Shown here: positions 1 to 64,000 of the stretch, piece after piece
Layout of the letters: every line of letters begins with the position of its first letter
How positions within the stretch are numbered: the stretch's first letter is position 1
Source: Parcubacteria bacterium C7867-008
GTDB lineage: Bacteria > Patescibacteriota > Minisyncoccia > Phycocordibacterales > Phycocordibacteraceae
Reading direction: 5' to 3'
Length of the DNA stretch: 64,000 nt
Assembly: GCA_001189215.1 (NCBI GenBank)
Contig: LFCR01000004.1
Coordinates: forward strand, 95,391 to 159,390
Notes under the pieces: generated by a model
Seen by the model: the letters and a program-made list of their open reading frames with translations, nothing else
Databases searched by the model: none
What the model was told of the DNA's origin: nothing
Program-made: the position numbers and the translations under genes

Positions 1-1785
1 ATCAAGCATGTTATTGATCCTATAACAGGTCACGAACAGACGGATCCTAAACATAAGAACAAAATCGTTGCCGTTGTGGAGCACGAAGGAAAGGTACTCA
101 CCATAAAGTGGCCAGAGGAACTTGGTGGAAGGTTGTTGGTAGGAGGTACTGCTGAAGAAGGTGAGGATCCTGCGGTGACTGCTGCACGTGAGATTCTTGA
201 GGAGACAGGCTACGCCGATCTTGAACTTGTTGAACAAGCACAGGAACAGGTCCATCATTCATACTTCGCCTTCTCAAAGAACCAAGCAACGATTGCCCAT
301 ACGACTCTTCTCCATTTCAGGCTCAGGAGTAACAGGATGGAGGAAACACAGCTTGAAGCTGATGAGATTGGTAAATTTACGGTTGAATGGGTTACTCCTG
401 ACGTTGCCCGCAAGGAGATACATGATGACCAGCATCAATACACGCTTGCACGATTCACTAACTACAGTGCCTATACCGGAAACGGTACACTCTCAAACTC
501 GGGTAGCTTCACCGGTCGTGATAACCGCGAAGCAATGGCAGACATTATTGAAGCAGTGGGTGGAGAGGTACGAACTAATTATCGTATTCGAGACTGGTTA
601 GTATCTCGTCAGCGCTATTGGGGTTGCCCAATACCAATTGTCTATGACCCAGAAGGAAACCCTCATGCCGTTCCGGCAGAGCATCTTCCCTGGACCCTTC
701 CAACAGATGTAGATTCTGATTCAGGAAAGGGCCAGTCTCCACTCAAAGCATCTAAGGAGCTTGCTGCTCGTGTAGAACAGATCTTCGGAGAAGGGTGGAC
801 TCCCGAATGTGACACCCTCGATGTGTTTGTAGATTCTTCTTGGTACTTCCTCCGATACTTGGATCCAAAAGATGAGCACGACTTTTCAAATCAGAGTCTA
901 ATGAAGAAGTGGCTTCCTGTAAATCGATACTCAGGTGGTAGCGAGCACACCACCGTACACCTACTCTACGCACGCTTCTTCTACAAAGCCCTCTACGATC
1001 TTGGTCTTGTTCCAACTTCCGAACCATTTTATGAGCGATTTAATCGTGGTCTCGTTCTAGACTCTGAGGGCCGCAAGATGAGCAAGCGTTGGGGTAACGT
1101 AGTGAACCCCGATGAGATGGTTAAGCTTTATGGTGCTGATGCGGTGCGTATGTACCTCGCATTTATGGGTCCATACAACGAAGCTGGCCACTATCCATGG
1201 AAACTTACCGGCGTAGAAGCAATGCGCAAGTTCTTGGACCGTATCGTAAGTCTTTCTGGACGTCTTTCTGATGAAGAACCATCTGAAGCCACGCTTCGAG
1301 TACTTGCTAAAGCAATTGATAAGGTTGGTACCGATATAACTCGCTTTAAGTACAATACAGCCATCTCAGGCTTAATGGTTCTCGTGAATGAGCTCGAGGC
1401 ACTTTCAGCCGTGCCTCGTAGGGCATATCATGATTTAATATCGCTTCTTGCTCCCTTTGCACCACACGTTGCTGAATATCTATACGAGAATGCTCTTCTG
1501 ACCAGTTCTCATGCAGGAGCAGTTGAAACAATCGAGATACCTAAGAGCGTGCATGAACTTGAGTGGCCGTTGGTTGATGAATCGCTTCTAACCACCGAAA
1601 CCATCATCATGGGAGTACAAATTGCCGGAAAACGACGTGGAGAAGTGTCTCTTAGTCTTGAAGCAACCGAAGAAGAGGCGGTTGCAGCCGCCCTTAGCCA
1701 GCCCGATGTCGCCAAGTTCCTAGAAGGGGGTACTCCAAGCCGGGTTATCTATGTTCCAGGACGAATCCTGAACCTAATACCCTAG
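1..1785 (+). CDS. leuS: leucyl-tRNA synthetase, 5'-truncated by window edge; carries an embedded Nudix-box segment
   Basis: Frame 1 is open from nt 1 (ORF track starts at GTG 76). RDWLVSRQRYWGCPIP motif at about nt 586-630, KMSKR at about nt 1078, conserved LeuRS C-terminus. Canonical Nudix box GX5EX7REUXEEXGU (GTAEEGEDPAVTAAREILEETGY) at nt 145-213. Confidence 0.85.
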   Translation: MKHVIDPITGHEQTDPKHKNKIVAVVEHEGKVLTIKWPEELGGRLLVGGTAEEGEDPAVTAAREILEETGYADLELVEQAQEQVHHSYFAFSKNQATIAHTTLLHFRLRSNRMEETQLEADEIGKFTVEWVTPDVARKEIHDDQHQYTLARFTNYSAYTGNGTLSNSGSFTGRDNREAMADIIEAVGGEVRTNYRIRDWLVSRQRYWGCPIPIVYDPEGNPHAVPAEHLPWTLPTDVDSDSGKGQSPLKASKELAARVEQIFGEGWTPECDTLDVFVDSSWYFLRYLDPKDEHDFSNQSLMKKWLPVNRYSGGSEHTTVHLLYARFFYKALYDLGLVPTSEPFYERFNRGLVLDSEGRKMSKRWGNVVNPDEMVKLYGADAVRMYLAFMGPYNEAGHYPWKLTGVEAMRKFLDRIVSLSGRLSDEEPSEATLRVLAKAIDKVGTDITRFKYNTAISGLMVLVNELEALSAVPRRAYHDLISLLAPFAPHVAEYLYENALLTSSHAGAVETIEIPKSVHELEWPLVDESLLTTETIIMGVQIAGKRRGEVSLSLEATEEEAVAAALSQPDVAKFLEGGTPSRVIYVPGRILNLIP

Positions 1786-1818
1786 ACATTTGATATAAAT
1801 GTATCATTATGATTAGAG

Positions 1819-1850
1819 ATTATATGGCCTATATAGGCCATATAATCTAC
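1819..1850. repeat. perfect 32-bp palindrome AGATTATATGGCCTATATAGGCCATATAATCT
   Basis: Read directly: the left 16 nt are the reverse complement of the right 16 nt. Sits between the leuS stop and the downstream 3D-domain gene. Confidence 0.6.
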
Positions 1851-1945
1851 CCCTTCATCCATTCTGGAGCTTAAAATCGCTTGACAGAAGGGGGCTGGAC
1901 TGATAGTCTATTGAGGTAAAGACGGCGTAAGCCGTTTTTGCATTT

Positions 1946-2560
1946 ATGCCTTTTCTGATATCAACCCTGGTGGGTCTTATGGTTTTGCCAGCGGGTATAG
2001 CAGGTCCGATTCCTACTAATGCAACAGTAGCGACTACCACGGTAGCAGCTCCTACAGCACCGGTAAGTTTCAAGCTTGTAACCCCTGGAACGAAGGAAGC
2101 GGAAACGCCCTTCACGACCAAGCTCACCGCATATAACGCCGTGCCTTCACAAACTGATGGTAATCCCTTTGTGACGGCAAGCGGCTCGTTCTCAAACCCT
2201 GAAGTTGTTGCTGCACGTTCTGGCGACCTCGCGAAGGATCTTCCTTTCGGAACGATCATCTCGATTGAACGCTCTGCTGCTGACACTCCTGCTTGTAACT
2301 ACAGCACGGTGTCTCATCAGATCGGATATCGTGTTATCGCGGACTCCATGAATGCACGCATCACGAACACGGTCGACGTTCTTCTCGATGAGAATGACAC
2401 GGTCGTGGTCAACGGAAGGACGGTTAATCCAGGCATTGCGCTTGGTATCTGTGGACAGGTAACGGTGCGTGTAGTCGGCCATATTGGCGTCAAGGATATT
2501 CCTAAGACCCAGGCTGAACTCGCGTCATACGTTACTCCGTCTGCACTTGCAACCCGATAA
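1946..2560 (+). CDS. secreted/anchored 3D-domain-like protein (cell-wall associated)
   Basis: N-terminal hydrophobic segment, Thr/Ala/Pro-rich linker, C-terminal region resembling 3D (MltA-like) domains with conserved Asp residues (DTPACNY, DVLLDEND). Confidence 0.45.
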   Translation: MPFLISTLVGLMVLPAGIAGPIPTNATVATTTVAAPTAPVSFKLVTPGTKEAETPFTTKLTAYNAVPSQTDGNPFVTASGSFSNPEVVAARSGDLAKDLPFGTIISIERSAADTPACNYSTVSHQIGYRVIADSMNARITNTVDVLLDENDTVVVNGRTVNPGIALGICGQVTVRVVGHIGVKDIPKTQAELASYVTPSALATR

Positions 2561-2576
2561 TTTCACGAAACGAAAT

Positions 2577-2616
2577 AACACACACTCGGCAGAGATGCCG
2601 GGCGTGTGTTGTTTTA
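2577..2616 (+). terminator. intrinsic terminator (imperfect GC hairpin plus T-run)
   Basis: AACACACACTCGGCA..GCCGGGCGTGTGTTGTTTTAT immediately after the stop of the 3D-domain gene. Confidence 0.4.
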
Positions 2617-2646
2617 TATATGTAGCTTCATGAAGCGTAGTAAGGA

Positions 2647-3933
2647 ATGCTATTCAAAGCCGTCTCCATAAAATATACTCATATGGATATGAACAAACGA
2701 TCTTTCCTCTCCCTTTTTGCACTCATAGTGCTACTTAGCACTAGCGCACCCACCGCATTTGCTGCTACCAAAAAACCAACCACTACAGCAGCAACCACAT
2801 TTGAAGTCTCAGGATGGATTCCGTATTGGCGTACTGAGGCTGGTACTGCAGATACTATTCCGCATCTATCCCAACTCACTGAAGTGAACCCTTTTGGCTA
2901 TACCGTTAAGAGTGACGGTACCCTTAATGATGCCGCAAATATTAAAAGCTCCTCTTGGCAGAAACTGATAAAGGAAGCTCGCGCAAAGAAAGTACGGGTC
3001 GTACCTACCGTAATGTGGAGTGATACCGCTTCAATCCATAGGATACTTTCTGATTCGAAGCTCCGCGCTAAGCATATAAAGTCCATCGTATCGGTTGTTA
3101 AGGAAAACAACTTTGATGGTATTGATATCGACTACGAAGGTAAGCTGGCAGAAGACAAGGACAACTATTCCGCCTTCCTAAAGGAACTCTCTGCAGAGTT
3201 TGCTAAAGATAAAGCAAATAAATGGCTCATGTGTACCATTGAGGCACGTACACCACCAGATTCTCTCTATTCAAACCCAAGTGCGGTAAACATTCAGTAT
3301 GCAAATGATTTCACTGCAATTAATACGTACTGCGATCGTGTGCGCCTTATGACTTACGATCAGCAAACGGCTGATATTAAGCTGAACGCAGCACACAAGA
3401 AAGAGCTCTATGCACCTATTGCTGACCCAGAATGGGTTAAGAAAGTAGTAGCACTTACCACACAGACTATCGACAAGAAGAAACTGGTCCTCGGTATCGC
3501 AACCTATGGGTACATCTACCAGGTTATGCCGTATTCAGACGCTAGTGGGTATAGCTACACAAAACTAGAGGCATTTAATCCGAAGTACGGTGTAGACACT
3601 GCTGCAGCGAACGGTATTACCCCAACGCGTAACGCTGCTGGTGAGCTCTCCTTCACGTACGTACCAAAGAGCACGGTATCGGCACTTCCTTCAAACAGTG
3701 TGCTTTCTGCACTTGCTCCCAAAGGTACAAATTCAGGTAACCTCGCAGCAGCTGGTGCACTTGCTCTTGCTAAGACCAAAGGGAAGCAAGCTCCTGTACA
3801 GCTACTCTGGTGGAGTGATGCTCAGGCAATAAAAGACAAGGTTGTTCTAGCAAAAAAGCTTGGTTTACGTGGCGTTGCTGTCTTTAAGTTTGATGGTGGC
3901 CAAGATCCACAGATGTGGAGTGTGCTTAAATAG
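2647..3933 (+). CDS. glycoside hydrolase family 18 (chitinase-like / peptidoglycan hydrolase) with signal peptide
   Basis: GH18 catalytic motif DGIDIDYEG. Signal peptide MNKRSFLSLFALIVLLSTSAPTAFA, so the true start is probably M at 2686. Confidence 0.8.
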   Translation: MLFKAVSIKYTHMDMNKRSFLSLFALIVLLSTSAPTAFAATKKPTTTAATTFEVSGWIPYWRTEAGTADTIPHLSQLTEVNPFGYTVKSDGTLNDAANIKSSSWQKLIKEARAKKVRVVPTVMWSDTASIHRILSDSKLRAKHIKSIVSVVKENNFDGIDIDYEGKLAEDKDNYSAFLKELSAEFAKDKANKWLMCTIEARTPPDSLYSNPSAVNIQYANDFTAINTYCDRVRLMTYDQQTADIKLNAAHKKELYAPIADPEWVKKVVALTTQTIDKKKLVLGIATYGYIYQVMPYSDASGYSYTKLEAFNPKYGVDTAAANGITPTRNAAGELSFTYVPKSTVSALPSNSVLSALAPKGTNSGNLAAAGALALAKTKGKQAPVQLLWWSDAQAIKDKVVLAKKLGLRGVAVFKFDGGQDPQMWSVLK

Positions 3934-3950
3934 AGTATTCTAGACAGAAT

Positions 3951-4391
3951 ATGGCTACAAGAAGGAAATACATTCCGGGCGACTTTGTGCTTACACCTAA
4001 GCGTTCAAGTGCAGGTATTGGATTATTTGCAGGACAAGATATTGCAAAGAATGAATGCGTTATTGAATACGTGGGACGAGAGGTGCCTGAAGCAGAACAA
4101 TATACCAACAACAGTCGTTACCTCTTTGGTATAGGTAGCAAACGTATGGTGGATGGGAAACCTAAGATCAATAAGGCAGGGTATATCAATCACTCTTGTG
4201 CACCGAACTGCGAACCAGTGATCCACAAAGGCCGTATCTTCATCTTCTCGATAAAGCCAATCAAAGTGGGTGATGAACTCACTTATGACTACGGGGCGGA
4301 ATACTTTAACGACATCATCCTTGGAGACGGAGGCTGCAAGTGTGCAAAGTGTGCCGTTACCGGAAAAGGTCAGAAGAAACGACGAGACTAG
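3951..4391 (+). CDS. SET-domain protein (putative protein-lysine methyltransferase)
   Basis: NHSCAPNC and ELTYDYG SET motifs, plus a C-terminal Cys cluster CKCAKC (post-SET). Confidence 0.75.
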   Translation: MATRRKYIPGDFVLTPKRSSAGIGLFAGQDIAKNECVIEYVGREVPEAEQYTNNSRYLFGIGSKRMVDGKPKINKAGYINHSCAPNCEPVIHKGRIFIFSIKPIKVGDELTYDYGAEYFNDIILGDGGCKCAKCAVTGKGQKKRRD

Positions 4392-5278
4392 TCGAACAGA
4401 GAGGCGAGATATCCGTTGATCTCCCGTTGATCAAGGTCATAAAAGAACTTCCCATCATCATGAAGTTTGGTCGCAAGGTCTATTCCAACGAAACGCCAAT
4501 GCCATGGTTCAAACTGATAGTATCCGTTTGATTTTGGATAAGAGAGTATGAATCCATACTTGTATGCGTTCTTGTTGAGCCATGCATATGCTTCAGTCTT
4601 CTCAAATCCACTGAAGGTTCCCCCTACAGACTTGGTGGTGAGGTCGAGTGCTGTACCAAGCTGATGCTCGGAATACCCCTGATCCGCTGAGAAGGCATTA
4701 GCAGAGCCTGCACCGTAGGTAATCTTATAACTCGCCTTTAAAGCCGCCTGAGTGCCAAATGAGCGGTATGCAGAGGCAATGAGGATGTCTATGTCATCAT
4801 CTTTTGCGCCTTCAAGGAGATCTTCTAGATGATTCCTGATTTCAGAATGTATTTCAAAGTTCCTGCTCGGCTCAAATAAGTACTCCGAATCGATAGGAGA
4901 CAGCGCAGAAGGGATGTAGTTCTCATTGAGGAAGTACACTTTGGAGTATTTGGCGAGAAGCTGTGGATCCGTCTGTGCAAGCTTGTTTAACTTCCCAACC
5001 GTACTACCAAGACTTCGTATCTGAGAATCAAACTGATCATTCTTCTGCTTCTCACTTGTGAAGGCATCTTGGAGGGAATTGCGATCATCGGTAACCTGAA
5101 CGAGAGACTTCTGTAGAGAAAGAGAGCGTTCTGTGCTGGAAGCAAGTTCAGCCTGAGTCGCCACTAACTTTGTGTGCTCCTGATAGTACAAGTACGCACC
5201 GGTACCAACTCCTACGAGAACAGCTCCGCATAGGGCAATAATGGCGATCCGGGCCGGAGTCATGTCTGTATAGTACAC
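4388..5278 (-). CDS. peptidase M15 (VanY-like D-Ala-D-Ala carboxypeptidase) with N-terminal TM anchor and coiled coil
   Basis: SEHQLGTALDL zinc-binding motif typical of M15B/VanY; N-terminal hydrophobic helix. Confidence 0.75.
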   Translation of the reverse strand: MYYTDMTPARIAIIALCGAVLVGVGTGAYLYYQEHTKLVATQAELASSTERSLSLQKSLVQVTDDRNSLQDAFTSEKQKNDQFDSQIRSLGSTVGKLNKLAQTDPQLLAKYSKVYFLNENYIPSALSPIDSEYLFEPSRNFEIHSEIRNHLEDLLEGAKDDDIDILIASAYRSFGTQAALKASYKITYGAGSANAFSADQGYSEHQLGTALDLTTKSVGGTFSGFEKTEAYAWLNKNAYKYGFILSYPKSNGYYQFEPWHWRFVGIDLATKLHDDGKFFYDLDQREINGYLASLFD

Positions 5279-5614
5279 GCCCTAACGGCTTCGTCTATGA
5301 AGGCTTGAGCCATCGCTGAACCGTTGGCTGGAACAGGGCACGTGCCTGTACATATAGACTCTTACCCCAGGTTCGCACTGAAGAAACACTACGTGATGTA
5401 GCTTTAGCAAAGTCAGGGCGGAGTGAAAATACTATTCCGACGATGCCACAAAAGATGGCTCCCACCACCAAGAGAAGGGTGCTGGTGACCGCCAGAAAGA
5501 CTACACGTTCGTACATAAGCATATGTTTGATTCTTGCGTACTACCATAAAAGAATCGATGAAGGCAAGGAATTCATTTGTCTGAACGGCACTTATGGTGT
5601 AGCTTCGATAAGAT

Positions 5615-7015
5615 ATGGAACAACGTAAATATACAAAGATCGTCGCGACGATCGGTCCGAAAACAGAGTCTGAAGAAACACTATCCCGCCTCATCCAGGC
5701 GGGAATGAACGTCATGCGCTTGAATATGAGCCATGGTGATCAAGCGGAGCATGGTGCACGTATCGTAAATGGACGTGCAGCAGCTGAAAAGCTTGGCGAA
5801 CCCATTGGTATTCTTATGGACCTCTCTGGTCCTAAGATTCGTACCGGTATGTATGAAACAGAGCGCATAACTATTGAGAATGGTGCAAAGCTCACCCTCA
5901 CTACTGAAGAAGCCATTGGTACCACTTCACGCATCTATGTGAACTACCGCAAACTTCCACAAGAAGTGAAGCCTGGTTCCGTGATCATGCTCGATGACGG
6001 CAAAAAGAAGCTTGTCGTTGATTCCATCGAAGGAACAGAAGTGCACTGCACCGTGGTGGTTGGTGGTGAACTAAAGGCACGTCGTGGAGTGAACATTCCT
6101 GGTGCATACCTCACGATCGATACCATCACCGAGAAAGATCGCGATGATCTCGCATTCGGTATTAAGCAGGGTATTGATATGGTTGCACTATCCTTTGTGC
6201 GCAGACCTGAAGACATTACGGAACTTCGTGAGATTCTAAAGACGCTTGGGGCTCCAACCCTTCCAATCATTTCTAAGATTGAGACTCAGGAAGCAATTGA
6301 TAACCTTGATGCAATCATCACTGCTTCAGACGGCATCATGGTTGCTCGTGGAGACCTCGCTATTGAGATTCCCGCAGAACAGGTACCGCGTTGGCAGAAG
6401 GAAATGATCCGTAAGTCTAATGAGCAGGGTAAGCCAGTCATCACTGCTACCCAGCTTCTTGAGTCCATGATCACCAGCCCGGTTCCAACCCGTGCTGAAG
6501 TATCAGACGTCGCTAATGCAGTATTCGATGGCACTGATGCGGTGATGCTTTCAGAGGAAAGCACGCTTGGTGCATTCCCCGTTGAAGCCGTTGAGACTCT
6601 CGCTCGTGTGGCTCGTGCTTCGGAAGCAGCCATCACACCGCCTGTTGCGGTATCTACTATCCCAGACACCGTTACTCATGCGGTAGCTCGTGCCGCTGAA
6701 GAGCTTAATGCAAAGGCAATTGTTGCCCTAACAGAATCAGGTACCACGGCTCGCATCACCGCACGGTTCCATCCTCACTGCCCGGTGATTGCACTTACTC
6801 CAAGCGAATCAACCCGCAAGTCTCTCGCACTCTCACGTGGCGTATATCCATACACCATCAAGCAGCTGGGCTCTCTTGAAGAGACCCTCGCATTCATTCC
6901 TGGTTTCCTTATGGAAAAGGGGTATGCAACGACCGGCGACACGGTACTGGTTACTGCAGGCCTTAGCTTTGGTGTTGCTGGTTCAACAAACCTTCTCGTG
7001 GCAATTACGCTCTAA
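5615..7015 (+). CDS. pyk: pyruvate kinase
   Basis: MEQRKYTKIVATIGP...MRLNMSHG...LMDLSGPKIRTG, full-length barrel and C-terminal domain. Confidence 0.95.
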   Translation: MEQRKYTKIVATIGPKTESEETLSRLIQAGMNVMRLNMSHGDQAEHGARIVNGRAAAEKLGEPIGILMDLSGPKIRTGMYETERITIENGAKLTLTTEEAIGTTSRIYVNYRKLPQEVKPGSVIMLDDGKKKLVVDSIEGTEVHCTVVVGGELKARRGVNIPGAYLTIDTITEKDRDDLAFGIKQGIDMVALSFVRRPEDITELREILKTLGAPTLPIISKIETQEAIDNLDAIITASDGIMVARGDLAIEIPAEQVPRWQKEMIRKSNEQGKPVITATQLLESMITSPVPTRAEVSDVANAVFDGTDAVMLSEESTLGAFPVEAVETLARVARASEAAITPPVAVSTIPDTVTHAVARAAEELNAKAIVALTESGTTARITARFHPHCPVIALTPSESTRKSLALSRGVYPYTIKQLGSLEETLAFIPGFLMEKGYATTGDTVLVTAGLSFGVAGSTNLLVAITL

Positions 7016-7698
7016 GGGTATCCCGGGTAGTATTCGATCTTAAAATCGTCTACCCATTCAGTGCCGGGAATAATACTCAGCACCTTACCGAATATCTTGG
7101 AATCCTCCTCTTTCACAACGATAGGGGAGTAATTTCCGTACTTATTCTCAGGAATGAGGTACACCACCTCATCAATCCTCTGGTACTGCTTAATAACTGC
7201 CATGTTACCGAGCACCGCTACCACACGGTCTCCATCACCCACATCATCTGTTACTTCAACAATGACATAGTCCCCGTTACGAATACCGGCATCGATCATA
7301 CTGTCTCCAACTGCACGTACAGCTACGATATTCGTGTGTGTTCCAACAAAGGAGCGATCAACCGTGATGAACTCACCAAACTCATTCTGCGCATACACTT
7401 CAACTGCGTCACACCCCGCTGAAGCTATAACCGGTATCTGCACTACGCCTGAATGCGCAAAGGGAAACTGCGTATCAAGAATAGTGATACTACGATGTTG
7501 ATGACGATCCCGCTTAGTGAAGCCTTTACGCTCAAGTGCCTCAAGCCTTTGTGTCACACTGCGCAGTGAGCGTAGCTTTAACCCATCACGAAGCTCTGAA
7601 ATGGTCGGTGCCTGATCGTTGTTCGCAACATACGTACGAATAAAAGAGAGAGTTTCCTCTTGCGCACCGGTGAGAGTTCGATGCAGTGCCATATACAA
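7012..7698 (-). CDS. lexA: LexA repressor (S24 peptidase)
   Basis: N-terminal winged HTH; C-terminal GDSM...K motif (AVGDSMIDAGI ... IKQ). Convergent overlap with the pyk stop. Confidence 0.9.
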   Translation of the reverse strand: MYMALHRTLTGAQEETLSFIRTYVANNDQAPTISELRDGLKLRSLRSVTQRLEALERKGFTKRDRHQHRSITILDTQFPFAHSGVVQIPVIASAGCDAVEVYAQNEFGEFITVDRSFVGTHTNIVAVRAVGDSMIDAGIRNGDYVIVEVTDDVGDGDRVVAVLGNMAVIKQYQRIDEVVYLIPENKYGNYSPIVVKEEDSKIFGKVLSIIPGTEWVDDFKIEYYPGYP

Positions 7699-7720
7699 AT
7701 AGAATACCTGAGAATCATTT

Positions 7721-7777
7721 CACACAAGAGAAGTTGTGTGTGGATAAACACACAAGTATGTACACAACATACACAAC
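7721..7777. promoter_or_regulatory. cluster of CACACAA/TTGTGTG inverted repeats upstream of lexA (candidate non-canonical operator)
   Basis: CACACAA-N6-TTGTGTG-N8-CACACAA followed by ACACAAC ATACACAAC direct repeats. No CGAACN4GTTCG or CTGTN8ACAG box seen. Confidence 0.35.
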
Positions 7778-7790
7778 TTATATTCCACTA

Positions 7791-7845
7791 TAAAAGAAAA
7801 CAGCCTCACTGCGTTCGCACGATAGTTGGTGCGAGGCAGTGAGGC
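7791..7845 (-). terminator. intrinsic terminator for the minus-strand PEP-CTERM gene
   Basis: GCCTCACTGCGTTCGCAC..GTGCGAGGCAGTGAGGC long hairpin; T-run on the minus strand (TAAAAGAAAA on plus). Confidence 0.5.
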
Positions 7846-7870
7846 CATTTTGGCGTGTCATGGTTGTAGG

Positions 7871-8641
7871 TTAGGCGTAGGCGCGACGCCGGCGACGAAT
7901 CGAGGCGCCGGCCAGGCCGAAGCCCAGGATCATCATCGCCCAGGTAGCCGGTTCGGGCACGCCGGGAAGTTCCGGAGGCGTGATGATGATCGGCGGATCC
8001 ACGTCGGTCTGCAGTCGCCTCAGGATGCTCACGTTGTCGATGCCGAGACCGTCGCCCAGGAAGCCGGATTCGGGCAGGAAGACGTCAGGGTTGCTGACGA
8101 ACGTGGCCCGAAGGTTGATGCGACTGATCACGTCGTAGTCCGTAGCGATGAAGGCCACCGTCCGATAGCTCCGGTAGAGGAGGTCGTTCAGGCGACCGTC
8201 GAGGATGATCACGCCGTGGTTGTCGATGACCTGGAAGTCCAGCTCGATCGGGAAGAGGTCCGGCCGGCTGTTGATGTTCTGGAAGACGTCGACGGTCAGG
8301 TTGTTGAAGTAGGTGCCGTCGGCCAACTCCAGAGTGGTGAAGCCGGTTGCGAAACCATCCCCACCGATCAGAAGCGGAGCCCAGCTTTTGTTGCCGGGGA
8401 CCAAAATGCTGCTGATGCCGCTGGCCAGGCCAGTGTAGGAAGCCTTCACACCCGACGAGCTGAGATAGGTCTTGGTCGCGGTGAAGGTCGGCTGGCTCGA
8501 GAAGTCAGCCCTCGTGAGAGACTCGAGCGACGTTCCGTAGAGAGCCGTCACACCGGCATACGCCGGAGCGGAAGTGACCAGAGCGAGTGCGCCGGCCAAT
8601 CCCAACAGGTAGTGAAGAGAATTCTTCATTCTTAACCCCAT
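7871..8641 (-). CDS. PEP-CTERM sorting-signal protein (secreted), GC-rich
   Basis: Signal peptide; C-terminal VPEPATWAMMILGFGLAGASIRRRRR (PEP motif, TM helix, Arg cluster). Region visibly GC-rich. Confidence 0.75.
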   Translation of the reverse strand: MGLRMKNSLHYLLGLAGALALVTSAPAYAGVTALYGTSLESLTRADFSSQPTFTATKTYLSSSGVKASYTGLASGISSILVPGNKSWAPLLIGGDGFATGFTTLELADGTYFNNLTVDVFQNINSRPDLFPIELDFQVIDNHGVIILDGRLNDLLYRSYRTVAFIATDYDVISRINLRATFVSNPDVFLPESGFLGDGLGIDNVSILRRLQTDVDPPIIITPPELPGVPEPATWAMMILGFGLAGASIRRRRRAYA

Positions 8642-8697
8642 CTTGGTTTGAGACTCGGCGCGGCCGAGTTAACGGCCACACCCTTTCGGTAGATCCT

Positions 8698-8751
8698 GAG
8701 GAAGTGAGCGTTTTAAGGGCCATATATGGTCCACAAAACGCTCACTTCCTT
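8698..8751. promoter_or_regulatory. long inverted repeat (16-bp arms, 20-nt loop containing a nested GGCCATATATGG palindrome)
   Basis: GAGGAAGTGAGCGTTTT...AAAACGCTCACTTCCTT read directly; lies in the divergent intergenic region between the two PEP-CTERM genes. Confidence 0.5.
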
Positions 8752-8903
8752 CTAAAACCATGAGTTTTAAAAGGACCCGTAACTGCCCGTAGCATACTAA
8801 AGTTGACATTTATGTCAAGGTATTGTGATCGCATCTTCATGAAGGAATATTTGCATAAATCAGATATTTAGGTTATAAAAATACAAGCAGTTCTTTATAT
8901 ATT

Positions 8904-8971
8904 CCTGATTTCCCGCACCCAAAAGCACTTCTGAGTCTTTTCAGGAACGTTGTTGGGTACGGGAAATCAGG
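8904..8971. promoter_or_regulatory. long inverted repeat (19-bp arms, 1 mismatch, 30-nt loop) in the leader of the second PEP-CTERM gene
   Basis: CCTGATTTCCCGCACCCAA...TTGGGTACGGGAAATCAGG. Confidence 0.5.
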
Positions 8972-9004
8972 ACATTTGTCGTTTCTGATCGTGCTCAAGG
9001 GGAC

Positions 9005-9787
9005 TTGAATATGCGTTTTGCGACCATCTTCGCGGCTGCGGCCGTTCTCTCGCTCTCGGCGGGCGCCGCTTTCGCGGACAGCCTGAATGACTTCTCGGCT
9101 CCGTTGACGCTCAGCGCCACTCCGGGGCCGGGCGTCTGGTCCGTCGACCGGTTTCCGCCGGCGACCTTTCAGTCGCAGGTCGCGTACGGCGGCCACGCCA
9201 ACACGCTCGAAATCGGCACCGTCGCGGCCGACTACCACGGCGGCACCTTCACCGACACACAGGGCAGGGCGACGAAGCTCGAGTCTGGGACCACGTTCGT
9301 GAGCGCGCAGATCTACATCGATCCGGGGTACCTCGACACCCGGTCCGATGCGCGTCTCGCGGAACTCTGGGGCGTCGGCACCGACGGCCTCGACATCACT
9401 GCCTACCCCCTTCTCGGGGTGGCGCGGGTGAGCGATCACCTCGAATACAAGGCTTGGAACACTCTCGGTGGCTTCTTCAGCCTCGGGACCATCGCTGCGT
9501 CCGACATCGGCACGTGGCAGACCATCAGCTACAAGCTGGACGGCGCGAACATCCTCTACGGCGCAGGGTCCTTCACCGGCATGACCGGGGCTCTGGGCAC
9601 CACGAGCTTCGACAGCGCCATCGTGCAGGCCATCAATACCGGCGGCAATCGCACGCACCACTTCGACAACCTGTTCACCAGCACCGGCGCGGTTCCCGAA
9701 CCGGCGACCTGGGCGATGATGATCCTGGGCTTCGGCGGCGTAGGCCTCACGGTCCGCCGGCGCCGCGGCGTCATGGCGGTGGCCTAG
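9005..9787 (+). CDS. PEP-CTERM sorting-signal protein (secreted), GC-rich
   Basis: Signal peptide MRFATIFAAAAVLSLSAGAAFA; C-terminal AVPEPATWAMMILGFGGVGLTVRRRRG, identical PEP-TM core to the gene at 7871-8641. Confidence 0.75.
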   Translation: MNMRFATIFAAAAVLSLSAGAAFADSLNDFSAPLTLSATPGPGVWSVDRFPPATFQSQVAYGGHANTLEIGTVAADYHGGTFTDTQGRATKLESGTTFVSAQIYIDPGYLDTRSDARLAELWGVGTDGLDITAYPLLGVARVSDHLEYKAWNTLGGFFSLGTIAASDIGTWQTISYKLDGANILYGAGSFTGMTGALGTTSFDSAIVQAINTGGNRTHHFDNLFTSTGAVPEPATWAMMILGFGGVGLTVRRRRGVMAVA

Positions 9788-9833
9788 CCACCCCGAACGA
9801 CAAGATCGACCTCAAGGTCGACAACCAACACTT

Positions 9834-9863
9834 GGGCCCGCTTTGTTGCGGGCCCATTCTTTT
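9834..9863 (+). terminator. intrinsic terminator
   Basis: GGGCCCGCTTTGTTGCGGGCCC followed by ATTCTTTT. Confidence 0.6.
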
Positions 9864-9875
9864 ATATTGCTGTAT

Positions 9876-9903
9876 TTGACATTTAATATATTTTGTGTAT
9901 ATT
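9876..9903 (+). promoter_or_regulatory. sigma70-like promoter (TTGACA-16-TATATT)
   Basis: TTGACA at 9876-9881 and TATATT at 9898-9903. It overlaps the ATG given by the ORF track, so the real start of the downstream gene is probably the GTG at 9932. Confidence 0.4.
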
Positions 9904-9931
9904 GTGTGAGGTAAATGGGGAGTATGAACAC

Positions 9932-10285
9932 GTGGAGAGAGATTACCTGAGGGTAGTTGGAACAGCGCCGGCACATCTGCCGGACTACAACTACGAAGAT
10001 CGAATTGAAGACCTGCGGGGACTTCTATGGGCTGCCTGCAAGCGCGGGCAACAGCATCTGATCGATGACATCGCCGTGCGTGCGCATCTTGCGCCCAGCA
10101 CTGTCGAGGCTTTCGTGTTCGGTCAGACAAAAAGACCGCAAGATCGCACGGTCTTCGAGATCGCGAAAGCCATCGGCTTTCGGATGGCGCTCATCCCCTT
10201 ATCGGTCCCGAAGCTTCGGGAAGAATTGGATCGCGGGAACCTTCCTGATGATCTGCCGAGAAGGAAGACACCCTTCAAGTCGTAG
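9932..10285 (+). CDS. HTH (XRE/Cro-like) DNA-binding protein, GC-rich
   Basis: IAVRAHLAPSTVEAFVFGQTKRPQDRTVFEIAKAIGF looks like helix-turn-helix. ORF track starts at ATG 9893, but GTG 9932 is preceded by GGGGAG at a 9-nt spacing. Confidence 0.45.
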   Translation: MERDYLRVVGTAPAHLPDYNYEDRIEDLRGLLWAACKRGQQHLIDDIAVRAHLAPSTVEAFVFGQTKRPQDRTVFEIAKAIGFRMALIPLSVPKLREELDRGNLPDDLPRRKTPFKS

Positions 10286-10306
10286 GGTGATGGAACCAAT
10301 TCAAAA

Positions 10307-10340
10307 GGCCGGCGGGGCAACCCGTCGGCCATTTTCTATT
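10307..10340 (+). terminator. intrinsic terminator
   Basis: GGCCGGCGGGGCAACCCGTCGGCC plus ATTTTCTATT. Confidence 0.55.
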
Positions 10341-10349
10341 TGAATCAGA

Positions 10350-10466
10350 CTACTTAGCCTGTGCTGCCTTACGAGCAAGCTTCACAGCGATGCGCTTAGC
10401 AGTCTTCTGTGGGTGCTTGTGTGGGCGCTTAGGGCTTACACCCTGCTTCCTCTTGTTTCGTGCCAT
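10350..10466 (-). CDS. small highly basic protein (38 aa; possibly ribosome-associated)
   Basis: MARNKRKQGVSPKRPHKHPQKTAKRIAVKLARKAAQAK from the internal Met of ORF 10350-10637; the long ORF overlaps the receiver gene and is implausible as called. Confidence 0.25.
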   Translation of the reverse strand: MARNKRKQGVSPKRPHKHPQKTAKRIAVKLARKAAQAK

Positions 10467-10485
10467 ATAGCTTGATACTAACGAT

Positions 10486-10839
10486 TTAAAGCAATTCTGC
10501 AAGCACCGCCTTGAATTCATCCATACCTGCGGGCTTAGTGAGGTGCGCATTGAAACCAGCAGCCAGTGCTTTCTCCTTATCTTCCACCTGTCCGTATCCC
10601 GTGAGCGCAACGGCAGGGAAGGTGAATCCATGCGCACGAAGACCCACGATCACATCGTGACCACTCATATCTGGCATACCAATGTCTATAAAAATAAGAT
10701 CAGGTTCATCAGCTCGGACATGTTCTAGTACATCTTTCCCTGCATAGAGCGCTGAAGTCTCCCACCCTAGAGCATTTAATAGACGAACAAGACCATCCGC
10801 TGCTGCTTCATTATCATCTACCACAAGAAGCTTTTTCAT
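10486..10839 (-). CDS. single-domain response regulator (CheY-like receiver)
   Basis: MKKLLVVDDNE...IFIDIGMPDMSG...LTKP receiver signature. Confidence 0.8.
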   Translation of the reverse strand: MKKLLVVDDNEAAADGLVRLLNALGWETSALYAGKDVLEHVRADEPDLIFIDIGMPDMSGHDVIVGLRAHGFTFPAVALTGYGQVEDKEKALAAGFNAHLTKPAGMDEFKAVLAELL

Positions 10840-10851
10840 ATCGATATCGTA

Positions 10852-11628
10852 TCAGATTGATGGTGCGATAAGTTCGAGCAGTTTTGAGTGAAAGTTTGCG
10901 TTACCAGCACAGACGAATCCTTTAGTCTGGGTATCGTATCGCTGATCGTTACCATATAGATCAGATGTTACTCCTCCTGCTTCTTCAACAATCACTTTAG
11001 CAGCAGCACTGTCCCAAGGATTACCTAGTGGCAACACCACTCCCTGCAGCTGACCACTCGCCACCATCATGCTGGCATATACGGTTGAACTATAGGAGAG
11101 ACATCGAACGCGTTCAATTCGGGCTCGTTCAAAAAAGGTGAGATCTTTAAATCCACTATGCCCATCAGTGGCAATGTAACTACGCGCCAGATCCGCATGA
11201 GATGACGCATTAATTGAGACATCGTTCATACAAGCCCCTTGTCCGCGTACTGCAGAATAGAGACGCTTCGTGTATGGGTCGTATACCACACCAAGCACCG
11301 GTACTCCATTTTCAGTTAAGCCAAGTGAGAATACGTTTGTGGGTACACCTCGTAAGAAGGCAGCAGTGCCATCTATCGGATCAAAGACCCAGGTGTACGT
11401 ACTTCCTTCTTGTATCTGTTTACCCTCCTCACCCAAAAGACTATGCTCTGGATAGGCTTCACTTAAGCGCTTAATGACCAATTCTTGAATCAATTCATCT
11501 GCTTTAGTGAGAGGGGAGTGGTCATCTTTAAAGGTGTGACGCATACCCAGTTCAAAGTATTGCGTCATTACCACGCCAGCTTCTAGCGCGATTTCCTTCG
11601 CGATCTTTAGTTGCTCATCCATTTTCAC
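10852..11628 (-). CDS. inositol monophosphatase family protein
   Basis: WVFDPIDGT motif plus the downstream metal-binding region. Confidence 0.8.
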   Translation of the reverse strand: MKMDEQLKIAKEIALEAGVVMTQYFELGMRHTFKDDHSPLTKADELIQELVIKRLSEAYPEHSLLGEEGKQIQEGSTYTWVFDPIDGTAAFLRGVPTNVFSLGLTENGVPVLGVVYDPYTKRLYSAVRGQGACMNDVSINASSHADLARSYIATDGHSGFKDLTFFERARIERVRCLSYSSTVYASMMVASGQLQGVVLPLGNPWDSAAAKVIVEEAGGVTSDLYGNDQRYDTQTKGFVCAGNANFHSKLLELIAPSI

Positions 11629-11702
11629 GATTGTACCAGAGCAATTATGAAGACTTCATAAACAAAGACCGCCCGCCGAGAATTCGGCGGGCGGGGCGAT
11701 CC

Positions 11703-12332
11703 TTAAGGGGCAACAAAGGGCTTGTCGTTTACGTACCAGCGACGGTTGATAGTGACGCCGCTGTCACGCGTAAAGGGAATCATAATTCCAGGCGAAAGCA
11801 GGACTGTTTCAATGACGAACCAGTACGTCTGGACTTCACTCTCCATTCCCGCATACGCCTTTGAGCGGCGAATATGCTTCGTAACCAAGCCGGTGCGTTG
11901 AATCCTTTTACGGCTCAGCACTTCGGTTTTAACCTTTAGCTCCTCACGCATTCCGCGCAGAAGTCCATCAAGTGGTTTTTCGAGGTAGTGTAGCGTTTCC
12001 GAGAACGAGAAAACCTCAAGAGGTAACTCACCCTCGAAATTAGGTATTGTATTACCGTTTAGGTACGTCCGGCTTGTTTCTACGAGAACAGCATCCATCG
12101 CAGGGTTTCGTATGATCCCCTTCACATTTTTTGCTCTACGACGCGCAATGCCTGTATCTTGATCCTGATAGATGTCGATTTCTCGACCATTCAGTTCTTC
12201 ATACAGATCTACATGTCGTTTGTTACCAACCTTATCAAAGTCCTGAATGGCTATCCTCGGTTCACATGAAGCGAGGAACGCTTGCATCTCCTGTAGCGAA
12301 CAGGAGTGACTTAGGGTGCGCAGCGCGCTCAT
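11703..12332 (-). CDS. hypothetical protein
   Basis: 209-aa ORF on the same strand as its neighbours; no motif recognised. Confidence 0.4.
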   Translation of the reverse strand: MSALRTLSHSCSLQEMQAFLASCEPRIAIQDFDKVGNKRHVDLYEELNGREIDIYQDQDTGIARRRAKNVKGIIRNPAMDAVLVETSRTYLNGNTIPNFEGELPLEVFSFSETLHYLEKPLDGLLRGMREELKVKTEVLSRKRIQRTGLVTKHIRRSKAYAGMESEVQTYWFVIETVLLSPGIMIPFTRDSGVTINRRWYVNDKPFVAP

Positions 12333-12399
12333 GGTCTTGTCCTGTTACTAGGGGTCAAATCTAAAGTGACCGTATCAGAAAACTTGTCTTTTGTAAAAT

Positions 12400-14022
12400 C
12401 TATGTCGTTGCCACAGGAAGGCGAACCACAAACTCACTTCCTTTACCAAGCCCTTCACTTTTTGCGATAACAGTACCACCATGCACTTCAACAAAGCTCT
12501 TCACGAGTGCTAAACCGATACCTAATCCTTTCTGCGTACGTGCTCCAGTACCCACCTGGTGGAATGGGGTGAAGATGTTATCAAGTGATCCGGTTGCTAT
12601 ACCCACACCCTGGTCTTTAATCGAAATAAGAATCTCTTTGTGTTGCTTCGTAACAGAAATACTAATCTGATCACCTGAATCAGAGTACTTCGATGCGTTA
12701 GTAATAAGGTTAGAGAAGATTTGCTCCAGTCGTACGGGATCACCTTCAACGACGAGACCTTTCTTAAGACCCTTTGTTACCAATGTTTGGTGACGTTCAT
12801 ACACATGATGCTCCGTTGAAAGAATCGCACGAGGAAGAATACTGTTAAGATCTACGCGCTCATGCCGTATAGATATCTTTCCCTCTGAAATACGAGATAC
12901 ATCGAGAAGATCATCGAGAAGACGACGAACGGTTTTCATCCGATCATTCATCATTTCTAGTGTTTCAATTTCTTCTTTGTCTCGGCCACTTTTGATACGA
13001 AGTAGATCAATAGCACTCACCACCGGTGCAAGTGGGTTGCGAAGTTCATGCGCCAGGATAGCAATGAATTCATTTTTTGCACGAGATTCAGTACTAATAC
13101 GCGCAACAGCATTCTCAAGCGTTGCCACTTGGGAACGCATGAGATTGGTGTTCAACCGTCGATCTTCTTCAAGTGCAACAATGATAAGGAATATGATCGA
13201 ACGCGTGATAAGGAGTACTTCCATCTCAAACATGAGTGTTGGAAGCACTTCAGGGCTTGCATGCATGAGCACGCTGCCAATAGCAAATATGGAAGTTATA
13301 AGCAGCGCGAGAGTAACAAACCGTGGTCGTAAACGAAGCGCAATCCAGAAGAGGGGAATTGAAAGGAAATAGCTTAGTGGCACACCTCCCACCGTTGTCA
13401 CTCCTTCTACATACAACACATAGTTCAGCGCAATAAGGATAATGAACACAGTCATGGTCTCAAGGATCTCTAGCGGCCCACGACTAAATCGTCGCTTTGC
13501 ACACCACCGCAACACCAGTGGTACTCCTATCAAGAGACAGAAAATCATCGCACCATACGCCTGACCCCACTGCGTGAGCGTATAGAACGTACCAACACCT
13601 AGATACCAGATAGCAGTTAGCGTAGGGGTTATTAGTGCAACCAAAAATACCGTTGCGATAAGACTGAATACGTCACGGTACCTACGAAACAGAGGATCAA
13701 CCTTCGCTTTACGAAGTAGATATGCACCTACAACAGACTGAAGGGTAATAATTGTTGCCGAAACAATACCAAAGACTCCATCAACTCCTGTTGCGTAGCT
13801 GGCAACTAACACCGCACCAAAGACAAACACCCACAGACGCTCACCGAGAAAAAAGAGTAGCGCCATTGCAATACCCGCTGCCGGAATAAACGGTACGGTA
13901 GGAGGGACTAGATAGGCAGCTGCCGCCGTTATTGTGACGTATATAAAGAGAAATATGCCACCAAGTAGATACTCTCGGCGCGTGAAGCGTATTAGCGGAG
14001 GAATAGATAGTAAGTTCCTCAT
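12400..14022 (-). CDS. membrane sensor histidine kinase
   Basis: Multiple N-terminal TM helices; H-box ILAHELRNPL; HATPase_c G-boxes (DQGVGI, GLGIGLALVK). Confidence 0.85.
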   Translation of the reverse strand: MRNLLSIPPLIRFTRREYLLGGIFLFIYVTITAAAAYLVPPTVPFIPAAGIAMALLFFLGERLWVFVFGAVLVASYATGVDGVFGIVSATIITLQSVVGAYLLRKAKVDPLFRRYRDVFSLIATVFLVALITPTLTAIWYLGVGTFYTLTQWGQAYGAMIFCLLIGVPLVLRWCAKRRFSRGPLEILETMTVFIILIALNYVLYVEGVTTVGGVPLSYFLSIPLFWIALRLRPRFVTLALLITSIFAIGSVLMHASPEVLPTLMFEMEVLLITRSIIFLIIVALEEDRRLNTNLMRSQVATLENAVARISTESRAKNEFIAILAHELRNPLAPVVSAIDLLRIKSGRDKEEIETLEMMNDRMKTVRRLLDDLLDVSRISEGKISIRHERVDLNSILPRAILSTEHHVYERHQTLVTKGLKKGLVVEGDPVRLEQIFSNLITNASKYSDSGDQISISVTKQHKEILISIKDQGVGIATGSLDNIFTPFHQVGTGARTQKGLGIGLALVKSFVEVHGGTVIAKSEGLGKGSEFVVRLPVATT

Positions 14023-14081
14023 GAAGTTACCGGTGTCATTGTACTCCTATATACCTTGTAGATGGTAGACTTTTAGTATCG

Positions 14082-16424
14082 ATGGCGGACTCTGAACTAT
14101 TGATGAACATACGTGAACGATTGGCGCGCGGCGAAGACGAAACGAAGATCCGTGAGTCTCTAAAAGGCAAAAAGTGGAGCGAACCAGATGTTAATGGGGC
14201 AATTGCCGTAGCGAAGCTTCGTATGAAAGCAGGAGGGCGTTTCTCTGCAGTATCGGAAGTTCGCAGCACAAGAGCAGGTGGTAACGGCCTTGTTTTCAAC
14301 ATAGTAATGGTAGTGATATTGCTGGTAAGTGCACCGGTAGCCTACGGTGTGTATACCGGGTACATTCCGCCCGTACCCCTTCCAAATTCAGTGAACGAGA
14401 TAGCATTTGAAAGCCAGAACGCTAGCACTACTGATTCGCTATTTGATACTCCGTTTGATATTACGCAGCTCATACCAGTTGGAAAGGGTCCCAGACAGCT
14501 TGCCAACAATGACCCGACTCCTGCACCTGTTGCGACTAAACCCATTGGTTCATCGGCACCCAATCCTACGCCAGTTACGGTAACAAGTACTCCAGAACCT
14601 GCATCTACTCCTACTGCTTCAGAAGATCCTGCTCCAACTATTACGTTCGGAGTAAATGCAACAAGTGCCGTATCAGGAGATGTTGTTACCTTCACCTGGG
14701 ACGCCCAGAACGCCACGGTTTGTAACGGATCAGGATTCAATACCGGCTCGCGTGTAAGCGGTAGTGTCAACAAACGAGTAAGCGCTTCTTCCGTATTCAG
14801 GATCAGCTGTACCAACGCCACCCGCAGTGCAAAAGCAGAGGTGTCTATAAGAGTTTCTCCTAAAGTTCCCAAACCTCCCACTCCTGCACCTACTCCAACA
14901 CCGACTCCTACTCCTACACCAAGCCCCACACCTTCACCAACTCCAAGTCCCACCCCAACACCAACTCCTACACCTGTTCCAGTACCTTCGCCAACACCAA
15001 CAGGTACCTATAGTGTTTATTCAGGGTGCGAATCACCTTCAACAACCTTTGCACGCACCATCTACTTTGATCCCGTAAACGGTAACGACACCACCGGAAC
15101 CGGTGCAAGCAGTCTTCCATTTAAAACACTACAAGGAACTATAAATCTCAAAAAGATACTTCCAAATGATCACTTAGTACTGATGCCTGGTACCCATCCA
15201 GGACTTCTAACAAGTGCACTCCACCAACCAGCTCTCGCAGCAACATCAAAATGGGTGTGGCTTGATTTCCAGCCGGGTGCCGTTATGGACGGTGGCATCA
15301 ATCTAACTGATATGAAGCGTTGGCTTATCACTAAGCCTGAGATGACAAGCACCACCAAGCAAACAATTCTTATATTCACTGCCCGTGGTTCTAACATAGT
15401 TGTTGCAGATGGATTCTTTTACACTGAAAAAGGTTCTCCAACAGGATGGGATGTGGCTAAGTGGGGTAAAGCAAATAGCGGCATAACTACAGACACTACC
15501 ACCTGCGTATCTATACTCCGTAATCGCTTCAAGAACATGCTTGGCGGTATTACCGTAAATACACGTACGGCGTCTCCTGACGCTTCAAAAAACAGTATTA
15601 AAGCTATTATCAGTCAGAACATTATTCAAAATATCTCTGCCGATGGCATACGTCCTCTAGGTTCGGACTTTATCGTGTCGCACAACACTGTCCTAGACCA
15701 ATACCTTGATCGTGATGTTGATCCAAACCACGATGACGCCCTCCAGATGTATGCGCTCGGTGGTATCCAGTATGAAAACATCATTATTGATCACAACTGG
15801 ATGCAAGAGACGACTGATCCAAGTCGAAAGTACATTAGTGGTATGCAGGGCATCTCATCCTTTGATGGGGTAATCAAGAATATGCAAATAACAAACAATG
15901 TTGTTATCACCTCTGTATGGCAGGCAATTGCGTGGTACGGCATTCAAGACAGCGTTATTGACCACAACACGGTCGTGAATTACACCAACAACGGAAGACC
16001 GTCCTGGATTATGACCCACGACGGGAAGGATGGATCGCATGTGGTGAATGTAGCTCTCACCAATAATGCAGCAGCAGGTGTGTATGGTTCCGTGGGGGTC
16101 ACCACAGAATCAAATAACATCACCGTTCCAAACCCAGCAGCGGTATACACCACCTTTAATCCTGCAGGTAACAGTTATAATTTCACACCAAAACCAGGAA
16201 GCATTCTTGATGGAAAGGGCGCTGGTGTGGGGGGAGGAACTCGACCCCTCTCTCTTGAAACTTCTAGACGTCCTGCCTACGCAGTAGCATCACCAGCAGA
16301 CGTTTCTAAAGCACCCGCACAGAGCAAACTCGTAGCTTCTGTATACAATGGCGCTTCGTGGTTGGGGGATGCTTGGCATACCTTCTGGTCTTGGCTCGTA
16401 GGTTTCTTTGCTACAATTACATAA
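14082..16424 (+). CDS. large surface protein: N-terminal conserved domain, TM, Pro/Thr-repeat linker, right-handed beta-helix-like domain
   Basis: [17 protein letters not shown] low-complexity linker; NN..I...W/IDHN repeats typical of a parallel beta-helix. Paralog of the next gene. Confidence 0.65.
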
Positions 16425-16448
16425 ACACCTCGGTACACTCTACGTATT

Positions 16449-18536
16449 ATGTCGGACGACGAACTTTTTAAAGCAATAGCGCAAAAGCTATCTGCTGGAA
16501 TACCGGAAGATGAGATACACAAATCATTTGATTCTCGCTGGGCTCCACAAGATATTAATGGGGCAATTGCTGTTTGGAAACTTCGCAATAAGTCTTTCAC
16601 ACTAACTAAACAAATTCCTCAAACCGCATACCACAAACCTTGGGAGGGCAACTCCTTCTTTCAGTTCTTTGTTATCGCCATACTTCTGGTCTCAGCACCA
16701 GGCGCGTATGGTCTAGTTACCGGCTTCCTTCTACCAACCGTACAGAATGATCCAATTAAAGCGGATTCGGTTAAAGAGTCCTATGAGTTATTGCGCGATG
16801 TTCCTTCACTAATTCCCGTAGCGCCCTTGGGAACCATTCTTCCTACAAAAAATACCCTTGCACCGATTGCTCAAGTTCCTACAAATGAAGTTCTGGCCAC
16901 TCCAACAACACCTGTTGCTACTCCTTCCAATATCACCCCCGCACCGACGGTTTCATTTAGCGTAAACACAAAGAGTGTTACGACTGGTTCACGTGTCACC
17001 CTTGAATGGAGTTCGGCAACGGCAAAGTCTTGTGTCGGTGCCAACTTTGATACCGGAGGCGTTGCAACTGGTTCATTGCGCAAGACACTATCAGTTACCA
17101 CTACCTACAGCATCACTTGCACCAATGCGGGCGGCACAACGACACGAAATGTTACCGTCTCTGCAACCAATAAGCAGGGTACCCTCATTCCAAATCCCGC
17201 TCCCGTTCCAACACCAACACCCGAGCCAGATCCCACACCAACTCCGACCCCTACTCCTACACCTACGCCCGTACCTACTCCTACACCAACCCCTGCGCCT
17301 ACTCCAACACCGACCCCTGCACCGACTCCTACACCAACCCCTGCGCCTACTCCGACTCCAGGTTCAACAGTTGTCGTACACAGCTATGTAGAAGCTATTG
17401 CTGCACTTAAAGCCGTTCAAGGCAAAGGAAATATCACGGTCCAATTTGCACCTGGAAACTACGGTGACGTAACATTCGGTGGAACCTATGAAAGTGGGTT
17501 TGCATATAACAAAGGGTTTGATTTCCCAACACCCGTAACTATCACCTCACAAAGCAATTCAAGCAGAGCGGTGTTCAGTAGAATACTTGTTAGCTACAGC
17601 AAAGGAATAATTATTAGTAATGTGGACGTTAGTCGCGATAGCTATGTTTCTCAGATTGTATATGTATCTAATTCTGCAAATGTCACCCTTGCTGGTTTAA
17701 AGATTACGGGCTCGCCAGATCTGGGCTCTACTGGTATTAGTACTCGCAACAATACCGACATAACAATCCGTAATAGTGAAGTTACCAGAGTCGGTAACGG
17801 TATTGGTTCATACCAAGATCCTGGACCGGTCTCGATCCTTTATAACCACGTGCACAACGTCGCAACCGATGCTATTGATGTGTACTACCAGCGTGGTATC
17901 GCAACCATAAAGGGAAATTACGCGCATGATTTCACTGTACAAGCTGGTTCGCACCCAGACTGTTTCCAAACATCATCAGGAGGAAGCAACACTAAACTGT
18001 ACGCAAATGAGAATCTTTGTGTTCGAGGCTCCGCTACCGGAGTACCGCAAGGTGTCTTTATAGGAAGTGAGAAAACAGGCACTGTTGAAATGAACGACAA
18101 CATGGTCGTGTGCGGTCTGTATAATGCAATCGCCGTATCAGAAGCGGGAGGCGGTACCATATCTGGCAACGAAGTTATCAACTGTCCTGATTATGGTGGT
18201 TGGATCAGATACCAAAATAGTGACAATCTCACCATAAGTAATAACGTATCGCCCCAATACGTTGGTGTTGGAACAAATACCAATACAGTATTTAGCAACA
18301 ACAGTACTACATCCCCAGGTGTCTCTAATTCTTCTGGCGCAGCAGATCGTATTGCTGCATGGCGCGCACGTCATCCGCAGGTTCCAGGGGATTCCTATAC
18401 TCCTACATACAGCCTTCTGGAAAGAGTTATGCGTTCATTTGCTGAAGCAACAGGAGCCTTCATGCTTGCACTAGAGAGTGTGGGGAAGTCTGCACTAGCA
18501 TCCGTATTTGAATCCCTTCGTTTCTCTGCTTGGTAG
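16449..18536 (+). CDS. paralogous surface protein with PT-repeat linker and beta-helix-like domain
   Basis: N-terminus ([23 protein letters not shown]...[12 protein letters not shown]) parallels [23 protein letters not shown]...[12 protein letters not shown] of the upstream gene; [12 protein letters not shown] linker. Confidence 0.65.
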
Positions 18537-18575
18537 GCAGAGGCATTTGCAAAAGGGAATGTATATAAAATGAAA

Positions 18576-18598
18576 GACCGGGTCGCAATGACCCGGTC
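18576..18598. terminator. bidirectional intrinsic terminator hairpin
   Basis: GACCGGGTCGCAATGACCCGGTC flanked by A-run and T-run. Confidence 0.55.
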
Positions 18599-18636
18599 TA
18601 ACGAACGCTTGTACTGTAGTTTGGTCGAGGTGACCG

Positions 18637-18942
18637 TTAGCCCTGGTGCTTGCCGGCGCCGACCAGGAAGGTCGGGGTGACGGTGACCTTCCACGACATC
18701 GCGGCCGTCGGCGTCGAGGTCATGGCGCCGGTCAGCGGGAAGAGCAGTTCACAGTCGCCGTAGGTCTCGATCGGGTTGCCGTCGGAATCCGTCGGCGGCC
18801 CCCAGGTGTTGCAGTCGAAGCTGACGATCGGCGGATCGCCCGGGCCGAAGACGGTCTGCGCCTGGGCAGCGACGGGCGCGACGACGGTGGTGGCGGCCAG
18901 AGCAAGAGCGGCGACGGTGCCGCGGAGAGTCGAACGGTTCAT
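18637..18942 (-). CDS. secreted hypothetical protein, GC-rich
   Basis: Start chosen at internal Met MNRSTLRGTVAALALAATTVVAPVAAQA (signal peptide); GC-rich block. Confidence 0.4.
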   Translation of the reverse strand: MNRSTLRGTVAALALAATTVVAPVAAQAQTVFGPGDPPIVSFDCNTWGPPTDSDGNPIETYGDCELLFPLTGAMTSTPTAAMSWKVTVTPTFLVGAGKHQG

Positions 18943-19047
18943 GAACAAGTCCTCGTTTGGTGTGCAGTGTCCCCCTTTTGGGTCACCTGGCATTTATATA
19001 ACATAGTATATAAATATTGGCAAGGGGTTTGTATTAAGACATGAAAT

Positions 19048-19111
19048 AGATATAAAAGAAGCCGCCCGGGAGTGACGACGAAGGGTTTCCCTTCGTGTAC
19101 TCCCAGGCGAC
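19048..19111 (-). terminator. intrinsic terminator (long imperfect hairpin)
   Basis: GCCGCCCGGGAGTGACGACGAAGGG TTT CCCTTCGTGTACTCCCAGGCGAC; T-run on the minus strand. Confidence 0.45.
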
Positions 19112-19116
19112 CGGTA

Positions 19117-19539
19117 TCAGATGTCTGATTGTCTCAAACTACGCACGAACTCCACCAGAGCCGAACGGGACACTCCGCGAGGGAGTTGCCCGTAGGCCTT
19201 GAGCAGTTCAAGCGCTCCGGGCTCAGCTAGCAGCGCAGCGACTTCGTCGATGATGCCACTGCTGACTGAGTTTTCGCCGAACATTTCGGCGACCGGCACG
19301 TTCAGGGTCTTGGCGATCCTTGTCAGCATAGAAGCAGATACGCGATTGGCGCCCCGCTCGTACTTCTGGATCTGCTGGAAAGTAACTCCAGCGGCCTCTG
19401 CCAGCGCTTGCTGACTGAGACCCCGCACCTTCCTGAGCAGCCGAATGCGCGCCCCAACGGCGACATCAACTGGGTCAGGAGATGTATCTGGTCTGTTAGC
19501 CAAGTACTGCTCTCCATTTACATGAGGAAGTTTCCTCAT
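19117..19539 (-). CDS. XRE-family HTH transcriptional regulator, GC-rich
   Basis: LRKVRGLSQQALAEAAGVTFQQIQKYERGANRVSASMLTRIAKTL is a classic HTH_XRE. Confidence 0.7.
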   Translation of the reverse strand: MRKLPHVNGEQYLANRPDTSPDPVDVAVGARIRLLRKVRGLSQQALAEAAGVTFQQIQKYERGANRVSASMLTRIAKTLNVPVAEMFGENSVSSGIIDEVAALLAEPGALELLKAYGQLPRGVSRSALVEFVRSLRQSDI

Positions 19540-19671
19540 GTAAAACTCTACACTAGAAATAGTATAAAGTCAATGCTTATACAGGATATTTCTACTGTAA
19601 ACTATCCACAGGTAATGGGGTGCGCAGGGATAAAAGTGCCATACTTTATATACAGATTTAATCTAAATGAC

Positions 19672-19965
19672 ATGAGCAGCAATCCGCTTGAAAGAAGACC
19701 AGCGCCAGCCGTTGAAACAGAATCTCAATTTACAGAAAAGGAAGAAAAGGTAATTGACTACTTAGTACAAGCTCTAGCTACTGAGGCAAATAACCCAGAG
19801 ATTCGAGTTAAGACCTCTGAAATAATAAAGAAAAGGTTGCAACAGATTGCCGATGTGGGCAGAAATATGCCTGAGATTCAGGAAGTGTTTACGAATCTTT
19901 CATTACGCCAGGAGGTTGTTGATAGATTCTACGCAAAATATCTTGATAGAGGACGTAGTCAGTAA
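19672..19965 (+). CDS. hypothetical acidic protein, AT-rich
   Basis: Start at the internal Met (MSSNPLERR) of ORF 19408-19965. Confidence 0.3.
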   Translation: MSSNPLERRPAPAVETESQFTEKEEKVIDYLVQALATEANNPEIRVKTSEIIKKRLQQIADVGRNMPEIQEVFTNLSLRQEVVDRFYAKYLDRGRSQ

Positions 19966-20019
19966 ACAGAAAAGCCACAGGCTGAGGGTTTGCACCTCAT
20001 ACCTGTGACCTTGGCTTAC

Positions 20020-20337
20020 TTAACTATCGTACTCATCGTCGATGTTGCAAATGCAATCTTGGCATCCGCAGTCATCACACCAATCTATATATTTGCAGTC
20101 GGGACAGAGCGGAACTAAATCTGACGAATCTACTCTGCGCATAGGGAAGGTTTTTCCGCATTCATAACAAATCGCACACATATGATTGCTCCATGTTTGA
20201 GCCGTATTGCTCAAACATGTTTCTCCACCGCTTGCTTCCTTACGGAAGGGGTAAGGTGAGAAAAGCTCGTACCTAACTAGGTCCTCTCTAAAACGCCCTG
20301 ATAACCCAAACGTGGCAAGGAGATGTCCGGATGACAT
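20020..20337 (-). CDS. Cys-rich (probable zinc-binding) hypothetical protein
   Basis: CAICYEC ... CPDCKYIDWCDDCGCQDCIC. Confidence 0.4.
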   Translation of the reverse strand: MSSGHLLATFGLSGRFREDLVRYELFSPYPFRKEASGGETCLSNTAQTWSNHMCAICYECGKTFPMRRVDSSDLVPLCPDCKYIDWCDDCGCQDCICNIDDEYDS

Positions 20338-20465
20338 TTCGAGCTAATTCTAAGTTCAATTGGCAATATGCATTATTAAATAATATATATGATATGTCAA
20401 ATATAAAGTTAATTATTGATTGCAGTATCTGATCCACCTGGCAGAGAACATTTGAATCTGTTTTG

Positions 20466-20524
20466 TATAAACAGAAGCCGCCCACCAAGAAGTGGTCCTA
20501 GTGGGACGAGCTCCTTGGTGGGCG
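20466..20524 (-). terminator. intrinsic terminator hairpin
   Basis: GCCGCCCACCAAG...CTTGGTGGGCG, A/T flanked. Confidence 0.4.
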
Positions 20525-20532
20525 ACGGTGCG

Positions 20533-20856
20533 CTAGTCTAGAAAATCAGGGTTGCGCGTAACGAGATCGTTGAACTTTTCCTTACCTGCCGTGTCCTCGT
20601 CTTCGGGCCAGTAGAACTTGGCCGTACCGGCGCCGACCAGATCATCAACCTGTTCCGGAGTCATGTAGGCGAGACCGATTGACCGACTGATCTGATAGAC
20701 GGCAGAGGAGTCCGTCCTGATCAAATAGCCGTTGAGACAGATTTCCGGGTTCTGCGAACAGCCGGGTTGCGAGACCTTGGTCGCCTTCGGCACAGAAACG
20801 GGCGAGCACGCGACAAACATCAGGGCCGCAACGGCACCAAACAGATACGATTTCAT
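20533..20856 (-). CDS. lipoprotein (lipobox FVAC), GC-rich
   Basis: MKSYLFGAVAALMFVACSP signal plus lipobox; GC-rich islet. Confidence 0.5.
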   Translation of the reverse strand: MKSYLFGAVAALMFVACSPVSVPKATKVSQPGCSQNPEICLNGYLIRTDSSAVYQISRSIGLAYMTPEQVDDLVGAGTAKFYWPEDEDTAGKEKFNDLVTRNPDFLD

Positions 20857-21006
20857 TTAATTTCTTCGCTGTCCATGCAGCGCCTTTCTGTACTTATTAT
20901 AAATAAATATTTATATATGTCAAATTCTTACTTCGCGGCTAGGATGAAGTTCGGTTAACCATGATCGCATGAAAAGCCTCTAAATCATGAGGTGTATAAT
21001 TAGTAA

Positions 21007-21417
21007 GTGATACGAATACAGAAAAGTCTTGCGGCGGTATTAGCTCTATTTTTTATAGGAGGTATCTTTCTCTGTGTAGGTAGTCTTTCAGTAATGAACC
21101 ACAGCATGTCCGCAGGCATGCCGTGTCCAATGGCAAGTGATCATGATGGGTGTTCGACTCCTTCCGACCACATTTCCTATTGGAGCGACATTCTTTCCGT
21201 AATACCTGCTGACTTCGCTGCACTCGTGCTGGCATTGGCAGCAGTCTGCGCTTGCGCATGGTTGATTAGTCGACATATTTGGAACTTAGCAAAGAAGCTT
21301 CCTCTCCTTCAACAGGCAACCTCACCGCCACTCAAATTTGTACCAAGACACATTCTGCAAGAAGCATTATCCAACGGCACTCTTCATCCAAAGCTGTACC
21401 ATACATTTTGTAGTTAA
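21007..21417 (+). CDS. membrane protein with Met/Cys/His-rich segment
   Basis: TM helix, then MSAGMPCPMASDHDGCSTPSDH. Confidence 0.4.
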   Translation: MIRIQKSLAAVLALFFIGGIFLCVGSLSVMNHSMSAGMPCPMASDHDGCSTPSDHISYWSDILSVIPADFAALVLALAAVCACAWLISRHIWNLAKKLPLLQQATSPPLKFVPRHILQEALSNGTLHPKLYHTFCS

Positions 21418-21439
21418 ATTTATTCGTTCACTCAAGACT

Positions 21440-21859
21440 ATGAACACAACTACAAAAGTTATTGTTGCAGCGCTTATTGGTCTCGTGGTGGGTGTGGGAG
21501 GCACCGCTACCTTCTCAAGAGGAGATAAGGATACTGGGCGTGAGGATGTTCAACACGAGATGGCTAACCGCCAAATGATGGGAGGCAATAGCATGGGAAT
21601 GCAGGATGAAATGGGTGCAATGAATGGCATGCTCCAAGGGAAGACGGGGGATGCGTTTGATAAAGCGTTCCTTTCAGAAATGATAGCCCATCACCAAGGA
21701 GCTGTTGTAATGGCACAAGAGGCGCTTAAGAATGCAAAACACCAGGAAATAAAAGACTTGGCACAAGATATCATCACCGCGCAGAACAAAGAGATAACAG
21801 AAATGAAAGCATGGCAGATGGCATGGTACGGTTCAGAGAAACCGAGTTCAAGCCGCTAA
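21440..21859 (+). CDS. DUF305-family protein (metal/copper-resistance associated)
   Basis: FLSEMIAHHQGAVVMAQ signature; start at internal Met MNTTTKVIVAALIG (TM). Confidence 0.6.
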   Translation: MNTTTKVIVAALIGLVVGVGGTATFSRGDKDTGREDVQHEMANRQMMGGNSMGMQDEMGAMNGMLQGKTGDAFDKAFLSEMIAHHQGAVVMAQEALKNAKHQEIKDLAQDIITAQNKEITEMKAWQMAWYGSEKPSSSR

Positions 21860-22054
21860 CACATTAGTTTCAACTGACTTAAACGTAACGCAAAACACCC
21901 AGAGAAATCTGGGTGTTTTGTTGGCTCGCTTTGACTGACGATTTTCTAACTATAGATTGGTCTGAAGAGTACCCATATCCCACAATCACACTGCAAGAGA
22001 CAGCTAACTTACTGTCAATATAAAACACCCGCGTGGGGTGTTTTTATATCTTGA

Positions 22055-22246
22055 TTACGCCTGGTCTACTGGTGCGGCATCAAATCTCGCCCTGTTTTCA
22101 GCCATCCACTTATTCATATCTCCGTTAGGGTCATTCATCACTTCGGGATGTGCCTGCATATAATGAGGTTGTAGTGCCTCCATCCATTCTTCAAAGGTCT
22201 CGCCCTTCGCTGTCGTTTCGCATAAATCGCATTTGAGTGTCTTCAT
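22055..22246 (-). CDS. small CxxC protein (DUF1059-like)
   Basis: MKTLKCDLCETTAKGETFEEWMEALQPHYMQAHP. Confidence 0.4.
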   Translation of the reverse strand: MKTLKCDLCETTAKGETFEEWMEALQPHYMQAHPEVMNDPNGDMNKWMAENRARFDAAPVDQA

Positions 22247-22430
22247 ATTTGTTAGTTAGTGGTAATGCAGAAAACGTATCACGGATTACGACAAGTTCGA
22301 AACTGCTTTAGGGCAAAAGAAAAACACCTTACGAAATAAGGCGTTTTCTCTGGCTCCGCTGGGTAGCGGACGTTAGAACTTCTGTTTAAACAGAAAACCG
22401 CCCGAAGGAGGTTTTCCTTTGGACGGTTGC

Positions 22431-22661
22431 TTAGTTGCTATGCGCATACCCTGCATAAATCACGTCGCTGCTGCCGTTACGCACATAGGTCATCAGCTGG
22501 GTCGTGGGTTGGCCATCTTGCTGCCCACGCCAGGTAATCGTGGCAGCCTTTCCATCAAAACCTTCATCTTCAAGCAAGGTCCGAAGATGTTCCTCGCTAG
22601 TTGCCCGTCGGATGAGGCGCTCAATTTGACGCCCAAAATCCTCGTCCGTACTACTTTCCAT
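22431..22661 (-). CDS. hypothetical protein
   Basis: 76-aa ORF directly downstream of the tRNA 3' end. Confidence 0.3.
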   Translation of the reverse strand: MESSTDEDFGRQIERLIRRATSEEHLRTLLEDEGFDGKAATITWRGQQDGQPTTQLMTYVRNGSSDVIYAGYAHSN

Positions 22662-22726
22662 TGGAATTACTCCAGGTTCAATTCAGAATATACAATAGCA
22701 CGGTATACAGATATAGTCAAGTTTTG

Positions 22727-22798
22727 CTCCGCGGGTAGGATTCGAACCTACGACCAAGTCGTTAACAGCGACCTGCTCTACCACTGAGCTACCGCGGA
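22727..22798 (-). tRNA. tRNA-Asn (anticodon GTT); no encoded CCA
   Basis: Cloverleaf folded by hand. Acceptor TCCGCGG/CCGCGGA, D-arm GCTC-AGTGGTA-GAGC, anticodon arm GGTCG-CTGTTAA-CGACT, variable TGGTC, T-arm GTAGG-TTCGAAT-CCTAC, discriminator G. Confidence 0.85.
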
Positions 22799-22838
22799 AT
22801 GTAGCCTCCGAAGAGGCTGCATAGTTCCCGAAGGAACT

Positions 22839-23363
22839 TTGGCTATTCTAGCGGAAAACCAAGATTCAGCAACGGGTATAACTACACGTACCTTATTGAC
22901 TAACCCACGACACAGGACTAGGCTGCACACGGAGCTTGAGTGGGAGAGCACCGTGGTAAAACGGAGGAACGGTAATGGACGCAGGCGGGGAAAACTCAAA
23001 CATGAACTTACATGCAATGAGCGCGAGTACGGACGCATTGTCCGGCTTTGCGCTTCAGCGCTTCGAGCTGATGTAAACAAAGTTGGAAGACGCGCATACT
23101 ATGCACATCGAGGGGTATTGCGCCTCTTACCGCCAGGTATATATGTTGATGAAAATGGAAGAAAAAGAGAAGTCATCGGCATTGTGCTTGGCGAAACCGA
23201 TAGTGGGGTAGAACGATATCTTGTATTGTATATTGCAATTCTAAAGAACGGGGAACGTGAGCTGCAATACCGCTCACTTATTGAGAAGACTGGATGGTTT
23301 AGATACCTGATAGATCCAGAGACACCAAGATTTACGTACATCGGTACGAATTATGGGAACTAG
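22839..23363 (+). CDS. hypothetical protein
   Basis: 174-aa ORF; no motif recognised. Confidence 0.35.
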   Translation: MAILAENQDSATGITTRTLLTNPRHRTRLHTELEWESTVVKRRNGNGRRRGKLKHELTCNEREYGRIVRLCASALRADVNKVGRRAYYAHRGVLRLLPPGIYVDENGRKREVIGIVLGETDSGVERYLVLYIAILKNGERELQYRSLIEKTGWFRYLIDPETPRFTYIGTNYGN

Positions 23364-23471
23364 CACCGCAGCCAGCATTACTGGCTGCGGTTCCACTTTA
23401 TGTTTTTGAAGATATAAGACTAGCTTGAAGCGCTGTTGTAGGAGAGAATAGAGATTCAAACTTTCATTTCT

Positions 23472-23708
23472 ATGCTCACACTGTATGTAAAAACGGGCTG
23501 TCCTTATTGTGCAAAAGTTCTAACCGCAGGTGAAGAGCTTGGTATCGACTTCGACATTCGCAATGTATCTGATGACGCAATATCTGATGAGCTTGTCGCA
23601 CGAGGCGGTAAGCGTCAGATGCCATATCTCGTAGACACCGAAAAGAATGTTGAGATGTATGAGTCAGAAGACATTGTTGCGTATCTTCATCAACGCTTCG
23701 CAGTATAA
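23472..23708 (+). CDS. glutaredoxin-like protein
   Basis: CPYC active site in a thioredoxin-fold context (LYVKTGCPYCAKV). Confidence 0.7.
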   Translation: MLTLYVKTGCPYCAKVLTAGEELGIDFDIRNVSDDAISDELVARGGKRQMPYLVDTEKNVEMYESEDIVAYLHQRFAV

Positions 23709-23757
23709 TAGGTAAGGTTTATAGGTTGTGCGCTAGACCAGTAACTTCCTATTTCAT

Positions 23758-24129
23758 ATGAATATATACTTCAAGAATACTCATCCTGATGTGCAAACTT
23801 CTCTCATCTCGCGAGCAGAGAAAAAGATTAACAGTCTCTCAAAGCAAATAGATGAAGGAAGATTTGAGGCTCAGACATATGTTGAGATAACGAAGGCAAC
23901 CGGTTCACAGCACTCTGACGCAGCATGGCGTACCAGCATCAATGTTGATATCAGAGGTGAACGATTCCATGCGGAATCGGTACAAAATACGCCAGAGAAA
24001 GCAACGAACCGAGCAATCAATGAAATACGAAGTGAACTGCGCACACATAGGGAACGAGAGCGCGTAACAGAGCGAAAGGATGGCAGCTTCTGGAAGACGC
24101 TTCAGCAGCGCGACTTCAGTCCGCAATAG
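23758..24129 (+). CDS. hpf: ribosome hibernation promoting factor / RaiA family
   Basis: MNIYFKNTHPDVQTSLISRAEKKINSLSK...RGERFHAESV matches the YfiA/HPF pattern. Confidence 0.6.
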   Translation: MNIYFKNTHPDVQTSLISRAEKKINSLSKQIDEGRFEAQTYVEITKATGSQHSDAAWRTSINVDIRGERFHAESVQNTPEKATNRAINEIRSELRTHRERERVTERKDGSFWKTLQQRDFSPQ

Positions 24130-24976
24130 ACGCCAGAAACGTCTGGTACGGCATCTCTCGTTTCCCTTCAGGGATTACCTGTTCGATAACAAAGGCATCA
24201 TCACGGTATGATGCCTTTGTTATTTTCACGCGTATCTTTATCCCGTTTCGTTCTACAAAGAAATACAGACCTGGCCAGCCTTCATACGCGCAGTATTTAA
24301 GATAATTCTCTCGTGCAGGACCCGTAGGATCAATGAGCCCATCTTCTTTCTCTATCTTACGCGTGAATGTAACGAGAGTATTATCTTGTGGCGTTGCAGG
24401 AATAGTACCCGCAACCCAACCAGGTAATACGGAAGCAAGAGAGCACCCACCGGCGCGAGCAAGTATCTCAGACAACTCTGTTCGTCCAACGGGCCATCCT
24501 GAAATCTCTATACGTTCTTGCGCAAGAACAGGACCAGTGTCCATACCTTCATCAAGCAACATAATAGACACCCCAACCTCCTTCTCATCTGAAAGAATCT
24601 GTCCTTCGATCGGAGCTGCTCCTCGATACTTAGGGAGGAGTGATGGATGCACATTGATGCAGCCATGAGGAGTGAGGCTCAGCACACGTTTAGAAAGAAT
24701 CTTTCCATATGCGGCAACCACAAATACTTCACACTCATAGGCACTAATTTCAGTACGAAAAGCAGCATCTAACTTCTCAGGCTGCAGAATAGGAATATTG
24801 TGCTCACGTGCCCACACCTTAACCTCAGACTCGGTGAGCTGCATGCCACGACCCGCAGGACGGTCTGGTGCTGTAACAATCACCTTAGGAAGCATCTCTG
24901 CTTTTTCCATCTCCTCTAGTACCCACACCGCCACCATAGGCGTACCGAAGAATGCGTAGTTGCTATTAGTCTTCAT
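24116..24976 (-). CDS. fmt: methionyl-tRNA formyltransferase
   Basis: HPSLLPKYRGAAPI and N-terminal FFGTP...AV motifs; start at the internal Met (MKTNSNYAFFGTP). Confidence 0.9.
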   Translation of the reverse strand: MKTNSNYAFFGTPMVAVWVLEEMEKAEMLPKVIVTAPDRPAGRGMQLTESEVKVWAREHNIPILQPEKLDAAFRTEISAYECEVFVVAAYGKILSKRVLSLTPHGCINVHPSLLPKYRGAAPIEGQILSDEKEVGVSIMLLDEGMDTGPVLAQERIEISGWPVGRTELSEILARAGGCSLASVLPGWVAGTIPATPQDNTLVTFTRKIEKEDGLIDPTGPARENYLKYCAYEGWPGLYFFVERNGIKIRVKITKASYRDDAFVIEQVIPEGKREMPYQTFLASIAD

Positions 24977-25493
24977 GATGGTGCTTTTCTTCGCGATGAA
25001 CCTCAAATTGCTCGTGCGCATGATCAATAAACAAGATGCCATTTAAATGATCAATTTCATGCTGGAAGACTTGTGCAAGAATACCGCCACCGCCACGTTC
25101 AAACTTGGCGCCATCTACCGTGCGTGCACGTACGGTAGCTCGATCATGTCGAACGGTCTTTCCATAGATACCACGTACGGAGAGACACCCCTCGTCCATC
25201 TCCACCTGACGACGAGATGCCTTCACAAATTCAGGATTGATATAGATCCCCACATGAGCCGGAAGTGGTGCATCACCAGGTGATGAGAGGAGTCGGTCAT
25301 AGCGCACGATAAACAATCGCTTACTCACCCCAACCTGAGGAGCAGCAAGTGCCACGCCATCTGGTTCAGCATTCAATGCCTCGGCCATTCCATCAACCAG
25401 CGCCTTAAGTTCGGGGGTACCAAACTCTTCTTCGGTGATGGAATCAGACACTGCATCAAGTACCGGGTCTCCATCTTGAACAATGCTATACAT
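24966..25493 (-). CDS. def: peptide deformylase
   Basis: GVALAAPQVG, EGCLS and HEIDHLNG motifs; start at the internal Met (MYSIVQDG). Confidence 0.9.
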   Translation of the reverse strand: MYSIVQDGDPVLDAVSDSITEEEFGTPELKALVDGMAEALNAEPDGVALAAPQVGVSKRLFIVRYDRLLSSPGDAPLPAHVGIYINPEFVKASRRQVEMDEGCLSVRGIYGKTVRHDRATVRARTVDGAKFERGGGGILAQVFQHEIDHLNGILFIDHAHEQFEVHREEKHHHED

Positions 25494-25562
25494 GCGGACA
25501 CCATAGCATACGTAGGGATATGAAAAAGCCGCCTTCAAAGAAGACGGCGAATGGAACGAAAG

Positions 25563-25810
25563 AGCGGGGGGTGTACCGCCGACTGCCAGCGCTAACTTAT
25601 TGTAGGGTCCGTTGGGGCAAACCAGACAAAGAGAGCTGCTCAAGCAGTCGGCGGTACGACGCTGAAGACCGATACATACGGGAGGGAGGGGAGAGCGCCT
25701 CCTATTAGTCTTCAGCGAAATGGGAATCGAGGTACAAGTGGACTGGGGTGAGGGAGGGTTCGTGTCCCTCACCCCCTGGAGCTCTGGGTGAGGGACATCC
25801 CGAGCATCGA
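25563..25810. ncRNA. GC-rich structured element (candidate ncRNA) between priA and def
   Basis: 14-bp perfect inverted repeat GTACCGCCGACTGC...GCAGTCGGCGGTAC enclosing about 57 nt, then GGAGG..CCTCC and TGAGGGA-GGGTTCGTG-TCCCTCA hairpins; no plausible ORF. Confidence 0.3.
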
Positions 25811-25879
25811 CAGTGTCCAGTCTCAAGCTTTAGGCTCCTGCGAGGAAGACTTCAAACGAGGGACACCAATACTATAAGT

Positions 25880-27736
25880 CTAAAATGCTTCCGGGTCAAT
25901 AAGGATGCGCACCGAGGGTGGCAGAGTGCGAAGACGGGCATGCAGCTCTTGATTCGGCCAGATTCCTTCAGAAAGGTGCAATACGTAGGAACGTCGTAGC
26001 ATCGTTCGCGTAAGGGGACGATCGGGAAGTACCGTAAATGAATGTGTGCCAATCGCAGAACGAATTGCAGAGCCTAATGCATCAAGTTGATTTCGTGTTG
26101 CTTCTGCTTGTATTGAAATGAGTGTCCCAAAAGGTGGGTAGTGGAGAGCAGAACGAAGTGCCGTCTCCTCTGTAAAGAAAGAAGTTGTTTGCGGATGAAG
26201 TACTGCGTCCACAGCTGTATCTTCAGGAAGACGCGTGCCAAGGAGCAACCGTTCTGTCATACCAACAACGGTGTATGCAAGACGAACAAATCGTTCTCGT
26301 GCTCGCCAGAACGGAAGCGCAAGTAGACTATCTGCTGATGCAATCACCACAAGATCAAATTGAGGCACCTGCGATGCTCGTATCCAGGGTACAGCACCTT
26401 CTGTACCAACAACAATAGTGCACGGACGGGGAGCATCAACAAGTGCTTTCTTTGCCATGGAGAGAGTGCGCACCGTATCACCATCAAATCGGATGACAGT
26501 GGCGTCGGGAAAAGCTGCACGAAGCTCTTCTTCAACTCGTTCAACACCAACACCAAGGGGCATAAGGTTCCAGCTCTTACATAGCTCACAAAGCACATTC
26601 GTATTCTCAAGTATCCTTCCATCTACCGTACGGAAGGCACGTCCGTGTGGACCTTCTTTTGTAAACGTGAGTACGTTACCAAATTCATCAACACGGGTGG
26701 TACCGCAATCCCTACACACGACGCTTGGTGCATACCCCCTACGCACAGCAAGAGCCAGTACCCGACCTCCGGTATCAAGGGTCTTAGCAATCTCATCACG
26801 CATTGCCTGTGGCACTGCCATCCACTGCTCTTCTTTTGTCTCTTCCTCCACAACAGCCTTGGGCTTTTCAGTATCAAGCTTCTCCCGACGCATATCGAGG
26901 ATAGTAACGGATGGATCAGTAGTAGTGAGCGGAGCTGCGGGGTCCGGTCGGTACTCCAGAGGGAGTGGGAAATCCCCATACGCAAGATTAATTGATCTGG
27001 CACGTGCAAGTTCAGTGAGTGCGACACGCATATCGAGATACGGACGCTTTGGTGAGCGATAGCTACCTGCTCCTGCACGCTCAACAATGATGGTTCCAAG
27101 ATTCTGTATGGGGGTCCATGAAAATGATGGAGTACTTATAACCAAAGAAGCTGATGAAGCTGCATGAAGTGCTGCTTCACGTTTTTGTCCAACAAGGGTA
27201 CTTGAAAGCACTACAGGTTTGTATTTGGCTAGACACTGTTTCCAATATTCCGTCTCTGCAATAGTTGGAACAACAAGAAGTACAGGGTGCTGTGTTCTGG
27301 AAATGGAATCCGTGTACGAGCGTATACGCTCTTCAACGGGCATCTCTACCGTGTTCACCGCAAATCCTGAACCTTCGTGTAGGTTCTGTATTTCAGCAAA
27401 CGAGAGATCACTGCGTATATGTTCTCCAAACAGACTTCCGAGCGTGCTGCCTAGTGTTGATGCATGGAGTTGTGCGGTTCGTTCTGCAGCAGTACGTAAC
27501 GACTCAGGCAGTGTGCCCATAACCGTTGGCACACTCTTAGTAAGTACAAACGTTGCGTTCTTAAGTGTTGCCTTTGCCTCTGCAACACTCTGACAACTCA
27601 CCACCAATCCCTGTACCATCCGACGACGTAGCGAAACTTCCACAATCGTTCCTTCAGTAAGGGCGGTACGGCTACGATAGGTAAGTGTACCGGCGGGAGC
27701 GGTACGCGAAAAAGGGATCACGTCGACGACGTACAT
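25880..27736 (-). CDS. priA: primosomal protein N' (PriA) homolog with degenerate helicase motifs I and II
   Basis: PriA-like N-terminus; LVVPTIAETEYW and FSWTPIQNLGTIIV align to E. coli ALVMVPEIGLTPQ and LFTPFKNLGVIVI; Cys4 zinc cluster CRDC...CELC. Walker A reads GSGFA (not GSGKT) and DEEH reads ERAG. Confidence 0.75.
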   Translation of the reverse strand: MYVVDVIPFSRTAPAGTLTYRSRTALTEGTIVEVSLRRRMVQGLVVSCQSVAEAKATLKNATFVLTKSVPTVMGTLPESLRTAAERTAQLHASTLGSTLGSLFGEHIRSDLSFAEIQNLHEGSGFAVNTVEMPVEERIRSYTDSISRTQHPVLLVVPTIAETEYWKQCLAKYKPVVLSSTLVGQKREAALHAASSASLVISTPSFSWTPIQNLGTIIVERAGAGSYRSPKRPYLDMRVALTELARARSINLAYGDFPLPLEYRPDPAAPLTTTDPSVTILDMRREKLDTEKPKAVVEEETKEEQWMAVPQAMRDEIAKTLDTGGRVLALAVRRGYAPSVVCRDCGTTRVDEFGNVLTFTKEGPHGRAFRTVDGRILENTNVLCELCKSWNLMPLGVGVERVEEELRAAFPDATVIRFDGDTVRTLSMAKKALVDAPRPCTIVVGTEGAVPWIRASQVPQFDLVVIASADSLLALPFWRARERFVRLAYTVVGMTERLLLGTRLPEDTAVDAVLHPQTTSFFTEETALRSALHYPPFGTLISIQAEATRNQLDALGSAIRSAIGTHSFTVLPDRPLTRTMLRRSYVLHLSEGIWPNQELHARLRTLPPSVRILIDPEAF

Positions 27737-27763
27737 CCCTCTATCGTAGCAAATTTGGCTGAA

Positions 27764-28564
27764 CTAGATCGGAAGCGTAAACGTACGGTTATCGTCACGA
27801 ACAACGATAGTACCGGCATCCCACGGTATAGCGACCGGTGCCAGGCCTCCATTAAAGAGTGGCGCGAAGAACTGAGGCTTGAGTGGATTTAGCTCAAACA
27901 CGGCAAGGGTGGTGCCATACCCAATTATAAGAACGTCCTGACGTCCCGGATATGCAATGACAGAATGCAACTTAGCGATAGGCGCAAAGATAACGGTGGT
28001 AGCGCACGTACCTCCAACACAAAGATACGGCGGAGGGGTGCAGCCGGTTGAAGTTGCAACAGTTGCCACTACACGATTATTTGAAACAAATACATTTGCG
28101 CATCCATTTTCCATAACGATTGGGTGTGTTGCATCTGGAAGAAGTGCTGCGGCAAGTGCCTTCGTTGCTTCCGTGCGTGCTGGTTCTTCAAGAGAAGAAC
28201 GATCTGCTGTTACCGGAACAAACACCGGAGAAATACGCAGATCAGTACCTGCAGTTACGGGCACCAGATCGCTCCACGGATGGTTACCCACTGAGTCCAC
28301 GATGATGCTGTGATTACCGGGCACAAGTGCGATACGCACATCGGTACCGTGCCCTACCGCGCGCTTTGCCTCGTCTGCATACACCACCGCGTCAGTAGGG
28401 ATGTTTGTCAGAACGAGGGTACCGGCACGCACAACGGTGAGACCTGGACCAACACGGAAACCAAGTACATATCCCGCAGTAAATACCACGATAAGGAGAG
28501 CAATTATAAGAAGCGGTGCGTAACGACGAGCAAAGGAACGGATGCGTTTGAGTGTTGGATTCAT
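27764..28564 (-). CDS. membrane-anchored hypothetical protein
   Basis: N-terminal TM helix (LLIIALLIVVFTAGYVLGF), remainder extracytoplasmic. Confidence 0.45.
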   Translation of the reverse strand: MNPTLKRIRSFARRYAPLLIIALLIVVFTAGYVLGFRVGPGLTVVRAGTLVLTNIPTDAVVYADEAKRAVGHGTDVRIALVPGNHSIIVDSVGNHPWSDLVPVTAGTDLRISPVFVPVTADRSSLEEPARTEATKALAAALLPDATHPIVMENGCANVFVSNNRVVATVATSTGCTPPPYLCVGGTCATTVIFAPIAKLHSVIAYPGRQDVLIIGYGTTLAVFELNPLKPQFFAPLFNGGLAPVAIPWDAGTIVVRDDNRTFTLPI

Positions 28565-28620
28565 GCGAGGATTACGATATCAGAGAACTCTATAAGGAGC
28601 TACCGAAAGAATAGATGAAG

Positions 28621-29937
28621 CTAGGACATGCCTCTAATTTCTGCCCCAATAGCGGTGAGACGAGAAACCAGGTCTTCATACCCACGATTAATGCTATACA
28701 CGTTACGTAATATGGACTGACCATCCGCACCGAGCATAGCAATTAAGAGGATTGTTGCTGGTCGTAGTGCAGGAGGGCACACCAATTCAGAACCACGCAG
28801 ATGACGAGGACCGGTGATTGAAATACGGTGTGGATCAAGAAGAAGGGTATCTGCCCCTAAGCGATCAAGTTCGGTGTAGTAGATCGCACGCTTTTCATAT
28901 ACCCAGTCATGAATGAGAGTGGTTCCCTCTGCTTGTGTAGCAATTACAGCAAAGAACGGAAGATTATCGATGTTCAAACCTGGATACGGTCGTGCATGAA
29001 TCTTTTCAGGGAATGCTGTGAGTTGTGTTGTTGTTGCATCAATAGCAATGTCCGCGAGTTTGGTAATACCATTCTCGCTCACCCCTACATCGGTAACCTC
29101 AAAGGGAAGCCCCATAGCTTCAAGTACGGCAAGCTCTACCTCAAGGAATTCAATCGGTGCGCGGGTGATAGTGAGCTTTGAATGGGTCGTTACCGCAGCT
29201 GCAATAAAGAACATGGCATCAGTGGGATCTTCCGCAACCGTGTACGACACATCTACATTCATTTCCGGTAGTCCGGTGATCGTAAGTGTCGTGGTGCCAA
29301 CACCATCAATCGTTGCACCAAGCAGTTGAAGGTATCCGCAAATCTCCTGTACCTGGTAGTTTGCAGATGCGTATTTAATGACAGACGTACCGGGAATTCG
29401 AGAGGCCGCAAAGAGTGCGTTAATCGTTGCCGTATCACTAGACTCATACAGCACGATAGTCTGTGCAGAGAGCTCCGTGTTGCTTACGTGATAGTGGTCA
29501 CTTTCTGTATCGATCTTCACACCGAATCGTTCAAGTGCCCACAAGTGCGGACGCACGGAACGAAGACCCAGGTGACACCCCCCAGACTGCGGAATATCAA
29601 AACTCTTGAAGTGATGGATGAGCGGACCAATGAACATCAGAATGCTACGCGTGCGGATAGCAGCAGCACGGTCGATACTTGCAAGATCAATAATTTCAGG
29701 AGGAGTAAGGGTAAGAGTGTGATCATCCCATACTGCTTTCATACCGATTGATTCAAGCACCTCAACAAGACGGTGTACCTCTTCGATCTTTGGTACCTGA
29801 TGGAGGGTGGTCGTTCCTTTATTAAGAAGTGATGCTGCAAGCAGTGCAACGGCACCATTCTTAGAGCGATTAGTGAGCACTGAGCCGTGTAGCTTCTTTC
29901 CGCCCTCAATAATGAATCCGCTTTCCGTGCTTGCCAT
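28621..29937 (-). CDS. murA: UDP-N-acetylglucosamine 1-carboxyvinyltransferase
   Basis: EPSP-synthase-fold MurA: KNGAVALLAASLL, catalytic Cys region GGCHLG, C-terminal INRGYEDLVSRLTAIGAEI. Confidence 0.85.
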   Translation of the reverse strand: MASTESGFIIEGGKKLHGSVLTNRSKNGAVALLAASLLNKGTTTLHQVPKIEEVHRLVEVLESIGMKAVWDDHTLTLTPPEIIDLASIDRAAAIRTRSILMFIGPLIHHFKSFDIPQSGGCHLGLRSVRPHLWALERFGVKIDTESDHYHVSNTELSAQTIVLYESSDTATINALFAASRIPGTSVIKYASANYQVQEICGYLQLLGATIDGVGTTTLTITGLPEMNVDVSYTVAEDPTDAMFFIAAAVTTHSKLTITRAPIEFLEVELAVLEAMGLPFEVTDVGVSENGITKLADIAIDATTTQLTAFPEKIHARPYPGLNIDNLPFFAVIATQAEGTTLIHDWVYEKRAIYYTELDRLGADTLLLDPHRISITGPRHLRGSELVCPPALRPATILLIAMLGADGQSILRNVYSINRGYEDLVSRLTAIGAEIRGMS

Positions 29938-30020
29938 AGGGACCTATTGTACAACGAGTATATTCATATAAGAAAATGCCCGCCGGGGTACGGCGGACAC
30001 ATTCGACACGGGACTGGCCA

Positions 30021-30284
30021 TCAGGCAGCATTCAGTAGACCCATAAGTTGTGCATTACTCTTCATGCGCAATCTGAGCTGACCAGGAGTGCCGGCCACAA
30101 CACCAACCGTCTCTCCGGCCAGGTGACCCGCGTAAAGGGTGAACTCTGGGCGATCATGGACCGTGGTGAGAGAAGCTGCATATTCTTGTTCGTAACGCAC
30201 AAAGTCCTCGCGAGTGACTTCACGCCACCCACGGCTATCGTTGATAATGAAGTAGCGACACTGTTCGTCCATCACTGTTGGCAT
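30021..30284 (-). CDS. hypothetical protein
   Basis: Start at the internal Met preceded by AGGAG at 6-nt spacing; the ORF track extends it to 30356. Confidence 0.35.
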   Translation of the reverse strand: MPTVMDEQCRYFIINDSRGWREVTREDFVRYEQEYAASLTTVHDRPEFTLYAGHLAGETVGVVAGTPGQLRLRMKSNAQLMGLLNAA

Positions 30285-30384
30285 TGGAATCTCCTCTGAA
30301 CTGGACTGTACATATGATTTGAAATAAATCAACTTCTGACGATATTTTGTAGCCAAAAGATAAAGGCGTTATGATGAGTGGGTA

Positions 30385-31398
30385 ATGGCATCTTTTTCCC
30401 CTAAGCTAGGTATCGACCTGGGCACTACAAACGTGCTTGTCTTTGTGCCTGGACGCGGTGTTGTTCTGAACGAACCATCCGTAGTTGCTGTCTCCACAGA
30501 AACAAATAAGGTACTCGCAATTGGTACTGAAGCGAAAGCAATGATTGGTCGTACTCCAGACACCATCACTGCCTATCGTCCTATGAAAGACGGGGTTATC
30601 GCAGACTATCGTGTCACCGAAGCAATGCTCCGATATTTCATTCGCAAGGCACTAGGGAAGTGGAATCTTTTCAAGCCCATTGTTCTTATTTCTGTGCCCG
30701 CAGGTGTCACCTCAACAGAAAAGCGTGCCGTCATTGAAGCTGCAGCAAAGGCAGGTGCAGCAAATGCATTCGTGGTTAAAGAACCAATCCTTGCGGCCAT
30801 TGGTGCAGGTATTCCCATTCAGGAAGCACTAGGACGCATGGTGGCAGATATTGGTGGAGGTACTATCGATGTCGCCGTAATTTCCCTTGGCGGTATCGTT
30901 GCCTCAACGTCCGTGAAGTGTGCCGGGAACAAGCTTGATCGTTCTATCGTTGATTATGTAAAGAAGAAGTACAACCTAGCCATTGGAGATAAGACGGCGG
31001 AAGAGATCAAGATTCAAATTGGTTCAGCCGTACCGGTTAACGAAGAGCTTTCTATACAAGTGAAAGGTAGAGACTTGGTGTCTGGTCTTCCCCGTACTAT
31101 CGAACTTCGTACCAATGAAGTGGTACAAGCGATGAGTCGTGAACTACGTGAAATGATGGGTGCGATTCGTAAGGTGCTCCAGGAAACTCCACCAGAGCTT
31201 GCAAGTGACATCATCGATAACGGGATCATCCTCACAGGTGGTTCCTCACAACTCCGTCACCTCCCAGAACTCGTATTCCGTCGTACGGGAGTACAGTCCA
31301 AACTGGCACAAGATGCATACTTCTGTGTGGCGCGTGGTACTGGCATTGCACTCAAACATTTAGATACGTATCAAAAGAGTATTATCTCCAAGCGATAA
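30385..31398 (+). CDS. mreB: rod shape-determining protein MreB
   Basis: [14 protein letters not shown] ... DIGGGTIDVAVISLGG actin-fold motifs. Confidence 0.9.
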   Translation: MASFSPKLGIDLGTTNVLVFVPGRGVVLNEPSVVAVSTETNKVLAIGTEAKAMIGRTPDTITAYRPMKDGVIADYRVTEAMLRYFIRKALGKWNLFKPIVLISVPAGVTSTEKRAVIEAAAKAGAANAFVVKEPILAAIGAGIPIQEALGRMVADIGGGTIDVAVISLGGIVASTSVKCAGNKLDRSIVDYVKKKYNLAIGDKTAEEIKIQIGSAVPVNEELSIQVKGRDLVSGLPRTIELRTNEVVQAMSRELREMMGAIRKVLQETPPELASDIIDNGIILTGGSSQLRHLPELVFRRTGVQSKLAQDAYFCVARGTGIALKHLDTYQKSIISKR

Positions 31399-31404
31399 AC
31401 AACA

Positions 31405-31436
31405 GGACCCGCACACCGTGCGGGTCCCAAATATTT
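31405..31436 (+). terminator. intrinsic terminator
   Basis: GGACCCGCACACCGTGCGGGTCCC plus AAATATTT. Confidence 0.6.
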
Positions 31437-31446
31437 AGTGGCAAGA

Positions 31447-31722
31447 TCAGAAGATGATCACGAACCCAGCCTTGCCAATTGTCTTACCCCCACCGCTGAA
31501 CCCACGATCATCGCAGCGACGTGGTGTATTGCAGTCACGAGATGCCGAGCCAGTGAGGCCTTTCACGAAAAATCGGATAGGCGGAACTGAAGGAGACCAC
31601 CGCGGCATATACGACGTCTGCGGTTGTGCCGGGACACTTCGTTCTGGATACGGCGGGATCAGGTCCTGCGCTGCGGCAGGCACGCTGACGGCGAGGCAGA
31701 GGACAGAAAAGACCATACGCAT
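31447..31722 (-). CDS. small secreted protein, GC-rich
   Basis: Signal peptide MRMVFSVLCLAVSVPAAAQ. Confidence 0.35.
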   Translation of the reverse strand: MRMVFSVLCLAVSVPAAAQDLIPPYPERSVPAQPQTSYMPRWSPSVPPIRFFVKGLTGSASRDCNTPRRCDDRGFSGGGKTIGKAGFVIIF

Positions 31723-31867
31723 CGTAGCCCTCTCAGCGATAGTGGGTGTGCGGAATGCACGTACCTGTATCTAAGAATGCTACTAAGTTATAAGAAGTCA
31801 ACGGTAGTTAAAGAAAAGGCCCCGCACTTGCGCGCGGGGTCTAAAACACATCTCTGCAGCCGTTGTA

Positions 31868-32557
31868 TTAGTAGTTGATACGGCCGCCAACACCGATCAT
31901 GACGTGGCCGCCGTCCTGGATGGACGTCAGCGTACGGTACGCCTTGGTGAAGGCGAACACCGATGCGTGATCGTTCAGCTGATAGGACAGGTCGCCATTG
32001 AAGTTCACGGTCACTGCCTTGAGGGCAGCGCTATGCGCGATCGCCGGGGTCACCCCCAGACTAACGCGCTCAGAGAGCTTTATGGAACATGTGCCGCCAG
32101 CCTCGAGGACCGTTTCCTTGAAGCCGCCGCCCAACTTTTCGTAGGACGCGAACGAGGAGCAGGAACCCGAGATCGGGTACGAGACCGTGACCTTGCCTTC
32201 GGGGATGTTCTTGCCGGCCACGGCGTACCCAGCGACCTGGAAGTCGACGTGTGCCTTGCCAGCATCCACCCCGTAGTTGAGAGTGTAGTCGGTCTCGTTG
32301 AGACTTTTCTTACCAGTCTCAGCATGCCAGACACCTCCGCAGAGGCTGCCGTAGCAGACGGTGCCACTGACCTCCGACGTGGTTCGGTCGGTCAGATTGA
32401 TGCCCTGTTGCGGGAAGGGACGACCACTTTGCAGCGTTATCCCTCCGTTGAACGACCCGAGCGAACCCATGGACATTCCATCCCCTTCAGCGTGCGCTGC
32501 CGAGGCCGAGGCTGCGAGAACAAGAGATGTGAAGAGAACCAGTGAGGTAATGCGCAA
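31868..32557 (-). CDS. secreted beta-barrel-like (outer-membrane-protein-like) protein, GC-rich
   Basis: Signal peptide MRITSLVLFTSLVLAASASAAHA; Gly/alternating-hydrophobic strands; C-terminal ...GVGGRINY ends in an aromatic residue as in OMP barrels. Confidence 0.45.
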   Translation of the reverse strand: MRITSLVLFTSLVLAASASAAHAEGDGMSMGSLGSFNGGITLQSGRPFPQQGINLTDRTTSEVSGTVCYGSLCGGVWHAETGKKSLNETDYTLNYGVDAGKAHVDFQVAGYAVAGKNIPEGKVTVSYPISGSCSSFASYEKLGGGFKETVLEAGGTCSIKLSERVSLGVTPAIAHSAALKAVTVNFNGDLSYQLNDHASVFAFTKAYRTLTSIQDGGHVMIGVGGRINY

Positions 32558-32676
32558 AGGATCCTCCTTATAGCGCGTTGATGAACGATAGCCATACTAA
32601 CTCACTATCTACTTATTATTATGGAACTTATAGTCGGTAAAGTCAAGTGCTGTAGCATCTCCTATATACTGGATAT

Positions 32677-33372
32677 ATGGCGCATCATGCATACGTAGTA
32701 ACAGGGGAATCGGAGCAGGGTATTGCAGCTGCCATCGCTCATGCAGAGCAAGAACTTGGACTTGTACGAGACAATAACCCTGATCTTATTGTCCTTAGAC
32801 ATGGGTTGTTTTCCGTAGATGACGCACGCACTATTAGTGATCGTGCTAATCGTGCAGCAATGAATGGAGATCAGAAGGTAATCATTGTTTCTGCATTGCG
32901 ACTCTTCCACGAAGCACAGAATGCACTCCTTAAGATATTTGAAGAGCCACCGTCTGGCACAAATCTTATATTAGTGATCCCATCGGACGGTATGCTGTTA
33001 CCCACACTCCGTTCACGCCTCCTTCCTCTACCAGGAAGTACCAATAGCAACACTGTTTCAGTAGATGCCTCTGCATTTCTTGGTCTTAATGGGGCAGCAC
33101 GTGAGGCCTTTGTTACAAAACTAGTTGATCGATCTAAATCTGATACCGATGAGGTAAAACAGGCAGCAAGAAACGAGGCAGTGCGTCTTGTAGAGGGTCT
33201 TATGAAGGCAACGTACGCCGTCCGAGCAAGGGAAGCTGATGCGATGAAACAGCATGTACTCACTGATTTCTTGGAAGATCTCTCTCGATTCCTTCCCATT
33301 CTTCATGAACGCTCAGCTCCGCTAAAACTCATATTTGAACACATTCTTTTGGTTATCCCCAAAGGGCTTTAG
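32677..33372 (+). CDS. holB: DNA polymerase III delta-prime subunit
   Basis: FHEAQNALLKIFEEPP ... LLPTLRSR clamp-loader motifs. Confidence 0.7.
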   Translation: MAHHAYVVTGESEQGIAAAIAHAEQELGLVRDNNPDLIVLRHGLFSVDDARTISDRANRAAMNGDQKVIIVSALRLFHEAQNALLKIFEEPPSGTNLILVIPSDGMLLPTLRSRLLPLPGSTNSNTVSVDASAFLGLNGAAREAFVTKLVDRSKSDTDEVKQAARNEAVRLVEGLMKATYAVRAREADAMKQHVLTDFLEDLSRFLPILHERSAPLKLIFEHILLVIPKGL

Positions 33373-33429
33373 GAAGCCCTAATTTGACGGATTAGGGGGT
33401 ATCTGGTAAAGTTATACCACATTAATTTA

Positions 33430-34548
33430 TTGATTTATCAACTGTCTATGGCCGTGAAAAGCACCAAAAAGTCAGCTCCGAAGAAGAAAACCGCTCCGAA
33501 AGCGGCTTCTAAGGCTACGACCACCAAGCTCTCGTTCGACAGCGCAGTTCTCGTAAAGAAACTGCTTGCTGAGGTACCTGAGCGTGCCCGTGAGGTACTG
33601 GTATACCGCTTCGGCCTAGGCACAAGCGCAGAGCGCGAGACGCTCGAGGCTATTGGTGAGCGTTGGAGCATCACCCGTGAGCGTGTACGTCAAATCGAGG
33701 CTGCTGGTCTTGATGCAATTCGTTCTTCAAAGGCATTCAAGGATGCTGGCTCAGCATTCGATGATCTCAGCAACCATGTAAAGACACTCGGTGCAGTGGT
33801 TGAAGAGGACGCACTTCTCAATGGACTCTCTTCTGATGAGAAGGCTCGTAACCGCTTCCGTTTCCTTCTCGTCGTTGGGAGCGCATTCTTCCGTGAGCGT
33901 GAGACCGATGAATTCTACGCACGTTGGCATGTTGATCATGCAACCGCTGAACTCGTACACAAGGCACTTACTCGTCTCTACGCACAGCTTTCTGATACTC
34001 AGGTACTTGCTGAGGGAGAAATGATGGATCGTTTCCTTGATGAACTTAAGGACATCAACGATGCATATCGCAACGAGGAGGTTCTCAAGCGTTGGCTCTC
34101 TCTTTCAAAGACCATTTCTTCTAATCCACTCGCTGAGTGGGGGCGTGCAGAAGCTCCTGCTATCCGCACCAAGGGTATCCGTGACTACGCATACCTCGTT
34201 ATCAAGCGTTCTGGTGAGCCAATGCACTTCTCTGATGTTGCAAAGTCTATTAGCCAGATGTTTGCCAAGGAGGCCCATGTTGCTACCACCCATAACGAGC
34301 TCATCAAAGATGCTCGCTTCGTACTCGTTGGTCGTGGTCTCTACGCTCTCTCTGAGTGGGGATACCAGCCAGGCGTTGTTCGTGATGTGATCAAGACCGT
34401 TCTTAAGAAGGAAGGTCCACTTACTCGCGAGCGTGTTATGGAGGAAGTAAAGAAGGTTCGTTACGTAAAGGACAACACGATTCTCGTGAACCTAAACGAT
34501 CCTCGCTACTTCAAGCGAAACAAGAACGGTACCTACGCTGTTGCGTAA
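33430..34548 (+). CDS. sigma-70 region-4 (HTH) domain-containing protein
   Basis: VLVYRFGLGTSAERETLEAIGERWSITRERVRQIEAAGLDAIR matches the sigma region-4 HTH; the rest of the protein is not sigma-like. Confidence 0.55.
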   Translation: MIYQLSMAVKSTKKSAPKKKTAPKAASKATTTKLSFDSAVLVKKLLAEVPERAREVLVYRFGLGTSAERETLEAIGERWSITRERVRQIEAAGLDAIRSSKAFKDAGSAFDDLSNHVKTLGAVVEEDALLNGLSSDEKARNRFRFLLVVGSAFFRERETDEFYARWHVDHATAELVHKALTRLYAQLSDTQVLAEGEMMDRFLDELKDINDAYRNEEVLKRWLSLSKTISSNPLAEWGRAEAPAIRTKGIRDYAYLVIKRSGEPMHFSDVAKSISQMFAKEAHVATTHNELIKDARFVLVGRGLYALSEWGYQPGVVRDVIKTVLKKEGPLTRERVMEEVKKVRYVKDNTILVNLNDPRYFKRNKNGTYAVA

Positions 34549-34614
34549 GCACTGAATCCCCGAGAACAGCCCGCGTCCTCCAGACGCGGGCTGTTCTCTT
34601 GCTATACTTTCGAC

Positions 34615-35991
34615 ATGAACCCATCGGATCTTCCGTTGATGAAGTTTGTTGTTAAGCAACGCAATAAACTTTCGAGTAAAGGACACTATATTGATTGGGA
34701 ACCAGTCGCTTGGACGTTTGCGATTATAAACGTTCTCTTTCTATTTCTTGCGCCCTTTCAGGCATTACGTAACTTTGAATTCCTTCTGTTCTTTGCGCCA
34801 CTCTGGCTTCCACTTCTCACTATCTACGCTGCAGCGAATCGCGTTGTGCAGTATCGTCGTGCCAAGTTCTTAGCAAAGCAGAAGTACGTACTTCTTGAAC
34901 TACGTCTGCCACGAGAAACTAAGAAGACACCTCTTGCTATGGAGCTGTTCTTCTCAAACATGCACTTTGGTCCCGGTGAATCCACTAACTACAAAGTCTA
35001 CAAACTTGGAAACATTCGCCCGTGGTGGTCTGTTGAAATTGTCTCGCTCGGAGGACAGGTTCATTTCTATATATGGACGCGTGAAGCGCATCGTCGCGGT
35101 ATTGAAAGCTATCTGTATTCTCAGTATCCAGACATGGAAATCATTGAGGCGGAAGACTACAGCCTTATCACCGACCCATCTGATGATGAGCACAAACTCT
35201 TTGGTGAGGAGTTTATAAAATCTATTCCTGATGAAAAGGGGCAGCCAGATCCTTATCCAATAAAGACATACATTGAGTATGGACTTGATAAGGCAGGTAC
35301 TAAGCCGGAAGAACAGATTGATCCTCTTGCACAGGTGATCGAACTCCTTGGCTCTCTTGGACCAAAGGAACAGTTCTGGATACAAATCATGTTCCGTATA
35401 ACAAAGAAGGAAAAGTATAATGGGGAGAAGGACTGGAAAAAAGCTGGGCAAGAAGAGATCGCAAAAATACGTGAGGCAACAAGACAAAAAAGCTACTACA
35501 TTGATCCCGCAACAGGAAAGAAGGTGGAGACCGATGGTTTCCCGAATCCAACCAAAGGACAGCTTGAGACAATCGCAGACATTGAACGCAATATTAATAA
35601 GCCTGGCTTTGATGTTGGTATTCGTACCATTTATTCAGGCCCTAAAGATTCGTATCAGGGATTCATGTCTAGCTTTGTGCTTGCGCTATGGAAGCCATTC
35701 GCAAATGAAACTGGTGCGTCGCTTAAGCAACTAGGGGGATACTCTGCGGGCTTCAATGACTATCCATGGGAAGACCCGAAAGGTCTTGCGCATGACTTCG
35801 TTGAGAAGAAGATTGTGAAGCTCTATCGCAGGCGTGCCTTTTTCAATCAACCATACCAAGGTCCATGGTCCATTATGAGCAGCGAAGAGCTCGCAACACT
35901 CTTCCATATCCCATCAAGTACCATCAACACACCTGGCCTCCCACGTATACAGTCCACCACGAGGGGTGCTCCTACCAATCTTCCTGTGTAG
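34615..35991 (+). CDS. membrane hypothetical protein
   Basis: Two N-terminal TM helices, large soluble domain. Confidence 0.45.
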   Translation: MNPSDLPLMKFVVKQRNKLSSKGHYIDWEPVAWTFAIINVLFLFLAPFQALRNFEFLLFFAPLWLPLLTIYAAANRVVQYRRAKFLAKQKYVLLELRLPRETKKTPLAMELFFSNMHFGPGESTNYKVYKLGNIRPWWSVEIVSLGGQVHFYIWTREAHRRGIESYLYSQYPDMEIIEAEDYSLITDPSDDEHKLFGEEFIKSIPDEKGQPDPYPIKTYIEYGLDKAGTKPEEQIDPLAQVIELLGSLGPKEQFWIQIMFRITKKEKYNGEKDWKKAGQEEIAKIREATRQKSYYIDPATGKKVETDGFPNPTKGQLETIADIERNINKPGFDVGIRTIYSGPKDSYQGFMSSFVLALWKPFANETGASLKQLGGYSAGFNDYPWEDPKGLAHDFVEKKIVKLYRRRAFFNQPYQGPWSIMSSEELATLFHIPSSTINTPGLPRIQSTTRGAPTNLPV

Positions 35992-37009
35992 CATGAGTGT
36001 GCCTAAACAATTTCACCTCCGTACCGTGCTGCTTCGCGCACAGATACAGTCCCTATGGGTGCGGTTCCGTAAAGCCTATGTACTCACACTTGTTGCGTTG
36101 TTCGTCGTTGTGTTTATTCCACTATCAATACTCTTCGTTCCTCCATACCACTTTCCTAAAGGAGAGCTGATCTCTATACCGGCAGACAGCACCAGTGAAG
36201 AGATTGCCGATGAGCTAGCTGATCAACATGTTATACGCAGTGCTGCACAGTTTCGTATCTACACACGTCTAACAGGTGACGATCGTACCCTACAATCCGG
36301 TATCTATGTATTCGATCATGCACTTGGATTAGTGAGTGTTGCGCATCGCATAGCAAATGGAGATCATGGAATTGAAGAGTCTCGTGTCACACTCACAGAG
36401 GGTATGACAAACAAAGACATGGCACGCACTATTGCAGCGGGTGTACCTGGCTTTGATACAAAAGCATTCTTAGAACAAGCATCGACCAGTGAAGGGTACT
36501 TGTTCCCAGACACGTACTTCATTCTTCCCGGTACCACACCAGAAGACATGGTCCTTAGACTACGTACCCAGTTTGATACCAAGATACTAACTATTCAGAA
36601 AGAGGTTGATGCGTCAAAGATGTCTCTGAACAATTTGGTGATCCTTGCATCGATATTGGAACGAGAAGCACAAGGCATTGAAGATATGCGTATGGTGTCT
36701 GGCATTCTCAACAACCGTCTTCGTATCGACATGCCCCTACAAGTCGATGCGGTATTTGGCTATGTGCATGGAGAGAATGGGTACACCCCAACTGCAGCAG
36801 ATCTCGAGAGCGACTCTCCATACAACACGTACCGAGTGAAGGGTCTGCCCCCAACACCTATTGCTAATCCCGGCTTGGATGCGTTAAAGGCTGCGGCAAC
36901 TCCTAAAACTTCTACTTATTTGTATTACCTAACAGGGAAGGACGGTGAGATGCATTATGCGCGAACGTTTGAAGAGCATAAGCGCAATAGGGAGCTGTAT
37001 TTAAATTAG
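35966..37009 (+). CDS. mltG: endolytic murein transglycosylase MltG (YceG family)
   Basis: TM anchor; LILASILEREAQ and NTYRVKGLPPTPIANPG YceG signature. Confidence 0.8.
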   Translation: MLLPIFLCSMSVPKQFHLRTVLLRAQIQSLWVRFRKAYVLTLVALFVVVFIPLSILFVPPYHFPKGELISIPADSTSEEIADELADQHVIRSAAQFRIYTRLTGDDRTLQSGIYVFDHALGLVSVAHRIANGDHGIEESRVTLTEGMTNKDMARTIAAGVPGFDTKAFLEQASTSEGYLFPDTYFILPGTTPEDMVLRLRTQFDTKILTIQKEVDASKMSLNNLVILASILEREAQGIEDMRMVSGILNNRLRIDMPLQVDAVFGYVHGENGYTPTAADLESDSPYNTYRVKGLPPTPIANPGLDALKAAATPKTSTYLYYLTGKDGEMHYARTFEEHKRNRELYLN

Positions 37010-37010
37010 G

Positions 37011-37037
37011 TTCGATCCCTAGTCTCCCAGCAATGCT
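37011..37037 (+). repeat. degenerate boundary repeat R0 (GTTCGATCCCTAGTCTCCCAGCAATGC)
   Basis: Immediately after the mltG TAG stop; matches the consensus at GGTTC...TCCCAGC with internal deletion and substitutions. Confidence 0.35.
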
Positions 37038-37092
37038 TCCGTAATATACAAAGAGAAAAGCCTACTCACGATTCCTCGTTTTCGGCTTTGTC

Positions 37093-37464
37093 TCACGGTA
37101 TCCCGTCCTGATTCATCAGGTCGGTAAGACTCATGGACTTGTACGCGTAGCACCAGCTGCCGCGACCCGTGGCGACATCATACGCGATGATGATGCCGAA
37201 CGGATTTTCTTCCTGCATCTCCGTATCGGGAGCAAGGGAAGCAAGGATGAAGAACTGGTCGGGGTTGCGCGTCGAGAAGAGACCGCTCACGCGTGTCTCC
37301 CACATCGCTACTGGATACTCCTGTTCGTAGTTCTCGCGACTTGAGTAGAACTTGAGAATCTTGTCGCGATTGATGAAATAGGCGTCGAGCAGTTCAATCC
37401 GAGAAGGACCGACTGCCAGTTTGTGTGAGCGACGTAGGTGCTCTACCGCTGTTATTCGAGGCAT
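37093..37464 (-). CDS. cassette ORF, hypothetical protein
   Basis: 123-aa ORF between R0 and R1. Confidence 0.4.
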   Translation of the reverse strand: MPRITAVEHLRRSHKLAVGPSRIELLDAYFINRDKILKFYSSRENYEQEYPVAMWETRVSGLFSTRNPDQFFILASLAPDTEMQEENPFGIIIAYDVATGRGSWCYAYKSMSLTDLMNQDGIP

Positions 37465-37523
37465 GTCGCCCTCCGTTTCCTGGATAAATAATAGTATTAA
37501 TAATAAGACTTGTCAAATATAGA

Positions 37524-37551
37524 GGTTCCAACATCGTCCCAGACTGCCAGC
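37524..37551 (+). repeat. cassette boundary repeat R1
   Basis: GGTTCCAACATCGTCCCAGACTGCCAGC, exact consensus. Confidence 0.9.
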
Positions 37552-37613
37552 AAAAGAAAGACCGCCCCGCTGATTTCTCAGCAGAGCGGCTCATGCAGAT
37601 AGATGGAGGCAAT

Positions 37614-38144
37614 TCAGCCTTCGTCCGGGTATCTCATGACAAGACGCGTGCCACGCTGGACTAGGACGTCTTTCTTAAATGGAACTGCGCCAATAATCCA
37701 TCCTTCTTTGGGCGCGTACATCTGCGATGGGCGATCCGGATTGTACCAGCGTCCTTGCACCATGGCAGTTTCCCCTTCTTTCGGCTGCATCACGAAGCCA
37801 TTTGCCCATCCGTTCATGAGCAGCGCTGCGGGATGCCGTGCATGGTACCTAAGAAGCTCCCACACATGAGCGAACTTGAGACCGAATGCTGGATGCAATT
37901 CCTTCATCGGGAACGGCCGGCGAACGGTCCATATTCCTGCGAGGATTGGAGGAACATTGATTTCCGGGTCGCATTGCTCGAACAGTTCTGACGCTTCAGC
38001 GCGCACGTCTGCGATTTCAGGTTCGCCTGAGACCGGAAAACCGCGATAGAAATGGCTTGCCGGTATGAAGTGCTCGCATCCTGCCAAGGCGACAGGGTCG
38101 TTCTCTAGACGTAGACAGTCAGTAATTTCACCTGAGAGCTCCAT
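37614..38144 (-). CDS. cassette ORF, GC-rich hypothetical protein
   Basis: 176-aa ORF followed (minus strand) by a hairpin plus T-run, then R1. Confidence 0.45.
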   Translation of the reverse strand: MELSGEITDCLRLENDPVALAGCEHFIPASHFYRGFPVSGEPEIADVRAEASELFEQCDPEINVPPILAGIWTVRRPFPMKELHPAFGLKFAHVWELLRYHARHPAALLMNGWANGFVMQPKEGETAMVQGRWYNPDRPSQMYAPKEGWIIGAVPFKKDVLVQRGTRLVMRYPDEG

Positions 38145-38203
38145 GTGACATTCACCTCGTTGCTTTTATGGGTCTGGACAGAACCCTAACACAATTGCAT
38201 AAA

Positions 38204-38231
38204 GGTTCCAACATCGTCCCAGACTGCCAGC
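38204..38231 (+). repeat. cassette boundary repeat R2
   Basis: Exact consensus, preceded by GGTCTGGACAGAACCCTAACACAATTGCATAAA (shared with the R10 upstream region). Confidence 0.9.
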
Positions 38232-38246
38232 TATTTTTGATACACT

Positions 38247-38675
38247 GTGTCCATGACTGAAAAACAGAAGGTAGTTGTCTATGTCGTTAAAGACGGAAAG
38301 CTTCTCGTTTTCCGGCACACTGATTTCTCATACGAAGAAGTAGGAATTCAAGTACCAGCTGGAACAATTAAGGAAGGAGAAGATCCAGAATCCGCTGCAC
38401 TACGCGAACTGCACGAGGAAACAGGCCGCGACGGTTTCAGGATTGTTGAAAAGCTTGGAGTGGAAACGTACCACAAGATGCCCGAGAAGCCTGAAACACA
38501 TGTCAGGCACTTCTTCCTGGCCGAATCGATAACCTCTCATCCTGAGCGATGGTTAAGCCAGGAGCTTCATGACGGGGAGCAGGAACCTACAAACTTCGAA
38601 TGCTTCTGGATCCCGTTAGACCGGGGTCATATCCTAGAATCTGGACTCGGAGCATTGTTGCATAAGGTCGTATAG
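38247..38675 (+). CDS. cassette-encoded Nudix hydrolase
   Basis: Nudix box GTIKEGEDPESAALRELHEETGR (GX5EX7REUXEEXGU). Its stop codon TAG overlaps the first G of R3. Confidence 0.8.
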   Translation: MSMTEKQKVVVYVVKDGKLLVFRHTDFSYEEVGIQVPAGTIKEGEDPESAALRELHEETGRDGFRIVEKLGVETYHKMPEKPETHVRHFFLAESITSHPERWLSQELHDGEQEPTNFECFWIPLDRGHILESGLGALLHKVV

Positions 38676-38702
38676 GTTCCAACATCGTCCCACACAGCCA
38701 AC
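38675..38702 (+). repeat. cassette boundary repeat R3 (3' half diverged)
   Basis: GGTTCCAACATCGTCCCACACAGCCAAC. Confidence 0.7.
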
Positions 38703-38718
38703 AATATTTCCGCATATA

Positions 38719-38747
38719 TTGACTTATTTACATATTAGTGCTAATGT
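38719..38747 (+). promoter_or_regulatory. sigma70-like promoter (TTGACT-17-TAATGT) inside a non-coding cassette
   Basis: Read directly; followed about 80 nt later by the hairpin GGCCCCGCAGACTTTATGTCATGCGGGGC plus TTTTGATT, with no credible ORF between them. Confidence 0.35.
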
Positions 38748-38856
38748 ATTTCCAGACGAGAAAATTCTCACTTTATAGCGTATTTGCCTTTCCCATTACC
38801 AAATGGCAAGGCTTGGCCCCGCAGACTTTATGTCATGCGGGGCTTTTGATTAAAAA

Positions 38857-38884
38857 AGTTCCAACATCGTCCCAGACTGCCAGC
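38857..38884 (+). repeat. cassette boundary repeat R4
   Basis: AGTTCCAACATCGTCCCAGACTGCCAGC (1 mismatch). Confidence 0.85.
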
Positions 38885-38950
38885 AAAAACGAAACCCCGC
38901 GACCAAATGGTGCGGGGTTCCCGTTAAGGCATTTCGGGTAAGCCTACGCT

Positions 38951-39448
38951 TCAGAGGTGACTGAACTTCGGGTAGTGGCTGTCGAGTTCCTGGCGATCCT
39001 CCTGTTGCTCGTCAGTCAGGTTGCCGCGGCCGAACCGAGAGGTAGGTAGGTTGAACTTTTTCACGATCGCTTCACAGATCTCGAAGTCGAGCCTGGTGTA
39101 GCACTGTTGAGGGCCGAGATCGAAGTCTTCCGGGATAACACCGAGATACTTCAGGGCGGTCGCCATGTCGTAGCCGTAGTGCGTCGTCCACTCGAAGTAG
39201 CTGGAGAGGCCGTTGGAGACGACAGCCCAGGCAGCGATACGCTGGTACTGGAGATCCATGCCGCATAGGACGGCGGCAACGAAGCGATCATTCCAGTAGC
39301 ACTGGTGCTGGTGCTCGTTGTGGCCCGTCCAGACGCGCTGAGCACTGAGGCGGGTGAGCGGGTTCTCAAGGTGAGCGCCCGGCTCCTTCACGCACTTCGC
39401 GACATGCGCAAAGGCTTCTTTATCGGTCAGTTCCACAGCCTGGGTCAT
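38951..39448 (-). CDS. cassette ORF, GC-rich hypothetical protein
   Basis: 165-aa ORF; minus-strand terminator AACCCCGCACCATTTGGTCGCGGGGTTTCGTTTTT precedes R4. Confidence 0.45.
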   Translation of the reverse strand: MTQAVELTDKEAFAHVAKCVKEPGAHLENPLTRLSAQRVWTGHNEHQHQCYWNDRFVAAVLCGMDLQYQRIAAWAVVSNGLSSYFEWTTHYGYDMATALKYLGVIPEDFDLGPQQCYTRLDFEICEAIVKKFNLPTSRFGRGNLTDEQQEDRQELDSHYPKFSHL

Positions 39449-39520
39449 TTGCAGTCCCGCGTCTGAGCTCTCTGAGCTGGTTGAAATGTACGCTAGACCA
39501 AGTAGGTCCTTGCTGATACC

Positions 39521-39548
39521 TTTATATCATATTTACATATTTAGTCAA
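39521..39548 (-). promoter_or_regulatory. sigma70-like promoter (TTGACT-16-TATAAA) for cassette ORF 38951-39448
   Basis: Reverse complement of AGTCAA 39543-39548 and TTTATA 39521-39526. Confidence 0.4.
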
Positions 39549-39557
39549 GCATAAAAA

Positions 39558-39585
39558 GGTTCCAACATCGTCCCAGACTGCCAGC
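39558..39585 (+). repeat. cassette boundary repeat R5
   Basis: Exact consensus. Confidence 0.9.
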
Positions 39586-39591
39586 AATTGA

Positions 39592-39858
39592 TCAAAGTCT
39601 CGAAACCGCGCAATACCCATCACCATAGACATTCACAATAATGCTTCCACTCTTACTTCTGCAGCTCTCCCTCGCTGCATTAAGTTCAGTCCCTGACATA
39701 TTCCTAGAGAAAACAGGAGTTTTGTATACTACGTACCAGTCTGTCCCATACCCGATCACATCACCAAACTGAAAAGACGTTATTCGGTAAGGAGAAAGTA
39801 GGTATAGTCCGGCAAGAACGCCCAAGCCAATAAATATATAGCGAGCGTACTTTTTCAT
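39592..39858 (-). CDS. cassette ORF, small secreted/membrane protein (AT-rich)
   Basis: 88 aa, N-terminal hydrophobic helix. Confidence 0.4.
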   Translation of the reverse strand: MKKYARYIFIGLGVLAGLYLLSPYRITSFQFGDVIGYGTDWYVVYKTPVFSRNMSGTELNAARESCRSKSGSIIVNVYGDGYCAVSRL

Positions 39859-39882
39859 GCATTAAGTCTAGCACCCATAAAG

Positions 39883-39910
39883 GTTCCAACATCGTCCCAG
39901 ACTGCCAGCA
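39883..39910 (+). repeat. cassette boundary repeat R6
   Basis: Exact consensus. Confidence 0.9.
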
Positions 39911-39972
39911 AACAGAAAACCCGCTCAGCGAAGCTAAACGAGCTTCTGCTGGAACGGGTCCAGGGCGATTGA

Positions 39973-40170
39973 TCAGTTCGGCACGAACTTCACGTCGGCG
40001 GAGACTTGACCGATAGGCGGCGTCCAACCGAGCTGCGGGTGGAAGTGGGCAGTCTGGATACCCACGAGGAAGGCCAGAGCCGCGCCAGCGACCATGATGC
40101 AGGTCAGAAAGCGGCGTTCGAAGGTGTTAGGCGAAGGTGCGATGCGCGTGCGCGCCATGTGCGTTCTCAA
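39973..40170 (-). CDS. cassette ORF, small GC-rich membrane protein
   Basis: 65 aa with a TM helix. Confidence 0.3.
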   Translation of the reverse strand: MRTHMARTRIAPSPNTFERRFLTCIMVAGAALAFLVGIQTAHFHPQLGWTPPIGQVSADVKFVPN

Positions 40171-40224
40171 TGCTGTGCGACCCTGCGGATCGGCTCATTC
40201 CTGCACGATGCTGGAACTGATAGG

Positions 40225-40253
40225 TTAATACAACTATTTAAATATTCTGTCAA
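40225..40253 (-). promoter_or_regulatory. sigma70-like promoter (TTGACA-17-TATTAA) for cassette ORF 39973-40170
   Basis: Reverse complement of TGTCAA 40248-40253 and TTAATA 40225-40230. Confidence 0.4.
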
Positions 40254-40264
40254 TTAAGGACAAA

Positions 40265-40292
40265 GGTTCCAACATCGTCCCAGACTGCCAGC
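40265..40292 (+). repeat. cassette boundary repeat R7
   Basis: Exact consensus. Confidence 0.9.
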
Positions 40293-40374
40293 AGCTAACT
40301 ATCAATATATAAAAGAAACCGCCCCACTACTGAACGCTGTGAGGCGTCTCTTGTAGTGAGGCGGTGTGCCCCGA

Positions 40375-40833
40375 TCAAACCGAGATCGGAATGGTGATGT
40401 CGAGGATCTCGAGCGCGAACTCCCAATCCTTGGTTTCAGCCACATCCGAGCGCGTACGGGCCCGTCGGTGATCAGCCATCCCAGGCCAGTCGAGCATGCG
40501 TCCCATCTGGGTGACCCAGTCGTACCGATCACCGTGGTGGTGGCCGTCGGTGCAGATCACGCAGGGAATGCCCTTTGCGTTTGCCAACGACATGACCGCC
40601 ACACCGCAGGGCTCGAGGATATTGTTGTCGACGCCATTAGAGTTGCCGCTGCGACCCTGCGGGAAGAAAAGGTCGGTGATCACGTGCGTGATGCCGTACT
40701 GCTCGCTCTTGAGCAGGGCCTGTTCGGCGAAGTCCAGGTTCTTCACATGGATGAACTCGATGCCGGCACGCTGCAGGATGTTTATCGCATCGTCGGCATG
40801 ACGTGCAGTGTCTTCAACGAGCAGAATCTTCAT
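40375..40833 (-). CDS. cassette ORF, stand-alone receiver(REC)-like domain protein, GC-rich
   Basis: MKILLVEDTARHADDAINILQ...ITHVITDLFFP CheY-like layout. Confidence 0.45.
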   Translation of the reverse strand: MKILLVEDTARHADDAINILQRAGIEFIHVKNLDFAEQALLKSEQYGITHVITDLFFPQGRSGNSNGVDNNILEPCGVAVMSLANAKGIPCVICTDGHHHGDRYDWVTQMGRMLDWPGMADHRRARTRSDVAETKDWEFALEILDITIPISV

Positions 40834-40871
40834 TGCTGGCCTCCTTGGCCTTGTTTCTGAATCCTAGGCTT

Positions 40872-40900
40872 ATATTACTACAGTATGTGTACTTTGTCAA
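40872..40900 (-). promoter_or_regulatory. sigma70-like promoter (TTGACA-17-TAATAT) for cassette ORF 40375-40833
   Basis: Reverse complement of TGTCAA 40895-40900 and ATATTA 40872-40877. Confidence 0.4.
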
Positions 40901-40907
40901 GTAAAAC

Positions 40908-40935
40908 GGTTCCAACATCGTCCCAGACGGCCAGC
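40908..40935 (+). repeat. cassette boundary repeat R8
   Basis: GGTTCCAACATCGTCCCAGACGGCCAGC (1 mismatch). Confidence 0.85.
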
Positions 40936-40953
40936 TATTATTTATAAAAGTTA

Positions 40954-41610
40954 TTGTGGCATAATGTTCATATGCCTGAAGGAATTAAAGATTGGAGAAG
41001 ACTTTTTGCCGAAGGAAGGAATTCAGACCCTGCACGTAAGGATGTTCCCGTTTCGCAAGAACCAGTGCTTGAGTCACGGACCAAAACAGAAGGTCATAGA
41101 GTGGAAAAAATTCCTCTCGAACCAACAGTGCTTTCACCGGTTCAGCTTACAAATACCAAATTCCTTGATAATCCTTCCAAGCGAAGACTTGTTGCTGGTG
41201 ACTTTAAAAGACTCATTCTTGATAAAGCACGTCCGGTAGTGCTACAGGATTCATTAACTTTAGAAAGATTTGATCTTTCTAAAGGAGACAAAGATAGAAA
41301 TATTGTTGCAGATGTTCCTGAAGAAGCTTTCTTTGCTGATGAAACGGAATTATATGCCCGTGTTGCACAACTCATATCTCTTGAAGAGAGCGGCTATTCA
41401 GGTATCCTCGCAACTGGTAGTTCGATGAATGTTTTTTATCTAAAAGGCAAGAAAACCGTAGTCATGGTGCATACTGCAATTTCCAACGCTACTCGCCAAC
41501 GAGTCTGGGTATCAGACGCTGATTCATTCGATGCGCCTGGACATCGTCCAGAAACTCGAGTCTTTTTAAAGAATATTGAATCAAAGGCACCAATTCCTGA
41601 TGAGACTTAG
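40954..41610 (+). CDS. cassette ORF, hypothetical protein (AT-rich)
   Basis: 218-aa ORF; an alternative start is the Met at 40972. Confidence 0.4.
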   Translation: MWHNVHMPEGIKDWRRLFAEGRNSDPARKDVPVSQEPVLESRTKTEGHRVEKIPLEPTVLSPVQLTNTKFLDNPSKRRLVAGDFKRLILDKARPVVLQDSLTLERFDLSKGDKDRNIVADVPEEAFFADETELYARVAQLISLEESGYSGILATGSSMNVFYLKGKKTVVMVHTAISNATRQRVWVSDADSFDAPGHRPETRVFLKNIESKAPIPDET

Positions 41611-41625
41611 AGATATTTCTAAAAA

Positions 41626-41653
41626 GGTTCCAACGTCGTCCCAAACTGCCAGC
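41626..41653 (+). repeat. cassette boundary repeat R9
   Basis: GGTTCCAACGTCGTCCCAAACTGCCAGC (2 mismatches). Confidence 0.85.
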
Positions 41654-41723
41654 AATAAAAGAAAGATCGCCTACAGGAAGCGACCTTCCGTAAGCGATTA
41701 TGGTTTCACTTTGTCTGTGAATC

Positions 41724-42059
41724 TCACAGCTCCTCGAACTTTGTGCTCACCCATTCGGGAGTTACCTCAATTGTTGCCCGTTCAAGAACTTTTGCAATGT
41801 CGGGCGCGGGCATGACCGACGTCGTACCACACTTTTCGCAGTCTCGGCGCTGCGCAAGAGACTGCACACACTCTTTAACCATGTCCACATGTGGCGTAGG
41901 TGGATGTCTTTCGAAAGATGAGTATCCCCAAGCGGTATTCTCGTGGCTGCAGCAAGGACACACGAGAACGGCATCGAAACCAAGGGCTCTATTTCCAAGG
42001 GGCCCGCGAGGCACGAACCTGTGCCCCTGGACCTTTGGTTCCCAGCTCTTTAAATACAT
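41724..42059 (-). CDS. cassette ORF, Cys-rich zinc-ribbon-like protein, GC-rich
   Basis: CPCCSHENTAWG ... CEKCGTT. Confidence 0.4.
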   Translation of the reverse strand: MYLKSWEPKVQGHRFVPRGPLGNRALGFDAVLVCPCCSHENTAWGYSSFERHPPTPHVDMVKECVQSLAQRRDCEKCGTTSVMPAPDIAKVLERATIEVTPEWVSTKFEEL

Positions 42060-42112
42060 GACGTGTTCCCTTCAATGGAGGTCTGGACAGAACCTACCAT
42101 AGATTGCATAAA

Positions 42113-42140
42113 GGTTCCAACGTCGTCCCAGCTGCCACCC
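42113..42140 (+). repeat. cassette boundary repeat R10 (3' end diverged)
   Basis: GGTTCCAACGTCGTCCCAGCTGCCACCC, preceded by GGTCTGGACAGAACCTACCATAGATTGCATAAA. Confidence 0.75.
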
Positions 42141-42158
42141 TTTTGATATAATTAACTC

Positions 42159-42548
42159 ATGCACAAAGACATTCGGACATATAATTCTGCGCTTACAAAA
42201 GAGGATAAGAAGATCTGTAACACCTTAGCAAACGAGATCGATGCAAGTCTGCCAGAAGCTGAGAGCAAAATATGGCACAGGAGCCCTGTGTGGTTCTTGG
42301 AAGGCAATCCCGTGGTTGGGTATGCAAAACGTAAAGATAACGTTCAACTCCTTTTCTGGAGTGGTCAATCATTTGAGGAAAAGTGCTTAGCACCCGAGGG
42401 AAGCTTCAAGGCGGCACAAGCTCGGTACATCAAAGCTTCCGAAATAGAGCTGAAGGATCTAAAACGTTGGTTAAAGAAAGCAAAATTGATCCAGTGGGAT
42501 TATAAGAATATTGTCAAAAGAAAAGGGAAGCTGGTCCGCATTACATAA
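42159..42548 (+). CDS. cassette ORF, hypothetical (DUF1801/YdhG-like)
   Basis: 129-aa ORF starting 19 nt after R10. Confidence 0.4.
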   Translation: MHKDIRTYNSALTKEDKKICNTLANEIDASLPEAESKIWHRSPVWFLEGNPVVGYAKRKDNVQLLFWSGQSFEEKCLAPEGSFKAAQARYIKASEIELKDLKRWLKKAKLIQWDYKNIVKRKGKLVRIT

Positions 42549-42551
42549 AAC

Positions 42552-42575
42552 TTCCAACAATTGTCATGGCGCTAT
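42552..42575 (+). repeat. degenerate boundary repeat (CTTCCAACAATTGTCATGGCGC)
   Basis: Shares TTCCAACA..GTC with the consensus; overlaps a TATAAT -10 element just before the next ORF. Confidence 0.3.
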
Positions 42576-42585
42576 AATTAAACGT

Positions 42586-42897
42586 ATGAAGCTTGAAACT
42601 TTCCGCGCAACACCATTGATAAAGCAGAAGTTTGTATTGGTACGCGTTTCTCAGTCTAACAAAGAACATTTGCTGCTTTGGGGTAATCCAGATATTGAGT
42701 GGCACATGCAGATCATTGAAGAGATAACTAATGCAGGTCATGAGATAAAAGATATCCTTGGCGGCGGATGGCTACTATCAAAGCCAGAAGATAGAGTAGT
42801 TTACATCTGGGGGAAGAGCGATCGTCTTGGGTTGGCACCGATTGAATTGGTTAGGGAAGTGCTTGGAGACAGCGTTGTTGAGAGTGAACCAGAATAA
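42586..42897 (+). CDS. hypothetical protein
   Basis: Start at the internal Met (MKLETFRATPL) of ORF 42511-42897. Confidence 0.35.
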   Translation: MKLETFRATPLIKQKFVLVRVSQSNKEHLLLWGNPDIEWHMQIIEEITNAGHEIKDILGGGWLLSKPEDRVVYIWGKSDRLGLAPIELVREVLGDSVVESEPE

Positions 42898-42898
42898 G

Positions 42899-42926
42899 GG
42901 TTTCAGCATCATGCCTGCAGAACACT
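42899..42926 (+). repeat. degenerate boundary repeat (GGTTTCAGCATCATGCCTGCAGAACAC)
   Basis: About 19/28 identity to the consensus. Confidence 0.3.
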
Positions 42927-42950
42927 ATTTATTCTTAGGTATATTATTTT

Positions 42951-43238
42951 ATGAATCCTAAGCTCTCAAAGACAGTTTCACTTCTCTTGATGCTCACACC
43001 AATAGCACTCTTAGCTACATATTTTGGTGTATCAGTGACAACAGCAATTCCAAATATTCCGTTGAAAGTTATTGGCATAGGGTATTTTGCTTTAAGCGTT
43101 CTGTTTTCGATAATAAACTACTTCCTTAATGGTTTGCGCACCTTGCTCATACACTGTGCCGTTATCGTGGCAGGTACCATAGGAGTAGTAGTGTTCTACG
43201 TGCTACTACTTTTCTGTATGTTTCCTCTTCCGCTCTAA
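42951..43238 (+). CDS. small membrane protein
   Basis: Three predicted TM helices. Confidence 0.35.
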   Translation: MNPKLSKTVSLLLMLTPIALLATYFGVSVTTAIPNIPLKVIGIGYFALSVLFSIINYFLNGLRTLLIHCAVIVAGTIGVVVFYVLLLFCMFPLPL

Positions 43239-43320
43239 TTAAAAGCTTGTGACTGCACCCAGCCGTAATATATTTAATATTCTTGATTAAATAAGCGCAG
43301 ACAGGTGCTACACTTTCTTC

Positions 43321-43602
43321 ATGAAAGCCTTAAGTATAGTCTCCTTGTTGATTAGTGTGGGTTTCTTTGCCTTTGCTTGGTACATAGCTCTAAACTCAAC
43401 AAACGGCGGATACACATGGGCGTATATAACAGCAGTGTTCATATGCCTTATTGGCGCAGGATTCTTAGGAACTGGAATCGCCTTGTATAGAACTAGGTTT
43501 ATGGCAAATTCAATGATTCCTCCACTTATATTTGTAGGAGTTCTCATATTTCTTGCTGGGTTTGTCTTTTTCTATATAAAACTTGCCGTTCCAGGCTTAT
43601 AA
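43321..43602 (+). CDS. small membrane protein
   Basis: Three predicted TM helices. Confidence 0.35.
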   Translation: MKALSIVSLLISVGFFAFAWYIALNSTNGGYTWAYITAVFICLIGAGFLGTGIALYRTRFMANSMIPPLIFVGVLIFLAGFVFFYIKLAVPGL

Positions 43603-44122
43603 AACAGATATGATTGCACGAATTCTCTTAGGTATCTGCTCCGTAATAAGTGTTCTGCTTTTTGTGATTATTGGATACGGCACTTCAAGTGAATGTTTAG
43701 TTGGTGACAATCCATTAGCTCAAATCCTTTTACTTCCACCACTCCTCATTCTTTGGTTTGGTTTATATTCGTCATTTAAAACCCCCACACTGCGACGTGC
43801 TGTATTCATTCTTCTTTTTGCATTATTCATCGCGTTCGTAACACTATATGGTTCAGGTACTTCAAGATGCAGTCCTAACGATAGTTCAAAGAAGGGCACT
43901 CTGCGAACTCTGCAAAAGGTGCTTTCAGAGTATTACGCTGACAACCACTCGTACCCTGAAACCCTTTCGGACTTCTCAGATTACATTGGTCCACGCACAG
44001 AAGCATCTGATATCAGGTACAGTCATACAAAAGACTCATACCAGATGTGCACTACCATTAAATACAAGTACTTCTACCACATACCACTAAATGCAGGGGA
44101 GGAGTATTGTCTAGGTTCGTAG
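43583..44122 (+). CDS. membrane-anchored hypothetical protein
   Basis: Two TM helices, then a soluble C-terminal domain. Confidence 0.4.
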   Translation: MPFQAYKTDMIARILLGICSVISVLLFVIIGYGTSSECLVGDNPLAQILLLPPLLILWFGLYSSFKTPTLRRAVFILLFALFIAFVTLYGSGTSRCSPNDSSKKGTLRTLQKVLSEYYADNHSYPETLSDFSDYIGPRTEASDIRYSHTKDSYQMCTTIKYKYFYHIPLNAGEEYCLGS

Positions 44123-44138
44123 ATGATACAGTAGAGGT

Positions 44139-44573
44139 ATGAAACCAGACGCATTCCTTAAGACTTATTTCTGGCCCACGAAGGTTCGTGTGTTGGTATT
44201 TATGGTGTTAAGTATCTATGTGACCTTAAGTACTATGTTCCTTGCCCCATTCATGAATGACGAGCAGCCAGAACGACCGCTAACCGTGCTGGAACAAGTA
44301 GGCATGGTTGCAACCTATCCTTCAATGATATTCAGCAAGCCATTCATCTATATCTCTGGGAACCTATTTACTCAGCAGGTTACCCTAAGCGACCTCATGC
44401 AACAGCCAGGCAGTACGGCACTTCCACTAACTCCTAACGCAACCATTGAGAGCAGCACTATCACACAAGCAAGTCCTTTTGGGTTTGCGCTTGGGGCCAT
44501 CCTTGAATCTCTATCACTGTATATACTTGCGTGTTTGATCTGTCTCCCGGTTAAAAAGAAGAAAACGGTGTAG
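44139..44573 (+). CDS. membrane hypothetical protein
   Basis: TM helices at the N- and C-termini. Confidence 0.35.
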   Translation: MKPDAFLKTYFWPTKVRVLVFMVLSIYVTLSTMFLAPFMNDEQPERPLTVLEQVGMVATYPSMIFSKPFIYISGNLFTQQVTLSDLMQQPGSTALPLTPNATIESSTITQASPFGFALGAILESLSLYILACLICLPVKKKKTV

Positions 44574-44584
44574 AAAGGAGAGGT

Positions 44585-45643
44585 TTGAGGTATGGTATCG
44601 CTATGGAATCCATAGCAAGTAAGAACGTATTTGTTGGACTATCCGGAGGAGTAGACTCCGCGGTTTCGGCTGCACTCTTACAAAACGCAGGAGCGCATGT
44701 CACAGGAGTGTTTATTAAAGGATGGTATCCCCCTGGTATGCCGTGTACTTGGGCAGAAGATCGGCGTGATGCGATGCGTGTCGCTGCACACCTAGGCGTT
44801 CCATTTCATACGCTTGATGCGTCCACAGAATACAAACAAGGAGTCATAGACTATCTCATCTCTGAGTACGCAGCGGGGAGAACACCAAACCCGGACATAA
44901 TGTGTAACAGGGAAGTTAAGTTTGGAGCGTTCTACCGCTTTGCGAAAGAACACAACGCAGACTTCATTGCCACCGGACACTACGCACAAACAAAAGATGG
45001 TCAACTTTTTCGAGGTATAGATCCATCAAAGGATCAGAGCTATTTCCTATGGGCAGTGCCAAAAGAAGCATTGAGTCAAACACTCTTTCCGGTTGGAGGC
45101 CTGCCGAAATCAGAAGTACGTGCTCTTGCAGAGAAATTCAATCTTCCTGTTGCGCAGAAGAAGGATAGTCAGGGAATTTGTTTCCTAGGATCTATTTCCG
45201 TTGATGAGTTCCTGCGCAATGAGCTGAAAACAGAAGAAGGTGATGTGCTTGATGAGACGGGACAAAAGATTGGCACACATGATGGCGCAGTTCTCCACAC
45301 ACTTGGTGAACGCATTACACCTCACGACGCGGAACAGGGTCCTTGGTATGTGGTCCGTAAAGATCTTGCAATAAATGTACTGGTGGTGAGACACGGATCT
45401 GCGGCATTTGAAACACCACCAGCAACGCTCACTCTACGAGACACTAACTGGTTTACTCCAGATGCCTTAGAGGGAACACTTGAAGCACAGTATCGGTATC
45501 ACGGTTCAGTTACTGCAGGTACGTACGATAAGAAGACCTCAACATTTACTCCAAGCGTACCGCTTCCAGAGCCCATTGCAGCTGGGCAGTCTCTTGTGTT
45601 GTATGTAGGGGATAGCTGTATTGGAGGTGGTATTATCGAGTAA
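44585..45643 (+). CDS. mnmA: tRNA-specific 2-thiouridylase MnmA
   Basis: PP-loop SGGVDSAV, catalytic Cys region, C-terminal barrel. Confidence 0.9.
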   Translation: MRYGIAMESIASKNVFVGLSGGVDSAVSAALLQNAGAHVTGVFIKGWYPPGMPCTWAEDRRDAMRVAAHLGVPFHTLDASTEYKQGVIDYLISEYAAGRTPNPDIMCNREVKFGAFYRFAKEHNADFIATGHYAQTKDGQLFRGIDPSKDQSYFLWAVPKEALSQTLFPVGGLPKSEVRALAEKFNLPVAQKKDSQGICFLGSISVDEFLRNELKTEEGDVLDETGQKIGTHDGAVLHTLGERITPHDAEQGPWYVVRKDLAINVLVVRHGSAAFETPPATLTLRDTNWFTPDALEGTLEAQYRYHGSVTAGTYDKKTSTFTPSVPLPEPIAAGQSLVLYVGDSCIGGGIIE

Positions 45644-46474
45644 ATGCCAGACATTGTTAAAGCAGACGGAACCGTTGAAACGTTCGTCCCAGAGAAGCTA
45701 GAAGAATCACTACGCCGAGCGGGTGCTGGCGCAGGTGCTGCCGAGAAGATACGTCGCACCATTGAAGCTAGTATTGCTCCAGGTTCTGAAAGTAATGATA
45801 TTTATCGTCGTGCGTTCCAGATGCTTCGTCGTGAAGGGCATGCAGCGGCGGCTCGTTATAGTCTTCGTCGCGCGCTCTTTGAATTTGGTCCCTCAGGGCA
45901 TCCCTTCGAAGATTTTGTTTCAGAACTATTTAAGAAGGAGGGGTGGAAAATTGAAACTCGACGATTGATCGCTGGTAAGTGTGTAACCCATGAAGTGGAT
46001 GTGTATGCGACACGTGGTAACGAAACACTTGCTGCTGAACTTAAATACCATAATGATCCTGGGTACAAAACTGATGTGAAAGTAGCCCTGTACGTAAAGG
46101 CACGCTTCGATGATATTTGGCAGTGTGATCCTGCGGTAAATAAGTCATGCCCAATTGATCGAGGGTATCTCATCACCAACACCAAGTTCACGTCCCAAGC
46201 AGTAGATTACGCGACCTGTTCCGGACTCAATCTCCTTGGATGGAGCTACCCCCATCACGGCAATCTCTATGACCGCATTATTGCTAGCGGTCTATACCCA
46301 ATCACTGCACTCACCACCGTGCGGAAGGCAGAGAAGCGTCTTCTCATTGATAGGAATATCTCCACTACTGATTTACTTCGTCAGCACCGTGAACTCCTAC
46401 GAGAAATCGGCGTAACTCCTGAACGTGTTGGCTCCATAGTGGCCGAAATAGAGACGTTAAACGATACCCTCTAG
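45644..46474 (+). CDS. ATP-cone domain fused to a restriction-endonuclease-like (Mrr-type) domain
   Basis: N-terminal VKADGTVETFVPEKLEESLRRAG is ATP-cone-like; HEVDVYATRGNE...ELKYHNDPGYKTDVKVALYVKARFDD is PD-(D/E)XK Mrr-like. Confidence 0.5.
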   Translation: MPDIVKADGTVETFVPEKLEESLRRAGAGAGAAEKIRRTIEASIAPGSESNDIYRRAFQMLRREGHAAAARYSLRRALFEFGPSGHPFEDFVSELFKKEGWKIETRRLIAGKCVTHEVDVYATRGNETLAAELKYHNDPGYKTDVKVALYVKARFDDIWQCDPAVNKSCPIDRGYLITNTKFTSQAVDYATCSGLNLLGWSYPHHGNLYDRIIASGLYPITALTTVRKAEKRLLIDRNISTTDLLRQHRELLREIGVTPERVGSIVAEIETLNDTL

Positions 46475-46495
46475 AACAGGATATACTGGGGGTAT

Positions 46496-47296
46496 ATGGC
46501 AGAATTTCGTAAGCAATATAATCCAAACCGAAGTTCAGACTGGAACTATGGCGGACCCAAATGGCGTCTCTCACGTTCAAAGATTGAGTTGTTTACCGAG
46601 TGTCCTCGTTGCTTCTATCTAGACAATAAACTGGGTACTGCACGTCCTCGTGGTCCTGCGTTTACCCTTAATATTGCGGTGGATGCACTTTTGAAGAAAG
46701 AGTTTGATGTGTACCGAATAGACGGCACCAAGCACCCGCTGATGGAGGCGTATGATATCAACGCTGTTCCGTTTAAGCACAAGAACATGAATACTTGGCG
46801 CGAGAACTTTGAGGGCGTTGAATTCAAACACAAAGAAACTGGCTTCACGATTTCAGGTGCAGTGGACGATATATGGGTTAATCCAGAAGGAGAACTTATT
46901 GTTGTGGACTACAAAGCAACTTCGAAAGAAGGAACAATCACTACACTCGCCGATTCTTCTTGGAACGAGCAGTATCAACGCCAAATGGGTGTCTATCAAT
47001 GGCTCCTTCGTAACAATGGATTCACGGTGTCTCCAACCGGATACTTTGTATATGCAAACGCAGGGAGTGACAAAGCAGCGTTTGATGGACAGCTTGAGTT
47101 TGAAGTAACGGTAGTGCCGTGTGAAGGAGATACCGCATGGATCGATGATGTTCTTCCAAAGATAAAAGATGCACTTGATAGCGAAGCACTACCGCCGGTG
47201 GGTGATGCCTGCGAGTTCTGCGTATACCGAGAAGCATCAGGGAAGAAACTTCAGGAGCTCTATAAGAAGAGTCTGCAGGTAAAGAAAGTGGGCTAA
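46496..47296 (+). CDS. PD-(D/E)XK nuclease family protein with Cys4 cluster (Cas4/RecB-nuclease-like)
   Basis: GAVDDIW ... VVDYKATS D-(D/E)XK motif; N-terminal CPRC plus C-terminal C...CEFC. Confidence 0.5.
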   Translation: MAEFRKQYNPNRSSDWNYGGPKWRLSRSKIELFTECPRCFYLDNKLGTARPRGPAFTLNIAVDALLKKEFDVYRIDGTKHPLMEAYDINAVPFKHKNMNTWRENFEGVEFKHKETGFTISGAVDDIWVNPEGELIVVDYKATSKEGTITTLADSSWNEQYQRQMGVYQWLLRNNGFTVSPTGYFVYANAGSDKAAFDGQLEFEVTVVPCEGDTAWIDDVLPKIKDALDSEALPPVGDACEFCVYREASGKKLQELYKKSLQVKKVG

Positions 47297-47346
47297 ACAG
47301 AAACCCCGCTTGCGCGGGGCTTTGTGACTGCAACCATTCTGGTCAG

Positions 47347-47565
47347 TCAGTCGTCCGTTGGCCTCAGAATGCCGACTGCAGTGTGGCGATCATGCGACAC
47401 ACCATCGATCACCACATGGGTGTAATCGGGACGAGCGGTGAGTGCGATTAGCGCCTGTTCAGCGTCTTGGACGTGAGCTGTGTGCGTGACACCCTCCGTC
47501 TGCGCCCACTCTTGCATCGCGTTACCGGCTTGTTTGGCCCTGGACTCAACAATTAGGACTTTCAT
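47347..47565 (-). CDS. small hypothetical protein, GC-rich
   Basis: 72-aa ORF in a GC-rich islet, flanked by a terminator at 47297-47325. Confidence 0.3.
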   Translation of the reverse strand: MKVLIVESRAKQAGNAMQEWAQTEGVTHTAHVQDAEQALIALTARPDYTHVVIDGVSHDRHTAVGILRPTDD

Positions 47566-47698
47566 GATGCACCTTTGTTCAATAGCTGTTGCTGTTGTAT
47601 CACGAGCTGTATCTTCTGTCTAAACCGTAATTTGATAAATATTAAAAATGTGTTATTCATTATTCAGCGCACATTAACGTTTACCTGGAGAGCTCATC

Positions 47699-48436
47699 TT
47701 GTCCGCACAACATATTCTGACGGCCTCATCGTGGTTTGATGCCGGCAAGCGCCTTGCTGATCTGACGCAAGATCCACAAGCAATAGAAGTTATACAGTTT
47801 CTTGGCCGGCGCCTCACAGTAGGGATGGCAAAAGAAGATCGTATCGTCCGGCTCAATTCAGATCCATCGAATGCGACTGTGTTGATACCAGTTATCGGGG
47901 TTGATAAGCTTTCCAAACTAGGCCAGCTTGTTAAAACCCCCGCCATGTATATGGGCGAAATGGATATTCTGGTCATTGATGGTGATCTTCGGATCAGTCC
48001 CATCCTTATGGGTATCTGCCTGCTTCATGAGGGGCTGCATGCGCTTGAAGCCGAACGCAACCCCATTCTTAAGGAAGTTGCAGGAACACAGCAGGGGTGG
48101 GAACACGAGCGGGATGTTGTTGAATTCCAAAACAGACTTATGCAAGTGGTTGGCGGTCCTGGGTATGAACTACTTATGAATCGCCATATCAGTAACTTGA
48201 GAAGACATTACGCAAGCATAGGAGAATTGGTCGGAACGAAGCCTATGGGGAGCGACAATCTTCCACTTTGGCTTGAGGAATTGTTTGGTCCGGCGGCAAC
48301 GTCATACGAGGCCACGATTCGACACTCGTTCTTTATAACCCACGCACAAATGGAATTGGTCAGCCAAGATCGCCCTAATGAAGCCCAACAACTTCAGACT
48401 CAGATTGTGCAAGGAATAGCACCCACAGAAACCTAA
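47699..48436 (+). CDS. hypothetical protein with HExxH motif
   Basis: LHEGLHALE. Confidence 0.35.
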   Translation: MSAQHILTASSWFDAGKRLADLTQDPQAIEVIQFLGRRLTVGMAKEDRIVRLNSDPSNATVLIPVIGVDKLSKLGQLVKTPAMYMGEMDILVIDGDLRISPILMGICLLHEGLHALEAERNPILKEVAGTQQGWEHERDVVEFQNRLMQVVGGPGYELLMNRHISNLRRHYASIGELVGTKPMGSDNLPLWLEELFGPAATSYEATIRHSFFITHAQMELVSQDRPNEAQQLQTQIVQGIAPTET

Positions 48437-48507
48437 TTTATTGACTGCATACCAAAAGGGGTCGGCTCAGCGAGCTGACCCCGGACGGAGCAGTTTTTTC
48501 ATATCTA

Positions 48508-49209
48508 GTGTTCAACAATTTGGAGACGTATACTTTTATTATGAATGTACAGCTTGAAGAGACTTGGAAGAGTAAGTTAGAGGGCGAGTTTAAGAAGACT
48601 TATTTTAAGGAGCTCACAAGCTTTGTGAAAGAAGAGTATGCAAACGCTACGACATACCCAGCTCCAAAGAATATATTCCGTGCATTTGAATTAACTCCAT
48701 TTAATAAGGTTAGGGTAGTGATACTTGGACAAGATCCATACCACGGACCCAAACAAGCAATTGGTCTCTCGTTTGCGGTAACAGAAGGTATACGTAATCC
48801 ACCGTCGCTACAGAATATCTTTAAAGAGTTGCAGGGTGATCTTGATGCACCACTTGTACATACAGACGGTGATCTATCTCGTTGGGCAGAACAAGGTGTT
48901 CTACTTCTTAATGCAACACTGACCGTACGCGCAGCATCAGCAGGCTCCCATCAGGGTAAAGGGTGGGAACAGTTTACCGATGCAGTGATTAAGAAACTAT
49001 CGGATGAACGAGAGCATCTGGTATTTATTCTGTGGGGTAACTATGCACGTACTAAAGGTGCACACATAGATCGAACCAAACACTTGGTTATAGAATCGGC
49101 ACACCCGTCTCCATTTTCAGCAACGAATGGATTCTTTGGTTCAAAGCCATTTAGTAAGACAAATGAATATCTAACAGAGCACAGTGAGACACCTATCGAT
49201 TGGCTCTAG
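48508..49209 (+). CDS. ung: uracil-DNA glycosylase (family 1)
   Basis: VVILGQDPYHGP and HPSPFS motifs. Confidence 0.9.
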   Translation: MFNNLETYTFIMNVQLEETWKSKLEGEFKKTYFKELTSFVKEEYANATTYPAPKNIFRAFELTPFNKVRVVILGQDPYHGPKQAIGLSFAVTEGIRNPPSLQNIFKELQGDLDAPLVHTDGDLSRWAEQGVLLLNATLTVRAASAGSHQGKGWEQFTDAVIKKLSDEREHLVFILWGNYARTKGAHIDRTKHLVIESAHPSPFSATNGFFGSKPFSKTNEYLTEHSETPIDWL

Positions 49210-51192
49210 CTACCAGATCTTGGCGCGCTTAAAAGGTTCTCGATATAATTTGTCTCCTTTCTTAACGTTGTAGACGTTATAAAAGGTCTCAATATTAGAT
49301 GCCACTCCATTAATACGATTTGGTCCTGGGGCATGGGGATCAGTGAGTACCATCATTTTCTCAAACTCAGGACGTGTGTTCTCTCGTTCAAATAGTGCAA
49401 ACCCCATGAAGAAACGTTGCTCTGGTGTATAACCAGCGATATCTTTACGACCGGTGCGTGCGAGCTGAAGCTTATATGCATCGAGTGCAATAGAGAGACC
49501 ACCGAGATCCGCAATATTCTCGCCAAGGGTAAGCTTTCCGTTTACCCGTACACCATCAGCGACGGTATATTCATCAAACTGCTTACGCACGATCTCCGCC
49601 TTCTTCATAAAACGTTTCCTGTCTTCGGGTGTCCACCAACTCTTGAGATTACCTTTCGCATCATACTTAGATCCTTCGTCGTCAAAGCCATGCGTAATTT
49701 CATGACCTATAGTCATTCCTATACAGCCGTAGTTAATACCATCGTCACCATGTTCATCAAAGAATGGTGGCTGGAGAATTGCTGCAGGGAAGGCAATATC
49801 ATTCAGTGTTGGGGCAAAGTATGCATTTACCGTTTGTGGGTACATATGCCATTCAGCACGATCCACAGGCTTAGTGAGTTTTTTTACCTCGCGACGATGC
49901 TCAAATGCACTCGCACGTAGCAGGTTGCCGACATAGTCGTTTGGGGTTATCACCAGACCAGCGTAGGACTTCCACTTATCTGGGTACCCAATCTTTCGAT
50001 TAAATGCAGCAAGTTTATGTAATGCTTTTTTCTTGGTTGCAGAACTCATCCAATCAAGAGCCTTGAGACGCGCTTCGTACGCTGTAAACAAGTCATCAAT
50101 TATCAGATTCATTTTCTTTTTTGCACTTTCGGGAAAATGCTTCTGAACATAGATCTTTCCAAGCTGTTCTCCCAGGTTAGCGTTAACACTTCCAAGAATA
50201 CGGCGCCAAAGAGGCTTCATCTTTTTCGTACCACTAAGTACCTTTCCATAGAAAGAAAAAGACTGAGCAATAAATCGTGATGAAAGAGCTCCAGACATAC
50301 CATTTACTAAATGCCATTCAAGGTATGTTTTCCAATCTTCAATAGAAACAGTATCGAACATTGAAGAGAGACCTGTGAAGAACTCGGGTGTCGTTACGAT
50401 AACGTCACGAACAGGATCAAGGTTGTTGTGCGCTAAGTAATAATTCCAATCAATATTGGGCCCAAGTGTTCTGAGTGCCTTTAGAGACTTTTTGTTATAG
50501 GTGAGATCCGGATCACGCAGATCCTCCTTCTTCATGGAGATCCTTGCGAGTTGCGTTTCAATCCTAAGCAATGTTTCCGTGTCCTTTTCTGACTCTGCAG
50601 TAGATCGTCCGATCATTTTGAATACTTTCGCTACATGAATTCGATATTCCGTACGAACACGGAGTGATTCAGGATCGTTCTTAAGGTAGTAGTCCCGCTC
50701 TGGCATACCTAAGCCACCCTGACCGACATACAACGCATACCGATCACTATTCTTAGCGTCCTGATCGATTCCAATATCCCAGATACCCGCCACACCGATC
50801 TTATCTAGTTTTGCGAGAACTATTTGTAGATCCTTCTTGTTCTGTATCGATTCGATCATTCTTTGGAATGGTTCAACCGGCTTGATATCAAGTGCGTTCC
50901 TGCGCTTCATATCCATTCCAGAACGATAGAAGTCTCTGATCAGTTGCTCTGGACTTCCTTTCTTCACGCTCTTCTTTACCTCAAGTTCCTGGAGGATCGT
51001 GTACAGCTGCTTATCTGTTTTGTATCTCAAGGCAACAAAAGCACCCCATCGTGATTCACTTGCGGGGATTTTATTTGTGCGTACCCACCCTCCATTTACA
51101 TGCTGATAGAAGTCATCTTGAGGTCGCGTTTCAAGATCCATCGTCTTTGGAGTGAATTCAGCAAGGGGAGATCTTTTCTTTTGTGATGCCAT
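49210..51192 (-). CDS. M13-family zinc metallopeptidase (PepO/neprilysin-like)
   Basis: HEITHGFD and ENIADLGG motifs. Confidence 0.9.
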   Translation of the reverse strand: MASQKKRSPLAEFTPKTMDLETRPQDDFYQHVNGGWVRTNKIPASESRWGAFVALRYKTDKQLYTILQELEVKKSVKKGSPEQLIRDFYRSGMDMKRRNALDIKPVEPFQRMIESIQNKKDLQIVLAKLDKIGVAGIWDIGIDQDAKNSDRYALYVGQGGLGMPERDYYLKNDPESLRVRTEYRIHVAKVFKMIGRSTAESEKDTETLLRIETQLARISMKKEDLRDPDLTYNKKSLKALRTLGPNIDWNYYLAHNNLDPVRDVIVTTPEFFTGLSSMFDTVSIEDWKTYLEWHLVNGMSGALSSRFIAQSFSFYGKVLSGTKKMKPLWRRILGSVNANLGEQLGKIYVQKHFPESAKKKMNLIIDDLFTAYEARLKALDWMSSATKKKALHKLAAFNRKIGYPDKWKSYAGLVITPNDYVGNLLRASAFEHRREVKKLTKPVDRAEWHMYPQTVNAYFAPTLNDIAFPAAILQPPFFDEHGDDGINYGCIGMTIGHEITHGFDDEGSKYDAKGNLKSWWTPEDRKRFMKKAEIVRKQFDEYTVADGVRVNGKLTLGENIADLGGLSIALDAYKLQLARTGRKDIAGYTPEQRFFMGFALFERENTRPEFEKMMVLTDPHAPGPNRINGVASNIETFYNVYNVKKGDKLYREPFKRAKIW

Positions 51193-51257
51193 TGCAACAA
51201 GTATACCCAGGTATATTGGTTCTTTCCATGAGAACCTAATATGGTATCTTCATCTCT

Positions 51258-53177
51258 ATGACCGTCTCAGACGTACGTAAACGATTCCTAGAGTTCTATA
51301 AGGCACGCGGCCATGTGATTATTCCGTCGGCGCCGATTGTTCCGGGCAATGATCCAACCACTCTGTTTACCTCTTCCGGTATGCAGCCACTAGTGCCATA
51401 CCTCCTTGGCAAAGACCACCCTGAAGGTACTCGTATCGTTAACTCGCAGATGAGCTTCCGTGCTGGAGATATTGAAGAAGTGGGGGACAATCGGCACACC
51501 ACCTTCTTTGAGATGCTTGGTAACTGGTCTCTCGGAGACTATTTCAAGAAAGAGCAGCTTCCATGGGTATTTGAATTTCTAACCAGTAAGGAAGAAGGGC
51601 TTGGCCTTGATCCAGAGAAACTCTATGTAACGGTATTCGGGGGAGATGATGAAGCCAACATGCCAGAAGATACAGAAGCTGTTGAGCTTTGGAAGGGACT
51701 GTTTGCAGATAAAGGTATCACCGCAGAGTTTGCTAACTTAGGAACTGAGGAAGAAGGGTATGAGCGTGGCATGCACGGTACTGAACGTATCTTTGCGTAT
51801 GGTGCCAAGAAGAACTGGTGGAGCCGTGCAGGAGTACCGAGCAACATGCCTGCAGGGGAACCTGGTGGTCCAGACTCCGAGGTCTTTTATGACTTCGGTC
51901 TTCCACATGATGAGAAGTGGGGTGCACACTGCCATCCAAACTGCGACTGTGGTCGGTTTGTTGAGATTGGTAACTCAGTCTTCATGCAGTTCATTAAGAA
52001 CGAAGATGGTTCATTCTCTAATCTTCCAAAGCAAAACGTAGACTTCGGTGGTGGTCTTGAACGGCTTACCTTTGCTACCATCGGTATTCCAGATGCATTT
52101 CTTATCGATGTCTTCGATGCAGCACGAGAGGTGCTTGAATCGCGTACCGGAGTGAAGTATGGGGCTGATGAAACATCAACCAAATCATTCCGTATAATCC
52201 TTGACCACATGCGCGCAGCAGCATTCATGCTTGCTGAGGGAGTAACCCCATCAAATACCGAAGCAGGGTACGTACTTCGTCGTCTGATTCGCCGTGCACT
52301 ACGCGAAGCAGACCGTTTGAATATTCAGGAGCCTGTGCTTGCAGATGTTGCCCAGGGATACGGTAAGGCATATGCAGACCACTATCCCCATGTGCTTGAG
52401 CGTTCAGAAACTATCCAAGAAGAACTCGCTAAAGAAGAGGAACAGTTCCGTACGACGCTCAAGAATGGTCTTAAGGAGTTTGAGAAACTCACTGCAAAGG
52501 GAACTATTGAACCAGAAGATGCGTTCACTCTTTTCACTACCTATGGCTTCCCAGTTGAGATGACCGAAGAACTCGCTAATGAACGGGAGCTTGAACTCGA
52601 CCTCACTGCCGTAATGAAGCTCATGGAGCAACATCAGGAGACATCACGCGCAGGCGGTGCACAGCGCTTTGCAGGTGGCCTCGCAGATCATGCAGAACAA
52701 ACGGTCCGCTACCACACCACCCATCACATCCTTCTTGCTGCACTGCAAAAAGTTCTAGGTCCTGATGTGAAGCAGCGCGGTTCTAACATCACCTCAGAAC
52801 GTCTTCGTATAGACTTCTCAGCTCCTGCAAAGATGACCGACGAACAAAAAGCTGAAGTAGAACGCATTGTGAACGAAGTGGTGTATCAGGATCTGCCGGT
52901 GAGTCGTACAGTCATGCCGAAGACAGAAGCTGAACAGCTTGGTGCCCAGATGGAATTCGGGGTGAAATACCCAGACATGGTGTCGGTGTATTCCGTTGGT
53001 CCGATTCATGCGACTCCTGAGAATCCAGACATCCCAAATGCATTCTCTCTAGAATTCTGTGGAGGTCCTCACGTATCAAACACTAAAGAGATTCACGATG
53101 GCGATAAGAAGTTCAAGATTCAGAAAGAAGAAGCGGTAGCAGCTGGTGTTCGTCGTATCAAAGCGGTGCTCGTATAG
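51258..53177 (+). CDS. alaS: alanyl-tRNA synthetase lacking the C-terminal C-Ala domain
   Basis: N-terminal FTSSGM...RHTTFFEMLGNWSLGDYFK; editing-domain HxxxH (TTHHILLAAL) and CGGPH; only 639 aa. Confidence 0.9.
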   Translation: MTVSDVRKRFLEFYKARGHVIIPSAPIVPGNDPTTLFTSSGMQPLVPYLLGKDHPEGTRIVNSQMSFRAGDIEEVGDNRHTTFFEMLGNWSLGDYFKKEQLPWVFEFLTSKEEGLGLDPEKLYVTVFGGDDEANMPEDTEAVELWKGLFADKGITAEFANLGTEEEGYERGMHGTERIFAYGAKKNWWSRAGVPSNMPAGEPGGPDSEVFYDFGLPHDEKWGAHCHPNCDCGRFVEIGNSVFMQFIKNEDGSFSNLPKQNVDFGGGLERLTFATIGIPDAFLIDVFDAAREVLESRTGVKYGADETSTKSFRIILDHMRAAAFMLAEGVTPSNTEAGYVLRRLIRRALREADRLNIQEPVLADVAQGYGKAYADHYPHVLERSETIQEELAKEEEQFRTTLKNGLKEFEKLTAKGTIEPEDAFTLFTTYGFPVEMTEELANERELELDLTAVMKLMEQHQETSRAGGAQRFAGGLADHAEQTVRYHTTHHILLAALQKVLGPDVKQRGSNITSERLRIDFSAPAKMTDEQKAEVERIVNEVVYQDLPVSRTVMPKTEAEQLGAQMEFGVKYPDMVSVYSVGPIHATPENPDIPNAFSLEFCGGPHVSNTKEIHDGDKKFKIQKEEAVAAGVRRIKAVLV

Positions 53178-53183
53178 GTAGAC

Positions 53184-53936
53184 ATGAGCACCGAAGAGCC
53201 GAGTCGGAAACTATCTCAGTCTTTGCCTGAATTCCTATTCCGATCGGCAGAAGGTTTATCTGTCGATGCAGAAGTGCTTACTGATGTACCCGTACACATA
53301 TTTTCAGCTGAGATGCAGACATATATAGAAAAGAAATGGGAAACATTTCTAACTGCACACCCAGAACTATTTGATGGTCCGTTACTTCGTGTACTTAGCG
53401 CATCCAAAACTCCTACCGGTATTAGACTTTCAACCACATCAGACATTACCTATAAACAGGTAATTGGCGTTCGTAGTCGAGGCAGTGAGGACGCTGTGCC
53501 CGAAGAATCCTTTCAAGTAGTGAGTATGATTCTCATACCACGTACTATTGATGGTGTATTTATATTAAGAGAACGAACGTCAGGAGACTGGGAACACTCG
53601 CTAGAACTTCCGGGTGGATTTATAAAGCCCGCTGAAGTACTAGCACTAGATGGTAATCTCAACGCAATAGCTCAACGCATTGCAGCAAAAGAGGTGCAAG
53701 AAGGAACTTTTTATCCAGAATCAATTTCATTACTTGGTGCACTTAATTACACTGCGATAAATGAATTGATGCTTGTCTTTGATGTGCCACTTAATATTGA
53801 ATTTGCAGAATATCAGTCACTCTGCGCAGAAGCTCATGGCGTTCAAGCGCCCAACCTCGCACTGTCTGGAGCAATACCATTACATATTCCTACGAAGGTC
53901 GTATTACATGCATATCTGCAGCACGTAGTTGTATAA
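53184..53936 (+). CDS. hypothetical protein (weak Nudix-fold resemblance)
   Basis: LPGGFIKPAEV...AKEVQEG is a degenerate Nudix-like segment. Confidence 0.35.
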   Translation: MSTEEPSRKLSQSLPEFLFRSAEGLSVDAEVLTDVPVHIFSAEMQTYIEKKWETFLTAHPELFDGPLLRVLSASKTPTGIRLSTTSDITYKQVIGVRSRGSEDAVPEESFQVVSMILIPRTIDGVFILRERTSGDWEHSLELPGGFIKPAEVLALDGNLNAIAQRIAAKEVQEGTFYPESISLLGALNYTAINELMLVFDVPLNIEFAEYQSLCAEAHGVQAPNLALSGAIPLHIPTKVVLHAYLQHVVV

Positions 53937-53940
53937 AAAT

Positions 53941-53987
53941 AAACCGCCCGGAGAAGCGGATTCAACTCCGGGCTTCTTAGGCGGTTT
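53941..53987. terminator. bidirectional intrinsic terminator
   Basis: AAACCGCCCGGAG...CTCCGGGCTTCTTAGGCGGTTT nested hairpin between convergent genes. Confidence 0.55.
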
Positions 53988-53990
53988 CGT

Positions 53991-54275
53991 CTACATGGAC
54001 ACAAATGTCACAATGAGGGAGAGGACCGTGATACCGGCACACACCCTCCACGCGTACCTTGCGATACCTGCAGCGCTGAACGCACGGTCTGTGCGAGCAT
54101 GTACAGCCCTGCTTTGCTCACTGTGGCGAAAAAATACTTCGGCCACAGCTTCTTCATCAAAGTAATATCTTCCAGCTCTCATGAGCAAGAAGAACCCCAA
54201 CAACCAGATCAGCACCGTGAGCACGAGCCCACCGATGAAAATCCAGAGACTGATCTCATGGATGACAAGCTGCAT
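53991..54275 (-). CDS. small membrane protein
   Basis: Two TM helices. Confidence 0.3.
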   Translation of the reverse strand: MQLVIHEISLWIFIGGLVLTVLIWLLGFFLLMRAGRYYFDEEAVAEVFFRHSEQSRAVHARTDRAFSAAGIARYAWRVCAGITVLSLIVTFVSM

Positions 54276-54406
54276 CGATTAAATCCTCAAATGCGGTGGA
54301 ACGTTCGTAAATATAATACTTTAAAATATACTTGTTGTCAATAATTATGCAGTTATTAATTGTTGCAGATCTTCAATGTTAATTACTGCTTGCTATACTT
54401 CTAGTA

Positions 54407-55729
54407 ATGGGTCTTTTTAGTAGCAAGAAACGATCAACACAAATAATGATCGACGTCGGTTCATCGTCAGTAGGCGGTGCGTATGTCTATTACGAAACCG
54501 GTCAGCTACCCGTCATCTACTACAGCACGCGCATAAATATGGAAGCGCGTCCAAATGAGACACATGAAGAGCTCATGTTACGTACTCTTGAAGAGGTAAC
54601 AGATCGCCTTGTAAAAGAAGGTGCACCGGATGTACGTAGAGAAGTAGGTCATGCGCATGCAGACGGCATATTAATTTCAATTGCGGCACCGTGGCAGGAG
54701 ACCCGCGTACGTACCGAAACTATTCAGTCAGTGCGTCCTTTTCTATTCACCAAGAAACTCCTGAACGAAACCGTGCGTAAAAGTGCGAACGTCCCAGAGG
54801 GATGGATTGATTCTGGAGACTCGGTTATCGCAACCATTCTTAATGGGTACGAGATACCGAATCCATTTGGTAAGCAGGTGAAACGTGCAGAGCTGGTTAT
54901 TCTTTCTTCAACACTCCTCAAGGAAGTGATGACGAGTATCGAGAAAGTGATGCGTAAGGCATTTCATAGCCATGAGGTTACCTTCACGGGATTTGCACCA
55001 ATGTGGTATCGAATCTTCCGTGAGCTCTATCAGCATGAGAAGGACTATCTCATCCTTGATATACGAGGTGCCCGTAGTGATCTCGCCTTTATACAGCGAG
55101 GCCTTCTGCGTGACGTGGGATCTATCCCTCATGGCACCCGCGCACTCCTTTCTATAGGTCAGGCAGCCTCTGATCTCATTCCAGCCGCTGTTATCCCGCA
55201 AGGTAGTGGTTTGGGAGCAAGCTATCTCAATCGTAGTCGTAACGTGCAGTTCGGTGCTCGTGTACAAGAAGCAGAAGAAGAGTGGATTGAATGCCTTGCA
55301 ACACTTCTAAAGGAATTCGCAGGTAGACAAGCATTGCCTCGTACTATGTTCTTGCTTGCAGATGATGATGTGCGTGGATTCCTGGTACGTGCACTTGATA
55401 CTCCCACCATTCACACCATGTGGCTCTCTGATGAACCGCTTCGTATTGTTCCGGTAACACCCGCACAGTTCACTCCCTATGTACGAACATTCGGTACGAA
55501 CGCCGCAGACATCTTTATAGACCTCCTTGCGCTCTATCACACCAAGAGCACGCCTGCGATTGAAAATGAGCCTGATATTCTTCCGCCACCCGTGAAGTTA
55601 ACGAAGCAACAAAAGAAAGCACTCAAGGAACAAGAGAAGGAGGCAGCTAAAGCAGCACGTCCAACCGTTGGTGATATGGTCTCATCAGCACCGATTGATG
55701 GAGAAGGAGAGCCAGATTTCAGCATGTAG
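54407..55729 (+). CDS. actin-like ATPase fold protein (FtsA/PilM-like)
   Basis: N-terminal IMIDVGSSSVGGAY phosphate-1-like motif. Confidence 0.4.
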   Translation: MGLFSSKKRSTQIMIDVGSSSVGGAYVYYETGQLPVIYYSTRINMEARPNETHEELMLRTLEEVTDRLVKEGAPDVRREVGHAHADGILISIAAPWQETRVRTETIQSVRPFLFTKKLLNETVRKSANVPEGWIDSGDSVIATILNGYEIPNPFGKQVKRAELVILSSTLLKEVMTSIEKVMRKAFHSHEVTFTGFAPMWYRIFRELYQHEKDYLILDIRGARSDLAFIQRGLLRDVGSIPHGTRALLSIGQAASDLIPAAVIPQGSGLGASYLNRSRNVQFGARVQEAEEEWIECLATLLKEFAGRQALPRTMFLLADDDVRGFLVRALDTPTIHTMWLSDEPLRIVPVTPAQFTPYVRTFGTNAADIFIDLLALYHTKSTPAIENEPDILPPPVKLTKQQKKALKEQEKEAAKAARPTVGDMVSSAPIDGEGEPDFSM

Positions 55730-55829
55730 GCTTGCCCACAGGGGTGGTCGCATCCGGGATTAGGAGGAGTATACTTACGGGGTACTTATTGGCAGGGCGC
55801 TTATCCTGGTTTTTGCATATATCTATCTT

Positions 55830-57077
55830 ATGAACCGCACGTTGAACGACATCATTCCACCATCACGCCGCCGCACTCTTGAAGAGGATGGCTCTGGTGC
55901 ACCTCCTGCCATGCCCCCACGCCCGCTCTCGGATCGTCCGAGCAAGCCACCGCGTTCTCCTCGTTCAGGTCGTGGATTCCCGTACGGTACTGCACTAATC
56001 GCACTTATTGTTATTGCCGGCGCTGTTGCTGCACTGATGTACTTCTCTGGTGCAAAGGTTGAAGTTACCCCTGAAACAAAATCAGCAACGGTCACTGCAG
56101 ACTTCACCGCTACCGCGGGTAGTGGTGATCTACCATACGAACTTGTGACCGTTGAAAAGACTGCAAGCCAGACAGTCCCTGCAGAAAGCAGTGAGAATGT
56201 TAATGATCCTGCTAGTGGCAAGATCACCATTACTAATGCTCAGGCAGCCCCTCAGACCCTCATCAAAAACACTCGCTTCCAGACTCCAGACGGTCTCATA
56301 TTCCGTATTCATGACTCTGTATCGATTCCAGCAGGAGGCAGCATTGTCACCATGGTATATGCGGACGTGGGCGGCGCTAACTACAACATTCCCGCTACCA
56401 CCTTCACCGTTCCTGGTCTTAAAGGATCCAAAGCATTCGATCAGGTGACCGCAAAGTCTACCGAAGCAATGGTAGGGGGCTTCTCAGGCACCCGTGCAAG
56501 CGTAAGTCAGGGTACTCGTGATGCACAGAATGCAACAAACCAGGCATCACTTGAAAAGACCCTTTCTGCGGACATTGTAAGCAAGGTGCCCGCAGGATAT
56601 GTGCTTATTCCAGGAGCAACCTTCGTAACCTACGTTCCACAACCGGACACTGAGGCTGAAACTGGGAAGGTAAACGTCAACCAAAAGGGGACTATGACCG
56701 CGGTAGTATTCCCCGGTGAAGCACTTGGTAAGGCAATTGCGTACAAGGTTATCGGTGCATACAACGGCGAGACCGTAACTCTTCCAGATGTAACTGCTCT
56801 CAAGCTTCTTCCGGCTCTAAATATTGCTCCCGTAAGTGGCGAAACCACCTTTACCTTCAATCTTACCGGTACTACTAATGTGGTTTGGAAGATCGATACC
56901 GCTAAGATAGCGGGTGCGGTGGCAGGTAAAACTCGTGATTCTGCTCAGGTAATTCTTCAAGGATTTCCCGAGGTAAGCAAGGCAAGTCTCGTTCTCCGAC
57001 CCTTCTGGGCAAGCACCTTCCCTCAGGATCCTGAGAAAATCAACGTTACGGTCGTAGAATCGAAGGTGGCTGAGTAA
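55830..57077 (+). CDS. membrane-anchored extracytoplasmic protein
   Basis: Pro/Arg-rich N-terminus, single TM (ALIALIVIAGAVAALMYF), large external domain. Confidence 0.4.
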   Translation: MNRTLNDIIPPSRRRTLEEDGSGAPPAMPPRPLSDRPSKPPRSPRSGRGFPYGTALIALIVIAGAVAALMYFSGAKVEVTPETKSATVTADFTATAGSGDLPYELVTVEKTASQTVPAESSENVNDPASGKITITNAQAAPQTLIKNTRFQTPDGLIFRIHDSVSIPAGGSIVTMVYADVGGANYNIPATTFTVPGLKGSKAFDQVTAKSTEAMVGGFSGTRASVSQGTRDAQNATNQASLEKTLSADIVSKVPAGYVLIPGATFVTYVPQPDTEAETGKVNVNQKGTMTAVVFPGEALGKAIAYKVIGAYNGETVTLPDVTALKLLPALNIAPVSGETTFTFNLTGTTNVVWKIDTAKIAGAVAGKTRDSAQVILQGFPEVSKASLVLRPFWASTFPQDPEKINVTVVESKVAE

Positions 57078-57127
57078 ATAGCCAGTTGACGGCTTAACTA
57101 AGGCTTGGTACGATAGCAGAGCTTCAC

Positions 57128-57343
57128 ATGGAGGAGGTCAAAGTAGAAGGAACAACGGGTACCGTTGAAGAGGTGCTCCCGAATTCTTTGTTCCGTGTCC
57201 GCATGCCCTCCGGTGAGTTGTTGCTCGCCTACCTTGCAGGAAAGATGCGTTTGCATCGAATCCGCGTATTGGTAGGGGACAAGGTCGAACTCGTCCTTGA
57301 TCCCTACGGCGGGCGCGCTCGCGTTGTGAGGCGCTTGTCGTAA
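57128..57343 (+). CDS. infA: translation initiation factor IF-1
   Basis: [14 protein letters not shown] ... [23 protein letters not shown]. Confidence 0.9.
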
Positions 57344-57351
57344 TACCAAAC

Positions 57352-57468
57352 ATGAAAGTACGCGCATCTATCAAGGTTCAGCAGCCGGGGGACATTATTG
57401 TCCGCCGTCGTGGACGCTTGTACCGTATCAACAAGCGCAATCCACGTCGCAAGGCACGTCAGGGCTAA
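57352..57468 (+). CDS. rpmJ: 50S ribosomal protein L36 (Cys-less variant), 38 aa
   Basis: Translated by hand: [38 protein letters not shown]. Sits between infA and rpsM; absent from the ORF track because it is under 60 aa. Confidence 0.75.
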
Positions 57469-57496
57469 TTTATATACATTCCTAAACCTTATTCGC

Positions 57497-57877
57497 ATGC
57501 GTATCTCTGGTGTCACCCTTCCTGATAACAAGCAGCTCTCTTATGCGCTGCCACTTATCTATGGCATTGGCCCAACCCGCGCTAAGGAAATCCTTACGCA
57601 GGCAAAGGTAGCATTCACGAAGAAAGGTTCAGAGCTTACTGCAGACGAAGAGCAGACCATCCGTACCCTTGCTGAGGCGTACACCATTGAAGGTGAACTC
57701 AAGCGTGAGATTGGTCAGAACATCAAGCGTCTTAAGGATATCCGTTCTCAGCGTGGTATCCGCCATGAGCGCCGTCTTCCCGTTCGTGCACAGCGCACCA
57801 AGACGAACTCACGTACCGTACGTGGCAATACTCGTAAGACTATGGGTTCTGGTCGCCGTACGCTCGAGAAGACTTAA
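57497..57877 (+). CDS. rpsM: 30S ribosomal protein S13
   Basis: MRISGVTLPDNKQLSYALPLIYGIGP; start at the internal Met of ORF 57398-57877. Confidence 0.9.
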   Translation: MRISGVTLPDNKQLSYALPLIYGIGPTRAKEILTQAKVAFTKKGSELTADEEQTIRTLAEAYTIEGELKREIGQNIKRLKDIRSQRGIRHERRLPVRAQRTKTNSRTVRGNTRKTMGSGRRTLEKT

Positions 57878-57903
57878 TCCTGGCTGCATACACTTAATTA
57901 CCT

Positions 57904-58338
57904 ATGGGAAAGAAACGAATCATCAAGAAGAGTGGCCGCGGTCTCGATCAGGGACGTAAGGAGCGTGCCCTTTCAAAGGCATCAAAGCGTCGCCTCGAGA
58001 AGGGGGTACTTCACGTTGAAGCTACCTTCAACAACACCAAAGCCGTCCTTACCGACGACAAAGGTAATGCGATCATGTCTTCTTCTGCTGGTGCACTTGG
58101 TTTCTCTGGAGCTCGTAAGTCCACACCATATGCGGCTGCTAAGGTTGGTGAGCTTCTCGGTGAGAAGGCAAGTCTCATTGGTCTTAAAGAAGCATCCGTT
58201 ATCATTCGCGGTGTTGGTGCCGGTCGTGAGTCTGCACTTCGTGCATTCTCTGGAAAGGGGATTCAGATCCGCTCTATCCAGGACAAGACTCCGGTTCCTC
58301 ATAACGGACCACGTCCTAAGAAGGCGCGTCGCGTATAG
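57904..58338 (+). CDS. rpsK: 30S ribosomal protein S11
   Basis: GVLHVEATFNNTKAVLTD...SIQDKTPVPHNG. Confidence 0.9.
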   Translation: MGKKRIIKKSGRGLDQGRKERALSKASKRRLEKGVLHVEATFNNTKAVLTDDKGNAIMSSSAGALGFSGARKSTPYAAAKVGELLGEKASLIGLKEASVIIRGVGAGRESALRAFSGKGIQIRSIQDKTPVPHNGPRPKKARRV

Positions 58339-58360
58339 TCAATTATTTATTTGAATCCGT

Positions 58361-58969
58361 ATGAAAGTAGGACCTAAGTACAAGATCGCAAAGCGCCTCG
58401 GAGCTTCTGTTTTTGAGAAGACCCAGACGCAGAAATTCGCACTCGCTCAGGAGCGTGCTTCAAAGACACGCAAGCGTGGCCGTGGCCCTACCGAATATGG
58501 TAAGCAGCTTCTTGAGAAACAGAAGGTTCGTATGACCTATGGTCTTCCCGAGCGCCAGTTCGGACGCTACGTCCGCGAAGCTATGGAAACCCATGGTGCA
58601 AACCCTGCTGACACCCTCCACACTACTCTTGAGATGCGTCTCGATAACGTTATATACCGCCTCGGCCTTGCGCCGACGCGCCGTGCAGCTCGTCAGATGG
58701 TGTCTCATGGACACATTACGATCAATGGTCGTAAGACCACCATTCCGTCTCGTGCCGTTCATATCGGCGAGACCATTGGTGTTCGTGAGGGCAGCAAGAC
58801 CCGTGTTCTATTCGAGAACTTTGGTGATAAGTTCGCAGAGCGCACGCTCTCGAGCTGGCTCACCTGGAACCCGAAGTCTATGGAAGGCGGTGTGCAGCAG
58901 GTGCCAACGACAGAGTCTGCCGACGCGGCAGGTGATCTCGTTGCAGTGCTCTCGTTCTACAGCCGCTAG
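58361..58969 (+). CDS. rpsD: 30S ribosomal protein S4
   Basis: [17 protein letters not shown]...[31 protein letters not shown]. Confidence 0.9.
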
Positions 58970-59008
58970 TTTTTATTAATCTACTACTAGGTAACTACTG
59001 ATTGAGTT

Positions 59009-59965
59009 ATGGAATACCAAGTCACCCTACCATCAAAGCCTCGCATCGTTTCTGAAGAAGGAGTTCAGGGCATTTACGAGATCGATTCTCTCTACCCTGG
59101 CTACGGTCATACCCTCGGCAACAGCCTTCGCCGCATTATTCTTTCGTCACTTCCCGGCGCAAGCATCACCTCAGTGAAGATTGAGGATGTTCAGCATGAG
59201 TTCGCTACCGTTGAAGGTATCCGCGAAACCGTTATGGAGATTCTCCTTAACCTTAAGCGCGTGCACTTTGCACTTCATGGAGATGAGGCTCAGACCGTCC
59301 GCCTTTCTGTAAAGAACGGTAAGGATGTTACTGCTGCTGAATTCTCGCTTCCTGCACAGGTAACTATCGCAAACCCAGACCAGCACATCCTTACGATGGC
59401 AGGCAAGGGTTCATTTGAACTTGAAGCAACTATCGAACGTGGTCTCGGCTACGTACCTCGTGAGCTTCTTACTAAGGAAAAGGTAGACATCGGTACTATC
59501 GCACTTGATGCAACCTTCACTCCCATCCGCCGCGTAAACTACGAGGTAGAGAACATGCGTGTTGGTGATCGTACTGATTTCAACCGCCTCCGTATCCTTA
59601 TTGAGACCAATGGTACTATCGGCCCACGCGAAGCACTTGAGAACTCAATTGAGATAATGATTCACCAGCTTAAGTCTATTGTTGGCTTCCAAGAGGATGA
59701 TGAGAACGTATCTGCTTCTTCAAGCCCAATGATGCTTGATGACGCTGATGCATCATCTAAGGACGTTTCTAAGATGAAGGTTGAGGACCTCACACTTGGC
59801 GCACGCATCATTACTGCCCTTACAGACGCTGGTATCAAGACCGTTGCTGGTCTATCCCGCAAGTCTGCAGGAGCACTTAAGGAACTCGATGGTATCGGTG
59901 ACAAAGCGGTCACGGAAATCGAAGAGGCCCTTGCAAGCCTTGGTGTAACGCTGAAAGGCGAGTAA
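59009..59965 (+). CDS. rpoA: DNA-directed RNA polymerase alpha subunit
   Basis: GYGHTLGNSLRRIILSSLPGASIT, plus the C-terminal domain. Confidence 0.9.
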   Translation: MEYQVTLPSKPRIVSEEGVQGIYEIDSLYPGYGHTLGNSLRRIILSSLPGASITSVKIEDVQHEFATVEGIRETVMEILLNLKRVHFALHGDEAQTVRLSVKNGKDVTAAEFSLPAQVTIANPDQHILTMAGKGSFELEATIERGLGYVPRELLTKEKVDIGTIALDATFTPIRRVNYEVENMRVGDRTDFNRLRILIETNGTIGPREALENSIEIMIHQLKSIVGFQEDDENVSASSSPMMLDDADASSKDVSKMKVEDLTLGARIITALTDAGIKTVAGLSRKSAGALKELDGIGDKAVTEIEEALASLGVTLKGE

Positions 59966-60011
59966 TTTGGACGGGAATTAGTATTCGTGTTAGAACTATA
60001 AGACTTCAGGT

Positions 60012-60365
60012 ATGCGACATCACAAAAAAGGCCGTGCATTCAATCGCCCAGCAAATCAGCGCTCAGCGCTGATGAAGTCGCTTGCCCGCTCACTTATCAT
60101 CCACGAGAGTATTGCGACCACCGAAGCTAAGGCTAAGGAGCTCCGCCCATACATCGAAAAGATCATTTCACATGGTCGTGTTGATACCGTTGCGAACCGT
60201 CGCCTCGTATCATCTCGTCTCGGTAATGATGATGAGATCGTCAAGAAGGTCTTCACGACTCTTTCTCCTCGATACGCAACTCGTCCGGGTGGCTACACTC
60301 GTGTCGTGAAGCGCGCACCAAACGCCGTGAACGCGCGTGATAACGCCTACATCGCCTTCGTATAA
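60012..60365 (+). CDS. rplQ: 50S ribosomal protein L17
   Basis: MRHHKKGRAFNRPANQRSALMKSLARSLIIHESIATT. Confidence 0.9.
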   Translation: MRHHKKGRAFNRPANQRSALMKSLARSLIIHESIATTEAKAKELRPYIEKIISHGRVDTVANRRLVSSRLGNDDEIVKKVFTTLSPRYATRPGGYTRVVKRAPNAVNARDNAYIAFV

Positions 60366-60369
60366 TCCT

Positions 60370-60771
60370 ATGACTACCATCGCACAGAAAGTATCCAAGC
60401 AGCGTACCCTTCAGGGTGTTGACGAGATGACCTACACCATCGACGCATCCGGCCGTACCCTCGGTCGTGTAGCGAGCGATGCTGCACAGGCACTCCTTGG
60501 TAAGAAGTCCGTACACTACGTACAGAACAAAGTACTTCCGGTTCGTGTCACTATCACGAACGCATCGAAGGTGTCTATGACGGAGAAGCGTATTGCGAAC
60601 AAGACGTACATCCACTACACCGGATACCCAGGTGGTCTTCGTGAGGTGCCTATGGCGCGTTTCAAGGATAAGAAGGGTATTGAGGAAGTATTCCGCAAGA
60701 CCGTAGACGGTATGATCCCCCGCAACAAGCTGCGTAAGGAGCGTATGAAGCGCCTTACCGTTACCGCGTAA
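60370..60771 (+). CDS. rplM: 50S ribosomal protein L13
   Basis: Start at the internal Met (MTTIAQK) of ORF 60337-60771; ...YTIDASGRTLGRVAS...IHYTGYPGGL. Confidence 0.85.
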   Translation: MTTIAQKVSKQRTLQGVDEMTYTIDASGRTLGRVASDAAQALLGKKSVHYVQNKVLPVRVTITNASKVSMTEKRIANKTYIHYTGYPGGLREVPMARFKDKKGIEEVFRKTVDGMIPRNKLRKERMKRLTVTA

Positions 60772-60788
60772 GAGTTTAAGTAATTACT

Positions 60789-61193
60789 ATGACTGAAAAC
60801 ACCACTCCGTACATCGTCGCTATCGGCCGTCGCAAGACTGCTTCTGCGCGTGTCCGCATAACTCCTGCAGACAAGACCTCCGTAACCGTTAACGGTATGG
60901 ATGCGGCTGACTACTTCAAGACGAAAGAGCGTGGCTCCATCACGTTCGATGCACTTAATCTCGAAGAGGTAACAGGCACCTTCCAGGTATCTGCAAAGGT
61001 ACAGGGTGGCGGTCTTAACGCACAGGCACAAGCTATCCGTATGGGTATTGCTCGTGCACTCACAAAGAGCGAAGACACCCTGCGCAAGCCGCTTAAGGCT
61101 GCAGGCTTCCTCAAGCGTGACCCTCGCGCTGTTGAACGTAAGAAGCCAGGTCTCTTGAAAGCTCGCAAGCGACCATCTTGGTCTAAGCGTTAA
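60789..61193 (+). CDS. rpsI: 30S ribosomal protein S9
   Basis: YIVAIGRRKTASARV...GGGLNAQAQAIRMGIARAL...KARKRPSWSKR. Confidence 0.9.
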   Translation: MTENTTPYIVAIGRRKTASARVRITPADKTSVTVNGMDAADYFKTKERGSITFDALNLEEVTGTFQVSAKVQGGGLNAQAQAIRMGIARALTKSEDTLRKPLKAAGFLKRDPRAVERKKPGLLKARKRPSWSKR

Positions 61194-61201
61194 TTGCGAA
61201 G

Positions 61202-61228
61202 AAAACCGCCTCTGGCGGTTTTCTTTTG
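61202..61228 (+). terminator. intrinsic terminator
   Basis: AAAACCGCCTCTGGCGGTTTTCTTTTG. Confidence 0.7.
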
Positions 61229-61260
61229 ACTACAACAATCCATTCCGGCATTATGGGGGT

Positions 61261-61812
61261 ATGAATGATGATGATGTTGTAATCGAGCAGGACGGTCTTG
61301 AAGAGACCGGTATGAGCGAAGAAGAACTTGAGGCCACCGAGTCTCGGGTAGACGCTAAAGCAACCAAACTTAAGAAAGAGCTTGATGCATGTAAGGTAGA
61401 ACGCCAGGAATACATGGATGGATGGCAACGCGCTAAGGCAGACTATGTGAATGCACTTAAGCGCTTCGAAGATGAGAAGAAGGCTTTGGTATCACGAGGT
61501 GTGGTAAAGAGTGTGGAAACATTCCTTCCAGCAATGGATTCACTAGCACGTGCAGAGGCAGCGGGAGAAATTCCTGACGCATTCCAAGGTATTGCAAAGC
61601 AGCTTCATGACGCGGCAAAATCTCTGGGCATGGAACAGTTTGGCTCTATTGGTGATGCCTTTGATCACAATCTCCACGAGGCTCTTGGACAGGATGCTGC
61701 TTCTACCAAAGAAGAAGATGAAACCGTGAGTGCAGTTCTTGAAAAAGGATGGAAGACTACGGAGTCTGTTATCCGTCCTGCAAAGGTCCGCGTTGCGCAG
61801 TTTGAAGGGTAG
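61261..61812 (+). CDS. grpE: nucleotide exchange factor GrpE
   Basis: Coiled-coil N-terminus; C-terminal FDHNLHEALGQ...VLEKGWKTTESVIRPAKVRVAQ. Confidence 0.8.
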   Translation: MNDDDVVIEQDGLEETGMSEEELEATESRVDAKATKLKKELDACKVERQEYMDGWQRAKADYVNALKRFEDEKKALVSRGVVKSVETFLPAMDSLARAEAAGEIPDAFQGIAKQLHDAAKSLGMEQFGSIGDAFDHNLHEALGQDAASTKEEDETVSAVLEKGWKTTESVIRPAKVRVAQFEG

Positions 61813-61855
61813 TCTTAATCATTCGTATAGATACGTCTTGCTATAATTAGTGCAT

Positions 61856-62194
61856 ATGAAATTCTTCGTAACATTCCAGATGCCGCATGATGGCCTTGAT
61901 GATTGGCTAAAGCTTCCAGAAGAAGATCGTAAAGTACAAGAAACTAAAATGATGGACGATTGGAATGCATGGATGGATGCCCACAAAGATTCTGTTACGC
62001 AGGCAACAGGAGTAGGGAAGCCAAAGCGTATTACAGCCAATGGCATCGAAGATGCTCGCAACGATCTCATGATGTATTCCTTTGTTGAAGCAGACTCTCT
62101 CGAAGCTGCAGCAGAGATATTTAAAGGTCATCCGCACTTTGGTATTCCTGGCGCGTGGATAGAAGTGATGTCTGAGAACAAGAATACGAAATAG
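61856..62194 (+). CDS. hypothetical protein (possibly a dimeric alpha/beta-barrel family)
   Basis: MKFFVTFQMP...FKGHPHFGIPGAWIEVM. Confidence 0.3.
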   Translation: MKFFVTFQMPHDGLDDWLKLPEEDRKVQETKMMDDWNAWMDAHKDSVTQATGVGKPKRITANGIEDARNDLMMYSFVEADSLEAAAEIFKGHPHFGIPGAWIEVMSENKNTK

Positions 62195-62222
62195 AAGGCT
62201 GTAGGAGTGTTAGGATTGCGAT

Positions 62223-62702
62223 ATGGAATTCATACACGCGATTGGCCTTAGTATTTCAGGAATCCTTCTTGCAGTATCAGGATTATTTGGCATACATACT
62301 GCGCCTGAACCAACGGCAGTAATTGCTACCACCACACCACCTATAGTGGTCGATAAGAATGTAGCTATCGTACCCACAAAGCCAGTAGAGATTCGCAGTA
62401 TTCCTACTGAAGCAAGCAAGCCAATACAGGTAGCAACAACATCACAAACAACTACTAAAAAACCTGCTGAATCCATAACCTGGACCCAGGCATATGAGTA
62501 TGGAAAAGAGTGTCGTATTAAATCACTGAGCTTTACCTACGAATCAAATTGGACTATAACCATTGCCGAATCGAGTACCTCGCCAGCAGTTACTGGATTT
62601 TACTTAAAAGGTGATAGTGAACCGGCCACAATACTCGGTGGCACGTATAGACAAGAGTACTTGAAACGCTGCGGCAAGAGTTTTGGAGGTTTCATCGAGT
62701 AG
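62223..62702 (+). CDS. membrane-anchored hypothetical protein
   Basis: N-terminal TM, Thr-rich linker. Confidence 0.35.
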   Translation: MEFIHAIGLSISGILLAVSGLFGIHTAPEPTAVIATTTPPIVVDKNVAIVPTKPVEIRSIPTEASKPIQVATTSQTTTKKPAESITWTQAYEYGKECRIKSLSFTYESNWTITIAESSTSPAVTGFYLKGDSEPATILGGTYRQEYLKRCGKSFGGFIE

Positions 62703-62774
62703 GGAAATAGAACAAAGACCGTACTTACCCAAAAACACCACTCATGCTTAAATAGTTCGCAGGGAGGACAGACC

Positions 62775-63011
62775 ATGAGCAGGACTCGAATGAACTATAC
62801 TCGCACCAGTGCGGTGCGGAGAATGGGTGTCAGCCGCACACACGAACTGAGAGGCTTTTCGGAAGTTCCACAGGAATTTGATGTGGGATCCTCGGTACGC
62901 ATCAAACTAACTGGTGTGATCACAAAGATAACCAGTAAGACAGATTGGGGAGACTACGTACTAGAAGGATATGAATGTTTTTTCCCAGGATCGGGCCTCG
63001 AAGAGGTATAG
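62775..63011 (+). CDS. hypothetical protein
   Basis: 78-aa ORF. Confidence 0.3.
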   Translation: MSRTRMNYTRTSAVRRMGVSRTHELRGFSEVPQEFDVGSSVRIKLTGVITKITSKTDWGDYVLEGYECFFPGSGLEEV

Positions 63012-63195
63012 CGTTGCTTGATGAAGCAGCACAGAAAGGGGCGGCCCTCAGTGGCTCGCCCCTTTTGCTTTCTACTGATCCTGCAATCTCAGTTCTGAGA
63101 GGACTTGAACACGCAAATTAACAGGCGTACAATAGATCTATCAGTGCGAATGGGGCGAACTATTTTATAGGTTTTAATAACTATCTGACTTACCT

Positions 63196-64000
63196 ATGGC
63201 AAAGATTCTCGGTATTGACCTCGGCACTACAAACTCCGCTATGGCTATCATGGAGGGAGGAGAGCCACGTGTACTTGAAAACGCTGAAGGACAGCGCACG
63301 ACACCATCTGTCGTAGCTATCGCTAAGAACGGCGAGCGTATTGTTGGTACCCTCGCAAAGCGTCAGGCAGTAACAAACCCTAAGAACACAATCTACGGTA
63401 TCAAGCGCTTCATGGGTCATCGCTTTGATGATGCATCCGTAAAGTCTGATCTCGGCATCGTGCCCTACGAGATTAAGGCAGGACCAGACGGTGGCGCACA
63501 GGTACACCTTGGTGAGAAGGACTATCGTCCAGAAGAGATCTCAGCAATGATCCTTTCTAAGCTGAAGGCAGACGCAGAGGCAAAGCTGGGTGAGAAGATC
63601 ACTGAGGCGGTGATCACCGTTCCTGCATACTTCGATGACGCACAGCGTAACGCAACTAAGGCAGCAGGACAGGTAGCGGGTCTTGATGTGAAGCGCATCA
63701 TCAACGAACCAACCGCAGCAGCACTCGCCTACGGCTTCAACAAGAAGAAAGACGAAAAGATTGTTGTGTTCGACTTCGGTGGCGGTACCTTCGACGTCTC
63801 TGTTCTAGAAGTGGGGGATGACGTGGTTGAGGTAAAGAGCACCGATGGAGACAGCCACATGGGTGGTCGTGATATAGACCAGAAGATTGTTCGCTGGCTT
63901 GCCGACGAATTCAAGAAGGAATCTGGTATCGATATCACTAAGGATGCGCTCGCGCTGCAGCGTCTCGATGATGCTGCTGAGAAAGCAAAGCACGAGCTCT
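63196..64000 (+). CDS. dnaK: molecular chaperone DnaK (3'-truncated by window edge)
   Basis: [18 protein letters not shown]...[20 protein letters not shown]...[10 protein letters not shown]; open to the end of the window. Confidence 0.95.

Follow-up and report, generated by a model that had tools for sequence, protein, structure and literature searches.

A predicted Nudix hydrolase domain inserted into the CP1 editing domain of a Paceibacteria leucyl-tRNA synthetase

The leuS locus

The 64,000-nucleotide stretch of DNA analysed here (the window) opens within leuS, the gene for leucyl-tRNA synthetase (LeuRS), of the uncultured Paceibacteria bacterium C7867-008 (Parcubacteria, candidate phyla radiation). 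Nucleotides 1–1785 of the forward strand encode the last 594 of 965 LeuRS residues (residues 372–965), stop codon included. The gene begins 1,113 nt upstream of the window, whose first nucleotide is gene nt 1114. Over residues 372–965 the window protein is 100% identical to the 965-residue protein 'leucyl-tRNA synthetase [Parcubacteria bacterium C7867-008]' (P0121), which we use for the full-length enzyme. The features of this region are as follows.

1..1785, + strand: 3' part of leuS (open frame, TIGR00396 match, 100% identity to P0121)
1..18, + strand: last CP1 strand before the insertion, IKHVID (1H3N alignment; DSSP strand 376–381 in the AlphaFold model)
19..468, + strand: inserted Nudix hydrolase domain (predicted), 150 aa (window residues 7–156, P0121 378–527)
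145..213, + strand: Nudix box GTAEEGEDPAVTAAREILEETGY, exact fit to GX5EX7REUXEEXGU (window aa 49–71)
277..390, + strand: family-invariant residues outside the box, K93 (277–279), E122 (364–366) and W130 (388–390) (alignments A2 and A3)
469..573, + strand: C-terminal remainder of CP1 after the insertion, AYTGNGTLSNSGSFTGRDNREAMADIIEAVGGEVR (PF13603 positions 151–183 of 185; aligns to T. thermophilus (Tt) LeuRS from residue 376 onwards)
583..636, + strand: post-CP1 catalytic-core motif RIRDWLVSRQRYWGCPIP (read from the sequence, aa 195–212)
1075..1089, + strand: KMSKS-type loop, KMSKR (1H3N alignment)
1294..1671, + strand: anticodon-binding domain (PF08264 at window aa 432–557, E = 4e-13)

Frame 1 is uninterrupted from nt 1 to the TAG at 1783–1785, bearing out the first-pass annotation, which had read leuS as open from the first nucleotide through the post-CP1 motif; both other forward frames of nt 1–2400 contain many stop codons. 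The same 965-residue open reading frame (ORF) is present in three independent assemblies (the NCBI MAG, a JGI metagenome contig and a Logan assembly from another run), and single ORFs of about 940–990 residues occur at 12 other species-level MAG loci. With the alternative frames closed and single ORFs in independent assemblies, we reject the frameshift or fusion of two separate genes that had been raised at the outset. GC content along leuS is uniform (0.46–0.49), and we also rejected the idea that the insert is recent foreign DNA, there being no GC anomaly along the gene. The DUF5671 gene upstream of leuS is uninformative, being conserved whether or not the locus has the Nudix insert. Further upstream is a 2H phosphoesterase gene, which is found only in the two closest genomes.

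The LeuRS body retains a complete CP1 domain

P0121 scores 841 bits on the bacterial LeuRS model TIGR00396 (leuS_bact; cut-off 548.4), and the window fragment, which matches over aa 155–593, scores 343 bits because it is truncated. The HIGH motif (P0121 51–54) is encoded upstream of the window. Across the 112 homologues of alignment A1 neither HIGH nor KMSK varies, and R568, D569, W570 and R574–G579 of the post-CP1 motif are likewise invariant. These matches show a single polypeptide comprising a Rossmann-fold core (HIGH, KMSKS), an intact CP1 domain, a Nudix domain, and anticodon-binding and C-terminal domains. We take the gene product to be the housekeeping bacterial-type LeuRS of this Paceibacteria bacterium.

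The Nudix domain had initially been placed where CP1 should lie, with the suggestion that it might replace hydrolytic editing. The upstream part of the gene speaks against both ideas. It encodes a full CP1 domain (PF13603 at P0121 aa 222–386, E = 4e-57), including the part that carries the TTRPDT and HDxRD motifs, and these two motifs (the latter as AHDxRD) are invariant in the 112 Nudix-bearing homologues: the editing residues T260, T261, R262, T265, H357, D358, R360 and D361 occur in all 112, and D264 in 111. We infer that the enzyme keeps both aminoacylation and post-transfer editing. The first-pass annotation had also allowed that its Nudix-like segment might prove to be ordinary sequence of an intact CP1; CP1 is indeed intact, but this segment and ordinary CP1 sequence do not align.

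Alignment to T. thermophilus LeuRS (1H3N) pairs P0121 8–377 with Tt 6–363 and P0121 528–725 with Tt 376–579. The strand that precedes the insert, IKHVID, is equivalent to the T. thermophilus IKKVIE, which stops at residue 363. Because the alignment resumes at Tt 376 after Tt 363, the Nudix domain replaces just a 12-residue stretch (Tt 364–375), a peripheral surface loop near the C-terminal end of CP1, and CP1 itself is not replaced. This is a different loop from the CP1 hairpin of LeuRS described previously (PMC4138327). Further on, the alignment skips from P0121 725/Tt 579 to P0121 730/Tt 637, so that about 57 residues (Tt 580–636) have no counterpart and the leucine-specific domain is absent. 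This domain, which lies before the KMSKS loop, is found in most bacterial LeuRSs, including those of T. thermophilus and E. coli, but is not universal.

The insert is a conserved Nudix domain

PF00293 (NUDIX) matches window aa 23–149 (profile positions 8–131 of 134, E = 9.3e-13) with a score of 48.8 bits against a gathering cut-off of 21.1, which as a profile match is far above chance. The textbook signature that had been picked out at nt 145–213 is an exact fit to the Nudix consensus, and the domain to which it belongs is complete and embedded in frame, as proposed, just before the RxRDWxxSRQRYWG motif of LeuRS.

Conservation of the box in the 112 homologues is close to complete (G 112, E 104, R 109, E 112, each Glu of the EE pair 112, G 112). 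Three residues outside it are invariant across the family, K93, E122 and W130 (columns K87, E116 and W124 in the insert numbering of alignments A2 and A3), and E122 could serve as a further ligand, either of the metal or in catalysis. Two aromatic residues, Y88 and F89 (nt 262–267), lie 17–18 residues past the box. A Tyr about 17 residues downstream of the box is reportedly, after Dunn et al. in 1999, a marker of the Ap(n)A hydrolase subfamily; the Y88 position is Tyr or Phe family-wide, with a second aromatic next to it, and as such a marker it is weak and not specific. In the insert pN (0.15–0.25) is well below pS (0.77–0.91); synonymous sites are saturated in all available pairs, and therefore the statement is confined to pN being well below pS, with no dN/dS ratio.

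The window protein and about 87% of its relatives keep all metal-binding Glu residues of the box. In the remaining ~13% of the family the box is altered, with E replaced by Q and R by A, M or T. These GQ...[AMT]E boxes occur in some copies within multi-Nudix LeuRSs and in about 10 of 68 representatives of insertion site B.

The separate Nudix gene that had been noted at 38247 is present (38247–38675) and is only distantly related to the insert, with 36% identity over 61 aa around the box. At this level of identity we rejected it as the source of the insert.

Structure model and nearest Nudix families

The AlphaFold model of full-length P0121 has a pLDDT of 89.3 and a pTM of 0.81, and its best structural match is the E. 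coli LeuRS–tRNA complex in the aminoacylation state (TM 0.83). Within it the insert has the α/β/α Nudix fold. Confidence is high over the insert and both junctions (pLDDT 93–97), and no low-confidence linker intervenes between the insert and CP1.

Structure and profile comparisons place the insert nearest to small monomeric Nudix enzymes whose substrates are polyphosphate-bridged nucleotides or RNA 5' ends. Among them are the Aquifex Ap4A hydrolase 3I7U (TM 0.72–0.80), the T. thermophilus Ap6A hydrolase Ndx1, M. tuberculosis Rv2985, M. smegmatis MutT1, RppH, AvrM14, DIPP/DDP1, NudB and NudI, with BdRppH and oomycete decapping effectors as additional fold or profile matches. Identity between the insert and the Ap4A and Ap6A hydrolase structures is 15–21%. 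In a search of NCBIfam no Nudix subfamily model passed its cut-off, the Ap4A-type models included. NudB came best (NF006961, 27.3 bits against 103). The RppH models (PRK00714) gave 19.7 bits against 116 and match 17 of 19 family members, weakly, and the MutT models (TIGR00586/NF008044) gave 13.7 bits against 148 for the window fragment (E = 0.042), with weak matches in 4–5 of the 19.

Distribution and exchange of the insert

The LeuRS–Nudix architecture, for which related genomes had been suggested as a check, is common to more than 110 protein clusters (90% identity) from Paceibacteria-type MAGs and is shared by more than 100 related bacteria; the best ~115 protein clusters all carry PF00293 together with LeuRS domains. 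In current annotation they appear simply as 'leucine--tRNA ligase' or 'class I tRNA ligase family protein', and their predicted second active site is therefore unreported.

LeuRSs of the relatives contain one to three Nudix domains at three sites, which flank CP1, lie within it, or fall in the C-terminal catalytic half of the enzyme at what is, approximately, the normal place of the leucine-specific domain. At the same or neighbouring sites there are further inserts, namely Ham1/ITPase (P0315), HAD phosphatase (P0304 and P0368) and serine hydrolase domains (P0342, P0319, P0324 and L016). The insert family is nearly confined to LeuRS and is not found in other synthetases. The class I synthetase P0352 (tRNA-synt_1 plus DUF5915), which has no LeuRS editing domain and is probably an IleRS, carries Nudix and histidine phosphatase (His_Phos_1) inserts. 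P0357, which is not a LeuRS, fuses two Nudix domains of the insert family to a 2H 'Swiss Army Knife' phosphoesterase domain, a domain associated with RNA repair. Related Patescibacteria LeuRSs without a Nudix domain are about 795–820 aa long, a length that suggests that they too have no leucine-specific domain.

Strains whose DNA is otherwise 96–100% identical have exchanged the CP1+Nudix block. The insert types are mutually only about 29% identical, and the block diversifies faster than the LeuRS body. Behaviour of this kind is more characteristic of modules involved in conflict than of housekeeping enzymes.

A possible second active site in LeuRS

Our leading interpretation, to which we give somewhat less than an even chance, is that the protein is a bifunctional LeuRS with an autonomous nucleotide pyrophosphohydrolase in the CP1 peripheral loop. 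The Nudix domain would supply a second active site, autonomous and metal-dependent, for the hydrolysis of a nucleoside-diphosphate-linked compound. Its likeliest substrates would be Ap(n)N produced by aminoacyl-tRNA synthetases, NTPs that are damaged or non-canonical, or equivalent RNA 5' ends or caps. The hydrolase would be co-expressed with, and held beside, a site that handles ATP, aminoacyl-adenylate and the tRNA acceptor end, and the outcome would be an enzyme for 'charging plus nucleotide house-cleaning'.

This interpretation draws on the retention of the box residues G, R, E, EE and G in 109–112 of 112 homologues, the invariant Glu, Lys and Trp outside the box, the low pN relative to pS, the high pLDDT over the insert and its junctions, and the known activities of the nearest structures and profiles. 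Aminoacyl-tRNA synthetases are an established source of Ap3–5N, and RppH/NudH, MutT1 and NUDT2 are established asymmetric Ap4A hydrolases of the Nudix type (PMC7705103). Ap4A-type substrates would be compatible with the fold matches. A house-cleaning theme is also suggested by the Ham1/ITPase, HAD and serine hydrolase inserts of relatives and by the pairing of Nudix with histidine phosphatase in P0352. Against it, no Nudix subfamily model reaches its cut-off, and LeuRS is, to our knowledge, not among the strong Ap4A producers. A generic house-cleaning role also leaves the near restriction of the family to LeuRS unexplained, the variant boxes suggest that canonical catalysis is not always needed, and block exchange with fast diversification looks conflict-related rather than housekeeping.

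An enzyme directed at RNA ends is an alternative that we consider unlikely overall. The Nudix domain would then act not on free nucleotides but on tRNA(Leu) or other RNA delivered by LeuRS, as a tRNA repair or counter-toxin module mounted beside a domain that handles acceptor ends; its target might be a 5' triphosphate, an Np(n)N or NAD cap, a 5'-adenylate, or a lesion of the pyrophosphate or ADP-ribose type. The best fold and profile matches include RppH, BdRppH, AvrM14, the oomycete decapping effectors and DIPP, and the three insertion sites, judged by sequence position, would lie on the acceptor-end side of the enzyme. The family's near specificity for LeuRS, the conflict-system-like diversification of the exchanged block and the joining of two family domains to a 2H phosphoesterase domain in P0357 point the same way. 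However, we know of no modified or capped tRNA(Leu) in Paceibacteria-type organisms, the Ham1, HAD and histidine phosphatase domains co-inserted in relatives act on small molecules, and many of the fold matches are free-nucleotide enzymes. Nor does any conserved neighbour of leuS point to RNA repair, DUF5671 being present at Nudix-free loci as well.

A mainly structural role seems improbable. Here the Nudix fold would form a rigid extension of CP1 that binds or positions tRNA(Leu) or sets the orientation of CP1, with hydrolysis dispensable, and it may compensate for the missing leucine-specific domain. The lack of a low-confidence linker in the model (pLDDT 93–96 across both junctions), the absence of that domain and the altered GQ...[AMT]E boxes are consistent with this, and there are precedents in Nudix proteins, such as CF Im25, that have no catalytic activity but bind RNA or Ap4A (PMC7705103). 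The Mycoplasma mobile enzyme is a bacterial LeuRS that functions without a leucine-specific domain (PMC3643597), which also favours such a role. Retention of the EE pair in every homologue, and of all metal-binding Glu residues in about 87%, is hard to explain without catalysis or binding of a metal or nucleotide. If the Nudix-free LeuRSs of relatives also lack the leucine-specific domain, the Nudix domain is not needed as compensation.

We give a similarly small chance to the broader proposal that in Paceibacteria the CP1 region of LeuRS is a platform on which different hydrolase modules (Nudix domains, one to three in number, Ham1, HAD and a serine hydrolase) can dock in place of one another. 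The CP1+Nudix block would be a fast-diversifying cassette moved by recombination under conflict-type selection, and the Nudix domain would protect or repair tRNA(Leu) or LeuRS when phages, hosts or competitors deploy nucleotide-based toxins or modify tRNA ends. If true, this would be immunity or repair built into a synthetase, for which no aminoacyl-tRNA synthetase described so far offers a parallel.

That the Nudix domain stands in for CP1, or does the editing itself through hydrolysis of misactivated aminoacyl-AMP, is very improbable. Its position beside the editing domain is the sole point in favour; CP1 is complete with invariant catalytic motifs, and substitution of CP1 by the Nudix domain is contradicted by the full-length sequence and the 1H3N alignment. 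Aminoacyl-AMP is, moreover, not a typical Nudix substrate: an aminoacyl-adenylate is an acyl-phosphate rather than a nucleoside diphosphate-X compound, and we know of no Nudix enzyme that uses one. An artefact (chimeric assembly, frameshift, or adjacent genes read as one) is scarcely credible, with nothing found in its favour and with identical ORFs in three assemblies, the same architecture in more than 110 clusters, uniform GC and confidently modelled junctions against it.

Aminoacyl-tRNA synthetases are among the most conserved enzymes, and added catalytic domains within bacterial synthetase cores are rare. Here, across a candidate phyla radiation clade, an essential synthetase houses in its proofreading domain a predicted nucleotide pyrophosphatase that is apparently active. 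Should the bifunctional reading hold and the Nudix domain degrade Ap(n)N or related nucleotides, it would be the first known physical coupling of alarmone makers to a destroyer; we know of no earlier case in which Ap(n)N-making and Ap(n)N-destroying enzymes are physically joined. Should it act on tRNA ends, it would represent a novel form of tRNA quality control. In both cases this is a defined protein in which to study how functions are packed into the essential proteins of very small genomes, and a natural experiment in how much change the CP1 domain of LeuRS tolerates.

Comparison with known systems

A literature search found no paper on a LeuRS–Nudix or other aminoacyl-tRNA synthetase–Nudix protein, in agreement with the initial impression that no such fusion had been described, and NCBIfam has no model for a LeuRS with a Nudix domain. 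The C7867-008 enzyme resembles other bacterial LeuRSs (TIGR00396; T. thermophilus 1H3N/2BYT, E. coli 4AQ7/5OMW) in its core motifs, its CP1 domain with TTRPDT and HDxRD, and its anticodon-binding and C-terminal domains. It differs from them in having a 150-residue Nudix domain for a 12-residue CP1 loop and in missing the leucine-specific domain.

The naturally reduced LeuRS of M. mobile (3ZIU), in which CP1 is missing too, shows that a bacterial LeuRS tolerates large modular changes. A tetrapeptide there replaces the leucine-specific domain, which is likewise absent here (PMC3643597). Whereas the M. mobile enzyme has lost modules, the C7867-008 LeuRS keeps CP1 and has gained an enzyme domain. 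Another class Ia synthetase joined to an unrelated enzyme domain is the IleRS with an N-acetyltransferase domain (NF040702, ileS_w_GNAT), an 'exception' family of NCBI; it differs both in the synthetase and in the added fold, which is GNAT rather than Nudix.

Among Nudix enzymes, the small monomeric hydrolases (3I7U, Ndx1, E. coli RppH/NudH, NudB, NudI and E. faecalis 2AZW) have 14–24% identity to the insert, but the C7867-008 domain is embedded in another enzyme. The Nudix domain of mycobacterial MutT1/Rv2985, a hydrolase of 8-oxo-(d)GTP and diadenosine polyphosphates, is among the closest fold matches. MutT1 pairs this domain with a histidine phosphatase, and the inserts of P0352 are the same Nudix and His_Phos_1 pair. 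MutT1 is, however, a free-standing two-domain protein, whereas the LeuRS of the window has the Nudix domain only.

Gene structure and the site of the Nudix insertion

Plus-strand frame 1 is open from nt 1 of the window to a TAG at 1783–1785, in agreement with the first-pass annotation, which had read leuS as open through the post-CP1 motif. The resulting translation is identical (100%) to residues 372–965 of P0121, the full-length product of the same gene ('leucyl-tRNA synthetase [Parcubacteria bacterium C7867-008]', 965 aa), with gene nt 1114 corresponding to window nt 1, and its 3′ portion is a typical bacterial LeuRS C-terminal half. GC content is even along the whole gene. The remaining two plus-strand frames over the leuS region are packed with stop codons, and a JGI metagenome contig and a Logan assembly of a separate run contain the identical ORF as well, which argues against a frameshift, an assembly error or two separate genes. 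We therefore exclude an artefactual LeuRS–Nudix gene.

Features of the Nudix-bearing LeuRS and of the second Nudix gene
nt 19–468, plus strand: inserted block of 150 residues (P0121 378–527), replacing a 12-residue loop, residues 364–375 of Thermus thermophilus LeuRS
nt 145–213, plus strand: Nudix box GTAEEGEDPAVTAAREILEETGY, an exact fit to GX5EX7REUXEEXGU, upstream of RIRDWLVSRQRYWGCPIP
nt 469–573, plus strand: final 35 CP1 residues, after the insert (PF13603 positions 151–183)
nt 583–636, plus strand: post-CP1 motif RIRDWLVSRQRYWGCPIP, downstream of the Nudix box
window residues 155–593, plus strand: TIGR00396 match (profile search)
window residues 196–392, plus strand: PF00133 match (Pfam)
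window residues 432–557, plus strand: anticodon-binding domain PF08264 (Pfam)
P0121 15–219: tRNA-synt_1 (Pfam, full protein)
P0121 222–386: LeuRS editing domain PF13603 (profile positions 1–150 of 185, E 4e-57)
P0121 394–520: NUDIX (Pfam, full protein)
P0121, remainder: rest of the catalytic core, then the anticodon-binding domain (Pfam; five regions in total)
nt 38247–38675, plus strand: free-standing 142-aa Nudix protein with canonical box GTIKEGEDPESAALRELHEETGR

The Nudix box is not a lone motif, because a near-full-length Pfam NUDIX match surrounds it (window residues 23–149, profile positions 8–131 of 134, E = 9e-13, score 48.8 bits, threshold 21.1); the textbook signature recognized at first pass is thus genuine and lies where it was placed. 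In an alignment with T. thermophilus LeuRS (1H3N), P0121 residues 8–377 pair with 6–363 and residues 528–725 with 376–579, and therefore the 150 intervening residues stand in for the short loop, which sits close to the C-terminal end of CP1. Since CP1 sequence on both sides of the insert aligns, CP1 is interrupted rather than replaced, and the alignment is decisive on this point. The earlier proposal that the Nudix domain stands in place of CP1 fails once the upstream gene is included, as the two parts of PF13603 flank the insert, and a Nudix domain replacing editing is excluded by the retention of CP1.

P0121 has, in the same alignment, no leucine-specific domain, a module of about 57 aa in the LeuRS of T. 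thermophilus (residues 580–636) and Escherichia coli, and only a few residues, LDSEGR, precede KMSK just before KMSKR (nt 1075–1089; region about 1060–1090). The KMSKS loop reads KMSKRWGN in the window LeuRS and in the sibling genome, against a family consensus of KMSKSKGN.

Conservation and predicted structure

We aligned 112 full-length Nudix-bearing LeuRS homologues. In the Nudix box, G420, E435, E438, E439 and G441 are present in all 112, R434 in 109 and E426 in 104; Lys, Glu and Trp residues of the insert outside the box (window K93, E122 and W130) are invariant, as are HIGH and KMSK, and the CP1 editing motifs TTRPDT and AHDxRD are essentially so. Non-synonymous differences in the insert (0.15–0.25) lie far under the saturated synonymous ones (0.77–0.91). 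Given this conservation and the low non-synonymous differences, both catalytic centres appear to be under purifying selection.

AlphaFold2, run with the 112-sequence alignment, models full-length P0121 with a pLDDT of 89.3 and a pTM of 0.81, and the best structural matches of the model are E. coli LeuRS–tRNA complexes (TM 0.83, aminoacylation state). Because a pLDDT of 93–97 spans the Nudix domain and both junctions, no flexible linker is predicted between insert and CP1. Profile searches with the insert are consistent with the structural matches without discriminating among them, and none of the NCBIfam Nudix equivalogs comes near its own cut-off, so that homology cannot assign a substrate class.

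Distribution and relatives of the insert

Scanning one genome for each GTDB species gave 31 related loci, and 16 of these (L001–L013, L015, L016 and L022) match the Nudix part of the query. These are labelled Paceibacterota, Paceibacteria, Kaiserbacteria, Parcubacteria or Patescibacteria, with Saccharibacteria in some records. A single complete ORF of about 940–990 aa holds the match in 12 (L001–L011 and L013); the L016 ORF has 1119 aa, a contig end truncates two loci and the L022 ORF is short. Among the best 120 clusters at 90% identity found with the 594-aa fragment, all except two short fragments combine PF00293 with LeuRS domains. When the insert by itself served as a phmmer query against 1.84 billion representative proteins, only 136 matched at E ≤ 1e-3. 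Of these, about 90 match LeuRS segments too, about 40 are short proteins or fragments with Nudix only, and a few are multidomain proteins of other kinds. Because of this predominance of LeuRS, the sequence searches indicate that the insert belongs to a small Nudix family found mainly inside LeuRS.

The L022 ORF (2706–3605, about 300 aa) is free-standing and joins a Nudix domain of the insert family to a CP1-like domain whose editing motifs are degenerate (YTDRPEV, AHNDDD). The ORF has two TGA codons in frame, one of them at the position of the family-invariant Trp, and its locus has 25% GC, which suggests either that this MAG translates UGA as Trp or that the ORF is a pseudogene. In P0357, which is not a LeuRS, two Nudix domains of the insert family are fused to a 2H 'Swiss Army Knife' domain. 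A Paceibacterota LeuRS of 926 aa (L021, 4486–7263) also has a Nudix domain at the CP1 site of the window insert, but a far more divergent one (Pfam E 2e-12, box ending ...RELQEELELD); it may have been acquired independently or represent an old, divergent type. The separate Nudix hydrolase that the first-pass annotation placed at 38247 is present, and was rejected as the source of the LeuRS insert, since the two share only 36% identity (61 aa compared).

Most related loci (L033, L034, L035, L001–L005 and others), among them loci without the Nudix insert, have a DUF5671 gene immediately 5′ of leuS. Upstream of the window (L032, 3890–5962), a 349-aa 2H phosphoesterase-like (LigT/CPDase-like) gene is followed by the DUF5671 gene and leuS.

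Multiple sites and exchange of the CP1+Nudix block

Mapping with local HMMs for LeuRS segments gave three Nudix sites.

Site A: after the N-terminal catalytic half and before CP1; Nudix single or as a tandem pair
Site B: inside CP1; the site of the window protein insert
Site C: in the C-terminal catalytic half

Several LeuRS proteins have more than one Nudix domain: up to three in P0245 and P0248, and two or three in P0255, P0258, P0265, P0285, P0307, P0343 and P0344. Most copies keep the canonical box, and some in multi-Nudix LeuRSs are degenerate. In a subtype with the box GG.xExGQTxEEAAx[A/M/T]EIxEETGY (P0267, P0268, P0270, P0271, P0296, P0302, P0306 and L013 6001–6795), the Glu of GX5E becomes Q and the Arg of 'RE' a non-basic residue together, with the EE pair kept; catalysis by such copies may be altered or lost. 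Alongside Nudix, Patescibacterial LeuRS relatives contain Ham1/ITPase (P0315), HAD phosphatase (P0304, P0368) and PF06821 serine hydrolase inserts (P0342, P0319, P0324 and L016 4384–7740). P0352, a class I synthetase with tRNA-synt_1, carries Nudix and histidine phosphatase domains; it has DUF5915 and lacks the LeuRS editing domain, and is thus probably an IleRS.

Pairwise identities of insert and LeuRS body correlate poorly (r = 0.27). There are at least four insert types, which share about 29% identity with each other and do not track the LeuRS-body phylogeny; in 32 of the 112 proteins the closest LeuRS body bears a different type. The window protein and that of the sibling genome C7867-007 share 90% identity in the body and only 64% in the insert, whereas a more distant relative shares 76% and 84%, respectively. 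In the most extreme case, the contigs encoding P0179 and P0222 (L034 and L035, from two different samples) share 96–100% DNA identity across the 3 kb flanking either side and at the two ends of the gene, and about 50% over about 1 kb (L034 3700–4740) covering residues ~234–580, the entire CP1+Nudix block. A block this divergent within near-identical flanks indicates that recombination has replaced the module, and on these sequence comparisons the CP1+Nudix block behaves as a swappable cassette. Cassette behaviour is also seen between window nt 19–468 and L005.

Functional interpretation

The most economical reading of the sequence is a bifunctional enzyme, in which the LeuRS part would retain charging and editing and the insert would act as an autonomous Nudix pyrophosphohydrolase. 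The nearest structural relatives of the insert, the nucleotide and phosphate house-cleaning folds (Ham1, HAD, histidine phosphatase) carried by related synthetases, and the established production of Ap3-5N by synthetases and its cleavage by Nudix enzymes (PMC7705103) all point towards an activity of the Ap(n)N type or in nucleotide house-cleaning. The insert may instead have an RNA-end-directed or conflict-related role, in keeping with the near absence of its family outside LeuRS, insertion sites that cluster around CP1, and the swapping and rapid diversification of the CP1+Nudix block. A mainly structural role in the window protein is less likely, because its box is canonical.

The first-pass annotation knew of no aminoacyl-tRNA synthetase–Nudix fusion, and our full-text literature search likewise found no paper describing a LeuRS–Nudix or any such synthetase–Nudix protein; source records give these proteins no name beyond 'leucine--tRNA ligase' or 'class I tRNA ligase family protein'. 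Their combination, multiplicity and cassette-like evolution appear to be undescribed, whereas the component families are already known. NCBIfam, which has no model for the LeuRS–Nudix architecture, does have a special one for IleRS with a GNAT domain.

Follow-up and report, generated by a model that had tools for sequence, protein, structure and literature searches.

GC-rich islets in a Parcubacteria genome: small stand-alone genes at loci that may be long-lived and replaceable

The GC-rich blocks in the genome of Parcubacteria bacterium C7867-008, a tiny groundwater organism with 48% GC, are for the most part small, self-contained genes that encode surface proteins, secreted proteins or small regulators, and their composition at synonymous sites is foreign. 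From our analysis of a DNA stretch of 64,000 nucleotides (the window, overall GC 0.484), we lean towards the interpretation that these blocks occupy long-lived, replaceable hot-spot loci, which are refilled from a GC-richer gene pool. We regard the islets as the outcome of ordinary gene exchange, albeit with an unusual turn; they are no assembly error.

Base composition and anatomy of the islets

The preliminary description of this DNA had proposed GC-rich islets, and this was confirmed by calculation. When GC was determined in 200-bp windows, 1591 of them reached 0.62 or more (2.3 expected in shuffles), and these were confined to positions 7793-8620, 8951-9885, 18567-19010, 31879-32531, 39139-39470, 39893-40224 and 40350-40666. 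The GC3 of 32 backbone genes was 0.419±0.045 (maximum 0.50), compared with 0.59-0.87 for the genes of the non-array islets and 0.54-0.77 for the six GC-rich ORFs of a cassette array. Islet genes favour CTG/CTC, CGC/CGG, GGC, CCG and GTC, which is the signature of a genome with 60-67% GC. The possibility that this bias exaggerates that of native highly expressed genes was rejected, since the native ribosomal-protein genes prefer CTT, CGT, GGT and TCT. Codon usage correlated equally well with high-GC Parcubacteria and with Proteobacteria (r = 0.85-0.91), and the two cannot be separated as a source by this measure. The GC content of relatives runs from 32% up to 63-66% (median 54%), and OD1 genomes co-occurring in the source sample have 36-56% GC (PMC4508563).

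The islets had also been described as self-contained expression units bounded by AT-rich spacers, and our data agree with this. A hairpin with a U-tract was present 3' of every islet gene tested (-19 to -41 kcal/mol), with z-scores of -2.7 to -8.6 in nine of the ten cases and of -1.1 for the hairpin at 31820-31839. Near-consensus sites of the TTGACA/TATAAT type precede several islet genes, and the spacers have a GC of 0.17-0.44. Over the whole region, neither promoter-like matches (23 vs 23.2 in shuffles) nor terminator-like matches (27 vs 17.9±5.2) were in clear excess. The gene content reported before was recovered as well: a secreted protein together with an XRE regulator, one lipoprotein, a pair of secreted proteins and a structured element without coding function. 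None of the non-array islets showed an integrase, flanking repeats or a target duplication, and prophage or IS remnants were absent from the islets. The features are as follows (positions in the window):

7801..7851, minus strand: intrinsic terminator hairpin 3' of the lexA-adjacent PEP-CTERM gene (-34.2 kcal/mol, z -8.6)
7871..8641, minus strand: secreted PEPxxWA-CTERM protein, 256 aa (GC 0.61, GC3 0.81)
8642..9004, no strand: AT-richer divergent promoter spacer of the PEP-CTERM gene pair (GC 0.43)
9005..9787, plus strand: secreted PEPxxWA-CTERM protein, 260 aa (GC 0.67, GC3 0.87)
9833..9856, no strand: bidirectional terminator hairpin (-21.5 kcal/mol, z -5.2)
9893..10285, plus strand: HTH-like protein, about 117-130 aa (GC3 0.61)
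10307..10330, plus strand: terminator ending the 7.8-10.3 kb islet (-23.8 kcal/mol, z -5.3)
18637-18993 (unit 18575..18993), minus strand: secreted protein, 118 aa (GC3 0.85; terminator 18575-18599)
19117-19539 (unit 19061..19573), minus strand: XRE-family regulator (GC3 0.61; PF01381 match, 3.4e-15)
20533-20856 (unit 20476..20923), minus strand: lipoprotein, 107 aa (GC3 0.69; terminator 20476-20526)
25522..25864, minus strand: structured non-coding RNA gene of about 340 nt between priA and def (promoter 25899-25871; terminator 25548-25528)
31447-31722 (unit 31403..31722), minus strand: secreted protein, 91 aa (GC3 0.59)
31868-32557 (unit 31820..32646), minus strand: signal-peptide β-barrel protein, 229 aa (GC3 0.74)
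37093-37464, minus strand: GC-rich gene at the array edge, directly before the first 28-mer
37524..42140, plus strand: array of ten 28-mers (GGTTCCAACATCGTCCCAGACTGCCAGC; cassette GC 0.40-0.56, below and above backbone)
37614-38144, minus strand: GC-rich cassette gene of the array
38951-39448, minus strand: GC-rich cassette gene of the array
40006-40257, plus strand: GC-rich cassette gene of the array
40375-40833, minus strand: GC-rich cassette gene of the array
41724-42059, minus strand: GC-rich cassette gene of the array
47347-47565 (unit 47299..47565), minus strand: receiver-like protein, 72 aa (GC3 0.60; terminator 47299-47322)

Islet genes and their counterparts in related genomes

Beside lexA, both PEPxxWA-CTERM proteins match NF035944 (52.3 bits for the 256-aa protein at a cutoff of 35, 49.4 bits for the 260-aa protein), and the former, whose gene has a promoter-like site at 8818-8791, also matches PF07589. 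Five Parcubacteria genomes, recovered from different samples, have PEPxxWA-CTERM genes adjoining lexA in the same divergent two-gene arrangement, and the GC3 of these genes is 0.71-0.90 in hosts with a backbone GC3 of 0.42-0.82. The positional homologue of the 256-aa protein in L211 is 27% identical over 206 aa. With the 260-aa protein, the Parcubacteria counterparts align over the C-terminal tail only. Its best full-length relatives (38-46% identical) were found only on contigs of 64-70% GC, which carry LysR, HWE kinase, AraC, TetR and Gcw_chp genes, and its named C-terminal matches stem from Phenylobacterium and other Alphaproteobacteria. Like known exosortase substrates (PMC1569441), these proteins have a signal peptide and a C-terminus that carries a PEP motif, a transmembrane helix and an Arg cluster, and they are highly diverse with little homology beyond the tail. 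Haft et al. (2006, PMC1569441) found PEP-CTERM confined to bacteria that possess both an outer membrane and a homologue of EpsH/exosortase. The present host, of which 64 kb were analysed, belongs to the CPR/Parcubacteria. The HTH-like gene of this islet is preceded by TTGACA-16-TATATT at 9876-9903, and its true start codon probably lies downstream of 9903; profile searches gave no family match for its product.

At the mreB|holB junction, the 91-aa gene shares the bidirectional terminator 31403-31429 with mreB, and the sister genome C7867-007 has a 55%-identical homologue (GC3 0.65) at this position. The neighbouring 229-aa protein is predicted to be an outer-membrane-type β-barrel: its AlphaFold2 model (pLDDT 89.9) has 14 strands and Foldseek matched it to the porins KdgM, NanC, PcoB and OmpG with E-values of about 1e-7. 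Its unit extends from the terminator 31820-31839 to a promoter-like site at 32646-32618. Homologues of this family (39 cluster representatives) were found in Parcubacteria contexts only, and at least five genomes (L012, L017, L086, L087, L088) carry one between mreB and holB, with a GC3 of 0.74-0.86 in hosts with a backbone GC3 of 0.42-0.90. The distribution is patchy: C7867-007 has a different gene here, about 20 relatives have a gap of 8-30 bp, and about 30 others one of 200-5568 bp that contains unrelated small genes.

The XRE unit ends in a terminator at 19061-19112 (-41 kcal/mol) and has a promoter-like site at 19573-19545. Comparison with its orthologue in C7867-007 (L003) yielded 43 identical, 45 synonymous and 24 non-synonymous codons, and despite about 50% synonymous turnover GC3 was 0.61 and 0.62. 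For the XRE and 91-aa genes, this turnover equals that of mreB and def, and both genes are older than the split of C7867-007 and C7867-008. A series of a dozen fresh insertions is not supported by these data. The lipoprotein gene has a perfect TTGACA-16-TATAAT promoter (20923-20896), and of all the islet regions, the one at 19.5-22.7 kb alone adjoins a tRNA gene.

The block at 25560-25810 had been regarded as a non-coding structured element and as acquired; its structured character was borne out, but acquisition was not, since its position is conserved in relatives. Its fold (25.5-25.9 kb) has -138 kcal/mol (z -6.5), and ten relatives have a gap of 250-390 bp between priA and def. Common to the RNAs of relatives are a TGGTGATATAAT box, the terminator and an 11-bp long-range stem in which compensatory changes occur, and there was no match in Rfam. 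Judged by this comparison, the block is a native, vertically inherited RNA gene and not an acquired islet.

The 28-mer cassette array

Of the ten inter-repeat segments, five reach a GC of 0.515-0.56 and the others have one of 0.40-0.48, so that the earlier statement that half of the cassettes are GC-rich is correct. Cassette GC3 (0.27-0.77) lies on either side of the backbone, and 187 metagenome cassettes from 124 loci had a GC of 0.32-0.63. The array between yceG and mnmA is found at the same place in C7867-007, and the two genomes have no cassette in common. The 28-mer is near-invariant wherever present across genera (280 copies), and gain or loss of units falls exactly at it. The array resembles integron cassette arrays and CALINs in its direct-repeat-bounded single-gene units, the fast turnover of its content and gain and loss at the repeat. 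An attC site is structured and spans 55-141 bp, whereas the 28-mer is not palindromic and near-invariant across genera. Unlike integron cassettes, those of the array have their own promoters and terminators and occur in both orientations, and no integrase was found nearby.

The non-array blocks had been described as free of the repeat, and a degenerate search allowing up to 12 mismatches gave about the chance number of matches outside the array and none at islet borders; likewise, no 28-mers flanking the lexA-adjacent or mreB|holB genes were seen in L003-L089 and L210-L213. It was further suggested that these islets are former 28-mer cassettes with decayed sites, and we consider this highly improbable. 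The anatomy is similar (one gene per unit, with a promoter and a terminator to itself), the 28-mer does bound units that are gained and lost, and the array cassette protein 40375-40833 has a distant paralogue in the 72-aa protein at 47.3 kb (36% identity over 56 aa). However, border remnants are lacking, traceless decay is unlikely for a repeat that is near-invariant in 280 copies, and no homologues of the non-array islet genes were found among the 187 cassettes, including those of 120 metagenome loci.

Origin and age of the islets

With one exception, the islets are single-gene accessory units with their own promoter-like site of the sigma-70 type and intrinsic terminator, placed between conserved core genes. 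Their products are mostly envelope or secreted proteins (two PEPxxWA-CTERM proteins, a β-barrel, a lipoprotein and small secreted proteins) in addition to small HTH- or receiver-like regulators. In the reading we lean towards, the putative hot spots are the loci beside lexA, at the mreB|holB junction, at XRE/tRNA-Asn and the array downstream of yceG, which in related Parcubacteria are empty or filled with unrelated genes or very diverged positional homologues. Since the blocks are foreign in codon choice and their junctions are variable, the proposed acquisition is supported in part. Beside lexA and at mreB|holB, the occupants have a GC3 of 0.7-0.9 whatever the host backbone (0.42-0.9), and a refilling pool GC-richer than the C7867-008 genome would be the most economical reading. 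The ultimate source of the PEP-CTERM genes may be Alphaproteobacteria. The islets differ in age: the XRE and 91-aa genes (GC3 about 0.6) are older, and the genes for the PEP-CTERM proteins, the 118-aa protein and the β-barrel (GC3 0.74-0.87) are either younger or kept GC-rich. Non-array genes may have entered after DNA uptake, by recombination within the conserved genes on either side, and array cassettes by recombination at the invariant 28-mer. The Parcubacteria core includes ComEC, ComF, DprA and type IV pili (PMC4508563). Several points speak against this reading. The best outside homologues are no more than 30-46% identical, integrase, flanking repeats and target duplications are lacking at the non-array islets, and codon usage does not separate high-GC Parcubacteria from Proteobacteria as sources. 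In addition, recombination between GC-divergent relatives across flanks that are about 70-80% identical would be inefficient, and the lexA-side pair in five genomes is most simply explained by vertical descent, in which case its persistent high GC3 needs a maintaining force rather than re-import.

Such a force is assumed by an alternative that we regard as unlikely, although clearly conceivable: vertically inherited, clade-specific envelope genes, the synonymous GC of which is actively maintained while the backbone drifts. The candidates are GC-biased gene conversion at loci that diversify and are prone to recombination, or selection that acts on properties of the mRNA or the DNA. The conserved arrangement beside lexA, the conserved β-barrel position between mreB and holB, the GC3 that stays high over the whole range of host backbones and the equal GC3 of the XRE orthologues are all consistent with it. 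However, islet GC3 exceeds that of the backbone by 0.3-0.45, which seems to us a large effect for such a force, the codons chosen in the islets are not those that native translational selection favours, the 260-aa protein is closer to proteins on alphaproteobacterial-type contigs (45%) than to its tail-only Parcubacteria counterparts, and the sister genome differs at mreB|holB, in line with a patchy distribution.

Recent small insertions into C7867-008 that all stem from a single donor of high GC, for instance an alphaproteobacterium, are improbable. They would account for the high-GC codon signature, and homology analysis placed full-length relatives of the 260-aa protein, the PEPxxWA-CTERM tail of which is of alphaproteobacterial type, on contigs of that type; the β-barrel did not follow this pattern with its Parcubacteria-only contexts. 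Among the homologues found there was no donor (best outside homologues 30-46% identical), GC3 is uneven among islets (0.59 to 0.87), and several islets are common to, or position-conserved in, other Parcubacteria. The C7867-007 orthologues and the positional homologues have largely refuted this explanation already. Of the repeated acquisition proposed earlier, the foreign signature and the variable junctions stand, but a single donor and recent insertions are not supported; novel insertion at the islet sites also disagrees with the PEP-CTERM and β-barrel genes at these places in several related genomes. That assembly or binning joined GC-rich pieces of foreign genomes to a Parcubacteria scaffold is hardly credible. 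The source is a metagenome-assembled genome and the islet proteins are typical of Gram-negative bacteria, but the syntenic backbone resumes on both sides of each islet, the islet sequences of the NCBI scaffold, a JGI contig and a Logan contig agree to 100%, and positional homologues occur on Parcubacteria contigs from independent studies of unrelated samples. Chimerism, previously rated as the less likely explanation, is excluded by these data.

Horizontally acquired islets of atypical composition are reportedly covered by the amelioration framework of Lawrence and Ochman. The present islets resemble acquired genomic islets in their atypical GC3 and codon usage and in their accessory, patchy occurrence between conserved core genes, and the graded GC3 could reflect different residence times. 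They differ in that integrase, flanking repeats and prophage or IS remnants are lacking, only one stretch lies at a tRNA gene, and several islets are position-conserved across species yet strongly atypical. O-antigen (rfb) and capsule loci are replaceable polymorphic surface loci at a fixed chromosomal position. Similarly, the islets have a fixed place between conserved genes, hyper-divergent or non-homologous alleles, surface-related products and an atypical GC that persists across lineages, with exchange presumably by flank recombination. In contrast to these loci, the islets comprise one to three small protein genes instead of polysaccharide clusters, and their GC deviates upwards and not downwards.

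Composition and gene content of the islets

The overall GC content of the window was 0.484. We found 1591 windows of 200 bp with a GC content of at least 0.62, as compared with 2.3 expected from shuffling, and all of them were located inside the named GC-rich blocks. The spacers around these blocks were AT-rich (GC 0.17-0.44). Outside the array of ten 28-mers (37524-42140), the blocks carry the following features.

GC-rich features outside the array (coordinates, strand, feature)
7871-8641 (-), 256-aa PEPxxWA-CTERM protein with signal peptide (NF035944, 52.3 bits, cutoff 35)
9005-9787 (+), 260-aa PEPxxWA-CTERM protein with signal peptide (NF035944, 49.4 bits, cutoff 35)
9893-10285 (+), HTH-like protein of about 117-130 aa, no family match
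18637-18993 (-), small secreted protein or lipoprotein (118 aa), no family match
19117-19539 (-), XRE-family regulator
20533-20856 (-), small secreted protein or lipoprotein (107 aa), no family match
25522-25864 (-), structured RNA gene of about 340 nt in the priA-def gap; promoter and terminator of its own
31447-31722 (-), small secreted protein or lipoprotein (91 aa), no family match
31868-32557 (-), 229-aa β-barrel protein with signal peptide
47347-47565 (-), 72-aa receiver-like fragment, distant relative of the array cassette protein at 40375-40833

When we quantified the GC content at third codon positions (GC3), the backbone genes yielded a value of 0.419±0.045 with a maximum of 0.50 (n=32 genes). 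For the islet genes, values of 0.81, 0.87, 0.61, 0.85, 0.61, 0.69, 0.59, 0.74, and 0.60 were obtained, and six ORFs of the array ranged between 0.54 and 0.77. The offset of the islet genes indicates that it is the synonymous sites that deviate and that amino-acid content is not the cause. The codons favoured in the islet genes (CTG/CTC, CGC/CGG, GGC, CCG, GCC/GCG, GTC) form the pattern of a high-GC genome, and in both GC3 and codon pattern the islets show the deviation from the host backbone by which acquired islets are recognized. As to a donor, codon usage was uninformative, with high-GC Parcubacteria and proteobacterial contigs correlating equally well. The ribosomal-protein genes of the window rule out that very high expression of native genes accounts for the islets. 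Their GC3 is only 0.46-0.60 and their codon preference is a different one: they favour CTT, CGT, GGT, and TCT, avoid CTG, CGG, and GGG, and prefer T-ending four-fold codons, whereas the islets prefer C- or G-ending ones. GC-rich, strongly GC-skewed stretches also occur within two backbone genes (14082-16424 and 16449-18536), which encode adjacent large paralogous proteins without a Pfam match; here, they are due to long Pro/Thr-rich tandem repeats (14853-14998, 17184-17383).

Both PEP-CTERM proteins combine a C-terminal PEP motif, a transmembrane helix and a basic cluster, and they score above the curated cutoff; PF07589 was matched with 33 bits (cutoff 20.7). Neither Pfam nor NCBIfam recognized the proteins of 118, 107, 91, and 130 aa or the majority of the cassette proteins, and for the 72-aa protein all Pfam hits were below threshold. 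A word-index search with the 229-aa protein retrieved no homologue except the protein itself, and an exhaustive search assigned it to a small family with 39 cluster representatives, three members of which matched OMP_b-brl weakly. AlphaFold2 modelled this protein as a 14-stranded β-barrel (pLDDT 89.9, pTM 0.80), and the best Foldseek matches of the model were the outer-membrane porins KdgM, NanC, PcoB, and OmpG with TM-scores on the target of up to 0.76. According to this model, the 229-aa protein has the signal peptide and the closed antiparallel β-barrel of outer-membrane porin-like proteins.

A hairpin followed by a U-tract (-19 to -41 kcal/mol) was present after each of the ten islet genes tested. 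The z-scores of these terminators were between -2.7 and -8.6 for nine of them and -1.1 for the remaining one (31820-31839). Near-consensus -35/-10 pairs precede several islet genes, including a perfect TTGACA-16-TATAAT at 20923-20896. The overall counts of promoter-like and terminator-like motifs were not clearly above those of shuffled sequences. Several genes seem to rely on promoters of the extended -10 type (TGnTATAAT-like) and to have very short leaders or none (38247, 40954, 42159, and 25871-25876). Directly upstream of lexA, a perfect palindrome (TTGTGTGTGGATAAACACACAA, 7734-7755) was found, which is the sole such site in the window and probably represents the LexA auto-operator of this lineage; no LexA-box-like palindrome was detected in the promoters of the PEP-CTERM genes. 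Taken together, these data bear out what the preliminary description had proposed for the architecture of the blocks: GC-rich islets in an AT-richer backbone, AT-rich spacers around them and strong hairpin terminators of their own.

Islet sites in related genomes

The backbone encodes pyruvate kinase, MreB, MurA, a PriA-like helicase, LexA, and ribosomal proteins. Because of these genes, and since a megablast search of phage genomes with 22-37 kb of the window gave no match, the window is part of a cellular chromosome. A tblastn search of plasmids with the 260-aa PEP-CTERM protein also gave no match. AB203_00620 and AB203_00745 of Parcubacteria bacterium C7867-008, a genome bin of 808 kb and 48% GC from Hanford groundwater (PMC4508563), are two proteins of the window. 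Across the blocks at 25.5 kb and 31.4-32.6 kb, the window was 100% identical to a JGI contig of 35 kb, which spans most of the array as well, and to a Logan contig of 9 kb. The sister genome C7867-007 is collinear with the window; where backbone blocks could be aligned, nucleotide identity was 75-83%, and the differences are located exactly at the islet sites. Chimerism, which had already been considered the less likely explanation, is ruled out because the syntenic backbone resumes after every islet.

For comparison, 80 MreB-anchored loci of related Parcubacteria were fetched (GC 32-63%, median 54%). The distance between mreB and holB was 8-30 bp in about 20 relatives and 200-5568 bp, with small genes in between, in about 30. 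These inserts are mostly mutually unrelated genes on the strand opposite to mreB, they encode secreted or membrane products, and their GC content was above that of the host in some cases and below it in others. The array is located between yceG and mnmA at the same place in C7867-007, with zero cassettes in common. The variable content at mreB|holB and in the array suggests that the islet sites are hot spots of accessory content. Signatures of mobility as expected for acquired islets were not seen: neither the ORFs of the array nor those flanking it encode a recombinase domain, and repeat remnants were not found. Only the segment at 19.5-22.7 kb adjoins a tRNA gene. This variable region (19540-22700) comprises about 3.2 kb between the XRE gene and tRNA-Asn, only about 0.4 kb in C7867-007, and encodes a Cys-rich protein, the 107-aa lipoprotein, a DUF305-like protein, and others; it lacks an integrase. 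The stretch after the last repeat (42113-44138) is AT-rich (GC 0.39-0.43) and absent from C7867-007, and its genes encode a DUF1801 protein, a Janus/Ocnus-like protein, and several small membrane proteins. Here, accessory DNA deviates below the backbone, so that deviations do not go upward only.

The islets are not all recent. When the XRE gene was compared with its orthologue in C7867-007, we counted 43 identical, 45 synonymous, and 24 non-synonymous codons (GC3 0.61 and 0.62), and its synonymous turnover was the same as that of mreB (174/154/10) and def (75/67/33). The 91-aa gene is likewise common to C7867-007 with a similar turnover (GC3 0.59 and 0.65). Two further gene types occupy fixed loci in several Parcubacteria genomes. 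Homologues of the β-barrel protein (30-40% identity) are encoded between mreB and holB in several relatives (L012, L017, L086, L087/L088), and their GC3 was 0.74-0.86 vs 0.42-0.90 in the backbones. PEPxxWA-CTERM genes adjoin lexA, often as the same divergent pair, in RYN_391 (L085) and three other relatives (L211-L213), and their GC3 was 0.71-0.90 vs 0.52-0.82 in the backbones. Both gene types match the host in high-GC relatives (L087, L213, L211) and stand out in low-GC hosts. Atypical composition alone would have misdated islet genes as recent acquisitions.

A native RNA gene makes up the block at 25.5-25.9 kb. A priA-def gap of 250-390 bp is present at the same position in ten relatives. 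These sequences have in common a TGGTGATATAAT box, a terminator, and a long-range stem of 11 bp (GTGCCGCTGAC...GTCAGCGGCAC) in which compensatory changes are seen. The TGGTGATATAAT box recurs upstream of the RNA gene in relatives. The window transcript (about 340 nt) folds with -138 kcal/mol (z -6.5), and the gene is GC-rich because it is structured. In Rfam 15, the gathering score was reached only by tRNA-Asn in the window, and the best E-value in the region of the RNA gene was 0.14. The suggestion that this block (25560-25810) had been acquired must be withdrawn in view of its positional conservation.

The 28-mer array

The 28-mer (GGTTCCAACATCGTCCCAGACTGCCAGC) occurs in ten copies in the window, all of them in the array. 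Its sequence hardly varies across at least 120 metagenome contigs, in which at least 280 copies form arrays or are dispersed singly. Around it, only A-rich flanks are conserved, and it has no dyad symmetry. Among the matches listed, it separates 187 units of 154-3904 bp with a GC content of 0.32-0.63. Of two related contigs, L148 and L152, one has exactly one 877-bp unit more than the other, and the break points coincide with the 28-mers; this is the precise gain or loss of units at a repeat that characterizes integrons. In integron cassette arrays, however, the attC sites are imperfect palindromes of 55-141 bp with an adjacent IntI. No integrase was found in the window or recurrently near the 280 copies among the matches listed, and clustering of the ORFs around these copies revealed no recurrent recombinase. 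In the literature, we found nothing relevant on the sequence of the 28-mer or on cassette arrays and integrons of CPR bacteria. The array is a real cassette system and may represent an undescribed one of Parcubacteria.

Nothing ties the non-array islets to the array. As had been noted, these blocks lack the repeat. Allowing up to 12 mismatches, we found only chance-level matches outside the array and none at islet borders, and the idea that the islets entered by the cassette mechanism with sites that later decayed was not supported by this degenerate search. Homologues of non-array islet genes were absent from the cassettes of the 120 metagenome loci among the matches listed.

Origin of the islet genes and the cell envelope

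Full-length relatives of the 260-aa PEP-CTERM protein share 38-46% identity with it. The three contigs examined that encode such relatives have a GC content of 64-70% and carry an alphaproteobacterial-type gene set (LysR, AraC, TetR, HWE histidine kinase, Gcw_chp, DsbA), and the named matches to the C-terminal domain came from Phenylobacterium and Alphaproteobacteria. With its positional counterparts in Parcubacteria, the protein aligned only over the C-terminal tail. These data are consistent with a xenologue having replaced the allele at this locus. The closest homologues of this gene (9005-9787) are outside the host lineage; those of the β-barrel gene are not and were found only in Parcubacteria contexts.

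In kind, the islets are nothing out of the ordinary: accessory genes of atypical composition that sit at hot spots. The acquisition reading is supported in part; recent acquisition does not hold throughout, with XRE and 91-aa genes common to C7867-007. On balance, we lean toward long-lived replaceable accessory loci, the occupants of which come from a gene pool GC-richer than this genome. This pool would be made up of clade members with a higher GC content and, in the case of the PEP-CTERM genes, of Alphaproteobacteria, and the occupants of the loci would differ in age. Entry might have proceeded by DNA uptake and recombination in conserved flanks, as suggested by the competence genes, which belong to the Parcubacteria core (PMC4508563). 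The main alternative, vertical inheritance together with a force maintaining GC3, would account for the positional conservation, but the effect size, the codon choice and the xenologue among the PEP-CTERM genes argue against it, and we consider it rather unlikely. Even more doubtful is that the islets mark an envelope toolkit conserved in a Parcubacteria clade of the Kaiserbacteria type, comprising alphaproteobacterial-type PEPxxWA-CTERM proteins and outer-membrane-type β-barrels, with GC3 kept at 0.7-0.9 whatever the backbone. If true, this would imply either strong locus-specific GC maintenance (e.g. by biased gene conversion at hot spots of recombination) or a continuous resupply by high-GC partners or hosts that are diderm, and it would hint at a diderm-like envelope in these CPR bacteria or at host-type outer-membrane proteins deployed in epibiotic interaction.

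Replaceable accessory loci of this kind are noteworthy for the persistence of the anomaly across genomes and for Gram-negative-type surface proteins in a CPR lineage. Horizontal gene flow into reduced CPR genomes is poorly charted; here, it is concentrated in tiny single-gene units at few stable junctions and mostly concerns surface proteins. Outer-membrane-type β-barrels and PEPxxWA-CTERM proteins normally imply an outer membrane and an exosortase and are unexpected for CPR bacteria. The conservation of both at fixed loci, with a GC3 far above that of the host, bears on the CPR cell envelope and on host interaction. No exosortase (EpsH/Xrt) was seen in the 64-kb window of the 808-kb genome or in the relatives' loci. 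An outer membrane of the host is expected for the PEP-CTERM system (Haft 2006, PMC1569441). For Parcubacteria, the absence of PilQ has been noted, which is typical of organisms without outer membrane, and the same paper refers to a report that describes an outer membrane for OD1 (PMC4508563).

A side observation concerns the ORF at 76-1785 of the window. Its N-terminal NUDIX domain is joined to an anticodon-binding domain and to a class I aminoacyl-tRNA synthetase core of which only the C-terminal part is present, an unusual fusion or truncation.

Follow-up and report, generated by a model that had tools for sequence, protein, structure and literature searches.

A predicted helicase-dead PriA conserved among Parcubacteria

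PriA of Deinococcus radiodurans shows no ATPase or helicase activity, yet it binds single-stranded DNA, forks and DnaB (Lopper et al. 2015, PMC4504706). The E. coli mutant priA300 (K230R) is dead for ATPase and helicase activity but competent for restart through PriA-PriB, and in vivo it is close to wild type (PMC5778457). Mycobacterium tuberculosis has no DnaC, DnaT, PriB or PriC, and its PriA has been described as an essential helicase loader (PMC5694481). A literature search for a description of the mycobacterial PriA motifs gave general reviews only, and a search for motif loss in PriA of CPR/Patescibacteria gave nothing relevant, with no paper found that describes a motor-less Parcubacteria PriA; the single paper in which both subjects came up dealt with an unrelated phylum. 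PriB and DnaT are known mainly from Proteobacteria, so neither is expected as a partner of the protein described here.

The PriA of the Parcubacteria bacterium analyzed in this study resembles the Deinococcus-Thermus pseudohelicase in being a PriA ortholog whose Walker A and Walker B sequences are off consensus, with an arginine in place of the Walker A lysine. PriA descent, the lysine-to-arginine change (R137 for K230 of E. coli) and a degenerate Walker B (ERAG for DEEH) are all found, and both proteins fit the idea of a PriA whose helicase is dead by nature, the Parcubacteria one being known here from its sequence and a structural model. Its degeneration goes further than that of the Deinococcus protein: the entire glycine-rich loop is missing, and motifs III, V and VI have been lost together with the winged-helix domain and one zinc site. 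With D. radiodurans PriA as the precedent, the Parcubacteria protein therefore represents a new, more extreme and clade-wide case, and since the lineage is Parcubacteria/CPR and not Deinococcus-Thermus, the motor was probably lost independently.

The priA300 product also carries arginine at the Walker A lysine; however, it is a laboratory point mutant with an otherwise intact motor that has lost the PriA-PriC pathway, not a naturally fixed, remodelled cleft. The PriA proteins of E. coli and K. pneumoniae (PDB 4nl4, 6dgd, 8fak) have the same domain order as the Parcubacteria protein (3'-end-binding domain, RecA-like lobe 1, RecA-like lobe 2 with the cysteine-rich region, C-terminal domain), with TM-scores up to 0.71, and share with it motifs Ia, Ic and IV and the outer Cys4 site. 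Unlike them, the Parcubacteria protein has no winged-helix domain, no ATP-site motifs, and a single zinc site where they have two. Actinobacterial PriA (NCBIfam PRK14873 models) is of similar length (~650 aa), but the Parcubacteria protein scored 137.7 bits with the equivalog model TIGR00595 and at most 73.6 bits with the actinobacterial models. In UniProt, actinobacterial PriA is flagged as lacking detectable helicase domains.

A PriA homolog in the priA-def-fmt neighbourhood

The open reading frame lies at 25880–27736 on the reverse strand of the window, that is, the whole 64-kb stretch of DNA analyzed, and encodes 618 aa plus a stop codon from an ATG start. It is clearly a PriA homolog and most probably the priA ortholog of this member of the Parcubacteria (Patescibacteria/CPR). 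The homology had been proposed in a sequence-only reading of this DNA and was borne out by three approaches. PDB chains of PriA matched the protein with an E-value of 2.6e-21 (phmmer), and the profile of its family aligned with the canonical PriA profile at a probability of 100% (E 5e-70, hhalign), with aa 14–614 corresponding to E. coli residues 12–726. The AF2 model was very confident (pLDDT 93.8, pTM 0.92), and its best nine Foldseek matches in the PDB were all PriA (E 3.8e-36 to 1.6e-22, TM 0.55–0.71), while the first non-PriA matches, e.g., Mfd, appeared at ~1e-7. Chance cannot account for this similarity, which is far above it. Identity to the E. coli and K. pneumoniae proteins was ~20%, and both the Pfam and the NCBIfam scores fell under their curated cut-offs, the TIGR00595 score being well below the 230.35 bits set for that model.

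Downstream of priA on the same strand lie def, encoding peptide deformylase (24966–25493, PF01327), and fmt, encoding methionyl-tRNA formyltransferase (24116–24937), both of which keep their positions in related loci. Directly upstream is a reverse-strand gene for a conserved, membrane-anchored protein of 266 aa (27764–28564), which had no match in Pfam or NCBIfam searches and was syntenic in ~20 related loci, followed further upstream by murA (28621–29937). A search for related loci with the near-family alignment (A2) showed that the order murA-(266 aa)-priA-def-fmt-hpf was kept in ~40 Parcubacteria loci, and priA followed by fmt was likewise found beside a canonical Bacillota PriA (locus L064). 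The 386-nt spacer between priA and def matched no family in Rfam and tRNA searches and was not a repeat within the window.

The gene could be a diverged paralog, with an intact, helicase-proficient PriA encoded elsewhere in the genome and doing the canonical job, and the area inspected was 64 kb of a 378-kb contig that is itself part of a larger genome. However, the canonical PriA and family HMMs matched this reading frame alone among the 314 stop-to-stop ORFs of the window, and the gene sits in the ancestral priA-def-fmt slot. In a scan of one genome per species with the sequence pattern shared with canonical PriA, canonical genes were found in other phyla only, with none in Patescibacteria records, which is weak evidence. 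We regard a paralog of this kind as very improbable.

Retained domains of the PriA scaffold

The PriA layout of two RecA-like lobes, a zinc-binding cysteine-rich insertion in lobe 2 and a C-terminal domain was recovered by both Foldseek and hhalign. At the N-terminus, the 3'-end-binding domain (3'BD, aa 1–108, 27413–27736, reverse strand) carries the pocket motif L18-T19-Y20, equivalent to F16-D17-Y18 of E. coli, with L18 and Y20 conserved in at least 90% of family members. The Pfam model PF17764 scored 22.3 bits, slightly short of its 22.7-bit cut-off, and was matched by 33 of 34 near relatives, and the domain was also covered by the hhalign alignment and by the AF2/Foldseek comparison. The winged-helix domain is absent between the 3'BD and lobe 1. 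E. coli residues ~110–225 face gaps in the hhalign alignment, only 17 residues separate the 3'BD from strand beta1 in the AF2 model, and a PriA winged-helix deletion construct (6dcr) was among the Foldseek matches.

RecA-like lobe 1 (HD1, aa 126–265, 26942–27361, reverse strand) lacks the ATP-site residues and retains motif Ia, VVPTIAET (aa 155–162, 27251–27274, reverse strand), a DNA-backbone contact in which P157 and T158 are conserved. From the translation, LVVPTIAETEY was placed at aa 154–164 and FSWTPIQNLGTIIV at aa 205–218. A variable acidic linker (aa 266–308, 26813–26941, reverse strand) follows lobe 1; it is the sole low-confidence part of the AF2 model (pLDDT 53–80 around aa 280–300) and the segment with the highest dN/dS.

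Motif IV, RRGYAP (aa 332–337), is kept just upstream of the cysteine-rich region (CRR, aa 341–390, 26567–26716, reverse strand). The CRR holds a single Cys4 site formed by CRDC (aa 341–344) and CELC (aa 383–386), whose cysteines C341, C344, C383 and C386 are invariant and align with C436, C439, C476 and C479 of E. coli. The inner four cysteines of E. coli (C445, C448, C463, C466) are substituted, so that the eight-cysteine, two-zinc CRR is not present. Two CxxC motifs were found in 135/135 near-family members, and four CxxC motifs with eight cysteines were kept in 102/231 distant members. RecA-like lobe 2 (HD2, aa 391–532, 26141–26566, reverse strand) has lost motifs V and VI and contains a new conserved motif, SADSLLALPFWRARERFVR, at aa 467–485. 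In the C-terminal domain (CTD, aa 533–618, 25883–26140, reverse strand), the hhalign alignment reaches E. coli residue 726 and the AF2 model is confident.

Across the family, the consensus sequences of the DNA-contact motifs were vPT..e for motif Ia (canonical VPEIgLT), Tp.f...P for motif Ic (canonical ARSALF.P) and RrG.aP for motif IV (canonical RRGYAP). Purifying selection is strong on these three motifs, as well as on the 3'BD, the outer zinc site and the CTD, and all of them are conserved. The alignments agree with the sequence-only reading on the N-terminal 3'BD, on motif Ia and the strand preceding motif II, and on the Cys4 zinc site.

Replacement of the ATP-site motifs

The first inspection had also taken GSGFA (aa 122–126, nt 27359–27373, reverse strand) for a modified Walker A sequence, GSGKT. 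This equivalence did not survive alignment. The MAFFT and hhalign registers and the AF2 secondary structure rule out GSGFA as Walker A, placing the true P-loop position ~11 residues downstream, at MPVEERI (aa 132–138, 27323–27343, reverse strand). In both alignments to E. coli, K230 corresponds to R137, T231 to I138 and Y234 to Y141, and all glycines of the loop are lost. Strand beta1 spans aa 126–131 and helix alpha1 aa 134–147 in the AF2 model, so that GSGFA is a linker directly ahead of beta1; it is variable among relatives (GTSFR, GDGFE, GAGYA), while R137 and Y141 are conserved in at least 90% (131 family members for R137). The absence of Walker A itself still holds, as no GK[ST] occurs anywhere in the protein sequence. 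A mis-registration, which had been named as something that could overturn the claim, therefore did affect Walker A but not motif II, where ERAG (aa 219–222, 27071–27082, reverse strand) was identified exactly as the remnant of DEEH. The alignments give D320 to E219, E321 to R220, E322 to A221 and H323 to G222, and R220, in place of the catalytic glutamate, is invariant across the near family.

The remaining ATP-site motifs are replaced as well. Motif I changes from GVTGSGKTEVY to ---VEERIRSY, the beta1-alpha1 loop is just two residues in the AF2 model, and the helix ahead of motif I in E. coli PriA is missing. In the alignment to canonical PriA, motif III (SAT) becomes GDFP, within YGDFPLPL (aa 253–260, 26957–26980, reverse strand), which forms a new conserved motif specific to this family, GD[FY]PLPLE. 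GTEGAVPW stands in place of motif V (GTQxLAKGHHF), and motif VI (QVAGRAGR) becomes TVVGMTER, with the arginine finger gone. The SF2 ATP-site motifs I (GxGKT), II (DExH), III, V and VI are thus all replaced, and the Pfam helicase models found no match in 34 near-family members. Judged by these motifs, the protein is predicted to be dead as an ATPase and helicase, as had been suggested earlier, and all the evidence fits this prediction and makes for a stronger case than the first inspection could.

The conserved R137 and E219, at the positions of the Walker A lysine and the Walker B aspartate, raise the alternative that ATP is hydrolyzed through a non-canonical site, for example one built from R137, E219 and further residues, and that the protein is still a motor; a weaker second nucleotide site has been proposed in E. 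coli PriA (PMC5778457). However, the glycine-rich loop is cut to two residues, the catalytic glutamate of DExH is arginine, and motif III and the arginine-finger motif VI are gone. K230R by itself abolishes the ATPase of E. coli PriA, and the D. radiodurans PriA with the lysine-to-arginine change is inactive. Such a residual motor is highly unlikely.

Conservation across relatives and the proposed role in restart

The identical 618-aa protein was present in three assemblies (the NCBI MAG, JGI 3300001199 and Logan SRR2043728), and its dN/dS was 0.062 against L002 and 0.079 against L003. GxxGxGK[ST] was found in 0/366 full-length relatives, down to 24% identity. A total of 530 clusters (50% identity) matched at E ≤ 1e-30; the taxon-named relatives all belong to the Parcubacteria group, while most of the distant clusters carry no taxon name. 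A PriA that is helicase-dead, as predicted from its motifs, is conserved throughout the Parcubacteria relatives examined. What had appeared to be a peculiarity of one reduced genome is instead a motor-less state common to all 366 full-length relatives examined.

These data also bear on the concern that the motifs reflect a sequencing or frameshift error, a faulty assembly or a pseudogene in decay, the first two of which had been put forward at the outset as grounds for rejecting the claim. That view draws on the initial surprise and on the NCBIfam and Pfam scores below cut-off. The identical product of three independent assemblies, the uninterrupted reading frame with the same motif states in hundreds of relatives, dN/dS values of 0.06–0.08 and the very confident AF2 model dismiss it, and its probability is negligible.

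The PriA shape is intact, the motor residues are absent, and this state is common to every Parcubacteria relative examined; PriA in Parcubacteria therefore probably works only as a fork-recognising platform. Its homology, fold and motif states, together with synteny, purifying selection and conservation across the clade, make the protein a likely non-catalytic PriA ortholog, a pseudohelicase that would bind forks and bring in the replicative helicase. Such a pseudohelicase would keep the PriA architecture (3'BD, two RecA-like lobes, zinc-bound CRR and CTD) with every element for binding or hydrolyzing ATP apparently dismantled. It may recognise abandoned forks or D-loops and, by analogy with known systems, act as a static platform recruiting DnaB directly or via a loader or SSB, but it would be unable to translocate or unwind. 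A fork whose lagging arm is duplex would then have to be prepared by other enzymes, or would not be a substrate. We infer an absence of ATPase activity together with fork binding and helicase recruitment; that a PriA without ATPase activity could still nucleate helicase loading is suggested by the E. coli priA300 (K230R) and D. radiodurans proteins. The winged-helix domain of E. coli PriA contributes to parental-duplex binding (PMC10175261), and because this domain and half of the CRR are missing here, forks may be recognised in a way that departs from the E. coli model.

Alternatively, the protein could be a neofunctionalised PriA derivative, no longer in replication restart, whose scaffold has been put to a different task that depends on DNA structure, such as that of the main DnaB loader at oriC, of a fork-protection factor or of a partner-binding adaptor, with the new ATP-cleft motifs forming a protein-binding site. 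The ATP-site positions do carry new residues invariant in the near family (R137, R220, D255, P257, S467, D469, W477 and R480-E481-R482), neither the winged-helix domain nor the inner zinc site remains, and in mycobacteria, which lack DnaC, DnaT, PriB and PriC, PriA has been described as an essential helicase loader (PMC5694481). However, the protein keeps the pocket motif of the 3'BD along with the DNA-contact motifs characteristic of fork recognition, the conserved priA-def-fmt position favours orthology, and no neighbouring gene ties priA to another pathway. We consider such a change of function unlikely, and the restart pseudohelicase remains the preferred reading.

The strongly conserved new motifs of the dead cleft (GD[FY]PLPLE and SADSLLALPFWRARERF) suggest a function beyond simple loss. 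One tentative extension of the pseudohelicase reading, doubtful as it stands, is that a whole major radiation of very small bacteria, the Parcubacteria and possibly more of the CPR, runs replication restart with a motor-less PriA whose ATP cleft has been rebuilt as a conserved, nucleotide-independent lock or partner-binding surface (R137, E219-R220, GD[FY]PLPLE and SADSLLALPFWRARERF), which would fix a conformation like the fork-bound one and recruit DnaB or its loader directly. If true, this would define PriA's minimal, ancestral, non-enzymatic function.

The Parcubacteria PriA would be the second natural case of a helicase-dead PriA, and a much larger one, comprising at least 530 clusters (50% identity) from Kaiserbacteria, Wolfebacteria, Campbellbacteria and other Parcubacteria. 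Strong purifying selection acts on this protein although its motor has been thoroughly taken apart, which makes it a natural experiment on the indispensable functions of PriA; the candidates are fork recognition via the 3'BD, the DNA-contact motifs, one zinc site and the CTD. It also bears on how replisomes are reloaded in CPR bacteria with minimal sets of replication and repair genes, and the compact 600-aa scaffold is suited to structural and biochemical work. The "superfamily II helicase" labels that these proteins carry in databases are probably functionally misleading.

PriA identity of the 618-aa protein

The priA-like ORF at 25880-27736 (-) was unbroken and encoded 618 aa. The strings quoted in the sequence-only reading were all found where it had placed them in this product: GSGFA at aa 122-126 (nt 27359-27373, -), LVVPTIAETEY at aa 154-164, FSWTPIQNLGTIIV at aa 205-218, ERAG at aa 219-222 (nt 27071-27082, -), and CRDC and CELC at aa 341-344 and aa 383-386. 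The sole Pfam match was the PriA 3'-end-binding domain (3'BD), with 22.3 bits slightly under the cut-off of 22.7. Every PriA model of NCBIfam matched with scores far under the curated cut-offs, the top one being TIGR00595 (137.7 bits vs a cut-off of 230.35).

Significant phmmer matches among PDB sequences were the E. coli and K. pneumoniae PriA only (E ~1e-21). A profile-profile comparison (hhalign) of 131 relatives with 37 canonical PriAs gave a probability of 100% and an E value of 5e-70, with aa 14-614 of the window protein spanning E. coli residues 12-726. The AlphaFold2 (AF2) model built from the family alignment had a pLDDT of 93.8 and a pTM of 0.92, and its top nine PDB matches were PriA chains only (E 3.8e-36 to 1.6e-22, TM 0.55-0.71), the closest structures being 8fak (fork-bound complex) and 6dcr (winged-helix deletion construct). 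Non-PriA matches (Mfd, Upf1) came next at E ~1e-7. The hhalign, phmmer and structural matches bear out the proposed PriA homology, and the product is PriA.

Motif states and the Walker A register

The profile-profile alignment was used to locate the motifs of the window protein relative to E. coli PriA, and the 37 canonical PriAs were then compared with 131 family members. In motif I, the canonical GVTGSGKTEVY, which is invariant, corresponded to a three-residue gap followed by VEERIRSY, and the family keeps R137 and Y141 only. Motif II (canonical DE[SE]H) was ERAG, with D320 replaced by E219 and the catalytic E321 by R220, as the sequence-only reading had it for the change from DEEH to ERAG. 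Motif III (canonical [ST]AT) was GDFP, motif V (canonical GTQxLAKGHHF) was GTEGAVPW, and motif VI (canonical QVaGRAGR) was TVVGMTER, with no position conserved in the family.

That reading had also equated GSGFA (aa 122-126) with the GSGKT of Walker A; the loss of Walker A stood, and the equivalence did not. Both MAFFT and hhalign instead paired K230 with R137, T231 with I138 and Y234 with Y141. In the AF2 model, strand beta1 occupied aa 126-131, which placed GSGFA ahead of it, and helix alpha1 occupied aa 134-147; the P-loop position is therefore a two-residue turn plus the helix start (aa 132-138). GSGFA was also freely variable in close relatives (GTSFR, GDGFE, GAGYA); by contrast, R137 and Y141 reached at least 90% conservation in the family. 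The glycine-rich loop was deleted outright, and the conclusion of motor loss was unchanged, if anything stronger, after this correction of the register. The position of the Walker A lysine is now occupied by a conserved arginine. K230R is the substitution that kills E. coli PriA (PMC5778457), and lysine to arginine at Walker A is also typical of Deinococcus-Thermus PriA (PMC4504706).

Three motifs were retained: Ia (canonical VPEIgLT, window VVPTIAET, family vPT..e), Ic (canonical ARSALF.P, window TPSFSWTP, family Tp.f...P) and IV (RRGYAP in both, family RrG.aP). In SF2 helicases these motifs touch the nucleic-acid backbone, not the nucleotide. Since all three are kept, the alignment indicates that the motor is removed with the DNA-binding surface preserved. 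The former ATP-site positions carried new, strongly conserved motifs (GD[FY]PLPLE, ER.[SG]AG.Y and SADSLLALPFWRARERFVR), suggesting that the ATP cleft was rebuilt, not merely lost. Speculatively, the rebuilt cleft could act as a lock between the lobes or as a partner site.

Outside the helicase motifs, E. coli residues ~110-225 (the winged-helix domain, WH, and the helix before motif I) had no counterpart in the hhalign alignment, and the gap from the 3'BD to strand beta1 was only ~17 residues in the AF2 model. The pocket motif of the 3'BD was retained as L18-T19-Y20, aligned with E. coli F16-D17-Y18. In the cysteine-rich region (CRR, window 26567-26716), the outer zinc site was kept, and the Cys4 site proposed earlier was confirmed by the alignment of C341, C344, C383 and C386 with E. 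coli C436, C439, C476 and C479. The inner four CRR cysteines were missing. This second site was lost separately within the pseudohelicase family: two CxxC motifs were present in all 135 near relatives, and the 231 distant Parcubacteria members (P0144-P0378 range) had four (102 sequences), two (126) or three (3).

Conservation, known pseudohelicases and possible function

Three assemblies carried the identical 618-aa protein: a MAG of a Parcubacteria bacterium at NCBI (378-kb contig), a metagenome from JGI and one assembly from Logan. Comparison with the nearest two genome representatives gave dN/dS values of 0.062 (79% identity) and 0.079 (70% identity), with dS saturated. Purifying selection acted on all retained parts, namely the 3'BD pocket, DNA-contact motifs, single zinc site and C-terminal domain (CTD). 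A word-indexed search yielded >350 homologs; when 1.84 billion cluster representatives were searched exhaustively with HMMER, 530 reached E<=1e-30. Every full-length relative inspected (120 from the word-indexed list, ~140 from the HMMER list and another 120 from a profile search) was without ATP-site motifs. GxxGxGK[ST] occurred in 0/366 full-length sequences, and DExH-like strings were sporadic and scattered anywhere from aa 2 to 612. The identity across three assemblies, the low dN/dS and the motif state common to relatives ruled out an artefact, decay or a one-off. Because canonical PriAs would be expected to score only E ~1e-17 in this library (extrapolated from 79 bits in the PDB phmmer search), all 530 clusters are probably of the motor-less type.

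Relatives with taxon names all belonged to the Parcubacteria group (Kaiserbacteria, Wolfebacteria, Campbellbacteria, Paceibacterota, Minisyncoccia, 'Patescibacteria group'). A few MAGs were labelled Saccharibacteria; these labels are uncertain because the MAGs shared the synteny and 36-45% identity.

UniProt reportedly flags actinobacterial PriAs as being without detectable helicase domains. Among known proteins, the PriA pseudohelicase of Deinococcus-Thermus comes closest; it shares with the Parcubacteria family the concept of a helicase-dead PriA and the lysine-to-arginine change. The degeneration in Parcubacteria is more radical (P-loop deleted, motifs III, V and VI lost, no WH, a single zinc site in the near family), and it occurs in another lineage and on a far larger scale. 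No description of a motor-less PriA turned up in full-text searches that combined PriA with either Patescibacteria or the candidate phyla radiation, and a 2017 review named Deinococcus as the sole exception to conserved PriA helicase activity (PMC5778457). Given the priA300 and Deinococcus precedents, a motor-less PriA is unsurprising in principle; the family is a sizeable natural example, so far undescribed, that sharpens the question of minimal PriA function.

The AF2 model and motif alignment showed the PriA fold without an ATP site. [quoted passage not shown] D. radiodurans PriA, without ATPase or helicase activity, still binds ssDNA, forks and DnaB (PMC4504706). Parcubacteria PriA probably likewise acts as a static sensor of forks or D-loops, on which the replicative helicase would land. 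Such a protein would be unable to expose ssDNA at forks with a duplex lagging arm.

Gene neighbourhood and other loci

Gene order spoke for orthology: ~40 related loci shared the arrangement murA-(266-aa membrane protein)-priA-def-fmt-hpf. The 266-aa protein (27764-28564, -), which has an N-terminal membrane anchor and no Pfam or NCBIfam match, lay between murA and priA in ~20 related loci. In locus L064, a canonical Bacillota PriA gene was followed by fmt; the order priA-def-fmt is also that of Bacillus subtilis. Within the 64-kb window, the HMMs of canonical PriA and of the family matched no further ORF, and neither dnaB nor a loader was found among the scanned window ORFs. Four other DNA-metabolism genes were present, encoding a LexA-like repressor (7012-7719, -), a DNA polymerase III delta'-like protein (32656-33372, +), a Cas4-like PD-(D/E)XK nuclease (46475-47296, +) and a UDG-superfamily glycosylase (48445-49209, +).

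The non-coding spacer from the priA stop to the def ATG (25494-25879, -, 386 nt) had an unusually stable fold of -149 kcal/mol (z = -6.8). The fold includes hairpins that are long and perfectly paired and, ~50 nt ahead of def, one that resembles a terminator. It had no Rfam or tRNA match and no repeat copy within the window. A spacer of 200-400 nt occupied the same place in 23/25 related Parcubacteria loci, with fold z-scores that mostly lay between -3 and -9, and its sequence was conserved among close relatives only. The spacer may represent either a structured leader or an ncRNA so far undescribed.

The ORF cut by the window start (1-1785, +) encoded, in one reading frame, a NUDIX hydrolase domain (aa 23-149, NUDIX box intact) followed by the C-terminal portion of a LeuRS of bacterial type (TIGR00396 positions 366-841). 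The NUDIX domain, at about the usual position of the CP1 editing domain, may be an insertion into the LeuRS or a replacement. Two large, adjacent, poorly characterised ORFs lay at 14025-18536 (+), one (799 aa) without a match in Pfam or NCBIfam and one (703 aa) whose Pfam match was a beta-helix region only. GC content peaked locally at 0.58 (vs ~0.47-0.50) in 8001-10000, over two ORFs without a Pfam match. Downstream of the fmt/hpf block, two related Parcubacteria loci carried group I introns (RF00028, 67-70 bits; L004:8986-9234 and L005:10545-10784), and the corresponding region in other relatives had a tRNA gene.
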